Part shown: piece by piece, positions 1 to 64,000 of the stretch
Numbering within the stretch: position 1 is the stretch's first letter
Layout of the letters: each line of letters begins with the position of its first letter
Assembly (NCBI GenBank): GCA_964016885.1
Contig: OZ024742.1
Span: 254,572,001-254,636,000, forward strand
Direction of reading: 5' to 3'
Source: Eledone cirrhosa
Taxonomy: Eukaryota
Length of the DNA stretch: 64,000 nt
Position numbers and translations under genes: made by a program
The notes under the pieces: model-generated
Databases searched by the model: none
What the model saw: the letters and a program-made list of their open reading frames with translations, nothing else
Told to the model about the DNA's origin: nothing

Positions 1-2152
1 CCAACTTTTACACTAAGTTCTTCACAATATTCATTGTTAATTCTAACCTTACTGACTGTTTCATTATACATAGCTTGTATAGCTCTCACAAGCCATTCAT
101 CTACACCTAGTTTTCTAAGAGCCCACCAGATAATGGAGCGGGGGACTCTATCTAAGTCTTTCTCCAAGTCAACAAAAGTTAAGTATAGGGGTTTACTTTT
201 AGCTAGGTACTTCTCCTGTAGTTGTACAATAAAAAGACCGTCTGTGGTACTTATACCTGACATAAACCCGAACTGCATTTCATCTAGATCAATTCGTTCT
301 CTGATTAGTTGCGCTATTACTTTTTCTGTGACCTTCATGACCTGGTCGATTAATTTAATGCCTCTATAGTTTCCTCTATCTAGGGCATCTCCTTTACCCT
401 GGTAGCAGTTAATGATGATGCTGCTACGCCAGTCCTTCGGAACGGTCCCGTTCTGTATGACTTGGTTTACTTTCTCGGTGACCATAATGTGTCCCACCGT
501 TCCAGATGCTTTCAGCATTTCAGCAACTATTTCCGAAGGCCCAGCCGCTTTTCCCGTCTTCATATCTTTGATTGCCTTACTTATTATACTACCTTCAACT
601 AGCACTGCTGGTCCCTCTATTGGATCGATGTGGGGGAGACTGTCTTTCTCCCATTTATTCTCCTCATTTAGTAGCCTTTCGTAGTGACACTTCCAAGCTA
701 CCTTCTTATCAGCGTCAGTGATGGCAAGTACACCATCATCATTAAAGACACACTTCTCCCCGACAATATCACGGTTTTCCTTGACACATTGCCTAGCAAT
801 CCTGAACACCTCACGTTTTTGGTCCTCGCATTGTAGAACATGCTTGAACTTTCTTTCCTCTGCTTCCCTTCTTGCGAAGTACACATGTCTCCTAGCTTCC
901 CTCCTGGCCACTTGATAGTCTTCTCTATTTCCCCCATCCCGCCATACTTTCCAAGCCTGCTTTTTGGCCTTAATTGACTCCTCCACCTTACTGTTCCACT
1001 ACCACGTTACACTCCTCCTCCCTATAGGCCTGCTCCAGCCACAGACTTCATCTGCCGCCTTCAGCAGGTTAGCTTTCAAGAAAATCCCACTGTTCCTCTA
1101 TATTGTACGACTCTAATTGCTCTTCCTTACTGTCGAAAGCATCAAGTAATATGCTTTTAAATTTATTACTGGCTGTGGGGTTTTTTAGCTTCCATATTTT
1201 TCTCCCGGGGATAATCCTCCCCTGTTGTCGAGTACGTCTTGTCCTGACTATGAGATCGCTGACTATGAGTCTATGTTGGGAGGTGCATTCTTCATGGGGG
1301 AGGGATTTAGTGTTTAGAACAGACACTCTATCACGTCTTCTGGTAAGGATATAATCTATCTGACTGGCGTGTTCCCCTGATCTATAGGTGATCAAGTGAT
1401 TGCTTCGTTTTTTTAAGTTAGTGTTACAGATAGATAGGTTATTTGCGTCACAGAATTACAGGATACTGGGGCCTTCCTCATTTCTAATACCAAACCCATA
1501 GCCTCCATGGATTCCGTCATAGCCGTCACAATGTTGTCCAACGTGACCATTTAGGTCGCCAGCAATAATTATGTAGTCACTGTTGGTTATTTGGGAGGTA
1601 GTGAGCATCAATGTCTCATAGAATATGTCTTTTATAGCGCCAGGCAGTCCGGATTGGGGTGCATACGCAGATATTACTGTCACAGTAGTTCTATTTAGGA
1701 CAAGTCTTATTTTAATTATTCTGTCGTTCACTCTATTTACGTCTATTATCTTATCTACCCAATTTTTCGGCTAACATGATTCCTACTCCACCCAGCCCAT
1801 TGTCATTTCCCACCCAGAAAAGCTTATAGTTTCGTTTTTTTACCCACAATGAATCTAGCAGACACACCCCTCCAACTGGTCTCTTGGATACAGCAAACAA
1901 CAACATCTTTACGTTCAAGCTTTTCTACAACCTCGTTAGAGGGACCTTTTAAGGTGCCTACATTCATAGTACCATCTCTCAAGTTTTGGATTGCGTTTGG
2001 TGGGTGGGAACGGTGGGGCGAGGGGAGGGGTGAGAGGGATGGGATTTTGTTGGCCAACCGCGGCCGAAACAAAGAGGGGGAGTCCTTGCCTTTTCGTCCG
2101 GCAGCATGAGGTGAATTTGTCTTTATCTTTGGCATTGTCACTGAGTGTCCAG

Positions 2153-2153
<1 letters not shown>
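1..2153 (-). mobile_element. Decayed RTE-clade LINE (APE endonuclease plus start of RT), continuing off the left edge
   Basis: Broken ORFs 1824-2141 (NVGTLKG, CCIQETSW), 1456-1731 (VISAYAPQ, AGDLNGHVG) and 1069-1395 (SQIDYIL, SQHRLIV) carry APE motifs. RT motifs QFGF and FVDLEK are readable on the minus strand at ~150-290. Confidence 0.9.
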
Positions 2154-2204
<51 letters not shown>

Positions 2205-2210
2205 TAAAGT

Positions 2211-2305
2211 AATAATTGTTTCTACTTTTGGCACAAGGCCAGCAATTACCCAATGCATTACTGGTACTTTATTCTATCGCCCCCGGAAGGATGAAAGGCA
2301 AAGTT
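2211..2305 (-). mobile_element. 5'-truncated Meta-domain SINE (young family)
   Basis: Reverse complement of the 3' half of the SINE seen full length at 10285 and 42515 (gcctttcatcc...gtaccagtaatgc...ggccttgtgccaaaagtagaaacaattatt). Confidence 0.85.
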
Positions 2306-2324
2306 GCTGGGATGAGTTGTCAGA

Positions 2325-3330
2325 TTATCATTAAATTTATTCAGATGTGACACGTGTTTCACAATTGATCAGCTCACAGTTTGATCTCTATTTATCGGGC
2401 CCGCCTCTTGTATCAAAAGCTCACCAGACTTCTGATACTTCTATAAGAGCTAAATGTGAGTGTAAATAATGGTGCATGCGTCCTCTATCTATCTAGGGAT
2501 GGGTTTGCAGAGATACTAGGATGCCCTAGGGTGCCTGTTTCATAGTGTGTATGCACAATGCATTTTAGGCACCATGTTCTACCCACCTGGATTGTGAGCG
2601 GGTCTAAGTTTGAGATATGTTTTATGGATCCAATGTTTACACAAAGTAACAAGTTCATCCTTTTTATTTGATAGTTGTTCCTTGGTGAACAACATTTGGA
2701 TTATTATTTCCTTGGAGCATATATATATATATATTGTGTAGGTGTCACGATAAAAAACACACAGTCCACACTGTAATGTGGCCATGTAGGTAACACGGTA
2801 AAAAGTTCCCAGTTCCACACTGTAAATGTGGTTGGTGTTAGGAAGGGCATCCAGCCATAGAAAACCTGCCAGATAGTCCTATATGAGCGAGACACGGTCA
2901 CCCGACCAACCTTGCCTCAAGTGGAACAACTCCCGTCTAACCCATACTAGCGTGGAAGATGGACGTTAAACAAAAATGATAATGATGATGATAATGATGA
3001 TGATATATATATATATTAATTAAATAACTAATACCCAATCATCTCAATGATTGGGTATTAGACCTTTAATTAATTAGACCAAAACACACACAATCATTAA
3101 ACTAAAGTTTTAGCATATGAAACAAGTACATAAGCTGTCCATCCTGTACCTCTGCAAACGCATCCCTAGGTACATAGAGGACATATGCACTAATATATAC
3201 ACACTCATCTGGCTCATATAGAAGTATCTGAACAGATAATTATATATCAGAACACACACACCATCATTAAAACTAAAGTTTTAGCACATGAAACAAGTAC
3301 CTAAACTACCCATCTCATACCTACATGCAC
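2325..3330. repeat. Diverged inverted and direct repeats, probable Penelope-like terminal remnant
   Basis: 2431-2522 is inverted at 3141-3231. 3083-3150 is repeated directly at ~3251-3322. Perfect 15-bp hairpin at 3028-3061. Degenerate hammerhead-like motif on the minus strand at ~2346-2380. Confidence 0.5.
2755..3003 (+). mobile_element. 3' part of an RTE-tailed SINE or LINE with (GAT)n tail
   Basis: ttaggaagggcatccagcc...ctagcgtggaagatggacgttaaa followed by (gat)n. The same tail is inverted at 15281-15355. Confidence 0.7.
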
Positions 3331-3769
3331 ATCAAATCTAAAACTATCTTTTAATATAGTTCTGCACAAAAACTAAGAATATAAAATCTTTTCGATATTT
3401 AATCATTTGTAAATAAGAATAACAACTATACAATCGATCCACTATTAAAAAAATTAATGGCACTGTGAAACAAAATCTTAAATGCATGTGTGCACCACTG
3501 GACAGCTGACATTTTCATGTCAACTGGTAGCATTCATTGATACTGATGCTATACTTAGGCTGTTTGGAGGCCATAAAAAAAGCATGCCTTTCATTGAGAT
3601 ACACACATACACCTACACACTCACCAACCTCCTAGATAAAGATAATTCAATATATTTATCATGATGAATTAGAAAACAGACAGCTGAGCACACGAATATG
3701 TACATATAAATACGTTCCCCCCCCCCCCCACACACACACACAAACTAGCCACTCCCACCCAAAAACCAG

Positions 3770-4011
3770 ATACTTTCGTAAAGACGTCTCATAACTAAAA
3801 AAGTGTATGCCTATGTTTGGGCATCATAGTCCCCTGTTGAGGACACCTATTTCTACCGCCAAACATCGGTAATTCAGTTCAGAATGAATTAGCTGCTAAA
3901 ATGGCAAGAGCTCAGCTGTCGGGGTTCCAACTCTTTCATGTTACCACACCCTGCTACATCAAGTATAGAGTACTCCGGTGAGTAATGGTCTAACAGATTT
4001 TTACTGCATCC

Positions 4012-4015
<4 letters not shown>
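3770..4015 (+). mobile_element. Probable Penelope-like 3' terminal fragment related to the fold-back elements at 4605 and 34076
   Basis: 3907-4013 aligns by eye with the reverse complement of 4605-4715 (gagctc.gc.gtcgggg...aagtat.gagtact...atggtc). It ends in (TA)n. Confidence 0.5.
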
Positions 4016-4056
<41 letters not shown>

Positions 4057-4079
4057 ATTACATATACAGATATATATAT

Positions 4080-4205
4080 ATAATTGTTTGTACTTTTGGC
4101 ATAAGGCCAGCAATGACCCAGTGCAATACTGGTACTTTATTTTATCGACCCCGTAAGGATGAAAGGCAAAGTTAACCTCGGCAGGATTTGAACTCAGAAT
4201 GGCAA
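4080..4205 (-). mobile_element. 5'-truncated Meta-domain SINE
   Basis: B box plus Meta domain plus tail, in reverse orientation. atatatataat occurs on both flanks. Confidence 0.85.
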
Positions 4206-4313
4206 TATATATATAATTCATATATATTTATATCTATATCTATATGTGTGTGTATGTGTGTGTAGGTTATTTTTGTCTCTAGAAATATTATTATATTATT
4301 ATATATATATTAA

Positions 4314-4505
4314 AGGCGGTGAATTGGCAGTATTGGTAGAGGGTTGGACGCCATGCTTTCTAGCATAGTTACGTCCCTTTACGGTCTGAGTTCAAATCCC
4401 GCCAAGGTTAACTTTGCCTTTCGTCCTTACGGGGTCGGTAAAATAAAGTACCAGTAATTTACTTGGTAATTGCTGGCCTTGTGCCTAAAGTATAAACAAT
4501 TATTA
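4314..4505 (+). mobile_element. Full-length tRNA-derived Meta-domain SINE
   Basis: A box (tggcagtattgg), B box (gagttcaaatccc), gcctttcgtccttacggggtcggtaaaataaagtacc, then an attatt tail. Confidence 0.9.
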
Positions 4506-4604
4506 TAAACATATATATTAAATATATATATATATATATATACATAAATATACATATATATAATTATATATATATAATTATATAGATATATATAGATATA
4601 TATA

Positions 4605-4796
4605 AAACGAAGGAGTTGTGGTAAGGAACCAGATGGACCATAACGCACCATAGTACTCAATACTTAGGATAGTAGAGTGGGTAATGGGAAATGTATGACC
4701 CCGACGGCAGAGCTCAAGTCGTTTCGACGGCTATTTCTGCAGTCCAGAAATAGCCGTCGAAACGGCTTGAGCTCTGCCGTCGGGGTCATACATTTT

Positions 4797-4800
<4 letters not shown>
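4605..4800. mobile_element. Fold-back element in (TA)n containing a ~110-bp near-perfect palindrome (4687-4798)
   Basis: Arms atgtatgaccccgacggcagagctcaag...ctatttctg and cagaaatag...gtcggggtcatacat. A second copy lies at 34076-34241. Confidence 0.8.
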
Positions 4801-4840
<40 letters not shown>

Positions 4841-5174
4841 CAGTTAAGGGACCAAAAGAATACGTACAAATATATATAAAGAAAGAGAGAGAGAGATTAA
4901 GAAAAAGTGAGTAAGATAAGACAGATTAGCAGGAGAATGAAAGATATATCTCCAGAGAGAAACCAAATACAACCTTCCCCAACCCCAACCCACCTTCAAA
5001 AAACAAACTAAAATAATGCATTAATCACTGGCAACATAAAAGACTACCATCTGCACTGATGCACAGATGCACAGATGCACTACTGCACAATGCGTTATTC
5101 CTAGATAAAGATTAAATTTATATGATAAGTTTGATTTCCACTATTATATTTACTTGCATATAACCATGTATTCT

Positions 5175-5340
5175 TTTATTCTTTAACTGGTTTCAGATAG
5201 TATATTGTGGGCCCTGCTGGGGCTCTGCCTTGATTTAATCAGACATATTGACTCTTGTGCTTTATTTTTCGTGTTTTGTACTTATTTTATTGATCAGTTT
5301 TCGTTGAACTGCTAAGTTATGAGACATGGACACACACGCA
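5175..5340. mobile_element. Diverged fragment resembling another cephalopod SINE
   Basis: actggtttcag...gtacttattttattgatc...gaactgctaagttatgagac resembles an abundant octopus SINE from memory. Not confirmed by a search. Confidence 0.4.
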
Positions 5341-5489
5341 CATATATATACTTACAATGGAATTTGGTAAGCAGAAACTGTTTACCAAATTCCACTAGTA
5401 GTCTGTTGAATGTATATATATACATATTCAGCTTTGGAGTTTCTGCTTCAGCTATTATAAGCTATGGGCAAAGCAGCTTGTTGTGGTGC

Positions 5490-7180
5490 CGGGTGGTAAG
5501 AGGACCCCTTGGTTCAACTCGAATTTTAAAGATGTGCTCTAAGCAAAGAAAGAAGTTTATAAAACTTGTTTTGTTGTAGTGTAAGCAGACCCGGAAATTT
5601 GCACCTAGAATAGCAAAGGCTTCCAAGGTTAAGACATGGGAGGATTAAGGGTGATCAAAAATCTAACATTTGGTAAGCAAATAAAGCATTCTGGCAGATC
5701 ACTTGCTAACTTCATAATAATAAGTCCCCTTCAACAGATGCTACCAAGAACGCTTGTGGGGTTCTCCTCTCTGAAGAAAGGTGTATCCTTGCAAGGTGAA
5801 GAGAATACTATTGTTGTGTCTAAGCTAGCTGAAGAACAGTGTGGTTTTCGCCCTGGATGCATCACAGCAGAGCATTCTTTGAGAAATCATGGGAGTATTG
5901 TCAAGAGTCGTATGCTTGTTCCATAGACCTTGAAATGGTATATGATGGCATTCTATGAGACTTGTTGGGCAAAGTTCAGCATGAATATCACATTGAAGGA
6001 CATCTTGTTGCCTTACCAATACCCTTGTGGACCAACACCCTTGTTCAAATCAATGGTATTAAGCATAACGATTCATGCGGTTGTCTGCTGGAGATGCATA
6101 ATTTCACCTCCTCTGTTCATAATTTTATGAACAGGATTGATATACACAGCCAGGTTAGAAGCGATATCAAGAACTGCACTTGTAAGATCAGATGACATGG
6201 TATTATTTAACTTGTCAGAAGAGGATTTCTGACATGTGCTTGATAGGTTTGAAGCTGAAGCTGCACAGCATGAATGAAAATCAGTTCTGCAAATACAGAG
6301 TCACACTTCCAAGGAAGCCTATGCAGTTCACTTTACAGTGGAGTTTAACTGAAGCAGGTAGAAAGATTCAAGTATTTCAGAGCTGTTTTTGCAAGCGATT
6401 TAAGGCAGAAAGCTATACTAAGTGCAAGAATTATAGGAGCTGGTGCATTACTGTACCAGCTTCAGCACTTAGTCATCAGAAGACGGGAAATAGATGTGAA
6501 AGCCAAACTCACTGCCTCCAATTCAGTGTTTGGACCAACCCTTACCTGTAGTTATATATCTTGAATAATTGTTTCTACTTTAGGCACAAGGCCAGCAATT
6601 ACCCAGTGCATTACTGGTACTTTATTTTATCGACCTCGTAAGGATGAAAAGCAAAGTTAACCTCGGCAGGATTTGAACTCAGACCGTAAAGGGACGTAAC
6701 TATGCTGGAAAGCATGGCGTCCGACTCTCTACCGATACTGCCAATCCACCACCCTATATCTTGAATAATGAACAAAAGAATATGATCGCGAATACAAGTA
6801 GCCAACATTGGGTTCCTCCGAAGGTGCTTTGGAGTAATGTTACTCAACAGATTGCGTGGCTCAGAAATTAGAAATTCACTGTAGGTAAGGCTGCTACTTC
6901 TCCAAATTGAGAGATCACAGCTTTGATATTATGGATATGCAGTCAGGATGCCTAAGTAAAGAATTACTGGACAGATTTTATGAGAAAACCATCCAGCAGG
7001 AGACCTAGGTGGTGACCACAAGCAAGTTGACTGGATAACATCCATGACCTTGGCTGGTCTCACATGGGAATCCAACCATATCAATTAGAGACTGTTGCTT
7101 CTGCAGGACCTGCTGGAAGGCGAGCTTGATAACTCTGTCCCCATGTCCGCCCAGGAATAAGTGTGTAAAGAAAAAGAAAA
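5490..7180 (+). mobile_element. Highly decayed, internally deleted RTE-like LINE interrupted by a SINE
   Basis: EEQCGFRPG RT motif in ORF 5636-5926, RTE-like C-terminal residues near 6880-7040, and an A-rich end. Confidence 0.65.
6570..6754 (-). mobile_element. Full-length Meta-domain SINE with 15-bp TSD
   Basis: TSD tatatcttgaataat at 6555-6569 and 6755-6769 (attattcaagatata on the sense strand). Confidence 0.92.
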
Positions 7181-7357
7181 AGGAAATATAGTTCCTGTTA
7201 TTCTATAGTTTCAACTGTGCATTTACAGTGCTGATGATTCTGTGAGTGCGCATTTGAAACTTCAGAGTAACATGGCTCACCACTTAGTCATTAAATGTAT
7301 ATCTAAACTCTACTTCAGTATTGAGAACTTTTTATCACAACCATTAATAATATTTGA

Positions 7358-7360
<3 letters not shown>

Positions 7361-7417
<57 letters not shown>

Positions 7418-7550
7418 ATATATATAATATTACACACACGCACACACACACACACACATGCATACATACATACATACATACATACATACATACACACATA
7501 CATACATACATACATACATACATACATACATACATACATACATACATACA

Positions 7551-7581
<31 letters not shown>

Positions 7582-7590
7582 GTATATATA
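7361..7590. repeat. Compound microsatellite (TA)n-(CA)n-(CATA)n
   Basis: Directly visible. Confidence 0.95.
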
Positions 7591-8157
7591 AATGAATAAA
7601 AGAAATGAAATTTCTGGAAAAAAATTTCCATTTGAAGATTTCCATCAGAGATAAAGAAGAGAGTGATGTTTAAATGTGCTGGCTTTACTTAACTTCAATA
7701 TATCTAGGAGGAAGAAGAAGATGATTTTATGCTTCACATTTTCCCCTTTACTAATTTTTATTGTTTCATTTTGGTTTTCTTCTGAGCATTATTTCTTGGT
7801 ACAAAAAGGCAAGACACTGAGATACAGTATTGTCATTCTGGCAATACACCATTAACTGTTAACCTCTGATTGATTGAAATCTTAAAACCTTTTTTTAGTG
7901 ATTCAAATGGAAAATCTTTATGGAGCAGTTAAGATACAGTTTAGCAGCCGTAAATATATGTATATATATCGGAGGATTTTCAATAAGTTAAAACACTCAA
8001 CCGTAAACAATAGTTCACAACCAGCCTGTTCCATATGTCAAACCATTGATATGCATTGAAAGAATATTTACAATATTAAGCAACATATACACACCTATGT
8101 GTATCATATATATATCTGCATGAATATATAGCAGTGAGAATAGAAATATATGGAATA

Positions 8158-8356
8158 TAAAATTAGGTGGTAACATGTGTTTACACCATATTCGACTACA
8201 TTGAATTAGTCTGTTAGTTGGGATTTAAAAAAACCCTCTGAATGGAAAAAAGGATAAGTATTGACGTACATGGTGTTCTGGGAAACCAAAGATGTGGGTT
8301 TGTGTCCCATACTATGTGGTCAAATATGGTGTAAGCACATATTACTACCTAATTTT
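8158..8356. repeat. ~43-bp diverged inverted repeat pair
   Basis: aaattaggtggtaacatgtgtttacaccatattcgactacat versus atgtggtcaaatatggtgtaagcacatattactacctaattt. Confidence 0.7.
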
Positions 8357-8725
8357 CAAATTCACTAACCGTTTGTAAATAATACTTTGTGTCTCCCCGT
8401 TTATATATGGAATATATATTTTTAAGTCATTGCTTAAATTTTTAGTTTTCAGCTTTTCTCTCTACTGGTCCTTGCCATGAAATATCTATATCATGCAAGC
8501 ATAGTTTAAAGTTGATGATGGTGATGATGATTATTAGTATCTCTTAATTAATATATCTCATTAATGGAATAAATTCAATAGATTTTGTGTACTTTCCTTG
8601 ACAAAATAATGATTTCCCTTGATTTATAAAGTTAAGTTGTAAACATGTCGCATATCTCTGTCCCCCTTGTCTTTCTCTTTCTTCTAATACTCTTTGTATA
8701 TATACATGTGTGCCACACACACACA

Positions 8726-8781
<56 letters not shown>

Positions 8782-9392
8782 ATCTATCTCCATATCCCCT
8801 CTCTCTCTTTATGTATGTATACACATGCACATATATATCCTTCTTTCATCAACATTATTATCATCATAATTTAACATTCAATGTTCCTGCTAGCAAGGGT
8901 TGGACTCTATAGCTAATTTTCAGCTAGGCCTGTCATAAATAGATCTTTGCCTAATACTCTTATATTGGGTGGAACAAGTATTCTGTTAACAAAAAAAAAT
9001 GGTTTGACAAGGTAATGATGGGTTAGAATGAGTAAAAGATTAGACTATGCCTAAACAAAACAACTTTAGCAATTATCTATACATATGCAGCATAATCAGG
9101 AATAGCAGAAGAATTGAAGGACTGCTTCTATAAGTCCTTAATATACACTACCTTTCTAACTTCATAATCATGGCTGGTGATTTTAATGGAATTGATGGAC
9201 AATGCTGTGATAACTTCCATAATATCCACAAAGGCTTGTTTTTGGAATCAGAAATATATGGGATGCCAAAAGCCTTTGTGTATATATCAATTGTTTTTAG
9301 ATTTCAGCACATCCAAAATATCACTGCTTTTTCAGATAATACTGAGAATTGAAATAGCTTCTTGAAATATTTGATGATTTAATTTCTATTGA

Positions 9393-9550
9393 AGGCAGGC
9401 AAATTGGTGGAGTCATTAGAATGTTGAATTCTTTGTGGTTTTTGTTCTGTCTCTCTGGTCTCTGAGATCAAATCTCGCCATGGTCAACTTTGCCTTTCAT
9501 CCTTTCGAGGTCAAGGAAAAAGTACCAGTTTTGTATTGGGGTCAATTATT
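9393..9550 (+). mobile_element. Older diverged Meta-domain SINE
   Basis: tctgagatcaaatctcgcc...caactttgcctttcatcctttcgaggtc...aagtaccag. Confidence 0.7.
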
Positions 9551-9747
9551 CCTCTACATCGCTTTCTCAATCTCTCTTTGTTTCCTTCACCAGGTTTTAT
9601 AAAAATTACCCTTTGTTTCCTCCACCTGGTTTTATAAAAATTACCCAAGAAATTCTTTGTGTTCATAATGCATCCCTACAGCTGCACCAGAAGTTACAGG
9701 TCCATACATACATAACATACATACATACAAACATACATACATACATA

Positions 9748-12700
9748 GTCAGTCAATGCGGTCAGTCACATATTTTGGTGTGGCAGAATATTCATTAAAT
9801 TTAAGAGGAATACTATCTCCGACAGTAATGCCACAACTACCAGTCATGTTGAATAACTGGATATTCTTCTAACTATATCTACTGAAGACACCTTTTATTC
9901 GAATTCGTAGAGATGTCCGACTAAATACATAATTCATTTTACAAGGATTTGCTACAAACAGCATGGCTGAACACAACATCAACAACATTAAGGAAGTACC
10001 GAAGAAAAACAACGAGAAAGGTAAACAACATTTATTCAGTTGTAGCTACAGAAGAAACCGAAATTATAAATCGCATTTCTCTTGGAGTTGCGAACTTAAT
10101 GATGATTTATTTAATTGTTATAAAATGGCAAAAAAACAATCCGTCCATTGGCTATATGAACAGAATGAAGCTACACTGGGACGAAATACACTCAGAGCTA
10201 AATTATTTCACAGCGAAACAATTACGCCAACAAGCGACGTTTGTTGAACGTAAAAATAAGATAAATATTATTAATTGTAAGTCAGGGCGGTGAATTGGCA
10301 GTATCGGTAGAGGGTCGGACACCATGCTTTGACGCATAGAGTTACAGACCTTGCCATTCTGAGTTCAAATCCCGCCGAGGTTAACTTTGCCTTTCATCCT
10401 TACGGGGTCGATAAAATAAAGTACCAGTAATACACTGGGTAATTGCTGGCCTTGTGCCAATAGTAGAAACAATTATTAATTGTAAGTCCCCCACAACAAA
10501 CATGGAATCAACAACACGTGCTACAGGTCGCCATGCTACTAGACTTCCTAGCAGCCAGGTCTAATAGTGCCTTGAAATAACTATGCCTGTAAGAGACTTG
10601 ACACCACCTGTACCATCTAAGTCTACCTCGAATGCTGGGGAAAATACTATCGATAATAATAATAATCTAAGAAATTTGACACCACGTTTACCATCCGAGT
10701 CTACCTCGAATATCGTGGAAAATACTACCGAAGATGATAATAATCAAAAATATAAACAATTGAAAATTTCCCTCAACGAAATCTTCCAGAGAGAAATTAA
10801 TTTATGTATAAATATCTCTCTTGCTGAACGTATTAAAACGACAATATTTAATAAAAAAAAAAAAACAACAAATAAGGAAATATTACGTGTTATTGACGAA
10901 ATAGGGAATGAATATTTACGATGGATAAAAACCCCAACATTTTAGCCAATCAACGCCTGTTTATATGCCTTAGCAACGACAGTGAAACAGTATCTTGGTG
11001 ATAGCAGAGATATTAACAAGAACAAAACACCACCAAAAATACCATCATATATAACTATAATAGCAAAAAAGATTGCTGACCTACGAAAAACCATAGGATA
11101 TGGGACAATGCTCCTTACATGCACACAAACACAAAAAAACCTCACTCCTCACCAACAAACAGTGAAAAATAAAATAGAGACGATGTTTGGTAACAGTATA
11201 ACCAGAACTCTTCAATATAAGCTGATACATGAAGAAGGTAGATGAAAGAGAAGTGCGTAATAAAAGATTCAGATGAAACCAAACATCAATCTATAGAGAT
11301 ATGAAGGGCAAAATAATAGGTGTCACTGAGGCCCCATCCCAGAAAGACATAGATTCCTTTTGGAGAAAAATATGGGGTGAAAAGAAGAATTTCAGCCAAG
11401 ATGAGGTATGGCTAAAAGAAATCTGAAAGAACTATTGCTTCTACACTACAACAAAAACATACGAAATAAGTGAGGGTACTCTTGAGATTGTGATAGGAAA
11501 ACTCCAAGAAAAGAAAACACCAGGAAGAGACATGATTGTCGGCTAGTGGTACAAAAACCTGATATTCTATCGCAGGTATCTTACTGACCTCTACCAACAA
11601 GTTCTTAAGGGAGATACACTTATACCAGAATGGTTGACATTAGCACAAACATTATTGGTCCTTAAGAACAAAGAGACCCACTTGGCAAAAGAATACTGAC
11701 CCATTACATGCCAGAACCTGATGTTTAAGATGTATACAGCCTGCCTGAACCTATTCCTCCAAGATCACTGTGAAAATAATAGCATCATCACAGATGAACA
11801 AGCAGATGGAAAGAAAGGGGTTTGGTGATGTGCTGAACAACTCTTAATCAACAACACTGAGGTGTGACAACTTAGGAGGAATATGGCTACAGTCTAGCTG
11901 GACTACAGGAAAGCTTTCGATTCTGTTCCCCACTCTTGGATGATAGAGGCCCTCTAACTTGCTAAAGTGCCAGACATTATTATCAGAGCCATAGAGAAGC
12001 TGTCTTCTTCTTGGGCTACTATCCTAAAGTTAAAGACAGAGAAGGAGGACTCTATTTTCACTGATAAAATAAAATATCCCAGGGGTATATTTCAGGGAGA
12101 CAGTCTCTCTGTGATATTATTCATCCTTTCATTAAACCCCTTGTCCTTTCTGCTCAAGAAATGTGAAGGATACATCATTGTCGCACAGGAGGACAGAAAT
12201 ACGAACCTAACCCAATCTGAAACTCTATACCAAGAATAGGGATGAGAGGAAGAAAAATCTTGACCCGGTTACAACTTTCTCAAAGGATATAGGAATGGAG
12301 TTTGGCCAAGATAAATGCTCATATATGACTGTAAAGCGGGGAAAAACAACAACCCAATCTAGCAACAATGTCATCAATGACCTAACTGTCTCACCAATAT
12401 CTGATGAGGACTGCTACAGATACCTGGGGATAGATGAGAACATATCCTATAATGGTATCTGTAATAAAGAACGCGTAACCAAGGAATACTACACCCGATT
12501 AAGGAAGATTTGGTCATCGGAACTCTCTGCGCAAAACAATGTGTTTGCTGGGCCTGTCCTAACACCAATGTTTGGAATACTCAATTGGACGATAGACGAA
12601 ATCCGAGCAGTTGATGTTGGAACTCGAAAAATACTAAACAACACTGGAATCTTCCACATCAACAGTGACATAGACTGCCTTTACTTGAAACGTAAGCAGG

Positions 12701-13980
12701 GAGATAAAGGCCTGACATCAGTCCAGACAGCATTTGAATGTCGCATCATATCCCTCCGACAACATCTATGAATCTATGAACCTCGAAGCGTAGGAGCCCG
12801 TCTCTCGAGCAAGTCTATCTGCACAAAACAGATAAGACCATGAGAGTTGGGAAGGAACTCCTCGAGAGATATTCCCTGTGTGATAATGAAAAACTCACAC
12901 CCAGCGAAGTCACTCAGCAGTATCGCAGTGAATCCATGGATGAAAACTGCATGCTTATCAGAAAAAAATCATGCATGGATATGTTGCCAGGAAGCTTCAG
13001 AGTGAGAGTAATATAGATAAAGAAAGTAGTCTATCTTGGACCAACAACCACTATATTGGCTCCCACTTTGAAGGATACGCTTTTGCAATACACGGAATAC
13101 CTGATTCACAAAAGAGATAGGGATGTAGGCAAAACACCTAGATGTGATAACAAGTGCAGACTCTGCAGAATTAACATCGAAGATGTCAGCCATGCCGTCA
13201 GCAGCTGTCCAAAGATGTCATTGCGGTACTATCTACCTATGAGGCATAATGTAGTGGCCCAAAACACAGTACAATGCAATCAGTAGAAAAGATAGCCCCG
13301 ATAATAAACACATTAAAAGCTACAGCAATGTGGAAGACATACAAATAGATAATATGAAAGAGTACTGGTGGAATGTTCCAGTAAAAACCCCAATAAAATG
13401 CAGGCATAATAGACCCGATATTATGACATGGGACAGGGAGAAGAAAGCATGCACAGTAGTGGAAGTTAGCTGCCCAGCCGATGTCAATATAATATCAAAG
13501 ATTAGCGAAAAGGAGAATATCTATGCAGAACTGATGAGAAATCTGCAGATACTCCACCCTGATTACACCTCCAGATTTATGCCTGTGATTATTGGGGCAC
13601 TGGGATATGTTAGTAACTACCTCAATACAAATCCTGAGAAGCTGGGCTTCACAGGAACAGAAAGAACACAACTATTTAGGAAATTACAAGTACAATCCAT
13701 TAATGGAACAGGAAAAATATGTAAAATATTCCTAAAATTTTGCATCTAATAACTGCATATACACATGTACAGATACAAAGCATATGCACATGAACACATA
13801 CAACTCAATACATACACATCCACACATACAATAACATCCATATCTACACATGCATGCAGGCATGCATACATAATCTACCTAGTTGATGTTGTGTAAATTC
13901 CAATGAGAGAGTCTTGTGTCTATGTTAGAAACCAACTCTCTCTATTGGTAACAATTTGTTAAATTATAAAACCAGAAGAA
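9748..13980 (+). mobile_element. Near full-length decayed R4-clade (RLE) non-LTR retrotransposon flanked by (CATA)n
   Basis: Fragments with GIFQGDSLS, MEFGQDKC, YRYLG, CRLC...HAVSSC (CCHC) and RPDI...VEVSCP...K (RLE). (CATA)n tracts at ~9703-9747 and 13981-14065. Confidence 0.9.
10285..10471 (+). mobile_element. Full-length Meta-domain SINE with 17-bp TSD, inserted in the R4 element
   Basis: TSD attattaattgtaagtc at 10267-10283 and 10472-10488. Confidence 0.95.
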
Positions 13981-14022
13981 CATACATACATACATACATA
14001 CATACATACATACATACATACA

Positions 14023-14056
<34 letters not shown>

Positions 14057-14100
14057 CATACATACTTACATACAAACATATATACATAAATAGATACATA

Positions 14101-16335
14101 TAAACCTAACCCGTAATTTCTTTGTGGTTGACCTGAAACTCAATGCCAAGAACATAAATAGGATGAAGAAAAATGTTGACCTGGTTACGTTTTCATAGGA
14201 TATAGGAATGGAGTTTGGCCAGGATAAATGTTCATATATGAATGTAAAGCTGGGATAAACTACAAGCCAATCTAGCAACATTTTTATGAAAGGCCTAGAT
14301 GTTTAACTGATATCTGGCGAGGACTGCTACAGATACTTAGGAATAATTGAGAATATATCCTATGATGGTATCTGTAACAAGGAATGTGTCAACCAGGGAA
14401 TATTACACCCTATTAAGAAAAATATGATTATCTGAAATCTCTCTGCACAATAAAACAGTGGGGCTCTAAATGTGTTTGCTGTGTCTGTCCTAACACCACA
14501 ATTTGGAATATTCTATTGGACAATAGACAAAATCCGAATTATTAATGTTAAAATGCGAAAAGTCCTAAACAACACCAGAAAATTCCACATCAACAGTGAT
14601 ATAGACTGCCTCTACTTGAACTGTAAGCAGGAAGACAGAGGCCTAACATCAGTCAGGACAGTATCTGGGTGTTGCATCATATTCCTCCAACAACATATAT
14701 GAACCTCTAAGCCTAGGAGCTCATCTATTGAGGAAGGCTGATTACATAGGACAGATAAGATCATGAGAATTGGGAAGGCACTCTTTGAAAGATACCCCCT
14801 GCATGATAATTAAAAACTCACACCCAGGGAAATTGCTCAGCAGTACTGCAGTGAATCCATGGATGAAAAACTGTATGCTTATCAGCAAAAGGTCATGCAC
14901 AGATATGTTGCCAGGAAGTTCCAGAATGAGAGTAATATAGATAAGCAAAGTAATCTATCTTGGACCAACAACCGCTATAATGGCTCTCAATTTGACGGAT
15001 ATGATTTTGCAATCCAAGAACAGGAAATCAATACAAAATACCTGATTCACAAAAGAGATAGGGATGCAGGTAAAACACCTAGATGTGACAACAAATACAG
15101 ACTCTGCAGAATTAACATTGAAGATGTCACCCATGTCATTAGCAGCACACCAAAGATGACATCACGGTACTATCTGCCTATGAGGCATGATGTAGTGGCC
15201 CAAACTCTATACAATTCAATCCATAGAAAAGATAGCCCCGACAATAAAGATATTAAAAGTTACAGCAATGTGGAAGACATCATCATCATCATCATCATCA
15301 TCAGCATCATCACCATTTTACGTTCGTTCTTCCACGCTAGCAGGGGTTAGATGGGTTGTCCTGTTGTGGGCAGTGTCCGGTTGGCTGACCTTGTCTTGCT
15401 CATACGGGAACTGATTCTGGCTTGATTTCTACACCAACCTCATTTTACAGTGAGAGGTGGGTGTTTTTTTTTCCATGGTGCCTACATGTCCACTTTACAG
15501 TGTGGGCTGGGTGTTCTTTGGCCGTGGCACCTCCATGACCACTTTGCAGTGGAATGATAGGGATCCCAGTCCTATCATCTCATTTCTACAGTTGAGTAGA
15601 CTGGAGAAATGTGAAATAAAGTGTCTTGCTCAAGGAAACAACACATCACCCGGTCCAAGAATTGAACTCACAACCTTTCGATTGCAAGCCCAATGCTCTA
15701 ATCACTAAGCCATGCGCCTTCACGTATATACATAATATGAAAGAGTACTGGTGAAATGTTCCAGTCAAAGCTTCAATAAAATGTAATCATAACAGATCAG
15801 ATATTAGGATATGGGACAGGAAAAAGAATACATATGCAGTATTGAAAATCAGTAGATGCCAATATAATATTAAAGATTAGCAAAAAGGAGAATATCTATG
15901 CAGAACTGATGAGGAATCTGCAGAAACTCCACCCTGTCTATACCTTCAGATTTTTATCTGTGAGGATTGGGAGACTGGGATATGTTAGTAACTGCCTCAG
16001 TACAAATTTTGATAAGCTGGCCTTCACAGAAACAGAAAGAGAATGATGTTAGGAAATTACAAGTACAATCCACTAATGGAAGAGTAAAAATTGTGTAAAA
16101 CATTCCGAAAATTCTGCATGTAATAACTGTTTGTACACATGTATAGGTAGAAAACATATGCACATGCATACATATAACTTAAAACATACACATTCACACA
16201 TACAATAACATCCATACCAGCACACACTCAAACACACACATGCATATATATTTACCTAGTTGATGTTGTCTAAATTCCAATGAAAGTGTTTTGTATCAAT
16301 GTTGGTAAAAATCTATAAAATTATGAAACCAAATG
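14101..16335 (+). mobile_element. Second, 5'-truncated copy of the (CATA)n-associated R4 family
   Basis: Colinear with 12200-13980 (FAIQEQEINTKYLIHKRDRDAGKTPRCD, same 3' UTR). It starts directly after the (CATA)n tail of the first copy. Confidence 0.88.
15281..15723 (-). mobile_element. tRNA-derived SINE with RTE-type (GAT)n tail, inserted in the R4 copy
   Basis: Minus strand reads gtgaaggcgcatggcttagtg...gagttcaattc...ccttgagcaagacactt, with a tail shared with 2930-3003. R4 sequence resumes in register on both sides. Confidence 0.8.
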
Positions 16336-16339
16336 GACA

Positions 16340-16990
16340 TCCATATATTGAAGGAGGAGGGGAGGGTGGGGAAAAGTGGTGCATACTGGATGTATGCTTC
16401 AACCTGTGCACATGGGAAGGCAGGTCTTCTGCATTATTGGCTAGAGGTCTCGATCTTGTGTCAGCACCTATAAGAGTTGCAATTGTGCAAGATCAGCTTT
16501 AATACCTCATCTTAGTTCTTCCTACTCCATAGCTTTCATCAACTTTGATGGCCTTGCAACTTTTTATACAGTTGTCACCCTTCATACACATCACATGGTC
16601 ATACTAATGCAATATCTTCTCCTGCACAATTCATATGATCACTTTTACGCCCAGTTTCTCAGTCCATTTACATTTTGCTATCCTTGTATATTGCTGTTAC
16701 ACATCAATCGAAGCTTGCTAGCTTCATTTCTTTCCAATCATCATAGATCCTCAGCATGCATCATCTAGGTCTCACTACCATGCAACATTGCTTTTCATAT
16801 ACACACATCATAAAATCTGCCCTTCATTTTGAGGGAATAAACATATGTAGTTAGCAACAGCAGTAGCTCCCTGAACTTTCTCGATCCTGTTCTCACTCTG
16901 GCTACTGTTCTTTCAGGACACCCACCTTCACTGCTAATTTTGTCACCCAGGTAATGGAAACTATCAACTACTTTAAAGTAGTTAGAATCC
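16340..16990 (-). mobile_element. Decayed RTE LINE fragment (RT thumb and C-terminal region)
   Basis: Minus-strand translation KVVDSFHYLGDKISSEGGC...FRELL...MLHGSET. Confidence 0.7.
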
Positions 16991-17983
16991 TGTGGACTCT
17001 TGCTACTTACTGCACCACATATAAAACTATGTTAGCCTACCTGCAAACCCAACCTTGTGTACCCTGTATATTCATTGTATTAAGGTTAAATAATGAGTCT
17101 TGTTACTCTGGAGTTTCGCCTGTTTATCACAGGCTCATCAAGAACTAACATTTCAATAGCAGACACAGTATAAATAAAGGAAGACTGAAGGTGAGGAAGG
17201 GGATTTAATTGAGGAAGGATAATTAAGATACGGTGGGCAGGGTGGTGGTAGTAGTGTGGAGATAGGACTGTGTGAAAGAGGTGACAATGGCAGATAATGG
17301 ACGTAGCCACTATTCAGCTTTAATAAAAGGATTATTAAAACTCTAATGTGATCTTCCCTATAGTTAATTCTAAGCCTTATTTAAAATAGATAATTATTTG
17401 TATTTATAAACTTCCCTGAATTATTTTCTAAGTGGTATATGACTGACTAATTGTCTTATATATATTTATAGTTATGTAATAAACAACATAAGATAATTAT
17501 TTCATTTACCAGTGGTTTCTTGAAAGCAACCAAAATTGCTTTCATTCATCAGAATGAAAAAATCCTGGTGTCTTTATTGACAGTTGATTTGAAAAGCAAA
17601 AATAGAACAGATATGAAAGTGAGGCTGGAGGAAAAAAAATGGGGGGGGGGGGGGAGAATAATTATCTATAAAAGGCTGATTGTTGTTGTTGTGTGTGTGT
17701 GTGCATGTTCCATGTTTATACATTTGCACAATTTCAAACCGATTCGACTCAATGTCTGTAAGAATGTTGTAAATGGTCTAACTTAGATAAAAAACTATTT
17801 ATTTATTTCAAACTCACCCACAATTAGGGAAATAATCGATAGAACTAAATACATGACGCTTTACCCCTCTAATACAATCTGATTACCTCTCTCTACTCCC
17901 GTTAAAATTCGATAAAACTTCATAGATGCTGCAACTTTCTCTTATATACGCTTAAACTTACAAACTTCCTTTAGGAATGCTGA

Positions 17984-18064
<81 letters not shown>

Positions 18065-18209
18065 CGTTTGTTTTCGAGTCGAAACAACAATTATTCAAAA
18101 GCAACAGAAAATGTATTCAACAACAAAAAAAATAGCGATAAATCTTTTTTAAAATATCTTTCAACGATCGTGGAATAAAGAAGTATCAGTTTATTTACTA
18201 TACACAATA

Positions 18210-18395
18210 ATATCCTCTATGAGGTCACTAAACCTGCTAGAAACAGCAGCTAACTCTCCCACATATCACACCGCTCCCTACTATCTTAAATTTAGAAAAC
18301 ACATATCCTCTGTGAGGTCACTAAACCTGCTAGAAACAGCAGCTAACTCTCCCCCATATCACACCCCTCCCTACTGTCTTAAATTTAGAAAACAC
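18210..18395 (+). repeat. Tandem duplication of a 93-bp unit
   Basis: atatcctct.tgaggtcactaaacctgctagaaacagcagc...ttagaaaacac at 18210 and 18303. Confidence 0.9.
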
Positions 18396-18670
18396 AGACA
18401 ACCATGCAGAACAACTCCATCGCAGCTCTGTTGTTCGGCTGGCATCGTCTACGCGCGTGTTGCGCAAGTACTGTGAAACAATAAATTTCAACACTTCTTT
18501 GCACAGAGATAATATCCATAGGCGAAACTACAATTGTCATTGCTGGCGCAGCTCCTGCTTCGGCAGTACGGGTCTGCAATTCATTTACCCAGTGCCAGGC
18601 AGACAAAAAGGTGCTGCCATAGAACGTTGGTAATTTACTGACCCCGAGCAACGCCGGGCTTTAATGCTAG
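18396..18670 (+). mobile_element. Helitron-like 3' terminus
   Basis: GC-rich hairpin cccgagcaacgccggg followed 8 nt later by CTAG|T. The 5' end could not be defined. Confidence 0.55.
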
Positions 18671-18856
18671 TAATAAATAAGAATATATAACAACACTCAC
18701 GTATACACACACACGCACACACGCACACACTCACATATACACACATATATACATATATATATATACACACATACACGCACATATACACATATATATACAC
18801 AGACACACATATACAAACACATACATGTATATATATATACATTCATAAACACACCT

Positions 18857-18908
<52 letters not shown>

Positions 18909-19204
18909 ATACATGTACACACATACATATATATATATATATACACATATATATATATACATATATATACATACACATACATACATACATACATACACAC
19001 ACACATACATACACACATATATACACACATGCATACGTACTCACATATAAAAGGATACATATGCACACACAAATAAGAATAAATAATCTTAATAGGCCGT
19101 CACATACAAATAAGCAAATACAAAATAAGGATTAAGAAAATAAAAAATAAAATATATTATTAAGTTGACAGCGATACATGACGGCAAAATTTAAAATAAA
19201 AATT

Positions 19205-19206
19205 AA

Positions 19207-19270
<64 letters not shown>

Positions 19271-21000
19271 TTTTCTTTATTAACCACAAGGGTTTACATA
19301 AAGTAGACATTAAGGATAGTACAGGACAATACAGGACGGTACAAATGGGCATTTCTGCGTGTAAAAAAAACAGAGGTTGAAATAAAATAACAAAGAAAAA
19401 TTCCCCAATAGGGGGGAGACTTCCGAGGGACATTTGTGGAGAAAGCCCATTAAAAGACCACAGTGGCCCTGACCACCAGGGCAAGTGCCCTCTCCCAGTT
19501 TTCCACCTTTAATTTACAGACACATACTCAGAGAAGGCCCATTCATTCGGGCCATACTTGCTTCTCTCACCCATCTTTCAACAAAATGCTGGGAAGAGAG
19601 CACTTCCCTCTCTACCCTGATTTTCCTTTTCAAATGAAATTTGAAAAAGTTAATCAGGGCATCACCGAAGAGGTAAGTGCTCGTCTTCAGCCCTTTCAAA
19701 CGTGTCCACCATACTATCTCTTTCGCCATGGCCACCAGACAGATAAAAACTGCCTGCCCTTCCCGGCTAAAGGAAGGGGGCGGGGCAATCCTCACGATGG
19801 ACTCAGCTGATAGCTGGATCCGTCCTGCACGTGACAGCAGGTGTTCGACATAAACCCACAAGTCAGCAATGCTCGGACACTGGACGAGTGCGTGCAGGAC
19901 GGTTTTGTCGCCCTGCGCGCATCTCGGACATGCCCGGCTGACGGCACCTCCATGCCTGTAGAGTTTATCCCGAACTGGCAAAGCTCCACGGTAGCACTGC
20001 CAGGCCAGGGATTTCTGGAAGTTGTCCATAGGCCCCGGCCCGAAAGTCCTTCCTAAGAGATTAGCTAGTTGATTTTCGTCGACGCCTAGAGTTTCTCCAA
20101 GTACGTCGTCGCTCTTCCCCTCCACTAATCCTCTATAGAACGCCAAGATGGAGTTTCCACCGATCAAATTGCCCAATTGGTTGACGGCTGTAAGCGCCTG
20201 AAGACATTCCAGTCTCCAAACGCTCTATCTCGGTCTTCGCTTGACCCAGGACTGCAGCTCCGTCAAGGAGACGAGCTGGGGAAAGACGTGTCTAGCAAAC
20301 GGCGACCACACCTGATCACCGTCGAGGAAGAGGTGGAGATGTCGTAGCCTGAGCGCGTGTCTGCGCATCATCATCCACTGCATGCCCAGCCCTCCACGTA
20401 GCGGGTGTTGACAGCAGATAGACCGCCTGGCCATCGGAGCGCGTCCCTTCCACAGAAAGCGAAAGAGCAAACGCTCCAGTGCAGTCAGGCGGGGCTTAGG
20501 ACAAGGTACAACGGTCAGGCGGTAGTAGATGACGGACGCGATGTACGCGTTAGCCACCTCCGCTCGACCTTTCAGGGATAGCTTCCTCTCCGCCCATTTA
20601 TGGGTGAGAGAAGCCACCCAGTTTTTGTCCGTCTGGATGTCCGGACCGAACCAGACCACTAGGAATTTAACCGGTCTGTCCGTCCAGCGCCCGACGACGC
20701 TGTTGGACGGCATGGACCTGCCTCTCCAGGTGCCGAGCTGCAGGCCCACTGACTTTCACCGCTTCGTATTCTCTTAGTGTAGTGCCGATCGCCTCGATGT
20801 GTTTGGCGTTCGACACCACTACGGTGACATCGTCCGCATATGCTAACACAGTTTGTGCAGTAATGGCTCGAGAGTCAATACGTACAAGAGGGACGAGAGG
20901 GTACATCCTTGCCGGACCGAGCTCATGATGTTGAACGGTTCTGAAAGTTGACCGTTTACTCTCACCACAGAGCAGATGTCGCTGTGCATGGCAGCGATCC
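19205..21000 (-). mobile_element. 5'-truncated Tx1/L1-clade LINE ORF2 (RT and zinc finger) with (ATT)n tail
   Basis: SVRQGCTLS, AYADDV, LSLKGRAEVAN, GGLG, CPRC...TVLHALVQC. The 3' end reads cccttgtggttaataaagaaaac(att)n. Confidence 0.9.
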
Positions 21001-21834
21001 AAAACAAACTTAAACACGAACTAATTCCTATAAGTTCATAATTCATTTAATCTTTTCTTCATTCACCTTATATCCTTAATATTTTTATTTTAAATAAAAT
21101 ACATATTAATAAATTCCTTTTCGCACATATTATTAAACCATTCAATATATAAACCTTAAATAAATACTATTCTTAATTCCTTTTTCTTTAATCATAAACA
21201 TCACCATTCATAAACCTCATTAACTTTTAATTTCAACATTTTTTTAAAACTATGTATTATCTTACAACGTTTTTTTTTTATTTTCTCTGTGAGACAGTGT
21301 TTCTCAGTATTAAAGGTTATCTCTCTCTCTCTCACGCATTTCTCCTCCTCTCTCATCCTTCCTTCTTATACTCCTCCCCCGTCATCCTTTATTTTCTTTC
21401 TTCCTCTTCCTTACCTTTTCCTTCCCCCTCCTTTTTTTTCCCAATCTCATATATACATCTTACTTTATTTTTCATATGTTGATTTACCACTTCACTGCTC
21501 GCAAGTATTTTTTAAACTTCATATCATGTCTCCCTATTTTATCTGATGGGAACGCAAATATCATCCCATGATGATATTTGTTCTTGAAATGCGCATAATA
21601 AAATACATGGAACTGTGTTAATTATCTTTTGATCTTATATTATATATATATGTGTATGTATGAATGTATGTATATATATATGTATATGTGTGCGTGTATA
21701 TATATATATGTTTATATATATATATGTGTGTGTGTATGTGTATAGGTGTGTATATGTGTATATAAATATATATGTGTATGTGGTTGTATGTGTGGTTGTA
21801 TGTGTGGTTGTATGTGGTTGTATGTATGTATTTA

Positions 21835-22075
21835 TGTATCCCAGTACAACCTGTCTCATGGTCGGGTCGTTGGCGACTAAACTGGCAACCCCACCAAGGT
21901 TTCTTGGTGAGGAGGGTGACTTTGGACATCCTGCAGGACTAAAAACAAAACCTGTCAAAGCAGCTCTTAAGAGTCAATGGCTATCCAAAATCACCGGGAG
22001 AGATGACCCCTTAGCCTTTGTCAAGGCAGAATTCTAGGAGAAGGAAAACTCTGATATAACACCTGCAACTCTGAT
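21835..22075 (+). mobile_element. Isolated LINE 5' UTR-like module
   Basis: ctaggagaaggaaaactctga (RTE 5' UTR-like) and a block shared with the R4 5' UTR at 42280-42375. Confidence 0.5.
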
Positions 22076-23188
22076 GGTATCCAATGATGTTGACTTGTTC
22101 TTCTTTTTGGTAAATATCATCTTGGTTAAGAGAGTGGGACTGGCTTTGTGCAGTGCCTTTGCTCACTATAAAAGCTTCACGGCACAGGCATTGCTTTATA
22201 TCTGGAGATCTCTCTGCACTTGTCGTCACATGTTACCATGGGCCCAGCACTATGTGTCAGTAATTGTCACAAGTGTACTGTTTGTACCAGAGTTTTCAAG
22301 TCGCTGGCTGGACTAAAAAGTCACACTCGTTCAGCGCATCGGTAGGAGTTCTCCTACATGGATATAAAGTAGTGGCCGTACTCGAAAACGAGTTGGCAGC
22401 CACCATGTGTGCGTCTATATGTATTATTATGTATATACGCTTTTGTGTCTGTGCTGTGTTTATATATATGGGGTGTGCTTGTATATTTATATGTATTCGC
22501 ATGTGATTGTGTATATGTATATATATGTGTGTGTGTGTATGTACACATATATATGTGTATGGGTGTGTGTATATATATATATATATATATATTTAGTTTT
22601 TTTTGTGCATTTGCTTACCACATGCGTTTGGTCATTTATTATTATTATTATAATTATACTTATTTTTATTTTTATTTTAAATTTTGCCGTCATGTATCGC
22701 TGTCAACTTAATAATATTTTTTATTTTTTATTTTCTTAATCCTTATTTTTTATTTGCTGATTTGTTTGTGACGGCCTATTATGGTTATTTATTCTTATTT
22801 GTGTGTGTGCATATGTATCCTTTTATATGTGAGTACGTATCCATATGTATATATATATATATTTATTCAGGTTTGAGGTTCACCACTGTATAGAGCTGGT
22901 CTATTCCGTATGGTCAATCGTAATGCAATAATATAGAGAGTACTCAACGTAAAGCAGTTCAACCGTCTTTGTTTTTGTAGTTGGTGGTGCTATTACGGAG
23001 TTAAATATTATAATGAAATGACAGGAGGCTGGATTTGTGTAAATCCTTGAAAGGTTTATTATACTATGATCATTTCAATGACCGGGTTCCGTATGAATCC
23101 GGTGATATCATCAGGTATTCGAAATATAATACGTGAATGTAATAGATAAAATCCATGGGGCTGAAAATCGAGGACCCGAGGGCGACCG

Positions 23189-23253
<65 letters not shown>

Positions 23254-23294
23254 TATATATATATAGAAATATATGTTGGTGTTTTTATGTATGG

Positions 23295-23326
<32 letters not shown>

Positions 23327-23566
23327 TATACATGTATGTGTGTGTATATGTGTCTCTGTGTGCATATATGTGTATATGAGCGTGTATGTGTGTATATATA
23401 TATGTATATATTATCCGATATTTGCATTGCCCTATTGTGCTACAATAAAACTCACCTCCCACATATGTATATATATGAAATAGTGTGTGCTCTTACTCAT
23501 AATAATTTCTATATATATATACATAAAAGAAATACATAAAAATTTATTTTCAATTTTATGCATACA

Positions 23567-23728
<162 letters not shown>

Positions 23729-23732
23729 TATG

Positions 23733-23806
<74 letters not shown>

Positions 23807-23810
23807 TATG

Positions 23811-23929
<119 letters not shown>

Positions 23930-23937
23930 CTATACAG

Positions 23938-23988
<51 letters not shown>

Positions 23989-24009
23989 TATATATATATA
24001 TATATATAC

Positions 24010-24290
24010 ATACATACATACTCAAAATAAAAATAAAGGGAAGGGAGGGGTATTCAAATAGTAGCGCATACGACAAATACAAAATAAAAAATAATGGTAT
24101 AAATGTTTATAGCTGATTAAGAGCACTCAACATTTCCTGGAGCAAATAATCAATATAAGTAAGCATTAAAAAACTCTGTATGTAATTATGCATATACATA
24201 CAAAACCATACACACACACACAACCAACTGCATACAAATATATATACATATACATATATACATATATATACATATATATATATATATATA

Positions 24291-24372
<82 letters not shown>

Positions 24373-25314
24373 CATATATATATGTATATATAAACACACA
24401 CACATAAGTACAAAGAGTTACAACACCATATAAATAAAAATACACACATACACACATATATATATATATATATACATACACTTATATACACGACGACATA
24501 CATACACGTAAAATTAATATCTAAAAATCAAAAGGGCGTGGGTATGTAAAGGGTAAGGTGGAGAGTGGGTGGGAATAAGGAAAATAAATAACGTAAGAAA
24601 AAGTAAAAAAATAAGAGGAGATAAGGGAGGAAAAGAAAATAAGGGTACAGAAAGTGAGTTCAGAGAGTAATAAAAGTCGTAGTAGATGTAAGGCGTAAAG
24701 AGCAAAGAAGAAGTTCAAGGTGGTTAAGTCATGGTAGCGACCTTGAACTTCTTTGCTACGACTTTGCTTTACGCCTTACATCTACTACGACTTTTATTAC
24801 TCTCTGAACTCACTTTCTGTACCCTTATTTTCTCTTTCTCCCTTATCTCCTCTTATTTTTTAACTTTTTCTTACGTTATTTATTTTCATTATTCCCACCC
24901 ACTCTCTACCTTACCCTTTACATACCCTCGCCCTTTTGATTTTTAGATATTAATTTTACGTGTATGGGCGGTGGATTGGCAGTATCGGTAGAGGGTCGGA
25001 CGCCATGCTTTGACGCATAGAGTTACGGCCCTTGCCATTCTGAGTTCAAATCCCGCCGAGGTTAACTTTGCCTTTTATCCTTACGGGGTCGATAAAATAA
25101 AGTACCAGTAATATACTGGGTAATTTCTGGCCTTGTGCCAATAGTAGAAACAATTAATTTTACGTGTATGTATGTTGTCGTGTATATGTGTATATAAGTG
25201 TATGTATATATATATATATATATATATGTGTGTATATGTATGTATACATTTTTATATATATGTGTATGTGTATGTGTATGTATGTGTATACATGTATATA
25301 TATATGTGTATATA

Positions 25315-25369
<55 letters not shown>

Positions 25370-25616
25370 TTATATGTGTGTGTGTGTGTATGGTGTCGCG
25401 TATATGTGTATATAAATGTATGTATATATATATATATGTGTATATGTATGTATACATTTATATATATATGTGTATGTATGTGTAAATATGTATATATATA
25501 TATGTGTGTGTGTTTATATGTGTGTGTGTGTGTATTTTTATTTATGTTGTGTTGTAATCCTTTGTACTTATGTGTGTGTGTATATTAGTGTGTGTGTGTA
25601 TATATACATATATATG

Positions 25617-25665
<49 letters not shown>

Positions 25666-25910
25666 GTATATATGTATATATGTATATGTATATATATTTG
25701 TATGTAGTTGGTTGTGTGTGTATGTATGGTTTTGTAGGAATATGCATAATTACATACAGAGTTTTTTAATGTTTACTTTTATTGAGTATTTGCTCCAGGA
25801 AATGTTGAGTGCTCTTAATCAGCTATAAACATTTATACAAGTATTTTTTATTTGTCGTATGCCCTACTATTTGAATACCCTTCCTTTCCTTTATTTTTAT
25901 TTTGTGTATG

Positions 25911-25915
<5 letters not shown>
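24010..25915. repeat. Large palindrome with ~20-bp spacer at ~24721-24740, right arm interrupted by a SINE
   Basis: 24505-24720 mirrors 24741-24962 and 24020-24240 mirrors 25697-25910. The mirrored ORFs 24521-24718(-) and 24731-24946(+) show the same thing. Confidence 0.92.
24967..25152 (+). mobile_element. Full-length Meta-domain SINE with 18-bp TSD
   Basis: TSD attaattttacgtgtatg at 24949-24966 and 25153-25170. Confidence 0.95.
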
Positions 25916-25952
<37 letters not shown>

Positions 25953-26004
25953 CATACATATATACATAAACGTATATATATATATACATATATATATACA
26001 TAAA

Positions 26005-26055
<51 letters not shown>

Positions 26056-26069
26056 CATACATACATACA

Positions 26070-26883
26070 AAAACCGCAAAAGAAACATAACATGGTACAA
26101 CGCACCCTTCAACCTACAAATTATTGGACAAATCTCCCAAAAATTCTTTGAAATTCTACATAAACATTTTCCACCAAACCACAGATACCACCAAATATTT
26201 AACAAATATACTGTTAAATTCTCATACTCTACATCAAACAATCTCCAGCCAAAAATAAGCAACTACAACATTTATAAACTTAAGAACAATATGACTACAC
26301 CACCATAACATAATTTAAATAGGACTGCACCTTTTAAAAAGGCAAATAATACAATCCTTCAACATAGAAAACACAACCAGCCAAATCACCAACACAAAAT
26401 CACAATACAACCCTTGCACCAAACAACCCACAAAGCAACCTTCATTCTCCTGCTAGCATTAATTACAATAGGAATAGCTCAAGGATTATTGAGAATATTA
26501 TAGGCACCACCAACAACCATCTTACGTATGGCTGTAATTGCAGAAATAGAAGCATTTGCCCCTTAAATGGCAACTATTTGATTAATAATGTAATATATAA
26601 ATGCACTGTGTCTACAACAGACTCCAACAAAAAATATATAGGATTTACATCAAACACATTTAAGAAAAGATTTTACGCACACTCTAGTAGTTTCAACAAT
26701 ACTAAACTAGCTCACACCACATCTTTAGCTGAAGCAGTAAATAATTATAAAAAGAAAAAAATAGATTTCAAGTTATCGTGGAACACCATTCTACAAAGAA
26801 CTCCATATCTTGGGAACAGGAGGGAATGCAGATTATGTTCAGGGGAGATCTTGGAAATTACTAAATCTAGGCTTATGCGTTAA
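26070..26883 (+). pseudogene. Penelope-like element remnant: RT C-terminus, linker and GIY-YIG endonuclease
   Basis: [12 protein letters not shown]...[30 protein letters not shown]...YIGFTSNTFKKRFYAH, CRLC. A probable 3' terminus with gaaacgatcgta lies near 28094-28105. Confidence 0.85.
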
Positions 26884-27133
26884 TGACTAAAGGCAACAAG
26901 GTACACAGCCACCCGTAATTGCATGAGTAAATATATATCTATGGATGATATGGAAATATATTTATGTGTGTATATATATATTTATGTATGTGTATATATG
27001 TATATATATATATGTATATGTATGTGTGTATATATATATGTGTGTTTCTGTGTGTGTATATGTGAGTATATGTGTATGAGTGTTTATATATGAGTGTGCG
27101 TACACGTATGAGATGTGGACATACACATATATG

Positions 27134-27201
<68 letters not shown>

Positions 27202-28166
27202 CGTGTGTATATATATATATATATATATATATGTATGCGTGTATATATATATATATATATATGTGTGTGGGTATAGTTGTGTATGTGTAGATATAGGTAT
27301 GTATGAATATGTGTGAATATGATTATGTGCACATGTGTAAATGTGTATTTAGGTTTGCATCTATTTGTTCGTATGTATATTTTTGGTTGGATATCAAAAT
27401 CACTGTACCTCTCTGTATATAGTGTGGATATATGCACTTTGTAATCTATGAAATTTATGTGTTTTAATAATGCCAACATGTATTTATCTGAGTTTAATTA
27501 TTTATACATAAACATAGTTGATAATATTTTAGAGTGTATAATATGCTGTATTATACTAAGTGCAATTTACCACACCGTACTATATTGTGTTGGTTATGTT
27601 GTATATTATCGCATTACTGTATTTCATTATATTATTATAATTTTTATATTTTAATATACTATTTTTCCTAGCCATAACCTTAATTTATATTCACCTAAAA
27701 ACTCAATACAACACTAATCACCATTTAATTTTACATTCCTTTTAAACTTCACTATACCAGATACATTCAACTATCAGTTTGAAAATCCCTTTCCTCCTAA
27801 TAGATGTTTATGCCAATTAACACCATTCAACCATTCTTTTCAAAGGGTCATGACGTCAACGAAAGTGTATTACTTTTCCTCTTAACACCATATGAAAAAA
27901 AACAATTTGATTGGTTAGTTCTTCAACTACCTCCACATAAGGACATGATACTAACATACTACTAATTCTGAATAAAATTATTATTGCTTTTGAAAACAGC
28001 TGGTGATATGCATGTAAGTAAATATTCTCTTCATCTGATATTTTGTAACTAACCTTACATAGATCAATAACGGAGTATAGCTACAATGTATTATCATCAC
28101 CTAGAAACGATCGTAAAGCAGTGAAGTATATCTCTAATGACTTGATTTTTTATTTCATTGTTTTAA

Positions 28167-28296
<130 letters not shown>

Positions 28297-28339
28297 TATG
28301 TATGCATGAAATTGAAAATAAATTTTTATGTATTTCTTT

Positions 28340-28378
<39 letters not shown>

Positions 28379-28519
28379 ATGTGTGTCTATGTATGTATGT
28401 ATATATACATCTATGTATATGTGTGCGTGTGTGTGTGTGTGTAGGTGTGTATATGTGTGTGTTTATATATATATGTGTGTATGTGCGTGCGTGTGTACGT
28501 ACTTATGCGTATGTGAGTA

Positions 28520-28557
<38 letters not shown>

Positions 28558-28717
28558 AGTGTGTATATATATATATTTATATATATATTTAAGAGAGCAT
28601 TGAAGTTTGCTTGAAGCATTGTGGAATAATAAGGTAAACTTCTTTAAGTCGTTTGGAAGCCTCGACAATGCATTGTCGATTTTATTTTATAAAAATAAAA
28701 ATAACACCGAACAGCGG

Positions 28718-29487
28718 AGGAGATAATTTTTACAAGTGTGTAACCACACATAGCTAGGTAGGTAACTACATAAAGTTGACCAGAACTTCAAAAATAGATA
28801 CCTTATAATATGATTAAGCTTCCCTCCTATATATTCCATTAAAGAAATATATTTCACTAATTAATCGGATGGTACACCACTAATCTCCTGTGATTATTCA
28901 TGTTTATTTATATGTTAATCAATTTCTAGTTATTATAAAATGCTCGGACCTACTCGTTAGAATCTTAGAGCTTATTTTGCGGGTAATATCGCGCATGTCT
29001 TTCTGGCATGACACCCATAATTTTGATTTGGATTAAATTCATTTGATTTATCTTAATTTTTGATATAGATATATAAATACGGCTCCTTAATTGTAGAGCT
29101 AACTCAGTTGAAAGGACCCGACTGCTGTTTCTAGTTGTCGATAACCCTATTCACGCCACTGCCGTGATGTGTGTATTTCTAGTAGATATAGCACGTATTA
29201 CTGGCCAGTCGCTGATTTGAACTTGAAGTGTAAACACGGATCGCTAGAACTTCTTCCTTGTTGAAAATCTAAGTCTCCACTTCTGTGGTTTACCATCCGA
29301 TTAATTGGTGAAATATATTTCTTTAATGGAATATATACAGGGAAGATTAATCATATTATAAAGTATCTATTTTTGAAGTTCTGGTCAACTTTATGTAGTT
29401 ACCTACCTAGCTATGTATGGTTACACACTTGTAAAAATTATCTCCTGTGATTATTCATGTTTATTTATATGTTAATCAATTTCTAGT

Positions 29488-29494
<7 letters not shown>
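28718..29494. repeat. ~160-bp inverted repeat interlocked with a 55-bp direct repeat
   Basis: Inverted repeat at 28718-28880 and 29285-29446. Direct repeat atctcctgtgattattc...gttattata at 28883-28937 and 29440-29494. Confidence 0.9.
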
Positions 29495-29569
<75 letters not shown>

Positions 29570-29594
29570 TATATATATATAAAATAAATATATA

Positions 29595-29651
<57 letters not shown>

Positions 29652-29680
29652 TATATATATATAATATATATATATATATT

Positions 29681-29711
<31 letters not shown>

Positions 29712-29789
29712 TATATATATATAAAATATATATATATATTTATATATATATATATATATATAACAAATAGTTTTATCACTCTACGTAGC

Positions 29790-30248
29790 TTAATACAAGA
29801 AATGTATTAATAATAATATTCGATTTGTTTGAAATTATGCAAAGAGCTTCTTGTGTTGGCATATAAACACAAAAGTAGACACTAATGTTTTTGGGTGATT
29901 ACTCTTCATCAGTACCGTATAGTGTTTACCTGCGAACTGGCTGATCAATGGGTCTGCTAATATGCAGATCTGACTTATTGGGCAGTCTGCTAATATGCAA
30001 ATCAGACTGATCAGTCAGAGTATATTCCAGAAAATATATATTTTCACTAATTCTAACAGTTGGCAGGGATAGAGTACACAGTATGGGAAATCACCCAGAA
30101 ATATTAAGTGTCTACTGTTCTGTTTATATGCCAACACAAGAGCAAGAATGAGGAGGTTGTTCTATTCACATGGCTTAAGGGGCTGTTTGCATAATTGCAA
30201 AGGAAAAGAATATTACCATTAATATTTGAAAAACTCAGATTTACATTT

Positions 30249-30250
<2 letters not shown>
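29790..30250. repeat. TA-flanked inverted-repeat element with hammerhead-like motif, probably Penelope-derived
   Basis: cttgtgttggcatataaacac...gtagacactaatg is mirrored at 30090-30143. Minus strand 29878-29912 reads ctgatgaagagtaatcacccaaaaacattagtgtc. Confidence 0.6.
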
Positions 30251-30290
<40 letters not shown>

Positions 30291-30856
30291 ACAATATGAC
30301 CCTCCCCAAGTATAACAATATTTGTTTTGACACACGATTTCATATAAAAAACCTCGCAAAACAAATATATATATCGCTTAAAATGAAATGAGAATAAGAA
30401 GAAAGCAAAAACCGTGTGTGGGGGGGGGGGGGTTCCTCATCAGTTGTCTACTGGGGGTCTCGGATATTTCAACGCTTTAAAGATAAGATATCTACTCCCA
30501 GAGCCATCAATAACTGAATAATTGGGTAAGTTATTGGGAAAATGGAGGAAGGAGGGAAGGAAAATAGAAGGGAAAAGGGAAGAAAAGAGAAAACAGTGAA
30601 AAAAACAATAAAAAACAAGCAATTTGCGAGCAACTTAAGGTACGAAAATCCAAGACCACAGCGATAACAGAACTTAAGTTCAAGAGTGTGTGGGCAAACG
30701 AAAAGACACGTCTGACCCCAGCAACTTTAAGTGAGAAAAGGACTGCTAGAAGGTCAGGTGAGGGAAACAATGAGGTGGCTGACAGAGAGAGGATGAGTGA
30801 AAGTGAGAAGGATAAAGGGAGAGGAAGAAAGAGGGGTATATATATATACATACATA

Positions 30857-31349
30857 CATGGTGGGAGGAAGGAAACTTCCTATTTAAAATTGTTAATAAC
30901 TTTATAAATTATGTATCGATTTTCATCAAATATATCTTATTCTGAGCAGTATAGTGGAGGAAGAACACAGTGTTAATATACTACATAGGTACCAACATTG
31001 TCCATAAGTGTTTGTAATCGTTTGGGTATATCATCGACTGACTTAATCAGGATCTAAGGTGGTATGTTGGTGAGTACATAATGAATGCATTTCTCCAATT
31101 GAGTGTTTGGTTTGAACTATAGAATTCTACTTTTTCCCACCCTCAAACAAAAGAAAATTGCTTTTAGCTAGCAATTTATGGGGATCTTGATGATGTAGCC
31201 AACATTTTGGAAATCAGACATCAAGCCACACGTGGCAAATGGTGTATGCAAAATGAGGAGAGTACCCATCTTGCATGAATATGAGGCCATTGATGTCCCG
31301 AGTGGTCACAAGAGTCATAAGTGTAGGGAGTTTCTTTCCACCCACCCTG
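30857..31349. mobile_element. Tc1/mariner-type MITE or internally deleted DNA transposon
   Basis: TIRs catggtgggaggaaggaaacttccta and tagggagtttctttccacccaccctg, with TA on both sides. Confidence 0.7.
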
Positions 31350-31437
31350 TATGTATGTATGTACGTATACCATACTCAATACTTCAAGTAAATTACAAAT
31401 TCCTCCTATATGTATATATATATGTATATATATATAT

Positions 31438-32478
31438 TCAGAAAGTCTTGCAGATCAGTTCTAGAGTAACTCATGATGTTCAGATCGTCTGCATAGCTAA
31501 GATTTGATAGGATTGTACCTCCTATTTGATAGCCAGAGGACCATTCTTCTTTAGTTTGGTAAATAAGTGTAGCTATAACTATACAGAAAAGAAGTGCTGA
31601 TAGTACATCCCCCTGCTTAACTCCCTTCAAGATGTCTATACAGCGTGTAGTGCCCAATACTTCTTTGATATATGCTGTTGAGTTGGTGTATGTTTCTTTC
31701 ACTAGGTTGATGTATTTTTTTATCATTGAGGTCATGTTTAAGAGTTGCCACAAGCTGGGTAGTTTCACGTTGTCAAAAGCTTTTATGAAATCAATGAAGG
31801 TGATGCGCACAGGGTTGTTGAATTTAATTAATTTCTTAATGATTTGTTCAATAGCTAGGGTCTGCTCAATGGTACCTCTTCCAGGTTGATACGCGGCTTG
31901 TGTTTCAGGAAATGATGCGTAAAGGTCTGACTTAACTCGTGCTGCAATGATACTCACGAAAAGTTGCAAACATGACTCAATAAGCTGATAGGACGATAGT
32001 TCCCACAATTTTTGTAGAGTACAACTATCAATGCTTTCTTGAACATGTCTGGGATTTTTCCTGTAGTGATAATACAGTTAAAGAAATGTTGAAGTGCTTT
32101 GATAATTGGTTCACCTCCAGCTTTGGTGAATCATAAGACTTATGACTGGCAAGCGGCTCAGCGACCATATCTGTATCAGTGAGCTGCTCAACATTACCAA
32201 ATTTAGACCAATTACACCAATTGTCAAGTCAAGAGTACACAAATTATACGGTCATATAAAAAGATCAACTCATGGTGTGAGTAAGTTATGCCTGGAAGGA
32301 AGGTTGGTTGGTAAGAGAACCAGAGGCCGGCAGCCAAATTGATGGCTTGACAATGTCAACTCATGGACTGGACTTCATCTTTGCTCTTTGAACTCTGCTG
32401 CTGGTGATCAAACTTTATGGAGAGAGTTATCACATGTTAATGCGCAGTCTGCAACTGGCGGAGTTTAGCGTCACAAGA
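31438..32478. mobile_element. RTE-like LINE with 5' inversion (RT segment on minus, 3' end on plus)
   Basis: ORF 31406-32008(-) has QAAYQPGRGT, FIDFIKAFD, GVKQGD and YADD. ORF 32142-32342(+) has YGHIKR...EGRLVGKRTRGRQ. The junction is at ~32125. Confidence 0.75.
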
Positions 32479-32493
32479 TATATATATATATTT

Positions 32494-32697
32494 ATTTATT
32501 AAAATAACAGATTAAAGTTTACGCAATAAATTGCTGCTTACACCTTTAACGCGATCTTCTGAAACTAAAAATATCAATCTGTGAATGCAGAAGTAAATAT
32601 TTCGAAAAACGTAGAAACCGAAGGAAAACAGGAAGACCTCGTTAAGGGTGGAAGCAGCGATTCTTTGCTTAAACTTTAATCTGTTATTTTAATAAAT
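32494..32697. repeat. Small element with ~66-bp terminal inverted repeats
   Basis: atttattaaaataacagattaaagttta...gatcttc and gaagacc...taaactttaatctgttattttaataaat. Confidence 0.8.
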
Positions 32698-33397
32698 ATT
32701 TGCTCTAGGACTCTTATATATTTATATATTTATATATATTTATCCTTATCGAGCACTCTTTGGATTTTAGTCTTCACATTTATTATTATTACTATATATA
32801 TATATATATGTGTGTGTGTGTATATATATATACACACACACACATATATATATATAGCCATACACGTACTCACACACATGTATGTATGTAAGTGATCACA
32901 ATTTTTTAGGAATTGAATTAGTTCCTTTACCATAAGATTGACTGCAGAAATTAGTCTAATAACAGGACGTATAACCCAGAATGGAAAAGACAGGTATCAC
33001 TACGGATGGGAAATGTACATACACACTTTATTTTCACAATAAATGTGCTAGCCAATTGCACCGACTTGTCCACTCATTTTCTCCAATAAATTTGCAACCT
33101 ATAAGTTTATATGTAAGCAATCATGTGTGGTTAAAAGACAGCAGTGGAAATGTGAAAATTGAAATGAATAAGTAGCATTTGACACATGTGACTACAGGAA
33201 ATAGTCAAATAACAAGGCATATAGGCCCAGGATGAAAACAATTTTGGTAGCAATACATCTGGGATAGCCATTTTTATTTATTTTTTACTTTCTGTTCTGG
33301 GCTTGTACACCATTGTTTGACTATTTTCTGTTGTTAAACATACTATAAAATGTACTAATTCAGTTCAATTTTCTCACACACACATATACATATACAT

Positions 33398-33457
<60 letters not shown>

Positions 33458-33926
33458 AGATAGATAGATAGGCACATACACATATATATATTTATATATG
33501 TATAGACACATACACTCTCTATATATATATATGATATATATACACACACGCATATATATATATGATATATATATACACACACACGCATACATATATATAT
33601 ATATACAAACAAACATCTATATGTACAAACTCACACACATTTGTGTATTTGCATCTAATTTTCACTTTCTTTTAGTAACATATTCATTAATTTTCTTTCT
33701 TGGCATCGATACATGGAATTTATGCCAAGATGGTTCACTGAAGTTTAGCTCTTCTCTCTCACACTCAACATTCTTCTTAAAACTGAATCAGCTGTCCATT
33801 ATACACGATTGGGTTGTGACTAGAAATATTTTGGTGGCATAATTTCTTATGCAGTCTGTCTGATGAAATATGATTGAATTGCAAGAATTAAACAACAACA
33901 AAAAACATTCAAAACTGAATGACGTA

Positions 33927-34025
33927 TCTTCTTCTTCTTCTTCTTCTTCTTCTTCTTCTTCTTCTTCTTCTTCTTCTTCTTCTTCTTCTTCTTCTTCTTC
34001 TTCTTCTTCTTCTTCTTCTTCTTCT
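33927..34025. repeat. (TCT)n microsatellite
   Basis: Directly visible. Confidence 0.95.
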
Positions 34026-34075
34026 CTCTCTCTATCTATCTCTATATATCTATCTATCTATATATATATATATAT

Positions 34076-34241
34076 AACGAAGGAAATGTGGTAAGGAACC
34101 AGATGGACCAAAGTACTCAATACTTAAGGTAGTAGAGTGGGTAATAGGAACAAGTATGACCCCGACGGCAGAGCTCAAGCCGTTTCGACGGCTAATTTTG
34201 GACTCAGTCCAGAATTAGCCGTCGGAGTCATACTTGTTCCT
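34076..34241. mobile_element. Second fold-back element copy in (TA)n
   Basis: Homologous to 4605-4800. Palindrome at 34145-34242 with a deletion between gccgtcg repeats in the right arm. Confidence 0.8.
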
Positions 34242-34244
34242 ATA

Positions 34245-34275
<31 letters not shown>

Positions 34276-34382
34276 AATAATAGATCAGTTAATATTGTCT
34301 AGACAAAATATACATACATATATATATATATATATACAACATAACTATTACTATATGTATATATATATACATACACACACAC

Positions 34383-34446
<64 letters not shown>

Positions 34447-34450
34447 TTAT

Positions 34451-34830
34451 GGCAGCAAATTGGCAGGGATTTTAGAATGTTAGAATCTATTTTGTTGCAG
34501 TGTTTGTTCTGTCTCTCTGCACTTTGAGTTCAAATACTACCGAAGTCAACTTTATCTTTCATCCTTCCAATAAACCACTGGTCAATATAATTGGCTTTCA
34601 CCTCCCCAAATGTCTGGCTTTGTGAGAAATCATTATCAGCATTATTATTAGGCAGTATCGTAGAGGGTCGGACGCCATGCTTTGATGCATAGAGTTACGG
34701 CGCTTGCCATTCTGAGTTCAAATCCCGCCGAGGTTAACTTTGCCTTTCATCCTTACGAGGTCGATAAAATAAAGTACCAGTAATGCACTGGGTAATTGCT
34801 GGCCTTGTGCCAAAAGTAGAAACAATTATT
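34451..34830 (+). mobile_element. Old Meta-domain SINE (34451-34635) followed by a young, slightly 5'-truncated SINE (34651-34830)
   Basis: B boxes gagttcaaat, Meta domains and attatt tails. Confidence 0.85.
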
Positions 34831-34837
34831 ATTATTA

Positions 34838-36010
34838 TTTTGATAGCTCAGTCATTGTTGTTATTAAACCAGAAAATTTGCCCTAATGAACATGAAGTCA
34901 CTACCTGCAGTCTCAGATATTGAGGATGTAACGGAGGGTCTTTGCTGTTCCCAGTAGGCATGCCTTCTGGAGTGTTCTAAAAAGAGGGCTGAGCTAATGT
35001 TCTTTAACCAGCCCTGGAAGCACTTAAGACGATGGGAGTGACCTTCATTTCATAACAGTTCCAAATTCGTTTCAGTTCCCACTTTAAATCCTGGTACCAG
35101 TTCATTTTCTCTTTCTCCTTTTCTTGCACTCTTTTGTCAAGGGGGTAAGCTACATCCACATATAATCAAGCTAGATCTCTTTTCCTTGTCCAATAAAGGC
35201 AGGTCAGGCCTATTGTGTTCTAAGTCTTTGTCTGTTTGCATCCTGAAATACCACAGCAACTTCACTTGATCATTTTCTGTCACTGACTCTGACTTATACT
35301 GATATTATTTCTCAGAATAAGGTAATTTATTCAGTTTACATAAATGTCAGTGAATCACATTTCCTATGATATCATGCCTCCATCCTTTATAGTCAGTCAG
35401 GGCTAGGTGTTTAAACTCAGATATGTTACAGTTTCCTTTCTCACTCTCCACAGATCATACAGCATAGGCTTGCCTCCTCCTTGCCAATATGGTGTTTCAT
35501 CCACTTTGTTCTAAGGGCTTGCTCCTGTGCAACCAGTAGCATTCATTCTGTGGCTTACTTAAGGTCCACTTTTTTAACCAGTTCCATGTCTGCAGATATA
35601 TGAACTCTGTTTTCTTTAAAGAATGTTAAAAGGGCCTTTGCATGAAGATTGTTCTTCCTCTTTGTTGGTACTTCTTTCTTGGACATCCACTGGTCTATTG
35701 TCTCCTCCTTCAATACAACCTTACACATTGGCTCATTACTCTCAGACATATATCGTTGTAGACAGCTCTTCCCCACCTGAACACAGTCCTCTATTCTAAT
35801 TAGACCTCTTCCTACTTCAAATCCCCTTAAGTACAGTCTATCAACATCACCCTTCTTATGAAACATACTCTAGATAGTCATTGATTTCCTTGTCTTCCTT
35901 TCCAGTCTTCTTGCTCATATACATTCCATTTAAGAATTCCCGCACTGTATCCAATGATAGAAACAGCTCAGGAATTCACTGCAGTTAGGACGTTTCTATT
36001 ATTCAGATGT
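34838..36010 (-). mobile_element. Decayed 5'-truncated Dong/R4 copy (older subfamily)
   Basis: MFHKKGDVDRLYLR...GRGLI. The 3' UTR and (TAA)n tail are homologous to the intact copies. Confidence 0.88.
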
Positions 36011-36116
36011 TTTGTATTCAGCTTCCAGTTGTAGGGGTCCTCATCCACATTCTCTCCTTGAGATATACGGCTTATATACATCAGCTTTAGAGTGGAGCTA
36101 TTATTATTATTATTAT

Positions 36117-36170
36117 TGTACTGTATTTTACCCTACATGTCGGCCTGTGTGGGCATTAAATGAAATCATT
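36117..36170 (+). mobile_element. Extremely truncated Tx1-like 3' tail between two (TAT)n tracts
   Basis: catgtcggcctgtgtgggcattaaatgaaatcattatt resembles catgttagcccttctggccaataaagaaaccattatc at 46434-46470. Confidence 0.55.
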
Positions 36171-36189
36171 ATTATTATTATTATTATTA

Positions 36190-39100
36190 TTGTTGTTATT
36201 CCTTGAATCTCAGTCATTGATGTTGGTTAACTGGAAAGTCAGTTGGAATGAATATCAAGCCACTACCTGCAGCCTCAGATATTCAGGACGTATCGGAGGG
36301 TTCTTGCTGTTCCCAGCAAGCATGCCTTTTGAAGCGTTCCAAAAAGCGTGAAGGGGCCGATTTTCTTTAACCATCCCTGGAAACTTTTGGAGATAGTCCC
36401 CAGTGCGCCTATGACAATCGGGATCACTTTGACTTCATGGCAGTTCCAAATCCTTTTCACCTCACACTTTAGGTCCTGGTATCGGTTAATTTTCTCCCTC
36501 TCCTTCTCTTGCACTCTCGTGTCGAATGGGCAGGCCACGTCCACAATCAGACACGATCTTTTTTCTTTGTCCACAACCACCAGGTCAGGTCTATTGTGTT
36601 CCAGTTTCTTGTCCGTCTGTATCCTAAAATCCCACAGCACCTTCACCTGATCGTTCTCCATCACCGCCTCTGGCCTATGCTCATACCATTTCTCAGAATG
36701 TGGTAAATTGTTTACTTTGCACAGGTGCCAGTGGATCACCCTGCCCATCACATCATGTCTCCAGCCCTTATAGTGGGTCTGGGCTAGGTGTTTACACTCG
36801 GACACAATGTGAGCCACAGTCTCCTCTCTGTCTCCACAGATCCTGCACAGTGGGCTAGCCTCCTCCTTGTAAATATGGTGCTTCAACCACTTCGTTTTGA
36901 GGGCCTGCTCCTGCGCAGCCATTAGCATTCCTTCTGTAGCCTTTTTGAGGTCTCCTCTTCTCAACCAGTTCCATGTCTGTGGATATCTAAATTCAGTTTT
37001 CTCAAAGAAGGTACTATGAAGGGATTTTCCCTGAAGGCTGCTCTTTCTCCTTGATGTTATTTCCTCCTTGGACATCCCCTGGCCTTCTGTCCCCTCCTTC
37101 AGTACAGTTCTGAGCATTGGCTCCTTACTATCAGTCACGTATTTGTATAGGTTGTTTTTCTCCATCTGAACACAGTCCTCTATGCTGATAAGACCTCTTC
37201 CACCCTCAGATCTCGTTAGGTAGAGTCTATCGACATCACTCCTCTTGTGGAACATGTTGTAGATAGTCAATAGCTTCCTAGTCTTCCTATCCATTTCTTT
37301 TTGTTCAGCAACATTCCATCTCAGAATTCCAGCACTGTACCTAATAATAGACACAGCTCGGGAATTTACTGCGCTTATGGCATTTCTGCTGTTCAGATGT
37401 GACTTCAATACGCACCTTATTCTCCGAATGTATTCGGTTCTTAACAATTCCTTCATTTTTTTGTTCTTTATGCCATCAGCCTCCAGAACGCCCAAATACT
37501 TGTATCCTTCCTCAGAGTCAATTTCCTTTATCATCTCACCTGTTGGTATCTGGATTCCGTTATTTCTGCTCAACCTACCCCTCCTCATCACAATGACTCC
37601 ACATTTACCAATACCAAACTGCATACATATATCACTGCTGAAAATACGGACAGTGTCAACAAGCACATCCAACTCCTTCTCACTTTTCCCGAAGAGCTTA
37701 AGATCGTCCATGAAGAGGAGGTGATTGATGGTAAGCTCTCCCCTTCCCAACTTGTATCCTGCTCTCACTTTTCGCAGCATAATGGTCAAGGGCATCAGGG
37801 CAAGGACAAACAACAGAGGGGACAGGCTATCTCCCTGGAAGATACCTCTCTTGATCTTCACGCTTCCCAAGGATACTCCAGTTGATGTCAACTCTGTCTC
37901 CCAGGACCCCATACTCCTGCCCAGCAACTGTCTGATGTTCTCTGCCACCTTGAAGATCTCCAGGCTTTTGGTGATCCAAGAATGAGGCACCATGTCAAAT
38001 GCCTTTCTGTAGTCTATCCATCCCATGGCAAGATCAGTGTGTCTCCTCCTGCAATTCCCCATTACCATTTTATCAATAAGTAACTGGTCCTTTGTACCAC
38101 ATGACTTCTTTCGGCATCCTTTCTGTTCGTCCGGTAAGAAGTTGTTTGTGTGGAGGTGATGGTAGATTTCCTCAGACACAATGCTCGTCAACAGTTTCCA
38201 CATTACGGACAGACATGTGATAGGTCTATAGTTGGTAACATCATTACCCTTGATTCGGTCTTTCATTATCAGAACTGTGGTACCTTTTGTCAACCACTCT
38301 GGCACCTCACCCGACACCAAGCAGTCATTGAACATGGCCGTCAGCTTCGGGTGGAGGGATGTTAAATTTTTAATCCAATACCCCTGCACACCATCTGGGC
38401 CTGGCGATTTCCAGTTGGTTAGTTTTTTGGCCTGCCCCTTGAGAGTTTCAACTGTGATACTCAAATCAGTTTGTTGGTGTGCCTGTTCACCGATCTCCCT
38501 CTGTACTGTCTCAATCCACCCTGCCTGGTCATTATGTCTAACATCCTGCTCCCATATTCCTCTCCAGAATATTTTAGTTTGTTCCGCCCCAGGGATCAAG
38601 TCGTTGCCTCTTTCTTTCCCCTCAAGCTGTCCAAACAGCATCTTCTGGTTGTTGTCGAACATGCGGTTCTGTTTATACTGACTGACTCTGTTCTCGTATC
38701 GCCTGATTTTGGCACTCTTTGCTACAATGCGTTGCTTCAGTTCCTCTATGATAATATTTAGCTTTTTCCTCCTAGTGTTGTACTTTATTTCGAGTCTATT
38801 TTTAGTGCCTATGTTTTTTAGTGTCCCATTCAGTAGTGACTCAAGCTTTCCTATGTCATTTCTCATTTCCTTGATTTGACCACTCAGTCGTTTCTTCCAC
38901 CAAGGCTCTGCTCTTTCTTGTCTGTTGTTTCCTCTCGCTTTTATACCAAGTAGTTTCCTCACCGTATTTGCTGTTGTTTTGAGGATATTGTTGCACTGGT
39001 GAAGGCTCCTCGCCTCAAGGTATGGGATGACTTTGTTTACCTTAGCTGTTGTTTCTTTTAACTTTTTCCTGTCTACAAATCTTAGGTTCATACGTTTCCC

Positions 39101-40717
39101 ACTATCATTGTTCAATTCATCTACCACTAAATTTAGGATGTCAACCGAATCTTGTCCTAGCCCGTCAGCATTCATCTCCTCAGTGGCCGTATCTCTGTTC
39201 CAGGTATTATTTATCTCAGTATTTAGATCATTGTCTGCTTCGGGTGGTTCCTCCGTTCTCTCGACCTCTTCACCTTCATTTCCCACTGGCTCGTGTGTCC
39301 GGCATATTACACCCTCCATCTCCAAGCTATTCTCTCTGCTCAGTTCCTCCAGTTCCACCTCGCTTATCCACCCATTAGTTCTTATTACCCGAGCCAGCCC
39401 GGCCAATTTTTGTTCATCTAATTTAAATAGACCAATCTCTTTCCAGATGTTATGCATCCTTTTCCTATAGCCCCTCTCCTTGGGGTTACTTTTCAGGTAA
39501 CATTGCATAACAGTTCTATTCAATTCTTTCGTCCAGTTGGTTCTGGCCCCTTTCTTTCTTCTCTTTCCTCCAACATCAGCAGTATTTGGTTGACAGTCAG
39601 GTTCCTGCTGCTGAGCCAGGGAGCACCTGTTGGGTGAGAGTCTGTCACATGACGTTCTAGTCTCCATTTCACCATTATTCGAACTGTTTAGGTTCGATAT
39701 TTAAACACTCTTATCGAGGATTGGCGAATGTATGGTTACATAGCCATCTGTGGATTCTCCGTCGCCGGTGTTTGCGCCGCTCCACTTGGCACTTGTGTGG
39801 CATTATCCCCACGCTGTAGACGAACACAAATAAACAAACAAACACACAGGCAGAAAAGACCCTAAAAATGAATAAGCATAAGTTTCATTTTAATGTAGTG
39901 TTCGAATGTCTGACTTAGTTTTTCCCCCCTCTTCTTTGTCCGTCCGCTTGTTTCTCTCTTCATTCTTATTTTCTTTACGTTTTTTTTTTTTGTTTTGTTT
40001 TTCTCGTTTTTTGCTGTTGTTGCTGTGCTGCTTTGGTTTTGTTGTTTGTTTTTCTTTTTTCTTTTGAGTCTATTTATATATTTTGATGCCTTCCTCTTTT
40101 TTAGTAGTAGGAATTCTATAATGTGGTGGCAGCAGCCAGCAGGCAGATGTGGGAGACAGTAGCGGCTGTATCGATACTGAGACAGTGGTGGTGGTGATGT
40201 CGATACCGAGGCAGTGGTGGTGGTGATGTGATCGTATTACTGTAGTGATGGTGTTGTAGCGGTGGTAGCAATGAAGGAGTGGTGGCGGCGGTGATGGGAT
40301 AGTGGTGGTAATGATGGCAGTAGTGAGTGGTGGTGGTGAAATTGCCGTTATCTGGCTGTTGTGTTTAGTGTACACAGAGAGGTGATGGGGTAGGTGGTGT
40401 ATCTAGTTTCTGGTGTTGGTGAGTTTGGTGTTGTTTGGCTGTTCTATATAGTGTAGACAGAGGAGGGGGGTGTTCTTCTTCCATTTATAGCCATTTTCTT
40501 TTTTGAATATACAATGTACAATACAAAGTTGTATATTTGAATATTTGAGCCTTATAACAATATATTTTGGGTCCGAATTTTTGGGGACTCAAGCCGGATG
40601 CTTTACGTAGCATTTGTACTAAGAGTTGTTATTTCACAAATGATTTAAATATGTTAAAAATTCAAAACTTACGGGAGCGATTTCATGACCTTCCACCACC
40701 TCGTGCGTCTTCTTCCC
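36190..40717 (-). mobile_element. Full-length Dong/R4-clade non-LTR retrotransposon (copy A1, ~4.5 kb) in (TAA)n
   Basis: Single ORF, ~1.05-kb 5' UTR starting GGGAAGAAGACGCACG, short 3' UTR, and (TAA)n on both sides. Confidence 0.96.
36275..39667 (-). CDS. R4-clade polyprotein: Myb-like N-terminus, reverse transcriptase, CCHC zinc knuckle, restriction-like endonuclease (1130 aa)
   Basis: WTKELN...GYRKRM, SPGPDG, YRPITCL, WIDYRKAFD, GIFQGDSLSP, LFMDD, YKYLG, CRIC...HIVSEC, RH, RPD...DVACP...EKINRY. Confidence 0.96.
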   Translation of the reverse strand: METRTSCDRLSPNRCSLAQQQEPDCQPNTADVGGKRRKKGARTNWTKELNRTVMQCYLKSNPKERGYRKRMHNIWKEIGLFKLDEQKLAGLARVIRTNGWISEVELEELSRENSLEMEGVICRTHEPVGNEGEEVERTEEPPEADNDLNTEINNTWNRDTATEEMNADGLGQDSVDILNLVVDELNNDSGKRMNLRFVDRKKLKETTAKVNKVIPYLEARSLHQCNNILKTTANTVRKLLGIKARGNNRQERAEPWWKKRLSGQIKEMRNDIGKLESLLNGTLKNIGTKNRLEIKYNTRRKKLNIIIEELKQRIVAKSAKIRRYENRVSQYKQNRMFDNNQKMLFGQLEGKERGNDLIPGAEQTKIFWRGIWEQDVRHNDQAGWIETVQREIGEQAHQQTDLSITVETLKGQAKKLTNWKSPGPDGVQGYWIKNLTSLHPKLTAMFNDCLVSGEVPEWLTKGTTVLIMKDRIKGNDVTNYRPITCLSVMWKLLTSIVSEEIYHHLHTNNFLPDEQKGCRKKSCGTKDQLLIDKMVMGNCRRRHTDLAMGWIDYRKAFDMVPHSWITKSLEIFKVAENIRQLLGRSMGSWETELTSTGVSLGSVKIKRGIFQGDSLSPLLFVLALMPLTIMLRKVRAGYKLGRGELTINHLLFMDDLKLFGKSEKELDVLVDTVRIFSSDICMQFGIGKCGVIVMRRGRLSRNNGIQIPTGEMIKEIDSEEGYKYLGVLEADGIKNKKMKELLRTEYIRRIRCVLKSHLNSRNAISAVNSRAVSIIRYSAGILRWNVAEQKEMDRKTRKLLTIYNMFHKRSDVDRLYLTRSEGGRGLISIEDCVQMEKNNLYKYVTDSKEPMLRTVLKEGTEGQGMSKEEITSRRKSSLQGKSLHSTFFEKTEFRYPQTWNWLRRGDLKKATEGMLMAAQEQALKTKWLKHHIYKEEASPLCRICGDREETVAHIVSECKHLAQTHYKGWRHDVMGRVIHWHLCKVNNLPHSEKWYEHRPEAVMENDQVKVLWDFRIQTDKKLEHNRPDLVVVDKEKRSCLIVDVACPFDTRVQEKEREKINRYQDLKCEVKRIWNCHEVKVIPIVIGALGTISKSFQGWLKKIGPFTLFGTLQKACLLGTARTLRYVLNI

Positions 40718-40719
40718 TA

Positions 40720-40784
<65 letters not shown>

Positions 40785-40787
40785 CAA

Positions 40788-40975
40788 GGGCAGTGGATTG
40801 GCAGTATCGGTAGAGGGTCGGATGCCATGCTTTGTCGCATTGAGTTACGGCCCTTGTAATTCTGAGTTCAAATCCCGCTGAGGTTAACTTTGCCTTTCAT
40901 CCTTACGGGGTCGATAAAATAAAGTACCAGTAATGCACTGGGTAATTGGTGGCCTTTTACCAAAAGTAGAAACAA
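40788..40975 (+). mobile_element. Full-length Meta-domain SINE in a (TAT)n tract
   Basis: A and B boxes, Meta domain and tail. attattatca occurs on both flanks. Confidence 0.92.
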
Positions 40976-40994
40976 TTATTATCATTATCATTAT

Positions 40995-42405
40995 TATGTT
41001 TTTTCTTTGAGGTTCTAATGCTGGAGATGTATTAGGGTATCAGCTGTTCATTGCCCATAAACTGAGGTAACGCCGCTCATTTTTCCAAGCATCCTCTGGA
41101 GTATTGGAGCTGTCTCAAACAGTGCGGTTTTTTGCAAGTGCTCATCACATATTGACACCTCTTTTTGAGGAATGTACTTCTCAAGACCTTTACTTACTTC
41201 ACACATTCCAGGATCCAAGAATATCGAATAATATCATAGGCTTTGCATTAATCAAACCACAATATGACCAAGCTGGTTTTCCTTCTTTTGCGATCCCTAA
41301 GTATTGTTTTGTCTATCAAAAGCTGATCCTCAGTATCTTTGTACTTACACTTGCACACTTTCTGCTCCTCTGGAAAGACCCCATTTAATTCAAGGTGCCC
41401 ATTCATTGATTCTGAATTTATTCCAGCCTATAATTTCTCCATAAGTAGACTCCTCTTTTGTTTGGTCTAACCTATTGTCTAATCTCTTTGATTGTCTTTC
41501 TTCTTCTAGACATCTACATCCATGTTCCCTGCTACAACAATGCTTGCTGACTTAGGCAGATTATTTGTTTCTGTTGTGTTATTTTTTCTGATGTATTTCA
41601 GAATTTCATTTACCTCTTTTGTTTCTTAGTTCAACTTCCATTGGTCAACCTTTTTATGTTTGCAAATAATGTTATTGATATCCTCTTGTAACCTTGCTTT
41701 TATTCTGTCTAACATTGCCTTCTGCTCATCTCTCATGTCTCCTTGAATTCCATTGTCTTCCAGATCATCCATATTTCTCTCACTGGACAAACTATCATTG
41801 CTCGTCTTGTGTGTGTTACCAGAAATCTCTTCACTCTTATCCTCTACTGTAGGTTCCCTTTCTCAGTATGAGCTGTAATTTCATCATTTCTTCCACTGCT
41901 GTTTTATAATACTTGTCTTTTGGTAGCTTCGTGTTTCACATCTGTCAACAAGCGAATTTTTTTTAATGCTGTGGCTTGGTCACATAATCACTGCTCTATG
42001 AGTTAAAACAAAGCTCTTTCTCTCCATTGTCTGTACATATGTTCCTAGTATCCCTCAATAGGGACAATATTTTCATCTACAAGTTTGCTCTATGACCACA
42101 ACATTTGCTTGTTTACTCCCCTTCCAACTTGTTTGCTGATCCATTGCTGGATAACAACCTGCTGGAGTTGAACTAGATACTCCAAGTGTGCTGAACACCA
42201 CTTCTTCACCATCAAGGTTTCTTCTGAAATTTTGATTTGATATTACCACTCACATGAGGTAACGATTATTAGGTTGCAATTTGACAGGTTTTGTTTTTCA
42301 TCCATTGAGGATGGCCAAATTTACCCTCTTCACTGATCACCTGACAATGTCACAGATTGTACTGGGTTACATGTTACCAGTAGCACTTGAAAGTTTCCTA
42401 ACCAT
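40995..42405 (-). mobile_element. Internally deleted, decayed R4-like element of a different family
   Basis: Minus-strand remnants of Myb-like (EQ.LCDQA), RT (DQLLIDK, KAYD...SWI) and RLE C-terminal (LQKTALF) regions, with a TAA-like tail. Confidence 0.7.
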
Positions 42406-42413
42406 AATTATTT

Positions 42414-42700
42414 TGCCTTTCATTCTTACGGGGTCGATAAAATAAAGTACCAGTAATGTACTGGGTAATTGCTGGCCTTGTGCCTAAAGTAGAAACAATT
42501 ATTTGACAATCTAAGGGCGGTGAATTGGCAGTATCGGTAGAGGGTCGGACGCCATGCTTTGACGCATAGAGTTACAGCCCTTGCCATTCTGAGTTCAAAT
42601 CCCGCCGAGGTTAACTTTGCCTTTCATCCTTACGGGGTCGATAAAATAAAGTACCAGTAATGCACTGGTTATTTCTGGCCTTGTGCCAAAAGTAGAAACA
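42414..42700 (+). mobile_element. Tandem SINEs: truncated copy (42414-42500) and full-length copy (42515-42700) with TSD attatttgacaatcta
   Basis: The TSD is visible at ~42498-42513 and ~42701-42716. Confidence 0.92.
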
Positions 42701-42719
42701 ATTATTTGACAATCTATCA

Positions 42720-44158
42720 TAACCAACTTTGATGTTGCTTTGGGCCAGTTATTTTAGGGAATACTAGGCTACAGTTAGATACCTAGGGTAACTCTATATT
42801 TTTCATATCTTTCCTTGTCGTTTCACTACTGCTGGTAGTACAGAACCTTTTCAATATCTGAGCTTTTCCAGTAGGCGCAGTTCAATTCCTGGTGCAAAGT
42901 GTTTTTTTAACAGGTAATTTCCAAGGTTCTTTGTCACTATGCCAAGAGCACCAATCACCACTGGGACAATGGTGACTGTCTTCACTTCATTACTCCAGCA
43001 TTTCAAGATCTCATATTTTAAGTCAGCATAAGTCCCTATTTTCTCCTCTTTTTGTTCAATTCTGGTATCATAGCGTACAGCTTCTTTCCTTCTCAATTAC
43101 AACAATATCTGGTCTGTTGTGTTCAATCTTCATCTCAGTCTGAATTAGTAAGTCCCTAAAGAACCTTATCTCATTGTTCTCTAACACTCTGATTTCATTT
43201 GTGATACCGTGTTCGTAGCTTTTTTCTGTACATGGAAATTCATACTTTTTACACAAGCTCCAGTGCAACATGGTAGCCACTTTATCATGTTTACCTTTTG
43301 TTATATTCATTATAGGCTAACAGCTTACACTCTGGAACGGTATGGGCAACTGTTTCTGTTTATCCACACAAATTCTGTATTCAGTTTGAACATATTTCTT
43401 GTCTATGTTTTTCACTACCTGTCTTGTTTTTCTGGCTTGATTTTGTGCTGCTAATATAAGTAATTCCATTCCATTCTTAATGTAGTCTTTCCATAACCAT
43501 AACCAAGTATTTTTGTTATCACACACGTTTCTTGTTTACTTAAGGAATCCTGAAGGCAGGGGCTTTTCATCAAATTCTTTATTATGCTCTTTAGCAATCA
43601 CAGTCTTTGTATTTTCTGGGTCTCCATATATGCCTTCCCTGACAACTTCCAATATAAGTTTTTCTTCCTTATTTTTTTATGTAGAATCCTATAACACTTT
43701 CTTTTATTTAGACAGCATCCTGTATGTTCAGCATTCCCTACCTTCCTTTTTTCTTTTTCAATACTGGTGCCTACTTCGATAGATAGTGAGCATTTTACTT
43801 GTTTTATGATCAATTTCCTTCAACTCTACTTTTTTCCATTCTTCTATACCTGCACCATTCCTAATTAATGAAACAGCTCTGGCATTTATTCCCTGCACAG
43901 TATTTCTACCATTCAAACTGGACTTAAGCATCAATCTCTATTTTCAAACGTACTCTTTTCTGACAATATTTTCCACTTTTTTGCTTTTTAATGTATGGCT
44001 TTATAGCACACCTAGATATTTATATGCTTCATCTGTTTCCAGTGAAATGATTCTTTTACTGTTTGGTAGTTTGATTCCACCACACCTTACCAGCCTTCAA
44101 CGCATCACCTCTATCATTGCATATTTTGAAATTCCAAACTCCATCCTAATGTCCTCAG
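42720..44158 (-). mobile_element. Decayed 5'-truncated R4-like element (another family)
   Basis: LAAQNQA, CRIC-like, HDKVATMLHWSLC, HNRPDIVVIEK, IVPVVIGALG. The 5' junction abuts a (TAT)n tract. Confidence 0.85.
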
Positions 44159-44174
44159 AAATTATTATTATTAT

Positions 44175-44460
44175 TATCTTTTACTTAATGTCTCAATCAT
44201 TGATTGTTATTCAGCCAGAATAATTGCTGTAATGAACATCAAGTTGCTACCCGCAGTCTCAGATATTCAGGACATATTGGACGGTCATTGCCGTTCAAAG
44301 TAGGCATGCCTTTTGAAGTGTTCCAAACAGGAAAGTGGGCTGATGATCTTTAGCAAACATTGGAAACTCTTCGAGAGAGTATCCAGTGCTCCCATAATGA
44401 TGGGGATGACTTTGATCTCATGGCAGTTCCCAATCCTTTTCAGTTCCTTCTCCAGGTCCT
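44175..44460 (-). mobile_element. Short 3' fragment of Dong/R4
   Basis: QDLEKELKRIGNCHEIKVIPIIMGAL plus the homologous 3' UTR and TAA tail. Confidence 0.85.
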
Positions 44461-45628
44461 GAAGCATGAGAAGTGTAGTTTTTGCTGATGTTGTTTCTAT
44501 AGTATTGATAGTACCTTTCATAATATGTGTGCAGTGCCTAGTAGTGCTATCTTTTGTATGCTGTAAATATTTATAAGACCTGGGGTTTAGGTTATGTATT
44601 TGTCTTTTGTTTTTTATCATTCTCAGAGCACCTATTATTATAGATATTATTTCTGTTTCATTTTCCACATTCGGGTTATTTCTATCTCTAGATCTTTATA
44701 TTTGGAGAGTTTCTCTATTTCCTTGGAAGATATATTGTCGTCTTTGGGGGATTGATACAACTATTAAAAGGCATTTTCTGCTTTGTGGTCTTTCACTATA
44801 ATATCAGGTCAGTTGGCTTCGATTTCCCTGTCTGTACGTATTGGCAGGCATATCCCAGAGAATGGTTGCTTTGTCATTCTCTGACACTTTTTACGTGTGT
44901 GTTTATACCATCTTTTTTCTGTTAGTATTTCATAATGATGGCATAACTTCCAGTGTATGAAGGTCCCAACTATATCGTCCCTCTGGATATTCTGGACATC
45001 CAGAAATAATGTGGTTGACTGTTTCTTCCCTATCCCCACATATTCTACAGATACTTATTGTGCTTTGTTTCATTATGTACTTCTGGTAGTTTCTGGTGGG
45101 TAGGCTTTGGCCTGCACGGCAATTAGAAATCCTTCCATCCAGTGCTTCGGAGCCAATTGTGTATGTTTTCTTTGTCTGCTTACTTTTTATCTAGCTTTTT
45201 GGGGTATTTGCCATGTAACGATTTCTCTTGCCGTTGTTTTAACATGGCATTCTGGAGGTCAGTTCTCAATTTAGATTTTATACCTTTCACAATTTCTGTT
45301 GTTTTTTTTATTTGTTTTCATTTTTCTCTCAGTTATGTTATTCCAGTTTCTGATTTAACTTTTTTGGCTTCCTTGAAGACCGAGAACAGTTATTGTTTTG
45401 TTCATGTTTTGTGGCTATTTGTATTAGCTTTCTTTTGTTTTTTTATTAGGTAACTTTGTAGTCCTACAGTAATTATTTTATAAGAATTTACTAGTTGTAT
45501 AAGGACCTTTCCTCCTTGTGTCCTTGTGTTCTTGATAGATATAATCTTTCTACGTCTGAATTTGGATGGTCTTTTCTAAAGGCAGTCATTATTTTTCTTG
45601 TTTTCCCATCTATTCCAGCTAGTTCTTT
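44461..45628 (-). mobile_element. Decayed R4-like fragment (further family)
   Basis: FIHWKLCHHY...WYKH, IRTDREIEAN and IIIGAL motifs. Confidence 0.8.
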
Positions 45629-45629
45629 T

Positions 45630-46470
45630 AGTATCTATAGAGGGCTAGTGGAGGGGAAGAGTGACAACATTCTCGGGGAAACCTTTAGTGTAGAAGACGA
45701 TCAGCTGTTTGCTCTCTTCAAGAGAAATTTCAGCCCGGGGCCTATGGACAACTTCCAGAAATCCCTGGCCTGGCAGAGCTACCGGGAACGTTGGCGGTTC
45801 AAGATAAGCTCTACAGGCACAGAAGTGCCGTCATCCGAACCTGTCCGAGATGCGCACAGAGCGACGAAACCGTTGTGCATGCACTTGTTCAGTGTTCGAG
45901 CATAGCTGACTTGTGGAGCTATGTCAAACATTTGCTGTCACATGCAGGACGGATCCGGTTATCGACTGATTCCATTGTGCAGATAGCCCCACCATCCTCC
46001 TTTAAAGAGGAGGAGGGGCAGGCAGTTTTCATCTGTTTGGTGACCATGGTAAAAGAGATTGTATGGTTGACAAGGTTGAAAGGATTGAAGACGGGCACTT
46101 TCCTCTTCGGCGAATCCCCGATTAACTTTTCCAAATTTCACTTGAAGAGGAAATTCAGGGTGGAGAGGAAAGTGCTGTCTTCTAGTAAGTTTGTTGAAAG
46201 GTGGGTGAAGAGTCTGGTCCGAGTGTATGGGCCCGAGTGGAAGATTGCTCTGGTGGTCAGGGTGACCGTGGTCTTTTGTGTGGTTTTCGCCACGAGTGAC
46301 CCTTGGAGTTTTCCCCCTATTGGGAATTTTTGTTGTTTGAATTTTTTTGGTATTTCTATCTTCTTGTTATAACTTTTTTTACAAGGCCAAAATCCACTTT
46401 GTATCATCATGTGCCGTCTGAAATGTTTTTCTTCATGTTAGCCCTTCTGGCCAATAAAGAAACCATTATC
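45630..46470 (+). mobile_element. Tx1/L1-clade ORF2 3' fragment with (ATT)n tail
   Basis: Homologous to 19514-20176 (YRGLVEGKSD, PGPMDNFQKSLAWQ, CPRCAQSDETVVHALVQC). Confidence 0.9.
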
Positions 46471-46484
46471 ATCATTATTATTAT

Positions 46485-49400
46485 TGTTCTTTGAGTCTCA
46501 GTCATTGATGTTAGTTAACTGGAAAGTTTGTTGAAATGAATATCAAGGCGCTACCTGCAGCCTCAGATATTCAGGACATGTCGGAGGGTTCTTGCTGTTC
46601 CCGGCAAGCATGCCTTTTGAGGTGTTCCAAAAAGTGGGGCTGGACTAAGCTTCTTTAACCATCCTTGGAAACTCTTTGAGATAGTACCCAGTGCGCCTAT
46701 GACAATCGGGACCACTTTGACTTCATGGCAGTTCCAAATCCTTTTTAACTCCCACTTTAAGTCCTGGTATCAGTTAATTTTCTGCCTCTACTTTTCTTGC
46801 AATCTCGTGTCAAATTGGCAAGCTACATCTACAATCAGGCACGATCTTTTTTCCTTGTCCAAAACCACCCGGTCAGGCCTATTGTGTTCTAATTTCTTGT
46901 CCGTCTGTATCCTAAAATCCCATAGCACCTTCCCCTGATCGTTTTCTACCACCGACTCTGGCTTATGCTCATACCACTTCTCAGCATGTGGTAAATTGTT
47001 TACTTTGCATAGGTGCCAGTGGATCACCCTGCCCATCACATCATGTCTCCAGCCTTTATTGTGAGTCTGGGCTAGGTGTTTATACTCGGATACAATGTGA
47101 GACACAATCTCCTCTCTCTCTCCACAGATCCTACACAGTGGGCTAGCCTCCTCCCTGTAAATATGGTGTTTCACCCATTTCGTTTTGAGGGCCTGTTCTT
47201 GCGCAGCCATTAGCATTCCTTCTGTAGCCTTTTTAAGGTCTCCTCTTTTCAACCAGTTCCATGTCTGTGGATCTCTAAATTCAGTTTTCTCAAAGAAGGT
47301 ACTATGAAGGGATTTTTCATGAAGGTTGCTCTTCTTCCTTGTTGTTATTTCCTCCTTGGACATACCCTGGTCTATTGTCCTCTCCTTCAGTACAATTCTG
47401 AGCATTGGCTCCCTACTCCCAGTCACGTATTTGTGTAGGTTGTTTTCTCCATCTGAAAACAGTCCTCTATGCTGATAAGACCTCTTCCAACTTCAGATCT
47501 CCTTAAGTAGAGTCTATCGATATCACTCCTCTTGTGGACACATGTTGTCGATAGTCAATAGCTTCCTAGTCTTCCTATCCATTTCTTTTTGTTCAGCAAC
47601 ATTCCATCTCAGAATTCCCGCACTGTACCTAATAATAGACACAGCTCAGGAATTTACTGTACTTATGGCATTCCTACTGTTCAGATGTGATTTTAATACA
47701 CTCCTTATTCTCCGAATGTATTCAGATCTTATCAATTCCTAACTTTTTTGTTCTTGATGTCATCAGCCTCCAGAACACCCAAATATTTGTATCCTTCTTC
47801 AGTGTGAATTTCCTTTATCATCTCACCTGTTGGTACCTGGATTCCGTTGCTTCTTCTCAATTTACCCCTCTTCATCATTAGGACTCCACACTTACTAATA
47901 CCAAGTTGCATACATATATCATTGCTGAAAATTCGGACAGTGTCAACAAGCACATCCAACTTCTTCTCACTCTTCCCGAAGAGCTTAAGATCGTCCATGA
48001 AGAGGAGGTGATTGATGGTAAGCTCTCCCTTTCCAAACTTGTATCCTGCTCTCACTTTTCGCAGTATAATGGTCAGGGGGATCAGGGCAAGGACAAACGA
48101 CAGAGGGGACAAACTATCTCCCTGGAAGATACCTCTCTTGATCTTCACCCCTCCCAAAGGTTCTCCACCCGATGTTAACTCTGTTTTGCAGGACTTCATA
48201 CTTTTGCCCAACAACTGTCTGATGTTATCTGCCACCTTGAAGATCTCTAGGCTTTTGGTTATCCGAGAATGAGGTACCATGTCGAATGCCTTTTTGTAGT
48301 CTATCCATCCCATGGCAAGACCAGTGTGTCTCCTCTTGCAATTCCTCATTACCATCTTATCAATAAGTAACTGGTCTATTGTACCACGCGACTTCTTTTG
48401 GCATCCTTTCTGTTCGTCCGGCAACAAGTTGTTTATGTGGAGGTGATGGTAGATTTCATCAGACACAATGTTTGTTAACAGTTTCCACATTACGGACAGA
48501 CATGTGATAGATCTATAGTTGGTAACATCATTACCCTTGATTCGGTGTTTCATTACCACAACTGTTTTACCTTTTGTCAACCACTCTGGTACCTCACCTA
48601 ACATCAAGCAGTCATTGAATATGGTAGTCAGTTTCGGGTGGAGGGATGTTATATTTTTAATCCAATACCCCTGCACACCATCTGGGCCTGGTGATTTCCA
48701 GTTGGTTAGTATTCTGGCCTGCCTCTTAAGAGTTTCAACTGTGATACTCAAATCAGTTTGTTGGTGTGCCTGTTCACTAATCTCCTTTTGTACTGTCTCA
48801 ATCCACACTGCATGATCATTATGTTTAACATCCTGCTCCCATATTCCTCTCCAGAATGTCTTAGTCTGTTCCGCCTCAGGGATCACGTCGTTGCCTCTTC
48901 CTTTCCCTTCAAGCTGTCCAAACAACATCTTCTGGTTGTTGTCAAACATGTGGCTCTGTCTATACTGACTGACTCTGCCCTCGTATCACCTAATCTTTGC
49001 ACTCTTTGCTATAATGCGTTGCTTCAGTTCCTCTATGATAATATTTAGCTTTTTCCTCCTAGTTTTGTACTTTATTTCCAGTCTAATTTTAGTGTCTATG
49101 TTTTGTAGTGTCCTATTCAGTAGGGACTCAAGCTTTCTAATGTCATTTCTCATTTCCCTGATTTGACCATTCAGTGGTTTCTTCCACCAAGGTTCTGATC
49201 TTTCTTGTTTGTTGTTTCCTCTCGCTTTTATGCCAAGTAATTTCCTCACCGCATTTGCTGTTGCTTTGAGGATATTGTTGCACTGGTGAAGGTTCCTCGC
49301 CTCAAGCTATTGGATGACTTTGTTTACCTTAGCTGTTGTTTCTTTTAACTTTTTCCTGTCTACAAATCTTGGGTTCATAGGTTTCCCACTATCATTGTTC

Positions 49401-51105
49401 ATTTCATCTACCACTAACTTTAGGATATCAGCCAAATCTTGTCCTAGTCCGTCAGCATTCATCTCCTCAATGGCCGTATCTTTGTTCCAGGTATTATTTA
49501 ATTCAGCATTCAGATCATTGTCTGCTTCGGATGTTTCCTCCCTTCTCTCAACCTCTTCACCTTCATTTCCCACTGGACACGTTTGCCTGGCATACTCCAC
49601 TCTCCATTTCCAACCTAATCTCTCTGCTCAGTTCCTCCAATTCCAGCTCGCTTATCCACCCATTAGTTCTTATTACCCGAGCCTGCCCGGACAATTTTTG
49701 TTCATCTAATTTAAATAGACAAATCTCGTTCCAGATGTTAAGCATCCGTTTCTTATAGCCTTTTTCCTTGGAGTTACTCCTCAGGTAACATTGCATAACC
49801 GTTCTATTCAATTCTTTCGTCCAGTTGTTTCTGGTCCCTTTCCTTCTTCTTCTTCTTCCTCCAACACCAGCAGTATTTGGATGACAGCCAGGTCCCTGCT
49901 GCTGGGCAAGGGAGCACCTGCTGGGTGGGAGTCTGTCACATGACGTTCCAGTCTCCACTTCACCGTTATTCGAACTGTTTAGGTTCGACATTTAAACACA
50001 CATATCGAGGATTGGTGAATGTATGGTTACATAACCACCGGTGATTTCATCACCCCCAGTGATTTGATCACCCCCGGTGATTTTAGCGAGGCACTATCAC
50101 GCTGTAGACGAACATAAATAAATAAACAAATAAATAGGTAAAAACTTTAAAAAATAAACATAAGTTTCATTGTAATGTTTGAATGTCTGACTTAGTGTTT
50201 TTTTTTTTGTTTTGTTTTTTTCTCTTTACGGTTTTCGTTGCTGCTGCGCTGTTTTGATTTTAGCTTCACGGGAAGTAGGGCTGTTGCGTTCAAAACTTTT
50301 GAAATTTGTTTCGACTTGTTGCTTATCATTATTATTATTATCAGCCGAGGTTAACCTTGCCCTCCATCCCCAATTGATGGCCTTGTGCCAAAAGTAGCAA
50401 CAATTATTATTATTATTATATTATACGGGGTCGATAAAACAAAGCACCAGCAATGCACTGGGCAATTGCTGGCCTTGCGCCAAAAAAAATAGAAACAATT
50501 ATTATTATTATATTATAGTTTAGATTTGACATCGTTTAAACTAAACACTTTGAGAAAGTTTTAGAGGTACAGCAGCAATAATGTTTTTGGTGTTGTTGTT
50601 GCTTCTGACCGGGTCACCAAATCAGTCTATATCTTTTGATACCTTCCTCGCTTAGTGGGACTACTACTATCCCTCTGTCTTAACAGTAGGTAGTGGGAGA
50701 GAATAGCGGCGGTAGCGATAATGTTGCAGTGGTGGTGATGTGATAGTAGTACTGTAGTGATGGTCTTGAAGTAGCCGTTGGTTTGGCTAGATTTTTTGTG
50801 TGTGGTAGTGGTGATGTTGGCGGTGGCGCTGGTGGTGTTGGTGGTGAAATTATTTGCCTGTTGTTTGTAGCCATGTAGCCATTTTTCTTTTTTGAGTATA
50901 ACATTTCTGATCCAAAATTAAATATTAAATATTGGGGCCCTATGCCATAATGTGATGCGTTGTCACTTCCTGAGAGCAAAAAACTCTAATCTTATGTTCC
51001 ATTTGTAATAAGAATTATTCTATCACAATTGTTTTAAATACGTAAAAATCAAAATCTTACGGTAGCGATTCCATAACACTCTATCCACCACGTGCGTATC
51101 TTCCC
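46485..51105 (-). mobile_element. Full-length Dong/R4 subfamily B copy with disrupted ORF
   Basis: ORF pieces 49563-49991, 49307-49600, 48986-49249, 47732-48949 and 46788-47426 are colinear with A1. The 5' end reads GGGAAGATACGCACG. Confidence 0.93.
50344..50500 (+). mobile_element. Two truncated SINE fragments inside the 5' UTR of the B copy, carrying clustered T>C changes
   Basis: Compared by eye with the intact SINEs at 10285, 34651 and 42515. Confidence 0.85.
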
Positions 51106-51155
51106 TTCATTTATCTTCCCTTCAATTTATCTTCCTTTCATTTATCTTCCCTTCA

Positions 51156-51184
<29 letters not shown>

Positions 51185-51188
<4 letters not shown>

Positions 51189-53550
51189 GTTATTGTTATT
51201 CCTTGAATCTCAGTCATTGATGTTGGTTAACTGGAAAGTCCGTTGGATTGAATATCAAGCCACTACCTGCAGCCTCAGATATTCAGGACGTATCGGAGGG
51301 TTCTTGCTGTTCCAAGCAAGCATGCCTTTTGAAGCGTTCCAAAAAGCGTGAAGGGGCCGATTTTCTTTAACCATCCCTGGAAACTTTTGGAGATAGTCCC
51401 CAGTGCGCCTATGACAATCGGGATCACTTTGACTTCATGGCAGTTCCAAATCCTTTTCACCTCCCACTTTAGGTCCTGGTATCGGTTAATTTTCTCCCTC
51501 TCCTTCTCTTGCACTCTCGTGTCGAACGGGCAGGCCACATCCACAATCAGGCACGATCTTTTTTCTTTGTCCACAACCACCAGGTCAGGTCTATTGTGCT
51601 CCAGTTTTTTGTCCGTCTGTATCCTAAAATCCCACAGCACCTTCACCTGACTGTTCTCCATCACCGCCTCTGGCCTATGCTCATACCATTTCTCAGAATG
51701 TGGTAGATTGTTTACTTTGCACAGGTGCCAGTGGATCACCCTGCCCATCACATCGTGTCTCCAGCCCTTATAGTGGGTCTGGGCTAGGTGTTTGCACTCG
51801 GACACAATGTGAGCCACAGTCTCCTCTCTCTCTCCACAGATCCTGCACATTGGGCTAGCCTCCTCCATGTCTGTGGATCTCTAAATTCAGTTTTCTCAAA
51901 GAAGGTACTATGAAGGGATTTTCCCTTAAGGCTGCTCTTCCTCCTTGATGTTATTTCCTCCCTGGACATCCCCTGGCCTACTGTACCCTCCTTCAGTACA
52001 GTTCTGAGCATTGGCTCCTTACTATAGGTCACGTATTCGTATAGGTTGTTTTTCTCCATCTGAACACAGTCCTCTATGCTGATAAGACCTCTTCCACCCT
52101 CAGATCTCCTTAGGTAGAGTCTATCGACATCACTCCTCTTGTGGAACATGTAGATAGTCAATAGCTTCCTAGTCTTCCTATCCATTTCTTTTTGTTCAGC
52201 AACATTCCATCTCAGAATTCCCGCACTGTACCTAATAATAGACACAGCTCGGGAATTTACTGCGCTTATAGCATTTCTGCTGTTCAGATGTGACTTCAAT
52301 ACGCTCCTTACTCTCCGAATGTATTCAGTTCTTAACAATTCCTTCATTTTTTTGTTCTTTATGCCATCAGCCTCCAGAACGCCCAAATACTTGTATCCTT
52401 CCTCAGAGTCAATTTCCTTTATCATCTCACCTGTTGGTATCTGGATCCCGTTACTTCTGCTCAACCTACCCCTCTTCATCACAATGACTCCACATTTACC
52501 AATACCAAACTGCATACATATATCACTGCTGAAAATACGGACAGTGTCAACAAGCACATCCAACTCCTTCTCACTTTTCCCGAAGAGCTTAAGATCGTCC
52601 ATGAAGAGGAGGTGATTGATGGTAAGCTCTCCCCTTCCCAACTTGTATCCTGCTCTCACTTTTCGCAGCATAATGGTCAAGGGCATCAGGGCAAGGACAA
52701 ACAACAGAGGGGACAGGCTATCTCCCTGGAAGATACCTCTCTTGATCTTCACGCTTCCCAAGGATACTCCAGTTGATGTCAACTCTGTCTCCCAGGACCC
52801 CATACTCCTGCCTAGCAACTGTCTGATGTTATCTGCCACCCTGAAGATCTCCAGGCTTTTGGTGATCCAGGAATGAGGCACCATGTCAAATGCCTTTCTG
52901 TAGTCTATCCATCCCATGGCAAGATCAGTGTGTCTCCTCCTGCAGTTCCCCATTACCATCTTATCAATAAGCAACTGGTCCTTTGTACCACGTGACTTCT
53001 TTCGGCATCCTTTCTGTTCGTCCGGTAACAAGTTGTTTGTGTGGAGGTGATGGTAGATTTCCTCAGACACAATGCTCGTCAACAGTTTCCACATTACGGG
53101 CAGACATGTGATAGGTCTATAGTTGGTAGCATCATTACCCTTGATTCGGTCTTTCATTATCAGAACTGTGGTACCTTTTGTCAACCACTCTGGCACCTCA
53201 CCCGACACCAAGCAGTCATTGAACATGGCCGTCAGCTTCGGGTGGAGGGATGTTAGATGTTTAATCCAATACCCCTGCACACCATCTGGGCCTGGTGATT
53301 TCCAGTTGGTTAGTTTTTTGGCTTGCCCCTTAAGAGTTTCAACTGTGATACTCAAATCAGTCTGTTGCTGTGCCTGCTCACCGATCTCCCTCTGTACTGT
53401 TTCAATCCACCCTGCCTGGGCATTGTGTCTAACATCCTGCTCCCATATTCCTCTCCAGAATGTCTTAGTTTGTTCCGCCCCAGGGATCAAGTCGTTGCCT
53501 CTTTCTTTGCCCTCAAGCTGTCCAAACAGCATCTTCTGGTTGCTGTCGAA

Positions 53551-53551
<1 letters not shown>
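51185..53551 (-). mobile_element. 5'-truncated young Dong/R4 A copy with a ~106-bp internal deletion at ~51866
   Basis: ORFs 51784-53553 and 51275-51868 are nearly identical to A1 and A2. TCC microhomology at the deletion. (TAA)n on both sides. Confidence 0.93.
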
Positions 53552-53593
<42 letters not shown>

Positions 53594-53595
<2 letters not shown>

Positions 53596-55716
53596 AGCTG
53601 CATTTATCTTGCTTTATGTTCATACGAGTTATCACCAAGTCCCAACCAGTGACCTCAAGAGACAACAAGGTCCGCCATGTTCAAGAAAGAACATACATAC
53701 TCACACATGCATCTTTAGTGTTTAGACTTGTTATGTACTTATATTGACAGAATCTTCCTTAGTATATGGGCAGTTCCCATTAGTACTATCTTTTGTATTT
53801 CTCCTATACGCGGGTTTCCTGGGATTTGCGATAAGTAATCATTAGACCCCTTAGGTATCATTCCGAGAGCTCCGACAACCACTGGTATTTCCACATTTTT
53901 CCAATTTCTATCTCCAGGTCCTTATACTTGCTCAATTTTTCAAATGTTTTTATAGATACATTCTTGTCTATTGGAACGGACATATCAATTAGCAGGCATA
54001 CCCTCTTTTTAAAGTCCTTCAATATTATATCAGGTCTATTTGCATCTATTTTTCGGTCTGTTTGAATGCTAAAGTTCCACAAGATTAAGATGTGATCTTT
54101 TTCAAGTATGGGAGGTGGTTGATGCTCCCACCAATTCTTTTGATGGGGCAGGTCAAAATGCTTACACATTATCTAATGTATGTATTGTGCAGCTCTGTCA
54201 TGCCTGTTTAGGTATTCGGTTGGAGCTATAGGACTGCACATTGAAATTATATGGTCAATGGTCTCTGGTTGTTTTTTACATACACGGCATAATGGGCTGC
54301 ATCCGTTTTTTATTATGTTGGCTTGGTAATTTTTTGTTGGCAGACACTGATCTTGTGCTGATATAATCAGTCCTTCAGTCTCCGATTTCAGTCCAGAGGA
54401 TGCCAACCACTGATGGGTTAAAGTTTTGTCAACATCAGGATTGTTAGCTCGTTCTGGGTATTTTCCATACAGACGCCTTTCTTGCCATTTCTTAGCCAGT
54501 TTCTGTAGCAGTTCTTTTACCTGCTTTGCTTTTTCTGTGTTTTCCCTTTCAGCAGTAAATGGGACTTCTGAAATGTGTAGTCCATTACTGTATCTTTGTG
54601 CATCTTTTGTAATGGTGTATGATCTTTTGGTGCTTTCGTGTTTCAAAACGAGTTTGATCATCCAACCATGTGATTCCCTTAGATATGTAGATAATCCAAT
54701 TGTTGCAGTTTTCAACGCAATGTCTAACTGGATTAACCCACGTCCTCCTTCTTTCCTAGGGAGATATATTCTATTTGTATCTGCCTTCGGGTGATGCATT
54801 CTGTGCATGGTTAAGAATTTTCGAATTTTTGTATCGAGCCTACGGATCTCTGTGCTTGACCAGTTGATGACATTGTAACTGTAGGTTACTACTGGTATGG
54901 ACACAATGTGAGCCACAGTCTCCTCTCTCTCTCCACAGATCCTGCACAGTGGGCTAGCCTCCTCCTTGTAGATATGGTGCTTCAACCACTTCGTTTTGAG
55001 GGCCTGCTCCTGCGCAGCCATTAGCATTCCTTCTGTAGCCTTTTTGAGGTCTCCTCTTCTCAACCAGTTCCATGTCTGTGGATCTCTAAATTCAGTTTTC
55101 TCAAAGAAGGTACTATGAAGGGATTTTCCCTTAAGGCTGCTCTTCCTCCTTGATGTTATTTCCTCCTTGGGTATCCCCTGGCCTACTGTCCCCTCCTTCA
55201 GTACAGCTCTGAGCATTGGCTCCTTACTATAGGTCACGTATTTGTATAGGTTGTTTTTCTCCATCTGAACACAGTCCTCTATGCTGATAAGACCTCTTCC
55301 ACCCTCAGATCTCCTTAGGTAGAGTCTATCGACATCACTCCTCTTGTGGAACATGTTGTAGATAGTCAATAGCTTCCTAGTCTTCCTATCCATTTCTTTT
55401 TGTTCAGCAACATTCCATCTCAGAATTCCCGCACTGTACCTAATAATAGACACAGCTCGGGAATTTACTGCGCTTATGGCATTTCTGCTGTTCAGATGTG
55501 ACTTCAATACGCTCCTTACTCTCCGAATGTATTCAGTTCTTAACAATTCCTTCATTTTTTTGTTCTTTATGCCATCAGCCTCCAGAACGCCCAAATACTT
55601 GTATCCTTCCTCAGAGTCAATTTCCTTTATCATCTCACCTGTTGGTATCTGGATCCCGTTACTTCTGCTCAACCTACCCCTCCTCATCACAATGACTCCA
55701 CATTTACCAATACCAA
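53594..55716 (-). mobile_element. Chimeric R4 insert: A-family segment (54900-55716) fused to the 3' half of a divergent R4 family (53594-54899)
   Basis: ORF 54173-55690 switches from ...EETVAHIVS to IPVVTYSYNVINW... and carries two GGRGL thumb regions and two CxxC regions. (TAA)n on both outer sides. Confidence 0.9.
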
Positions 55717-55777
<61 letters not shown>

Positions 55778-56650
55778 GGCGACCTACGTAGTAAATCGTA
55801 TCATCGTGAGCTCCGCAAAGGTTTGTTATTTCCGTTTGTTAAAAATTGACATTTATGGAAAATTTGTATTGTTAACTATATATAAGCGCACATACATTGT
55901 TTTCCGAAAAGGACACCCAAAACGATTGGGGCCTTGTGCCCAAAATTTAAACTTTTATGATTATCAAAAAATTTCTTTGAAAAAAATGGCTAATTCACCT
56001 CTGCACCAAGCAGCTGAGAGCCTTCCTCACAAATTAACACCTCACACCAACACCACCATTGTAAATGTTACTACGTTTGCCAACACTAAAAAAAATATAA
56101 GCAGTAGCAATATTTTAAATTTGACTCAGGCAGACATTCATTTCCCGCCATTACCAATGACTGCAAGTGTTAAAGCCGCCACCCCCACCACCACAGCGAC
56201 AACAGAAACAAAAGGAAAAAATAAATCAACTTGTGATGTCGAAATGTTTTCAACCAAAATGGACTCATCCACACCGAACACCACTGACGTCACCACCAAC
56301 ACAACTGAAACTAAAATTAATAATAACAAAAATAACGATAACAACAACAGCAACAATTACATTAAAAAAACCACCCTGAGTTTTGCCAGACTAGCCAAAC
56401 AGTGCGAAGCATTTACGGTAACTCAGGAGGAATTAGAAAATGGCAAAAAAATGGTAAAAAAAGATGCGTACAGGGTCAGCCCCCCCCCCTAATAAAATGG
56501 AGCATCGGCGCCTATGCACCGTGTCGTATCGAACAATTAATGTAAAATCGCGCCGAGTGGAACGGGCATCCGAGTCCCAAATCCAAAAACCTTTGGGACA
56601 TGTGTGGGCAAGAAAATCCCACATCAGACGTGGGCAGAAGTATGGAACCG
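55778..56650 (+). mobile_element. 5' end (5' UTR plus ORF1 start, ATG at 55986) of a probable Tx1/L1-like LINE
   Basis: Starts right after (TAT)n. Thr/Asn-rich N-terminus, then SFARLA and an RRM-like segment (TVSYRTI...IRRGQKYGTV) across a poly-C frameshift. Confidence 0.6.
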
Positions 56651-58132
56651 TGACTTTAATACGCTCCTTACTCTCCGAATGTTTTCAGTTCTTATCAATT
56701 CCTTCATTTTTTTGTTCTTGATGTCATCAGTTTCCAGACCACCCAAATACTTGTATCCTTCTTCAGTGTCAATTTCCTTTATCATCTCACCTGTTGGTAC
56801 CTGGATTCCGTTGCTTCTGCTCAATTTACCCCTCTTCATCACAAGGACTCCACACTTACTAATACCAAATTGCATTCATATATCATTGCTGAAAATACGG
56901 ACAGTGTCAACAAGCACATCCAACTCTTTCTCGCTCTTCCCGAAGAGCTTAAGATCGTCCATGAAGAGGAGGTGATTGATGGTAAGCTCTCCCTTTCCCA
57001 ACTTGTATCCTGCTCTCACCTTTCGCAGTATAATGGTGAGGGGAATCAGGGCAAGGACAAACAACAGAGGGGACAGACTATCTCCCTGGAAGATACCTCT
57101 CTTGATCTTCATGCTGATGTTAACTCTGTTTCCCAGGACTTCATACTTTCGCCCAACAACTGTCTGATGTTATCTGCCACCTTGAAGATCTCTAGGATTT
57201 TGGTGATCCAAGAATGAGGCACCATGTCAAATGCCTTTTTGTAGTCTATCCATCCCATGGCAAGACCAGTATGTCTCCTCTTGCAATTCCTCATTACCAT
57301 CTTATCAATAAGTAACTGGTCCTTTGTACCACGAGACTTCTTTCGGCATCCTTTCTGTTCGTCCGGTAACAAGTTGTTTGTGTGGAAGTGATGGTAGATT
57401 TCCTCAGACATAATGCTCGTCAACAGTTTCCACATTACGGACAGACATGTGATAGGTCTATAGTTGGTAACATCATTACCCTTGATTCGGTGTTTCATTA
57501 CCAGAACTGTGGTACCTTTTGTCAACCACTCTGGTACCTCACCTGACATCAAGCAGTCATTGAACATGGTTGTCAGTTTCGGGTGGAGGGATGTTATATT
57601 TTTAATCCAATACCCCTGCACACTATCTGGGTCTGGTGATTTCCAGTTGGTTAGTTTTTTGGCCTGCCCCTTAAGAGTTTCAACTGTGATACTCAAGTCA
57701 GTTTGTTGGTGTGCCTGTTCACTAATCTCCTTCTGTACTGTCTCAATCCACACTGCCTGGTCATTATGTTTAACATCCTGCTCCCATATTCCTCTCCAGA
57801 ATATTTTAGTTTGTTCCGCCTCAGGGATCACGTCGTTGCCTCTTTCTTTCCCCTCAAGCTGTCCAAACAACATCTTCTGGTTGTTGTCAAACATGCGGTC
57901 TGTCTATACTGACTGACTCTGCTCTCGTATCGCCTAATTTTTGCACTCTTTGCTACAATGCGTTGTTTCAGTTCCCCTATGATAGTATTTAGCTTTTTCC
58001 TCCTAGTTTTGTACTTTATTTCCAGTCTATTTTTAGTGTCTATGTTTTTTAGTGTCCCATTCAGTAGGGACTCAAGCTTTCCAATGTCAGTTCTCATTTC
58101 CCTGATTTGACCACTCAGTCGTTTCTTCCACC
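56650..58132 (-). mobile_element. Internal fragment of Dong/R4 subfamily B lacking its 3' end
   Basis: ORFs 57828-58097, 57109-57894, 56876-57112 and 56624-56875 share B-diagnostic residues (NDVIPEAEQ, MKHRIKG). Confidence 0.9.
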
Positions 58133-58171
58133 ATTATTATTTTTTATTATTATTATCATTATTATTATTAT

Positions 58172-61100
58172 TATTGTTATTGTTATTCCTTGAATCTCAG
58201 TCATTGATGTTGGTTAACTGGAAAGTCCGTTGGATTGAATATCAAGCCACTACCTGCAGCCTCAGATATTCAGGACGTATCGGAGGGTTCTTGCCGTTCC
58301 AAGCAAGCATGCCTTTTGAAGCGTTCCAAAAAGCGTGAAGGGGCCGATTTTCTTTAACCATCCCTGGAAACCTTTGGAGATAGTCCCCAGTGCGCCTATG
58401 ACAATCGGGATCACTTTGACTTCATGGCAGTTCCAAATCCTTTTCACCTCCCACTTTAGGTCCTGGTATCGGTTAATTTTCTCCCTCTCCTTCTCTTGCA
58501 CTCTCGTGTCGAACGGGCAGGCCACATCCACAATCAGGCACGATCTTTTTTCTTTGTCCACAACCACCAGCTCAGGTCTATTGTGTTCCAGTTTTTTGTC
58601 CGTCTGTATCCTAAAATCCCACAGCACCTTCACCTGACTGTTCTCCATCACCGCCTCTGGCCTATGCTCATACCATTTCTCAGAATGTGGTAGATTGTTT
58701 ACTTTGCACAGGTGCCAGTGGATCACCCTGCCCATCACATCGTGTCTCCAGCCCTTATAGTGGGTCTGGGCTAGGTGTTTACACTCGGACACAATGTGAG
58801 CCACAGTCTCCTCTCTCTCTCCACAGATCCTGCACAGTGGGCTAGCCTCCTCCTTGTAGATATGGTGCTTCAACCACTTCGTTTTGAGGGCCTGCTCCTG
58901 CGCAGCCATTAGCATTCCTTCTGTAGCCTTTTTGAGGTCTCCTCTTCTCAACCAGTTCCATGTCTGTGGATCTCTAAATTCAGTTTTCTCAAAGAAGGTA
59001 CTATGAAGGGATTTTCCCTTAAGGCTGCTCTTCCTCCTTGATGTTATTTCCTCCTTGGGTATCCCCTGGCCTACTGTCCCCTCCTTCAGTACAGCTCTGA
59101 GCATTGGCTCCTTACTATAGGTCACGTATTTGTATAGGTTGTTTTTCTCCATCTGAACACAGTCCTCTATGCTGATAAGACCTCTTCCACCCTCAGATCT
59201 CCTTAGGTAGAGTCTATCGACATCACTCCTCTTGTGGAACATGTTGTAGATAGTCAATAGCTTCCTAGTCTTCCTATCCATTTCTTTTTGTTCAGCAACA
59301 TTCCATCTCAGAATTCCAGCACTGTACCTAATAATAGACACAGCTCGGGAATTTACTGCGCTTATGGCATTTCTGCTGTTCAGATGTGACTTCAATACGC
59401 TCCTTACTCTCCGAATGTATTCAGTTCTTAACAATTCCTTCATTTTTTTGTTCTTTATGCCATCAGCCTCCAGAACGCCCAAATACTTGTATCCTTCCTC
59501 AGAGTCAATTTCCTTTATCATCTCACCTGTTGGTATCTGGATCCCGTTACTTCTGCTCAACCTACCCCTCCTCATCACAATGACTCCACATTTACCAATA
59601 CCAAACTGCATACATATATCACTGCTGAAAATACGGACAGTGTCAACAAGCACATCCAACTCCTTCTCACTTTTCCCGAAGAGCTTAAGATCGTCCATGA
59701 AGAGGAGGTGATTGATGGTAAGCTCTCCCCTTCCCAACTTGTATCCTGCTCTCACTTTTCGCAGCATAATGGTCAAGGGCATCAGGGCAAGGACAAACAA
59801 CAGAGGGGACAGGCTATCTCCCTGGAAGATACCTCTCTTGATCTTCACGCTTCCCAAGGATACTCCAGTTGATGCCAACTCTGTCTCCCAGGACCCCATA
59901 CTCCTGCCCAGCAACTGTCTGATGTTATCTGCCACCCTGAAGATCTCCAGGCTTTTGGTGATCCAGGAATGAGGCACCATGTCAAATGCCTTTCTGTAGT
60001 CTATCCATCCCATGGCAAGATCAGTGTGTCTCCTCCTGCAATTCCCCATTACCATCTTATCAATAAGCAACTGGTCCTTTGTACCACGTGACTTCTTTCG
60101 GCATCCTTTCTGTTCGTCCGGCAACAAGTTGTTTGTGTGGAGGTGATGGTAGATTTCCTCAGACACAATGCTCGTCAACAGTTTCCACATTACGGGCAGA
60201 CATGTGATAGGTCTATAGTTGGTAACATCATTACCCTTGATTCGGTCTTTCATTATCAGAACTGTGGTACCTTTTGTCAACCACTCTGGCACCTCACCCG
60301 ACACCAAGCAGTCATTGAACATGGCCGTCAGCTTCGGGTGGAGGGATGTTAAATGTTTAATCCAATACCCCTGCACAACATCTGGGCCTGGTGATTTCCA
60401 GTTGGTTAGTTTTTTGGCTTGCCCCTTAAGAGTTTCAACTGTGATACTCAAATCAGTCTGTTGCTGTGCCTGCTCACCGATCTCCCTCTGTACTGTTTCA
60501 ATCCACCCTGCCTGGGCATTGTGTCTAACATCCTGCTCCCATATTCCTCTCCAGAATGTTTTAGCTTGTTCCGCCCCAGGGATCAAGTCGTTGCCTCTTT
60601 CTTTCCCCTCAAGCTGTCCAAACAGCATCTTCTGGTTGTTGTCGAACATGCGGTTCTGTTTATACTGACTGACTCTGTTCTCGTATCGCCTGATTTTGGC
60701 ACTCTTTGCTACAATGCGTTGCTTCAATTCCTCTATGATAATATTTAGCTTTTTACTCCTAGTTTTGTATTTTATTTCCAGTCTATTTTTAGTGCCTATG
60801 TTTTTTAGTGTCCCATTCAGTAGTGACTCAAGCTTTCCTATGTCATTTCTCATTTCCCCGATTTGCCCACTCAGTCGCTTCTTCCACCACGGCTCTGCTC
60901 TTTCTTGTCTGTTGTTTCCTCTCGCTTTTATACCAAGTAGTTTCCTCACCGTATTTGCTGTTGCTTTGAGGATATTGTTGCACTGGTGAAGACTCCTCGC
61001 CTCAAGGTATGGGATGACTTTGTTTACCTTAGCTGTTGTTTCTTTTAACTTTTTCCTGTCTACAAATCTTAGGTTCATAGGTCTCCCACTATCATTGTTC

Positions 61101-63035
61101 AACTCATCTACCACTAAATTTAGGATGTCAACCGAATCTTGTCCTAGCCCGTCAGCATTCATCTCCTCAGTGGCCGTATCTCTGTTCCAGGTATTATTTA
61201 TCTCAGTATTCAGATCATTGTCTGCTTCGGGTGGTTCCTCCGTTCTCAGGACCTCCTCACCTTCATTTCCCGCCGGCTCGCTTGTCTGGCATACTACACC
61301 CGCCATCTCCAAGCCATTCTCTCTGCTCAGTTCCTCCAGTTCCAGCTCGCTTATCCACCCATTAGTTCTTATTACCCGAGCCTGCCCGGCCAATTTTTGT
61401 TCATCTAATTTAAATAAACCAATCTCGTTCCAGATGTTATGCATCCGTCTCCTGTAGCCCCTCTCCTTGGGGTTACTTTTCAGGTAGCATTGCATAACAG
61501 TTCTATTCAATTCTTTCGTCCAGTTGGTTCTGGCCCCTTTCCTTCTTCTTCTTCCTCCAACATCAGCAGTATTTGGTTGACAGTCAGGTTCCTGCTGCTG
61601 AGCCAGGGGGCACCTGTTGGGTGAGAGTCTGTCACATGACGTTCTAGTCTCCATTTCACCGTTATTCGAACTGTTTATGTTCGATATTTAAACACTCTTA
61701 TCGAGGATTGGCGAATGTATGTTTACATAGCCATCTGTGGATCCGCCATCCCACTTGGCCCTTGTGTGGCATTATCACCACGCTGTATACGGACACACAT
61801 AAACAAACAAACAAACGGGCAGAAAGGGCCCCAAAAATGAATAAGCATAAGTTTCATTGTAATGTAGTATTCGAATGTCTGACTTAGTTTTTGTTTTTTA
61901 AGTTTTACTTTTTCCTCCCTCTTCTCTGTCCGTCCGCCTGCTTCTCTCTTCATTCTTATTTTCTTTACGTTTTTGGGGTTTCTTTTTTTGTTTTTGTTTT
62001 TCTCTGTTTTTCTCGTTTTTTACTGTTGTTGCTGTGCTGCTTTTGTTGTTTGTTTTTTCTTTTTTCTTTTGAGTCTATCTATATATTTTGATGCCTTCCT
62101 CTTTGTTAGTAGTAGGAATTCTATAATGTGGAAGTGGTAGCCAGCAGAGACTGGCGGCGTTGGCGATACTGAGACAGTGGTGGTGGTGATGTCGATACCG
62201 AGGCAGTGGTGGCGGTGATGCGACCGTATTACTGTAGTGATGGTGCTGTAGCGGTGGCAGCAGCAGTGAAGGAGTCAGGGGGTGGTGGCGGCGGTGATGG
62301 GATAGTGGTGGTAATGATGGCCGTAGTGAGCGGTGGCGGTGAAGGTGAAAATGCTGTTGTGTTTAGTGTACACAGATGATGGGGTGGGTGGTGTATCTAG
62401 TTTCTGGTGTTGGTGAGTTTCGCTGTCCTATATAGTGTAGCCAGAGGAGAGGAGGGGGGGGGGGGGTTCTTCTTCTTCCATTTATAGCCATTTTATTTTT
62501 TTTTGGATATACAGTGTACAATACAAAGTTGAATATTTGAATATTTGAGCCGTATTACTGTAGTGATGGTGCTGTAGCGGTGGCAGCAGCAGTGAAGGAG
62601 TCAAGGGGTGGTGGCGGCGGTGATGGGATAGTGGTGGTAATGATGGCCGTAGTGAGCGGTGGCGGTGAAGATGAAAATGCTGTTGTGTTTAGTGTACACA
62701 GATGATGGGGTGGGTGGTGTATCTAGTTTCTGGTGTTGGTGAGTTTCGCTGTCCTATATAGTGTAGCCAGAGGAGAGGAGGGGGGGGGGGTCTTCTTCTT
62801 CCATTTATAGCCATTTTTTTTTGGATATACAGTGTACAATACAAAGTTGAATATTTGAATATTTGAGCCTTATAACAATATATTTTGGGTCCGAATTTTT
62901 TTGGGGCTCAAGCCGGGTGCTTTACGTAGCATTTGTACTAAGAGTTGTTATTTCACAAATGATTTAAATATGTTAAAAATTCAAAACTTACGGGAGCGAT
63001 TTCATGACCTCCGTCACCTCGTGCGTCTTCTTCCC
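58172..63035 (-). mobile_element. Full-length Dong/R4 copy A2 with a ~320-bp tandem duplication in its 5' UTR
   Basis: Same termini as A1, (TAA)n flanks, and duplicated units at 62224-62551 and 62550-62869. Confidence 0.96.
58262..61654 (-). CDS. R4-clade RT/RLE polyprotein (1130 aa); RLE PD motif reads PE
   Basis: Same motif set as 36275-39667, except HNRPELVV and GPDVVQG. Confidence 0.95.
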   Translation of the reverse strand: METRTSCDRLSPNRCPLAQQQEPDCQPNTADVGGRRRRKGARTNWTKELNRTVMQCYLKSNPKERGYRRRMHNIWNEIGLFKLDEQKLAGQARVIRTNGWISELELEELSRENGLEMAGVVCQTSEPAGNEGEEVLRTEEPPEADNDLNTEINNTWNRDTATEEMNADGLGQDSVDILNLVVDELNNDSGRPMNLRFVDRKKLKETTAKVNKVIPYLEARSLHQCNNILKATANTVRKLLGIKARGNNRQERAEPWWKKRLSGQIGEMRNDIGKLESLLNGTLKNIGTKNRLEIKYKTRSKKLNIIIEELKQRIVAKSAKIRRYENRVSQYKQNRMFDNNQKMLFGQLEGKERGNDLIPGAEQAKTFWRGIWEQDVRHNAQAGWIETVQREIGEQAQQQTDLSITVETLKGQAKKLTNWKSPGPDVVQGYWIKHLTSLHPKLTAMFNDCLVSGEVPEWLTKGTTVLIMKDRIKGNDVTNYRPITCLPVMWKLLTSIVSEEIYHHLHTNNLLPDEQKGCRKKSRGTKDQLLIDKMVMGNCRRRHTDLAMGWIDYRKAFDMVPHSWITKSLEIFRVADNIRQLLGRSMGSWETELASTGVSLGSVKIKRGIFQGDSLSPLLFVLALMPLTIMLRKVRAGYKLGRGELTINHLLFMDDLKLFGKSEKELDVLVDTVRIFSSDICMQFGIGKCGVIVMRRGRLSRSNGIQIPTGEMIKEIDSEEGYKYLGVLEADGIKNKKMKELLRTEYIRRVRSVLKSHLNSRNAISAVNSRAVSIIRYSAGILRWNVAEQKEMDRKTRKLLTIYNMFHKRSDVDRLYLRRSEGGRGLISIEDCVQMEKNNLYKYVTYSKEPMLRAVLKEGTVGQGIPKEEITSRRKSSLKGKSLHSTFFEKTEFRDPQTWNWLRRGDLKKATEGMLMAAQEQALKTKWLKHHIYKEEASPLCRICGEREETVAHIVSECKHLAQTHYKGWRHDVMGRVIHWHLCKVNNLPHSEKWYEHRPEAVMENSQVKVLWDFRIQTDKKLEHNRPELVVVDKEKRSCLIVDVACPFDTRVQEKEREKINRYQDLKWEVKRIWNCHEVKVIPIVIGALGTISKGFQGWLKKIGPFTLFGTLQKACLLGTARTLRYVLNI

Positions 63036-63054
63036 TTATTATTATTATTATTAT

Positions 63055-64000
63055 TATTGTTATTGTTATTCCTTGAATCTCAGTCATTGATGTTGGTTAA
63101 CTGGAAAGTCCGTTGGATTGAATATCAAGCCACTACCTGCAGCCTCAGATATTCAGGACGTATCGGAGGGTTCTTGCCGTTCCAAGCAAGCATGCCTTTT
63201 GAAGCGTTCCAAAAAGCGTGAAGGGGCCGATTTTCTTTAACCATCCCTGGAAACCTTTGGAGATAGTCCCCAGTGCGCCTATGACAATCGGGATCACTTT
63301 GACTTCATGGCAGTTCCAAATCCTTTTCACCTCCCACTTTAGGTCCTGGTATCGGTTAATTTTCTCCCTCTCCTTCTCTTGCACTCTCGTGTCGAACGGG
63401 CAGGCCACATCCACAATCAGGCACGATCTTTTTTCTTTGTCCACAACCACCAGGTCAGGTCTATTGTGTTCCAGTTTTTTGTCCGTCTGTATCCTAAAAT
63501 CCCACAGCACCTTCACCTGACTGTTCTCCATCACCGCCTCTGGCCTATGCTCATACCATTTCTCAGAATGTGGTAGATTGTTTACTTTGCACAGGTGCCA
63601 GTGGATCACCCTGCCCATCACATCGTGTCTCCAGCCCTTATAGTGGGTCTGGGCTAGGTGTTTACACTCGGACACAATGTGAGCCACAGTCTCCTCTCTC
63701 TCTCCACAGATCCTGCACAGTGGGCTAGCCTCCTCCTTGTAGATATGGTGCTTCAACCACTTCGTTTTGAGGGCCTGCTCCTGCGCAGCCATTAGCATTC
63801 CTTCTGTAGCCTTTTTGAGGTCTCCTCTTCTCAACCAGTTCCATGTCTGTGGATCTCTAAATTCAGTTTTCTCAAAGAAGGTACTATGAAGGGATTTTCC
63901 CTTAAGGCTGCTCTTCCTCCTTGATGTTATTTCCTCCTTGGGTATCCCCTGGCCTACTCTCCCCTCCTTCAGTACAGCTCTGAGCATTGGCTCCTTACTA
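63055..64000 (-). mobile_element. 3' part of a further young Dong/R4 A copy running off the window
   Basis: ORF 63145-63987 with intact CCHC and RPD RLE motifs. Its tail abuts the 5' end of A2. Confidence 0.95.

Follow-up and report, generated by a model that had tools for sequence, protein, structure and literature searches.

An ATTA-targeting SINE in Eledone cirrhosa, likely copied by a Tx1-group LINE through a predicted 3' hairpin

SINEs driven by a Tx1 element and sharing its target preference are already known from crocodilians, where SINEU is inferred to be moved by Tx1-Mar, but without a common tail; for SINEU-1, no LINE with the same 3' end was found (PMC4494074). As in the SINE analyzed here, the target site duplications (TSDs) of SINEU are about 16 bp long, and tandem insertions sandwich a TSD. 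SINEU has snRNA heads, poly(A) tails, and a Mariner target, whereas a tRNA-like head, a predicted hairpin in common with the LINE, and the target ATTA(W)T were found here (PMC4494074).

Stringent-type pairs of the L1 group have been described for ZmSINE2/3 with LINE1-1_ZM and for SINEX-3_CR with L1-1_CR, and the candidate pair reported here resembles them in type (PMC3472496). The likeness to the maize pair includes a 3' hairpin in which the loop is conserved and the stem has compensatory changes. Those pairs involve plant and algal L1 elements, have about 50–80 nt in common, and end in T or A tails, whereas the LINE in the present case is an animal Tx1-like element, the common stretch is about 25 nt, and the copies end in ATT at a fixed target (PMC3472496). 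Three L1-clade SINE/LINE pairs, from plants and an alga, were known in 2012 (PMC3472496), and Tx1 elements are not among the partners in the table of SINE/LINE pairs in the available part of PMC3747384. Recognition that is specific for the loop and tolerant of the stem has been shown for zebrafish L2 (PMC4176376), with further precedent in PMC3472496. The 3' hairpins of UnaL2 and ZfL2 are alike in this respect, but they were tested experimentally, whereas the hairpin here is predicted, and those elements belong to the L2 clade and have a different tail (PMC4176376).

For SINEs mobilized by RTE elements, the TSD start also matches the terminal microsatellite, and either pairing or the choice of cleavage site has been proposed as the reason; the match there covers 1–2 bases plus an upstream T stretch, compared with 4–7 bases at unique sites here (PMC6007223). 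Non-LTR elements that target microsatellites include the Tx1 elements Kibi and Koshi (TC and TTC repeats) and Dong (TAA repeats), and the available part of PMC3812793 mentions beside them neither a Tx1 family that targets ATT nor a SINE passenger. The Dong-like copies found here lie on the strand opposite to the SINE. In the genome of Octopus vulgaris, SINEs make up about 11.6%, most of the recently active families are unclassified, and 13 recently active L1-Tx1 families have been reported (PMC13282606). No report of a SINE sharing its tail with a Tx1 element was found in the open-access literature searched; Repbase, Dfam, or the original octopus SINE paper may record one.

The window, i.e., the whole stretch of E. 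cirrhosa DNA that was analyzed (64 kb), is AT-rich animal DNA laden with microsatellites and consists mostly of retroelements. All DNA statistics given below refer to this one window. Seven near-full copies of the SINE and several truncated or older relatives were detected in it by BLAST with the copy at 10285 as the query (Table 1). The SINE is about 188 nt long, short, non-coding, dispersed, and multicopy, with TSDs and 5'-truncated copies. It is likely of the tRNA-derived type; neither ARAGORN nor Rfam gave a tRNA match in it. An internal TTTT is absent from the copy at 42515. Divergence from the in-window majority consensus was 2.1–13.1% in the 11 copies measured. Two scans of bacterial and archaeal genome contigs returned no further SINE copies or Tx1 ends.

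Table 1. Positions of the SINE copies, their duplications, and the LINE features in the window
Feature	Positions	Strand	Remarks
Full-length SINE	10284..10471	+	about 188 nt; tRNA-like head, body, hairpin tail
5' TSD copy	10267..10283	+	17 bp, starts ATTATTA
3' TSD copy	10472..10488	+	directly after SINE end, no extra tail
A-box-like Pol III promoter motif	10296..10307	+	presumed; by eye against the box consensus
B-box-like motif	10361..10372	+	presumed; by eye against the box consensus
Predicted SINE tail hairpin	10447..10459	+	TGGC-CTTGT-GCCA; loop ends 16 nt before the ATT at 10472
Full SINE	24949..25170	+	17–18-bp TSD
TSD pair	24949–24966/25153–25170	+	18 bp; final base possibly the initial G of the SINE
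Two SINE insertions at one site	42407..42716	+	truncated 42412–42497 (7-bp TSD), full 42515–42700 (16-bp TSD)
TSD pair	42498–42513/42701–42716	+	16 bp
Full SINE	6555..6769	-	15-bp TSD; BLAST and TSD inspection
TSD pair	6769–6755/6569–6555	-	15 bp
Full SINE	40777..40984	+	10-bp TSD; within ATT tract at 5' end of R4/Dong-like copy
Nearly full SINE	34641..34839	+	between ATT repeats, tail-to-tail with old R4/Dong-like copy
5'-truncated SINE	4072..4217	-	13-bp TSD starting ATTAT
Full SINE	4294..4522	+	degenerate duplication only (scored as miss)
5'-truncated SINE	2216..2305	-	ATT end, TSD not found (miss)
Tandem pair of truncated SINE-type copies	50328..50517	+	ATT tract; first copy with internal deletion or different body
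Tx1-like LINE A	19207..21001	-	5'-truncated; RT and zf-RVT disrupted
Predicted hairpin of Tx1 A	19294–19282	-	AACC-CTTGT-GGTT; ATT tail 19269–19207
Tx1-like LINE B	45634..46488	+	5'-truncated
Predicted hairpin of Tx1 B	46441–46451	+	GCC-CTTCT-GGC
Tx1-type 3' end	36118..36167	+	50 nt, between two ATT tracts
Old related tail	55927..55953	+	same loop, further stem variant, same spacing, no clean ATT
Full-length R4/Dong-like LINE	36200..40720	-	1141-aa ORF, AAT tail
Second full-length R4/Dong-like LINE	58188..63037	-	1141-aa ORF

The preferred explanation is that the SINE inserts at sites starting with ATTA and that a Tx1-group LINE, of the stringent type, likely copies it in trans by way of a predicted hairpin whose loop is CUU(G/C)U. 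Target selectivity, with TSDs starting ATTA or ATTATT, had been claimed in a sequence-only reading of this DNA and held up when more copies were scored. The four TSDs quoted there are real, located where they had been placed, and 15–18 bp long. The duplication begins with ATTA in 10 of the 12 SINE-type copies tested, with lengths of 6–20 bp in these 10; the misses were the copies at 4314–4499 (degenerate duplication) and 2216–2305 (none). ATTA occupies 0.67% of positions window-wide and 0.3–0.8% within 500 nt of the four quoted sites. At the three sites with neither microsatellites nor SINE tails (10267, 24949, and 6769), the probability of ATTA starts was about 3e-7. The site at 42498 is not independent, because its 5' TSD copy doubles as the ATT end of the truncated SINE at 42412–42497.

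That the TSD starts simply follow local base composition had been named in the same reading as an outcome that would speak against it. In its full form, with the ATT starts explained by AT-rich composition and the tail likeness by chance, this alternative agrees with flanks of 59–72% AT and with the surroundings of the ATT-start sites, half of which lie in microsatellites or next to the tail of another SINE. It fails on the low local frequency of ATTA and on the three clean sites, whose probability leaves local composition no explanation of the ATTA starts, and the anchored tail comparisons given below were significant; we consider it hardly credible. Base composition was therefore rejected as the cause of the TSD starts, given the value of about 3e-7 at the clean sites.

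In a tally of six pre-insertion sites, positions +1 to +4 were invariant, +5 and +6 were T in 5/6, and -1 to -4 were mixed; agreement with the ATT phase extended over 4–7 bases where the site was unique. None of the 10 ATTA-start copies had tail bases before the TSD. Junctions were taken as informative at the five sites having non-ATT sequence inside a TSD of at least 13 bp, and in all five the last ACA of the SINE was flush with the TSD, with no base between. Conservation of the target is confined to the region downstream of the nick and is in phase with the AUU end of the RNA, so the share of RNA-primer pairing in target choice may be as large as that of endonuclease specificity. Flush junctions and the ATT phase are what would be expected if AUU always paired with the nicked strand at the same place, and they may be compatible with an endonuclease preference as well.

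An overlapping explanation keeps the Tx1 partner and attributes site choice to the sequence specificity of the endonuclease alone, without RNA-primer pairing. Site-specific members are known from two APE clades, Tx1 being one of them (PMC6007223), Kibi and Koshi are microsatellite-targeting Tx1 elements (PMC3812793), and ATTA was invariant at 6/6 sites, all of which would agree with it. Against this stand the end of conservation at the nick, its tracking of the tail-repeat phase, and the lack of tail bases outside the TSD in 5/5 informative sites, which would follow if pairing immediately past the spacer were required for priming. Site choice by the endonuclease alone thus appears unlikely, and the ATT specificity of the partner is not borne out in that form, there being no conservation upstream of the nick. 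The preferred explanation, in which pairing takes part, concerns the same type of LINE.

The two long Tx1-like copies (A and B) are 82% identical over 805 aligned nt, and both are disrupted. zf-RVT is present in both, and the N-terminal APE endonuclease has been lost from them through 5' truncation. APE, RT, and zf-RVT occur together in full-length relatives that are about 40–44% identical to one relative, P0003, which matched L1 ORF2p with E of about 1e-50 vs 1e-24 for R2 (solved structures). As in the L1 group, relatives of the Tx1-like LINE are closest to L1 ORF2p among solved structures, and a zf-RVT lies at the C terminus. The closest named relative of the ORF is from Argonauta hians (61% identity), and a weaker match is from Octopus bimaculoides. 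The name Tx1 was on no match in the protein searches with the LINE ORF, so it serves here as a well-fitting label and not as a tested placement. Distant relatives are fused to a zf-CCHC/ZCCHC3-like ORF1, which fits the anatomy of Tx1 elements.

Both Tx1 ends quoted in the sequence-only reading are present, at 46441–46470 (plus) and 19293–19264 (minus). All three Tx1-type ends enter ATT tracts, and the 50-nt fragment at 36118 alone has ATT on both sides. The tract of Tx1 B, which starts at 46465, is common with an R4/Dong-like copy placed tail-to-tail. No TSD was found at either long copy, and no young Tx1 copy was found within the 64-kb window. The fragment at 36118–36167 matches Tx1 B (1/3000 shuffles) but does not fold into the hairpin; in the anchored alignment with two boundary placements, its scores were reached by 65 and 6 of 1000 shuffles.

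When the SINE and both Tx1 ends were aligned without gaps at the ATT, the loop CTT(G/C)T lay exactly 16 nt 5' of the first ATT in all three. The stems differ yet pair over 3–4 bp (TGGC/GCCA in the SINE, AACC/GGTT in Tx1 A, GCC/GGC in Tx1 B), and single-sequence folding predicted the same loop in each, although the hairpins are weak (folding z from +0.6 to -2.1). Across four lineages, the fourth being the old tail at 55927, 26/28 stem cells pair and three of the four pairs are changed on both sides; this count is suggestive and is not a probability, because the structure was derived from the same sequences and the lineages number only four. The stretch common to the SINE and Tx1 does not extend upstream of the hairpin. 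AATAAA occurs in the spacer of both long Tx1 ends and is absent from the SINE spacer, a difference that would fit a Pol II origin of Tx1 and a Pol III origin of the SINE.

A 3' tail common to the SINE and Tx1 had also been claimed, and this part stood above chance in end-anchored comparisons and was only borderline in blind model searches. In the anchored gapped alignment, the score of the SINE tail was reached by 0/1000 shuffles with Tx1 B and 12/1000 with Tx1 A. The shared 3' sequence in these anchored comparisons, together with the pair counts of the predicted stem-loop, fits a stringent pair. Ungapped 21-mer identity to the SINE tail was 14/21 and 13/21, values reached at 20 and 91 of 123,332 non-SINE positions; five positions had the stem in register as well, two of them the Tx1 ends, which are the sole ones followed by ATTA. 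A covariance model built from 11 SINE tails recovered neither Tx1 end at E<=10. In the search with a model of the two Tx1 ends without ATT, SINE-type tails were the three best non-self matches and 9/19 of all non-self matches (E 0.11–8; best SINE match E=0.11). A descriptor scan gave seven SINE and two Tx1 matches vs 0.02 in shuffles, but, having been designed on those very sequences, it does not serve as a test. The SINE end as quoted earlier is that of the copy at 42515; the copy at 10285 differs by one base.

The partner might also be another LINE family, such as L2, CR1, Nimb, or similar, that is absent from the window, the likeness to Tx1 then being convergence on a small hairpin and, between it and an ATT repeat, a spacer rich in A. 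The SINE and Tx1 have no more than about 25 nt in common, and the blind searches were borderline. The SINE partners described so far in molluscs (bivalves), according to the available part of PMC11481361, are CR1, CR1-Zenon, L2, and Nimb, and L1-group SINE/LINE pairs are rare (PMC3472496). No complete L2 or CR1 3' end for comparison was identified within the 64-kb window. On the other side, the loop, the 16-nt spacing, and the repeat phase are identical in two Tx1 copies with 18% divergence between them, and no other 3' end in the window has this combination of loop, spacing, and phase, so that convergence is judged quite unlikely. A better match to another LINE clade had been named as an outcome that would refute the Tx1 partner, and the R4/Dong-like and RTE-type tails of the window gave no match: with seven minus-strand R4 ends, one plus-strand R4-like end, and two RTE-type tails, the anchored alignment was not significant (P 0.12–1.0). 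An RTE partner was rejected on the two RTE-type tails, which had no significant match to the SINE tail.

R4/Dong-like elements form an array in ATT/AAT tracts from 34.8 kb on, and their RT is closest to R2. A C-terminal restriction-like motif is presumed in them. The copies are 98% identical over 736 nt, with two open 1141-aa ORFs. As the abundant young LINE here, such an element could have been proposed to mobilize the SINE to the same microsatellite target: its age fits SINE copies that are 2% from consensus, SINEs adjoin R4/Dong-like copies (at 34825, 40788, and 50344), and Dong elements target TAA repeats (PMC3812793). The polarity is opposite, however, AAT vs ATT. All R4-like matches at 34.9–64 kb have minus-strand orientation, with sense-strand AAT at those 3' ends that were inspected; the SINE copies (6/6) and both Tx1-type ends in the array are on the plus strand, with ATT. 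The tail is also unlike that of the SINE (anchored P 0.17–1.0; best 10–12/21 in any register), and three SINE copies lie at non-microsatellite sites. An R4/Dong-like partner was rejected on tail and target polarity and is, despite the fitting age, very improbable.

Copying by a Tx1-group LINE would proceed as follows. Pol III would make a SINE RNA ending in AUUA(UU), and Tx1 ORF2p would bind the loop of the hairpin. The Tx1 APE endonuclease would nick the bottom strand and leave a primer ending in TAAT, which would pair with the AUU located 16 nt past the loop, where reverse transcription would begin; this pairing would fix the junction and select ATTA(W)T sites. A second nick about 7–20 bp away would produce the TSD. 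An ATT end would be left by each SINE or Tx1 insertion, and later SINE, Tx1, and other-strand Dong-like copies would therefore pile into the same tracts.

Of the earlier claim that the partner is an ATT-specific Tx1 element, a Tx1-type partner and ATT-start targeting are retained, on the basis of the loop, the differing but paired stems, the 16-nt spacing, and the polarity. The two Tx1 copies of the window themselves do not qualify as the partner family, being truncated, disrupted, and 82% identical, as against SINE copies 2–13% from consensus. The family that is active as the partner is probably a sister of these two broken copies, and probably younger, since SINE copies are as young as 2%. 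A wider proposal, for and against which we see about equal weight, is that a stringent Tx1 element that targets ATT, with a 16-nt ruler from loop to priming site, drives an octopod SINE lineage of high copy number, that no earlier SINE/LINE pair of the L1 group in animals would have had a common recognition hairpin, and that this pair would compete with Dong from the opposite strand for the microsatellite niche. If confirmed, the engine of an abundant SINE would be named, stringent RNA recognition would be seen to survive in an animal L1-group LINE, and the nested retrotransposon arrays in ATT tracts would be explained. The loop, the 16-nt ruler, and the AUU primer would also provide a small testable system for endonuclease vs RNA-DNA pairing in targeting.

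The body of the SINE had been assigned to the Meta domain, a label that was dropped. The MetaSINE domain comprises 66 bp directly after the head and has 61–86% identity to its consensus (PMC4824008). The flanking Meta motifs are absent from the SINE body: the two 14-nt motifs of BivaMeta-SINE1 had 2 and 4 matches in the window at <=3 mismatches, which is below chance, and none at the Meta position. The conserved CORE heptamer, as named in the available part of PMC5786205, was not seen in the aligned SINE body, and short SINE motifs were absent from the searched supplements of PMC5786205, PMC11481361, and PMC4758252. By eye, the SINE body bears a weak likeness to the end of the BivaCORE-SINE2 core, and one 24-nt stretch of the SINE resembles one Meta member (19/24). 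MetaSINEs (PMC4824008) and the octopus SINEs OK, OR1, and OR2 have a tRNA-type head and, after it, a short body, a layout resembling that of the SINE here.

The stretch from 34.8 to 64 kb was occupied by about 12 R4/Dong-like LINE pieces, nested as an array, and most junctions within it were located at ATT/AAT tracts. At two positions, LINE was joined directly to LINE without an ATT tract. The two full-length copies in the window were 98% identical across 736 nt, and each contained an open ORF. The family carrying these two ORFs is a candidate for recent activity. The 5' UTR of the full-length copy at 58–63 kb contained a tandem duplication (~330 nt, 96% identity), and one reading frame of the array began in one R4-like family and ran on into another, more diverged family. 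Outside the array, two old R4-like copies (mutual identity ~80%) were found, neither of them terminating in an AAT tract.

Tandem pairs of the SINE, the element with a tRNA-like head and ATTA-starting TSDs, were found at two places, where a resident copy had been targeted again and its ATT end or TSD had received a further SINE. Two diverged, older relatives shared the box motifs (A-box-like and B-box-like) and part of the body with the SINE, and the tail of the one at 34440 was a shortened version. The two copies of a separate repeat adjoining GAT/ATC-type triplet tracts, which we take to be RTE-type tails, served as a control.

Tx1 A, a 5'-truncated Tx1-like LINE, was flanked on either side by the arms of an inverted pair (~220 nt, 93% identity). 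The second arm carried an ATT tract at the position corresponding to the Tx1 A tail, which hints at where Tx1 A inserted, its pre-insertion site. Protein P0004, which is closely related to the Tx1-like ORF2, is labeled as a Herbaspirillum MAG protein and probably represents animal DNA within a bacterial bin. Two further inverted repeat pairs, one of 163 nt (96% identity) and one of ~660 nt (81% identity, microsatellite in part), are possibly MITE-like.

Coordinates of the repeats and coding fragments in the window
Feature	Position	Strand
RT fragment, presumably RTE-like	1-1455	-
Repeat at triplet tracts	2737-3004; 15282-15535	
Older SINE relatives	9387-9560; 34440-34640	
Old R4-like copies	11256-16303	+
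Inverted pair around Tx1 A	19017-19235; 22636-22856	
Inverted repeats, ~660 nt	23851-26067	
GIY-YIG fragment (Penelope-like)	26368-26883	+
Inverted repeats, 163 nt	28718-29446	
Additional RT fragment	31406-32077	-
R4/Dong-like array	34800-64000	-
1141-aa ORF, first full-length copy	36275-39700	-
SINE tandem pairs	42407-42716; 50328-50517	
Direct LINE-LINE joins	51864; 54899	
Frame across R4-like families	54173-55783	
1141-aa ORF, second full-length copy	58262-61687	-
5' UTR duplication	62224-62876

Follow-up and report, generated by a model that had tools for sequence, protein, structure and literature searches.

R4-like elements of the array lie on one strand and end in (TAA)n

The locus studied here raises the question of whether two groups of retrotransposons that share one trinucleotide repeat lie on opposite strands because their enzymes prime from opposite strands. 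The window, a stretch of 64,000 nucleotides from Eledone cirrhosa (contig OZ024742.1, positions 254,572,001 to 254,636,000), contains a cluster in which the plus strand reads TTA/TAT in 15 of 15 perfect TAT-class runs of at least 11 nt (34800-63100); the four AAT-polarity runs of the window all fall outside it. A first-pass annotation had claimed that every R4 element is minus where the plus strand reads (TAT)n, and indeed all 12 R4-like pieces in 34835-64000 are on the minus strand. R4-like matches on the plus strand are confined to 11256-15212 and belong to an old family, the first copy of which ends in (ACAT)n at 13980, with no TAT run. The cluster SINEs are plus, as is a Tx1-type ORF2 piece at 45630 (see below), and the strand split between the families is therefore real.

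Three of the minus-strand elements are full length. The first, a young R4/Dong-like element (36201..40719), has a 5' region of about 1 kb and a 1141-codon open frame (36278-39700, minus strand) with RT, CCHC, RHD and PD..D..KxxRY motifs. The young R4 protein matched RVT_1 at 3.6e-23, with CCHC at 952, RHD at 981, PD..D at 1038 and KINRY at 1070, and its best PDB matches were R2 proteins, over residues 415-1102 (RT and nuclease). The second young element (58188..63035) also carries a 1141-codon open frame and is 97% identical to the first over 3.5 kb, and an older one (46486..51155, 90% to the young family) has an AAT tract in its 5' region. A single long ORF with a predicted RT, CCHC finger and C-terminal PD-(D/E)xK nuclease is a trait of R4/Dong elements, as is sense (TAA)n at both junctions, and both traits are present here.

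The other minus-strand pieces are incomplete. An old 5'-truncated copy (34840..36098, 74% to the young family) and a young 5'-truncated copy with an internal deletion at 51864-51870 (51201..53551) both have sense (TAA)n at both ends. Decayed R4-like sequence lies in two parts at 41000..44160 (the C-terminal half at 42720-44160, then, in the sense direction, the N-terminal half at 41000-42400), followed by an old copy (44178..45630) whose 5' cut abuts the Tx1 5' cut without a TAT run. The 3' part of a second R4-like family (53595..54899), with a (TAA)14 tail, is joined without a tract to an internal piece of a young R4 (54899..55716), which has sense (AAT)20 at its 5' cut. Another internal piece (56650..58133) shows imperfect sense (TAA)n at that position, and the 3' part of a further young R4 (63071..64000) runs off the window end.

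A sense AAT run of at least 12 nt was found at 8 of the 11 assessable R4 5' junctions, and a TTA run at none; the three junctions lacking the tract count against the explanation that we prefer below. At the 3' junctions, a sense (TAA)n run of at least 12 nt was present in 8 of 12 cases and the opposite polarity in none, and this 3'-end polarity mostly repeats each element's own tail. Five of the eight 5' tracts double as the 3' tail of a neighboring R4, so that the strand bias of R4 reflects a nested array. The locus is one such array, and its element copies are non-independent. Overall, R4 is bound to the microsatellite.

One Tx1-type LINE piece in the cluster is on the plus strand

Two 5'-truncated copies of a Tx1-type LINE were found in the window. 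The copy at 19270..21000 (minus) consists of the end of the RT, a zf-RVT and a 3' UTR with a hairpin; its sense tail, (ATT)21 at 19207..19269 (minus), reads (AAT)21 on the plus strand, in agreement with the earlier description of a minus-strand Tx1 beside (AAT)n near 19205. Its 5' cut is without a TAT run, and no target duplication was seen. The copy within the cluster (45630..46485, plus) comprises an ORF2 piece of about 45630-46464 and the 3' hairpin, and its sense (ATT)n tail, of (ATC/ATT)n, stands tail to tail with the next R4. At the 5' cuts of these two ORF2 pieces, neither a TAT run nor a recognizable duplication is present (the longest run at either junction is 4 nt), which also counts against our preferred explanation.

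The profile of this LINE matches L1 ORF2 at 1e-45 and R2 at 1e-24, its zf-RVT was detected at 1.5e-7, and six relatives share 61-79% identity with it. An ORF2 with a predicted L1-group RT and a C-terminal zf-RVT, a trait of Tx1, is thus present, and we take the LINE to be a putative Tx1 member from the first-pass call and its motifs. An APE domain was found neither in the window nor among the retrieved relatives; the two window copies are truncated downstream of its expected place, and the three relatives that were scanned carry only RVT_1 and zf-RVT. Judging from its clade, the LINE would use an APE nuclease.

Two further plus-strand pieces had been called Tx1-like, so that all such pieces seemed to be plus; the Tx1 identity was confirmed for 45630 and not for the other two. 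The 50-bp piece between two TAT runs at 36118..36167 (plus), a candidate Tx1 3' remnant, has a weak likeness to the two Tx1 3' ends (z 4.9 and 2.2) and does not form the Tx1 3' hairpin fold, and it was therefore rejected as Tx1 evidence. The piece at 55778..56652 (plus), for which no link to Tx1 ORF2 was seen, contains the 5' UTR of a high-copy LINE and the beginning of its ORF1-like frame, with (TAT)20 upstream, and ends abruptly at an R4 piece. This LINE, of which the piece is the 5' end, probably has two ORFs and is probably Tx1-type. In public runs the frame extends through ...GTV into DVFF(E/G)TP(E/Q)EA, a pattern without a Pfam match which, by resemblance, may be RRM-like. Protein searches with its peptides returned no relatives, only two repetitive chance matches, and Atlas scores were below 0.8.

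The flank of the 55778 family was evaluated by depth in public runs, comparing a bin of 12 nt of TAT flank plus the first 20 nt of the piece with the next bin. An unshared TAT flank would give a flank-bin depth of at most 62%. Relative to the next bin, the depth was 97%, 87% and 73% in three runs from one organism and only 36% in a fourth run from another organism, the last value counting against the preferred explanation. This reading, which is indirect (the listing gave 24 of the 801 loose ends and 40 of the 230 differences), suggests that many copies of the family carry a common TAT flank.

SINE copies duplicate targets that begin with ATTA[TA]

All six SINEs of the cluster (34651, 40786, 42412, 42513, 50344 and 50424) are on the plus strand, as had been claimed for SINEs of the (TAT)n niche; the claim requires a correction for 42412 and 42513, which occupy a single 6-bp ATTATT site. 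The SINE at 34651..34839 (plus), about 14 nt short at its 5' end and with a duplicated ATTATTATTA, lies within the tail that belongs to the old R4 on its right. The full-length copy at 40786..40980 (plus) has a duplicated ATTATTATC and is preceded by an (ATT)21 tract (40720..40784) that forms the 5' flank of both the minus-strand R4 and the plus-strand SINE. Two tandem SINEs (42412..42706, plus) share the ATTATT site in non-microsatellite DNA, with a 15-nt duplication on the second, and two SINE fragments (50344..50511, plus) are nested antisense in the AAT tract within an R4 5' region.

Outside the cluster, six copies were found in 2216..25156, three plus (5' ends at 4312, 10284 and 24966) and three minus (2305, 4205 and 6755). 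None has a TTA run of at least 10 nt on either flank, and four of the six have 14- to 17-nt duplications that start with ATTA[TA]. Over the whole window, 8 of 12 SINE copies lie beyond TAT arrays. Target duplications of 14 to 17 nt, starting with ATTA[TA], are present in 5 of the 12 (4205, 6755, 10284, 24966 and 42513); those of six others are repeat-confounded or short, and 2305 shows only a 4-nt chance match. We did not count 42513 as an independent site, since the preceding SINE's tail supplies the ATTATT upstream of it. Of the seven independent sites, four carry, 13-18 nt upstream, a duplicated target that starts with ATTA[TA]; the background rate is 0.031 per site (p about 3e-5, somewhat weakened by local TA-richness). 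The ATTA[TA] preference of the SINE thus exceeds chance.

The SINE shows target site duplications and a 3' end common to a LINE, both of which are traits of tRNA-derived SINEs with a LINE-derived tail. Such SINEs also have a head with A and B boxes; box-like stretches were seen by eye in 42513-42620, and ARAGORN gave no tRNA match. Two of 15 SINE BLAST matches (9461 and 34525) look like a more diverged family and were left out. A scan of genome contigs with the SINE motif, scans of metagenome and genome contigs with the Tx1 alignment, and a scan of viral contigs with the R4 protein returned nothing usable. A metagenome match was set aside as GC-richer animal DNA which, by eye, holds a different SINE with the same core.

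The SINE and the Tx1-type LINE share a 3' stem-loop

Among 420 ATTAT-anchored 24-mers of the window, the closest non-SINE matches to the SINE end were the two Tx1 ends, with 16 and 14 of 24 positions, followed by a match with 12. The SINE and both Tx1 ends form a stem capped by a 5-nt CUUGU/CUUCU loop, the register being identical in all three. Double-sided changes occur in three of the four stem pairs, and the covariation score was matched by 0 of 500 shuffles, which related sequences can beat according to a warning of the tool. Counting against this evidence, the stem has four pairs, only two Tx1 copies are available, and the outer pair is broken in one of them. No such likeness links the SINE 3' end to the R4 3' UTR (z -1.2), and that similarity was rejected. 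A compensated 3' stem-loop common to the SINE and the Tx1-type LINE appears to be new; it suggests that the plus side is likely one enzyme system, and the SINE and Tx1 are likely not two independent lines of evidence.

The two systems probably prime from opposite strands

Target-primed reverse transcription is the established route by which such elements insert. Under this route, sense (TAA)n at both R4 ends, set against the SINE's duplication of a pre-existing sense ATTAT(T), indicates priming from opposite strands, as the first-pass annotation had proposed. Orientation, tails, R4 5' tracts, SINE ATTA[TA] duplications and the common 3' stem-loop are seen directly; from them, we consider it probable that a nested R4/Dong-like array with (TAA)n ends took up, from the opposite strand, insertions of a Tx1-type LINE and of a SINE likely using Tx1 enzymes, the split likely arising from enzymes that nick and prime opposite strands. 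The restriction-like nuclease of R4 would nick the TTA-reading strand and pair it with a UAA tail. Each insertion would leave (TAA)n on both sides, so that later R4 copies would stack in one direction. The Tx1 system, in turn, would nick the AAT-reading strand, pair it with an AUU tail and duplicate 14-17 nt. It would need merely about 5-6 matching bases, and would thus insert widely, being merely drawn into R4-built tracts, where it would always be antisense to R4. The niche therefore seems asymmetric, with a strict microsatellite specialist (R4) and a loose motif user (the Tx1 system and SINE).

The proposal that each system creates the target of the other stands in one direction: SINEs lie in R4 tails and R4-borne AAT tracts (34825, 40975 and 50328-50520), and the reverse, R4 entry into a Tx1 tail, may have occurred at 46465 or 36168. 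Convergence on the same trinucleotide repeat fits R4 and overstates the plus-side system, which shows only a preference for a short ATTAT and lands mostly outside arrays.

A symmetric alternative, in which R4 and Tx1 are both (TAA)n specialists that converged and supply targets to each other, is in our view unlikely. It would account for the TAT runs 5' of the 55778 and 36117 pieces (25 and 19 nt), the TAT flank suggested by the depth pattern and the tail-to-tail position of R4 and a Tx1 end at 46465. It might also draw on 22636-22856, an inverted duplicate of 19017-19235 that carries a short (AAT)5 at the position of the Tx1 tail; this (AAT)5 may be a pre-insertion tract, and we dropped it as proof of one because the order of events is not fixed. 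The location of most SINE copies outside TAT arrays, the lack of a 5' tract at both Tx1 ORF2 pieces and the missing link between 55778 and Tx1 ORF2 all argue against symmetry.

It is less likely still that another ATT-tailed LINE (RTE, CR1 or L2) moves the SINE and includes the 55778 piece, Tx1 being minor. RT fragments from further LINE types are present in the window (3-998 and 31406-32077), several CR1 and RTE families have been recently active in Octopus vulgaris (PMC13282606), and the 55778 peptides found no relatives; against this, the loop, register and compensated stem are common to the SINE and Tx1 ends. Finally, the idea that there is no target polarity at all, the tracts being the elements' own tails and the split resulting from tail sequence and local duplication of a few founder junctions, fits the tail-set 3' polarity, the 5' tracts that are a neighbor's tail and R4 pieces 99.8-99.9% identical to their neighbors, yet it is very improbable, since R4 copies cut at different 5' points (36098, 53551, 55716 and 58133) each end at a TAA tract and since ATTA[TA] in the 5' duplication copy, in unique DNA at four unlinked sites, largely refutes it for the SINE.

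Relation to known systems

Dong elements of the R4 clade (Bombyx mori, Anopheles gambiae and Biomphalaria glabrata) and Rex6 enter TAA microsatellites (PMC3812793, PMC1635306), and in O. vulgaris Dong-R4 is the LINE group with the most recently active insertions (PMC13282606). The 5' junction of B. mori Dong was amplified with a sense TAA primer, a polarity identical to that of R4 here (PMC3774820). Dong is classed as restriction-like in one source (PMC1635306) and as APE-type in another (PMC3812793), and the latter listing conflicts with the R4 motifs seen here. An HDV-like ribozyme at the 5' end has been shown for Dong (PMC3774820). The R4 5' region here may derive from a two-ORF LINE, and none of the six Rfam matches in 34000-64000 (E up to 1) is a ribozyme family.

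TRAS and SART are both APE-type, R1-clade relatives. These two LINE families insert into the silkworm telomeric (TTAGG)n in opposite directions via opposite-strand cuts (PMC7265360). They resemble the present case in that one simple repeat is used in opposite directions, the strand cuts here being inferred from junction polarity; however, their repeat is telomeric and host-made, whereas the repeat here is largely element-built and the nuclease classes probably differ. Utopia (RLE) and Keno (Tx1 clade, APE) reached the U2 snRNA gene target in parallel (PMC4640811), an RLE and a Tx1 APE element on one target; since they share the same site with identical 3' flanks, their orientation is the same, unlike here, and their target is a gene rather than a microsatellite. 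Tx1 families can target microsatellites, and SINEU was likely mobilized by Tx1-Mar (PMC4494074); that source calls a family target-specific when over 20% of its flanks fall in a single repeat type, and its sections on Kibi, Koshi and crocodilian Tx1 name the targets (TC)n, (TTC)n, (TTCC)n and (TTTC)n, without (ATT)n among them. In stringent SINE-LINE pairs, a conserved loop sits near the tail on a stem that varies through compensatory changes (PMC3747384); here the common part spans only about 35 nt, and an octopod Tx1-type LINE is the partner.

Dong in TAA, opposite-strand sharing of a repeat (TRAS/SART) and RLE/APE convergence (Utopia/Keno) are established principles, so that the present case surprises less. 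A search of the main texts of open-access papers turned up no account of Tx1 at (ATT)n, nor of a microsatellite that R4 and Tx1 share in opposite directions. The locus offers a natural pair for asking how RLE and APE nucleases read opposite strands of one trinucleotide duplex, and its short, mutable hairpin points to a LINE that is the probable partner of an octopus-type SINE. SINEs are the largest TE class in octopus genomes (PMC8967140), and the array suggests a specific way in which TE hotspots and (TAT)n tracts might expand there.

A possible origin of the R4 5' region

From its 5' end as far as AAAAATGGCTA, the 5' UTR at 55778 shows collinearity with 50876-51107 of the R4 5' region. This match was the best of 1134 tiles (score 74 versus 25 plus or minus 5.5), and nhmmer gave an E value of 3.8e-4 with high composition bias. 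The AAT tract is 588 nt away from the 46486-51155 R4's 5' end, and an Asn tract lies 539 nt from the 55778 5' end. In favor of a capture, the 5' module runs in the R4 direction in each of the three full-length R4 copies and the other way at 55778. Counting against it, the two young R4 copies reach no more than z about 3 in the match to 55778, and a profile built on the R4 5' regions misses that piece. We offer only tentatively, as the less probable extension of the preferred reading, that RLE and APE systems farming one microsatellite from opposite strands also swapped parts: an R4 may have inserted, co-oriented, into the tract of asparagine codons (AAT/AAC) in a Tx1-type ORF1, been transcribed from the promoter of that LINE and founded the successful young R4 family with a captured Tx1-type 5' UTR and a dead ORF1 start. 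Such a capture, if true, would have moved a promoter between deeply diverged LINE groups by a visible mechanism.

Strand distribution of retrotransposons in the TAT-rich cluster

The window DNA is AT-rich and dense in microsatellites, and from 34835 to its end (the cluster) it consists almost entirely of non-LTR retrotransposon sequence with TAT runs between the pieces. All 15 perfect TAT-class runs of at least 11 nt in 34800-63100 read TTA/TAT on the plus strand, and none of the four AAT-polarity runs in the window lies inside that interval. R4/Dong-like (R4) pieces were inventoried by tblastn with the 1141-codon frame 36278-39700 and by translation of decayed parts. The cluster holds 12, all on the minus strand, comprising a young family (97-99.9% alike), an older branch (90-92%) and several old families. 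Plus-strand R4-like matches in the whole window all fall at 11256-15212; they belong to an old family with (ACAT)n at the end of its first copy. The 15 BLAST rows reduce to 12 copies of one SINE once two fragments are merged and two diverged matches set aside; the six inside the cluster are all plus, and the six outside are three plus and three minus. A Tx1-type ORF2 is carried by two window pieces only, 19270-21000 (minus) and ~45630-46464 (plus), both terminated by sense (ATT)n. Overall, the first-pass annotation's strand split, with R4 opposite Tx1 and SINEs in TAT repeats, is a real pattern, but partly circular as first stated, since 3'-end polarity is largely circular when each family writes its own tail.

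Target polarity at 5' junctions

The informative test of target polarity is the 5' junction. A sense AAT run of at least 12 nt was found at 8 of 11 assessable R4 5' junctions and a TTA run at none of the 11; three (42400, 45630, 54899) lack both. Of the eight tracts, five double as the tail of the next R4, so the copies form a nested array and cannot be counted as 12 independent events. R4 copies with differing cut points each stop at a tract, as expected from insertion into (TAA)n.

For the SINE, a TTA run of at least 10 nt lies on the 5' side of 4 of 12 copies, being absent from the six outside the cluster and from the pair 42412/42513. Duplications of 14-17 nt starting ATTA[TA] were observed at five copies, the rest of the duplication being unique or TA-rich. 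Such a start occurs at 4/7 sites versus a background of 0.031 (p about 3e-5), a count that leaves out 42513, whose upstream motif is the tail of the preceding SINE. Therefore, SINE target polarity is real and pre-existing, for a motif of 5-6 bases and not for a microsatellite. Neither of the two Tx1 ORF2 pieces examined has a tract at its 5' cut, and at 45630 this cut directly abuts that of an old R4. The proposed convergence on a shared trinucleotide repeat is overstated: R4 is bound to the microsatellite, and the SINE shows a preference for a short motif.

Several R4 pieces have unusual structures. At 41000-44160 (minus), decayed R4-like sequence reads, in sense, as a C-terminal half and then an N-terminal half; the latter breaks off in the RT and carries an AAT/GAT tail. 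The two halves nearly complement each other and resemble a permuted or tandem-derived copy. At its 5' end (51108-51155), the older R4 (46486-51155, minus) repeats its first 15-16 bases in about three short tandem units, which template jumping at the 5' junction could produce. The second full-length young R4 has a 335-bp direct duplication (96%) within its 5' region (62224-62876), and at 54173-55783 (minus) two R4 families are joined in frame at 54899, giving a 536-codon chimeric open frame.

Identity of the Tx1-like pieces

By profile, the Tx1-type LINE lies nearer to L1 than to R2. One LINE protein has named relatives in Argonauta hians and Octopus bimaculoides, which points to an octopod source for the DNA. 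Domain scans showed no APE domain; an APE nuclease would be expected from the clade (PMC4640811). A 220-bp inverted duplicate (93%; 19017-19235 / 22636-22856) has as its inner end the AAT tract holding the Tx1 tail. The 50-bp piece at 36117, also first called Tx1-like, is doubtful: it is weakly like the Tx1 ends (z 4.9, 2.2; 12/24 and 11/24 when anchored) and folds differently.

The piece at 55778 has a 209-nt leader and a Thr/Asn-rich frame with a break at a C run, and protein searches found no relatives. It belongs to a high-copy family, as seen when four public runs were mapped on 55766-56700 (4760, 5214, 193 and 8859 records). Past 56652, three of the four runs share, among the matches listed, an in-frame continuation DVFF(E/G)TP(E/Q)EA. 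Together with the preceding ...RRGQKYGTV, we take this, by pattern and not by a database match, to resemble an RRM-type ORF1; the piece thus probably comes from a two-ORF LINE, as its 5' end. In the first bin, which includes 12 nt of TAT flank, the three organism A runs reached 97%, 87% and 73% of the depth in the next bin and the organism B run 36%, where an unshared flank would be expected to give at most 62%; two runs come from one sample, one is RAD-seq, and loose ends are 24 of 801 listed. This indirectly suggests that many copies have TAT upstream.

A putative SINE-Tx1 partnership

Over the 24 nt preceding the SINE tail, the two Tx1 ends agree with it in register at 16 and 14 positions. 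No other non-SINE sequence among the window's 420 ATTAT-anchored 24-mers scores as high (next, 12). The SINE and Tx1 ends each fold into a stem closed by a CUUGU or CUUCU loop; taken singly, none of the folds is significant (z -0.6 to -1.8). Within a small sample of four pairs and two Tx1 copies, three of four pairs are changed on both sides and 36/40 cells pair, versus 22-55% in slid controls, as in the stringent SINE-LINE pairs described in PMC3747384. The SINE end has no resemblance to the R4 3' UTR. These alignments suggest that the SINE and the Tx1-type LINE are likely one system.

The exact 33-nt SINE core also occurs in a GC-richer animal contig from a metagenome (L001, 1818-1850, minus) with different-looking flanks, suggesting a widely shared central domain. 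Within the 55778 leader, 55929-55965 is like the SINE 3' end at 27/35 bases (nhmmer not significant, E 1.8-6).

A possible 5' capture by R4

From its first bases to AAAAATGGCTA, the 55778 leader runs collinear with the older R4's 5' end at 50876-51107; the match has z 9-12 against shuffles and ranks best of 1134 tiles, and nhmmer gives E 3.8e-4, with high bias. This stretch of the older R4 shows clear homology to the 5' ends of both young full-length R4s (z 38). Compared with the young copies directly, the leader is weakly similar (z about 3 in semi-global and 1.3 in local alignment), and 55778 is missed by a profile built from R4 5' regions. If the likeness is real, this R4 family may carry a captured LINE 5' end, most simply acquired through co-oriented insertion in an Asn-codon tract of ORF1; tracts sit 588 nt (older R4) and 539 nt (55778) from the respective 5' ends. 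As the module has AAT upstream on R4 and TAT upstream at 55778, polarity would then track with the enzyme and not with the 5' sequence. LINE 5' ends that are shared or exchanged have been described in other groups (PMC4758252).

Proposed mechanism

RT, CCHC, RHD and PD..D..KxxRY motifs occur in the R4 frame, which matches R2 proteins over both RT and nuclease. In target-primed reverse transcription, the strand that is nicked serves as primer on the RNA tail; sense (TAA)n thus implies priming from the TTA strand, and sense ATTAT priming from the AAT strand. R4 would accordingly prime from the former and build and extend tracts, and the SINE/Tx1 system would prime from the latter. SINEs sit antisense in R4 tracts at 34825, 40975 and 50328-50520, showing one direction of the target creation first proposed as mutual. 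The reverse, R4 entry into the Tx1 tail at 46465, is plausible and is favored because the Tx1 piece lacks an upstream tract; a deletion could give the same junction picture. We consider it probable that the roles are asymmetric, R4 building and extending TAA tracts and the SINE, likely with Tx1, entering antisense and needing only a short motif. The symmetric model first put forward, in which R4 and Tx1 are both microsatellite specialists, appears unlikely given the motif-sized SINE target, the eight SINEs without a TTA run and the tract-free Tx1 5' cuts.

Known principles explain the pattern. Dong occupies TAA repeats (PMC3812793, PMC1635306, PMC3774820), like R4 here with sense (TAA)n at tract junctions; TRAS and SART occupy one repeat in opposite directions (PMC7265360), like R4 versus SINE/Tx1; Utopia and Keno show RLE/APE convergence (PMC4640811); and Tx1 families can target microsatellites and likely move SINEs (PMC4494074). 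Octopus surveys report Dong-R4 and L1-Tx1 as active or expanded, their accessible portions making no mention of target polarity (PMC13282606, PMC9115989, PMC8967140). No report of R4 and Tx1 combined in opposite directions was found in the literature searched; Repbase, subscription papers and supplements, outside that scope, may record it. What this analysis adds is a likely pairing of the SINE with Tx1 by way of a compensated hairpin, and a possible capture of a 5' end by R4.

Other elements in the window

Two old R4-like copies at 11256-16330 (plus), with (ACAT)30 between them, occupy a different microsatellite niche, and another repeat, which has a (CAT)n end, interrupts the second copy at ~15280-15730. 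A GIY-YIG-like frame at 26368-26883 (plus; Pfam E 8e-4, below cut-off) is probably a Penelope-like remnant. RT fragments of other LINE types lie at 3-998 and 31406-32077 (minus), which we take to be RTE-like by resemblance. Inverted repeats at 28718-29446, 4565-4820 + 34037-34262 and 23851-26067 (163 bp at 96%, the others looser) resemble MITEs or DNA transposon ends.

Follow-up and report, generated by a model that had tools for sequence, protein, structure and literature searches.

Two SINE fragments in the window, by which we mean the whole 64,000-nucleotide stretch of Eledone cirrhosa DNA that was analysed (C3:254,572,001-254,636,000), carry clusters of T>C changes. Judging from genomic DNA, these clusters very probably represent A-to-I edits made by ADAR on the RNA of an ancestral retrotransposon, fixed by reverse transcription and then inherited. 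They have been passed on to dozens of copies of the host element and they vary among these copies. The earlier note had suggested that an edited transcript was reverse-transcribed and integrated; this proposal is supported, but not for the window copy alone, most of the edits apparently coming from ancestral source elements.

Two changed SINE fragments in a (TAA)n element

The features of the window on which the analysis is based are the following.

42516..42703, plus strand: unedited full-length free SINE, the natural reference for the first alignments
46431..49991, minus strand: disrupted ORF of the host, a non-LTR element, together with its 3' end, whose position is approximate; identity to the intact A copies is about 89%
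49992..51107, minus strand: 5' UTR of the host (subfamily B), its 5' limit approximate; a (TAA)n stretch in it contains the two fragments in antisense, and the siblings share both flanks
50344..50405, plus strand: SINE 3' fragment 1, SINE columns 88-116 and 154-187, with a 37-nt internal deletion
50356, 50362, 50364, 50370 and 50371, plus strand: T>C sites of fragment 1
50424..50500, plus strand: SINE 3' fragment 2, SINE columns 115-187
50440, 50445, 50451, 50463 and 50478, plus strand: T>C sites of fragment 2
58262..61687, minus strand: related A-subfamily copy with an intact 1141-aa open frame, used to type the host

The SINE is 188 bp long and both fragments are 3' parts of it. When they are compared with the column majorities of random genomic SINE copies, the two fragments together show 10 T>C changes over 38 aligned T sites and 3 other substitutions, besides the deletion in fragment 1 and a longer A run; the remaining 12 SINE pieces of the window have 0-3 T>C each. 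For the background we used 88 SINE pieces, drawn from 40 stretches of 10 kb at even intervals; one hyper-changed piece was omitted from the rate, which is 0.029 T>C per T in random SINE copies. Against this rate, the window fragments give a P of ~1e-7, uncorrected for their post hoc choice. T is the majority base at all ten edited columns in both old and young free SINEs. At 50445 (column 136), C is also a minor variant among young free SINEs (7/53), and at 50356 it is present in some sibling elements only.

Since the host ORF begins at position 49991, minus strand, the T>C changes of the two fragments read as A>G in the RNA of the host's 5' UTR. In the unedited context, the 5' neighbours of the ten sites on the element RNA are 5 U, 3 A, 1 C and 1 G, and one core edit sits at the disfavoured 5' G. 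The description given in the earlier note holds on all these points: its nine listed positions are all C against T in free SINE copies, 50371 being the tenth; other substitutions are few (3 non-T>C among 13 changes); the neighbour is mostly 5' U or A (8/10 sites); and the fragments are indeed antisense within the 5' UTR of an element on the minus strand, whose siblings have both insert flanks in common.

The host is a restriction-like-endonuclease non-LTR element located in (TAA)n, and from its sequence its type fits R4/Dong. Indeed, the A-subfamily frame contains a reverse transcriptase (Pfam RVT_1, E 6e-23) whose closest solved structures are R2 proteins, together with a CCHC knuckle and a C-terminal restriction-like endonuclease motif, both read by eye, and the element copies adjoin (TAA)n at both ends, as in a Dong-type insertion. 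The R4 clade (R4, Dong), in the descriptions available, likewise combines a single ORF, a C-terminal knuckle with restriction-like endonuclease and (TAA)n sites. The host differs from R4/Dong by its long 5' UTR, which collects SINEs, and by having no ribozyme recognised by Rfam, where a 5' HDV-like one would be expected: a scan of 42300-51300 returned one weak unrelated match. No tRNA was found by ARAGORN, and an atlas search gave generic reverse-transcriptase clusters only.

The region 34800-64000 is a head-to-tail cluster of minus-strand R4/Dong-like elements nested in (TAA)n, and it includes two intact 1141-aa open frames (36275-39700 and 58262-61687). The SINEs of the window enter (TAA)n in the orientation opposite to these elements. 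We also observed that the UTRs of the A subfamily (39700-40130 and 61700-62130) differ from that of B (50000-50320) by 25-29 undirected T/C differences vs 8-12 A/G differences, which lie close to the start codon, in a hairpin that is A-rich/U-rich and whose alignment is of low complexity; this T/C excess may reflect editing of a stem of the element's own.

The C form among sibling elements

A 34-mer of the window with four C has 13 genomic matches, all 13 in this B UTR; an unedited SINE 36-mer (T form) has 38,523 genomic copies. A looser C pattern gave 27 matches: B UTRs account for 20 of them and other hosts for 4, and the remaining 3 show the two forced changes only. The C variants do not make up the free-standing SINE subfamily that the earlier note had set against its own reading, the C form being confined to host retroelements. 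Across the siblings, fragment 1 is represented by 29 rows with 4-14 T>C, in an alignment where the window's own row is misaligned and certain loci appear twice; for fragment 2 there are 36 rows with 4-8 T>C. The sibling edit sets consist of a common core and of additional sites present in subsets, so that sibling B copies with the same insert differently edited, which the note had proposed to look for, do exist. The edits move with the element over many chromosomes and were observed at dozens of diverged loci.

The Cs were also to be confirmed in genomic reads, and C forms are present in read-derived contigs: a 64-nt contig of run X1 is identical to 50448-50511 without difference, joints of the sibling type are present in runs X1 and X3, and run X6 contains C-bearing raw genomic reads, which are not assignable to a locus. 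At most sites both C and T were seen in runs X1, X3 and X6, because free SINE copies align there too.

The B elements provide internal controls. From 41 B UTRs with both anchors we collected 129 SINE pieces, all of which (129/129) have the same orientation, antisense to the element RNA. At least 4 T>C were counted in 62/129 of these pieces, 1-3 in 9/129 and none in 58/129, while A>G always stays at 4 or fewer. Inserts other than the two shared fragments are mostly unedited in B UTRs, which would follow from their arrival after integration of the host copy; the private inserts of L027 and L029, with 12 and 10 T>C respectively, are separate events. No strand bias was detected on the coding side of the host, where T>C concerns 80/306 T columns and A>G 42/169 A columns (39 B copies, 860 bp, mean pairwise distance 6.8%). 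This unedited coding side fits what the accessible text of PMC5224506 reports for L1, which ADAR1 restricts without detectable editing across 2.5 kb of L1 RNA.

The B tree built from the coding side (39 copies, 860 bp) is nearly star-like, with two supported clades, and the case for successive rounds of editing therefore rests on the nested edit sets, which partial back-conversion by free SINEs could mimic. Inside the B element, no duplex partner was found, either by folding of the UTR, which gave no long stem, or by the orientation count (129/129 alike).

Inverted SINE pairs and the 5' neighbour

A mirror search returned SINEs whose own strand shows the A>G changes. An inverted SINE pair, which folds into a long stem, is present in five siblings of a short, unrelated element that we take from its resemblance to be RTE-like; on the strand of this host, both arms of the pair show A>G. 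Where the sense arm has a partner, 16, 11, 12, 12 and 9 of 25 A are changed in the five siblings, as compared with 1 of 16-17 A in the loop, at the identical site every time. The sense arm of L074 has 19 A>G and zero other changes. A second inverted pair is L291 (C3:175.814 Mb), whose sibling L296 has the same sense SINE unedited and lacks the antisense arm; between the two, A>G concerns 13/20 A where the sense SINE is paired, 0/15 where it is unpaired and 8/601 outside, and the other SINEs within ~15 kb of this comparison are unedited. At the inverted-pair loci, the changes are almost wholly confined to the part able to form double-stranded RNA and are present on both arms. The host strand is known independently for the B element and for the RTE-like host.

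The spectrum of changes is based on 16 separate inserts, each represented once; L291, which came to light afterwards, is not among them. On the inferred RNA strand, 185/246 changes are A>G, 7 are T>C and 10 are G>A, a figure that is partly circular because the inserts were chosen for having clusters and their RNA strand was set by the dominant change. This circularity touches the spectrum figure; the neighbour and duplex tests are free of it.

The 5' neighbour order of ADAR is U>A>C>G. In the 16 inserts, A is changed at 78/147 sites after U (53%), 77/197 after A (39%), 24/124 after C (19%) and 6/80 after G (7.5%); the neighbour motif, which the earlier note had proposed to test, matches that of ADAR. 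When search-forced and variable columns are removed, the counts become 54/104 for U, 64/178 for A, 23/118 for C and 2/70 for G, with a permutation P of 5e-5 taking SINE sites as units. By 3' neighbour, the changed A amount to 45/110 for G, 47/123 for C, 61/189 for A and 32/126 for U. Random SINE copies show no G depletion, their rates by 5' neighbour being.043 for U,.022 for A,.023 for C and.025 for G.

Clusters of at least 6 changes dominating their piece were counted in 546 SINE pieces, a set enriched by cluster-directed searches in which some pieces are possibly counted twice: 67 are T>C, 18 A>G, 1 G>A and 1 C>T. APOBEC-type clusters of G>A on the sense strand were not detected with a G>A control pattern, which gave 4 matches with 2-3 changes each and no tail. 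The genome contains ADAR2-like deaminase exons with the HAE motif, 95% identical to ADAR2 of Octopus vulgaris. Further adenosine-deaminase (PF02137) exons are located at C1:146.45 Mb, C1:320.73 Mb and C25:17.35 Mb.

Several other loci were recorded. At L228:4780-5505 (C24:18.89 Mb), nine tandem SINE 3' fragments have 10-13 A>G each, at partly different places, and the tandem lies between an EGF-like coding sequence and a spliced-looking exon. L236:4788-5569 (C3:122.63 Mb) is an inverted duplication in which both SINE-fragment copies are changed T>C on the SINE strand (6 in one, 8-9 in the other). Other hosts with R4-like UTR features (L237:4861-5010, L087 and L238:5759-5852) contain SINEs with 10-13 T>C, and another edited-SINE host with such features, L148, came up by chance in the random sample. 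Two lone SINEs have no recognised host element, one with 16 A>G (L229:4619-4754) and one with 10 T>C (L254:5880-6070). At L108 (C1:174.21 Mb), a SINE copy shows a series of C>T changes, most of them at CpG, which looks like methylation decay.

Rival readings, precedents and mechanism

The C forms can hardly represent an ancestral state or come from an ordinary SINE subfamily, even though column 136 is C in a minority of young free copies. The exact matches are all in the B UTR and the looser ones are distributed over B UTRs, other hosts and a few forced-only cases; the sets of C differ between inserts; mirror-image A>G copies exist; and old SINEs carry T. We consider it very improbable that GC-biased gene conversion, a transcription-linked mutation asymmetry or reverse-transcriptase error generated the clusters. 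Every change does raise GC, and the random copies have a mild excess at 5' U, but such processes would hit both strands or the whole element, yet the host coding side is unbiased, the loops are spared, the G>A control stops at its four small matches and the single C>T cluster observed falls mainly on CpG sites. The probability of an assembly artefact, caused for example by polishing with RNA reads, is close to nil: the edits are common to dozens of diverged loci, the 64-nt contig of X1 is an exact match and sibling-type joints are present in X1 and X3 (although these two runs may be the assembled sample), and the raw genomic reads of X6 contain C, at positions not assignable to a locus.

A more particular case is L072 (L230:4374-5943; C2:367,005,873-367,007,442), where three SINEs, one antisense and two sense, lie within 1.6 kb. 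All three are changed A>G on the plus strand (12-13, 9 and 6 changes), and an unedited SINE is present among them. We found no second copy of the L072 flanks and no parent, the DNA search, which scored the best 40 candidates, giving the locus itself and repeats. L072 may be a retrocopy whose parent has been lost or missed, a case of in-place rewriting, or a local artefact. That ADAR-edited RNA also overwrites ordinary loci in place, with L072 as the candidate, is unlikely. Still less probable, as an account of the clusters, is that edited RNA rewrote some loci in place, by RNA-templated repair or cDNA gene conversion, or that the DNA of RNA:DNA hybrids was itself deaminated by ADAR. The available portion of PMC10209271 puts forward the two routes, L072 has its clusters on one strand in flanks for which no second copy was found, and L226 and L194 are likewise without a recognised host. 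Against in-place rewriting, the edits of the window fragments travel with the element across many chromosomes, the changes end at the edge of the RNA duplex, and a parent of L072 may have been missed among the 40 candidates scored. The A>G changes are on the RNA-sense strand, which argues against deamination of first-strand cDNA, since this would yield the opposite strand. Editing of retrotransposon RNA followed by reverse transcription is the reading that we retain.

Part of this reading has precedents. According to the part of the review PMC12925331 at hand, two avian retroviruses were described in the 1990s as bearing ADAR-type clusters; there, as we propose here, edited RNA was copied by reverse transcriptase, and the clusters, in which about half of the A are changed, occupy an inverted repeat. 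The avian cases are infectious retroviruses, whereas the present clusters occur in several families of inherited germ-line non-LTR hosts and in the SINEs that these carry. Fossil APOBEC clusters are known from the LTR retrotransposons of vertebrates, and as far as the text of PMC4866542 was available, that screen kept G-to-A and used invertebrates as negative controls. These fossils resemble ours in being strand-biased clusters of one class in genomic retroelements with an enzyme-specific motif; they differ in that APOBEC gives sense-strand G-to-A through deamination of cDNA, in contrast with the A-to-G, RNA-level and duplex-dependent changes of an invertebrate described here.

Upstream G depletion is presented in the available text of PMC5625713 as an ADAR signature shared across animals, octopus being among the most hyper-edited. 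Squid has ubiquitous repeat-directed editing in RNA according to the accessible part of PMC9068888, and repeat editing is described in RNA only in that of PMC5974252. Transcriptome hyper-editing, like the present clusters, involves inverted SINE duplexes and 5' G depletion (PMC5625713, same extract); it consists of differences between RNA and genome, whereas here the G is in the genome and known from DNA alone. Clusters of A-to-G were enriched in human and frog cDNA traces and not in DNA traces in the available part of PMC2873906. Write-back of edits via reverse transcription appears as a proposal in the accessible sections of PMC10209271, within a debate on "mutational replacement" that also asks whether reverse transcription writes editing into DNA; that debate deals with single in-place sites in genes, usually explained by selection, whereas we describe non-coding clusters carried by retrotransposition, in-place replacement not being demonstrated. 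Our search of the literature, outside most subscription journals, returned no report of inherited ADAR clusters in germline non-LTR elements. The chemistry and the retroviral precedent are known; fixation in the germ line in several non-LTR host families appears to be unreported.

The following mechanism is consistent with these data. The antisense SINE in the element RNA would pair with a sense SINE, which for the window fragments would be outside the element, the candidates being a flanking SINE in a read-through transcript or a free SINE RNA. ADAR would then deaminate A of the duplex in germ-line cells, and the element's reverse transcriptase would copy inosine as G during target-primed reverse transcription; later rounds would likely add edits. 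R4 and Dong are released at their 5' end from longer co-transcripts, which for Dong is a TAA-repeat co-transcript (PMC3774820, in the part available); an inverted SINE lying upstream could thus form the duplex and be removed afterwards. The outcome would most likely be a neutral by-product, the duplex being also weakened.

The scale is tens of loci among tens of thousands of SINEs, with 1/88 random pieces hyper-changed, and on present evidence this is therefore not a major mutational force. If the in-place reading were true, germ-line RNA editing would directly generate inherited A>G mutations at targeted loci. As retrotransposed clusters, the changes are genomic evidence that A-to-I editing very probably acts on germ-line RNA and can be inherited, an ADAR counterpart to the APOBEC fossils of vertebrates. 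They would constitute a datable record of past germ-line ADAR activity and of its neighbour preference, and they indicate that these elements still jump once edited. Feedback from RNA editing to DNA becomes testable by a simple scan of any genome with young SINEs.
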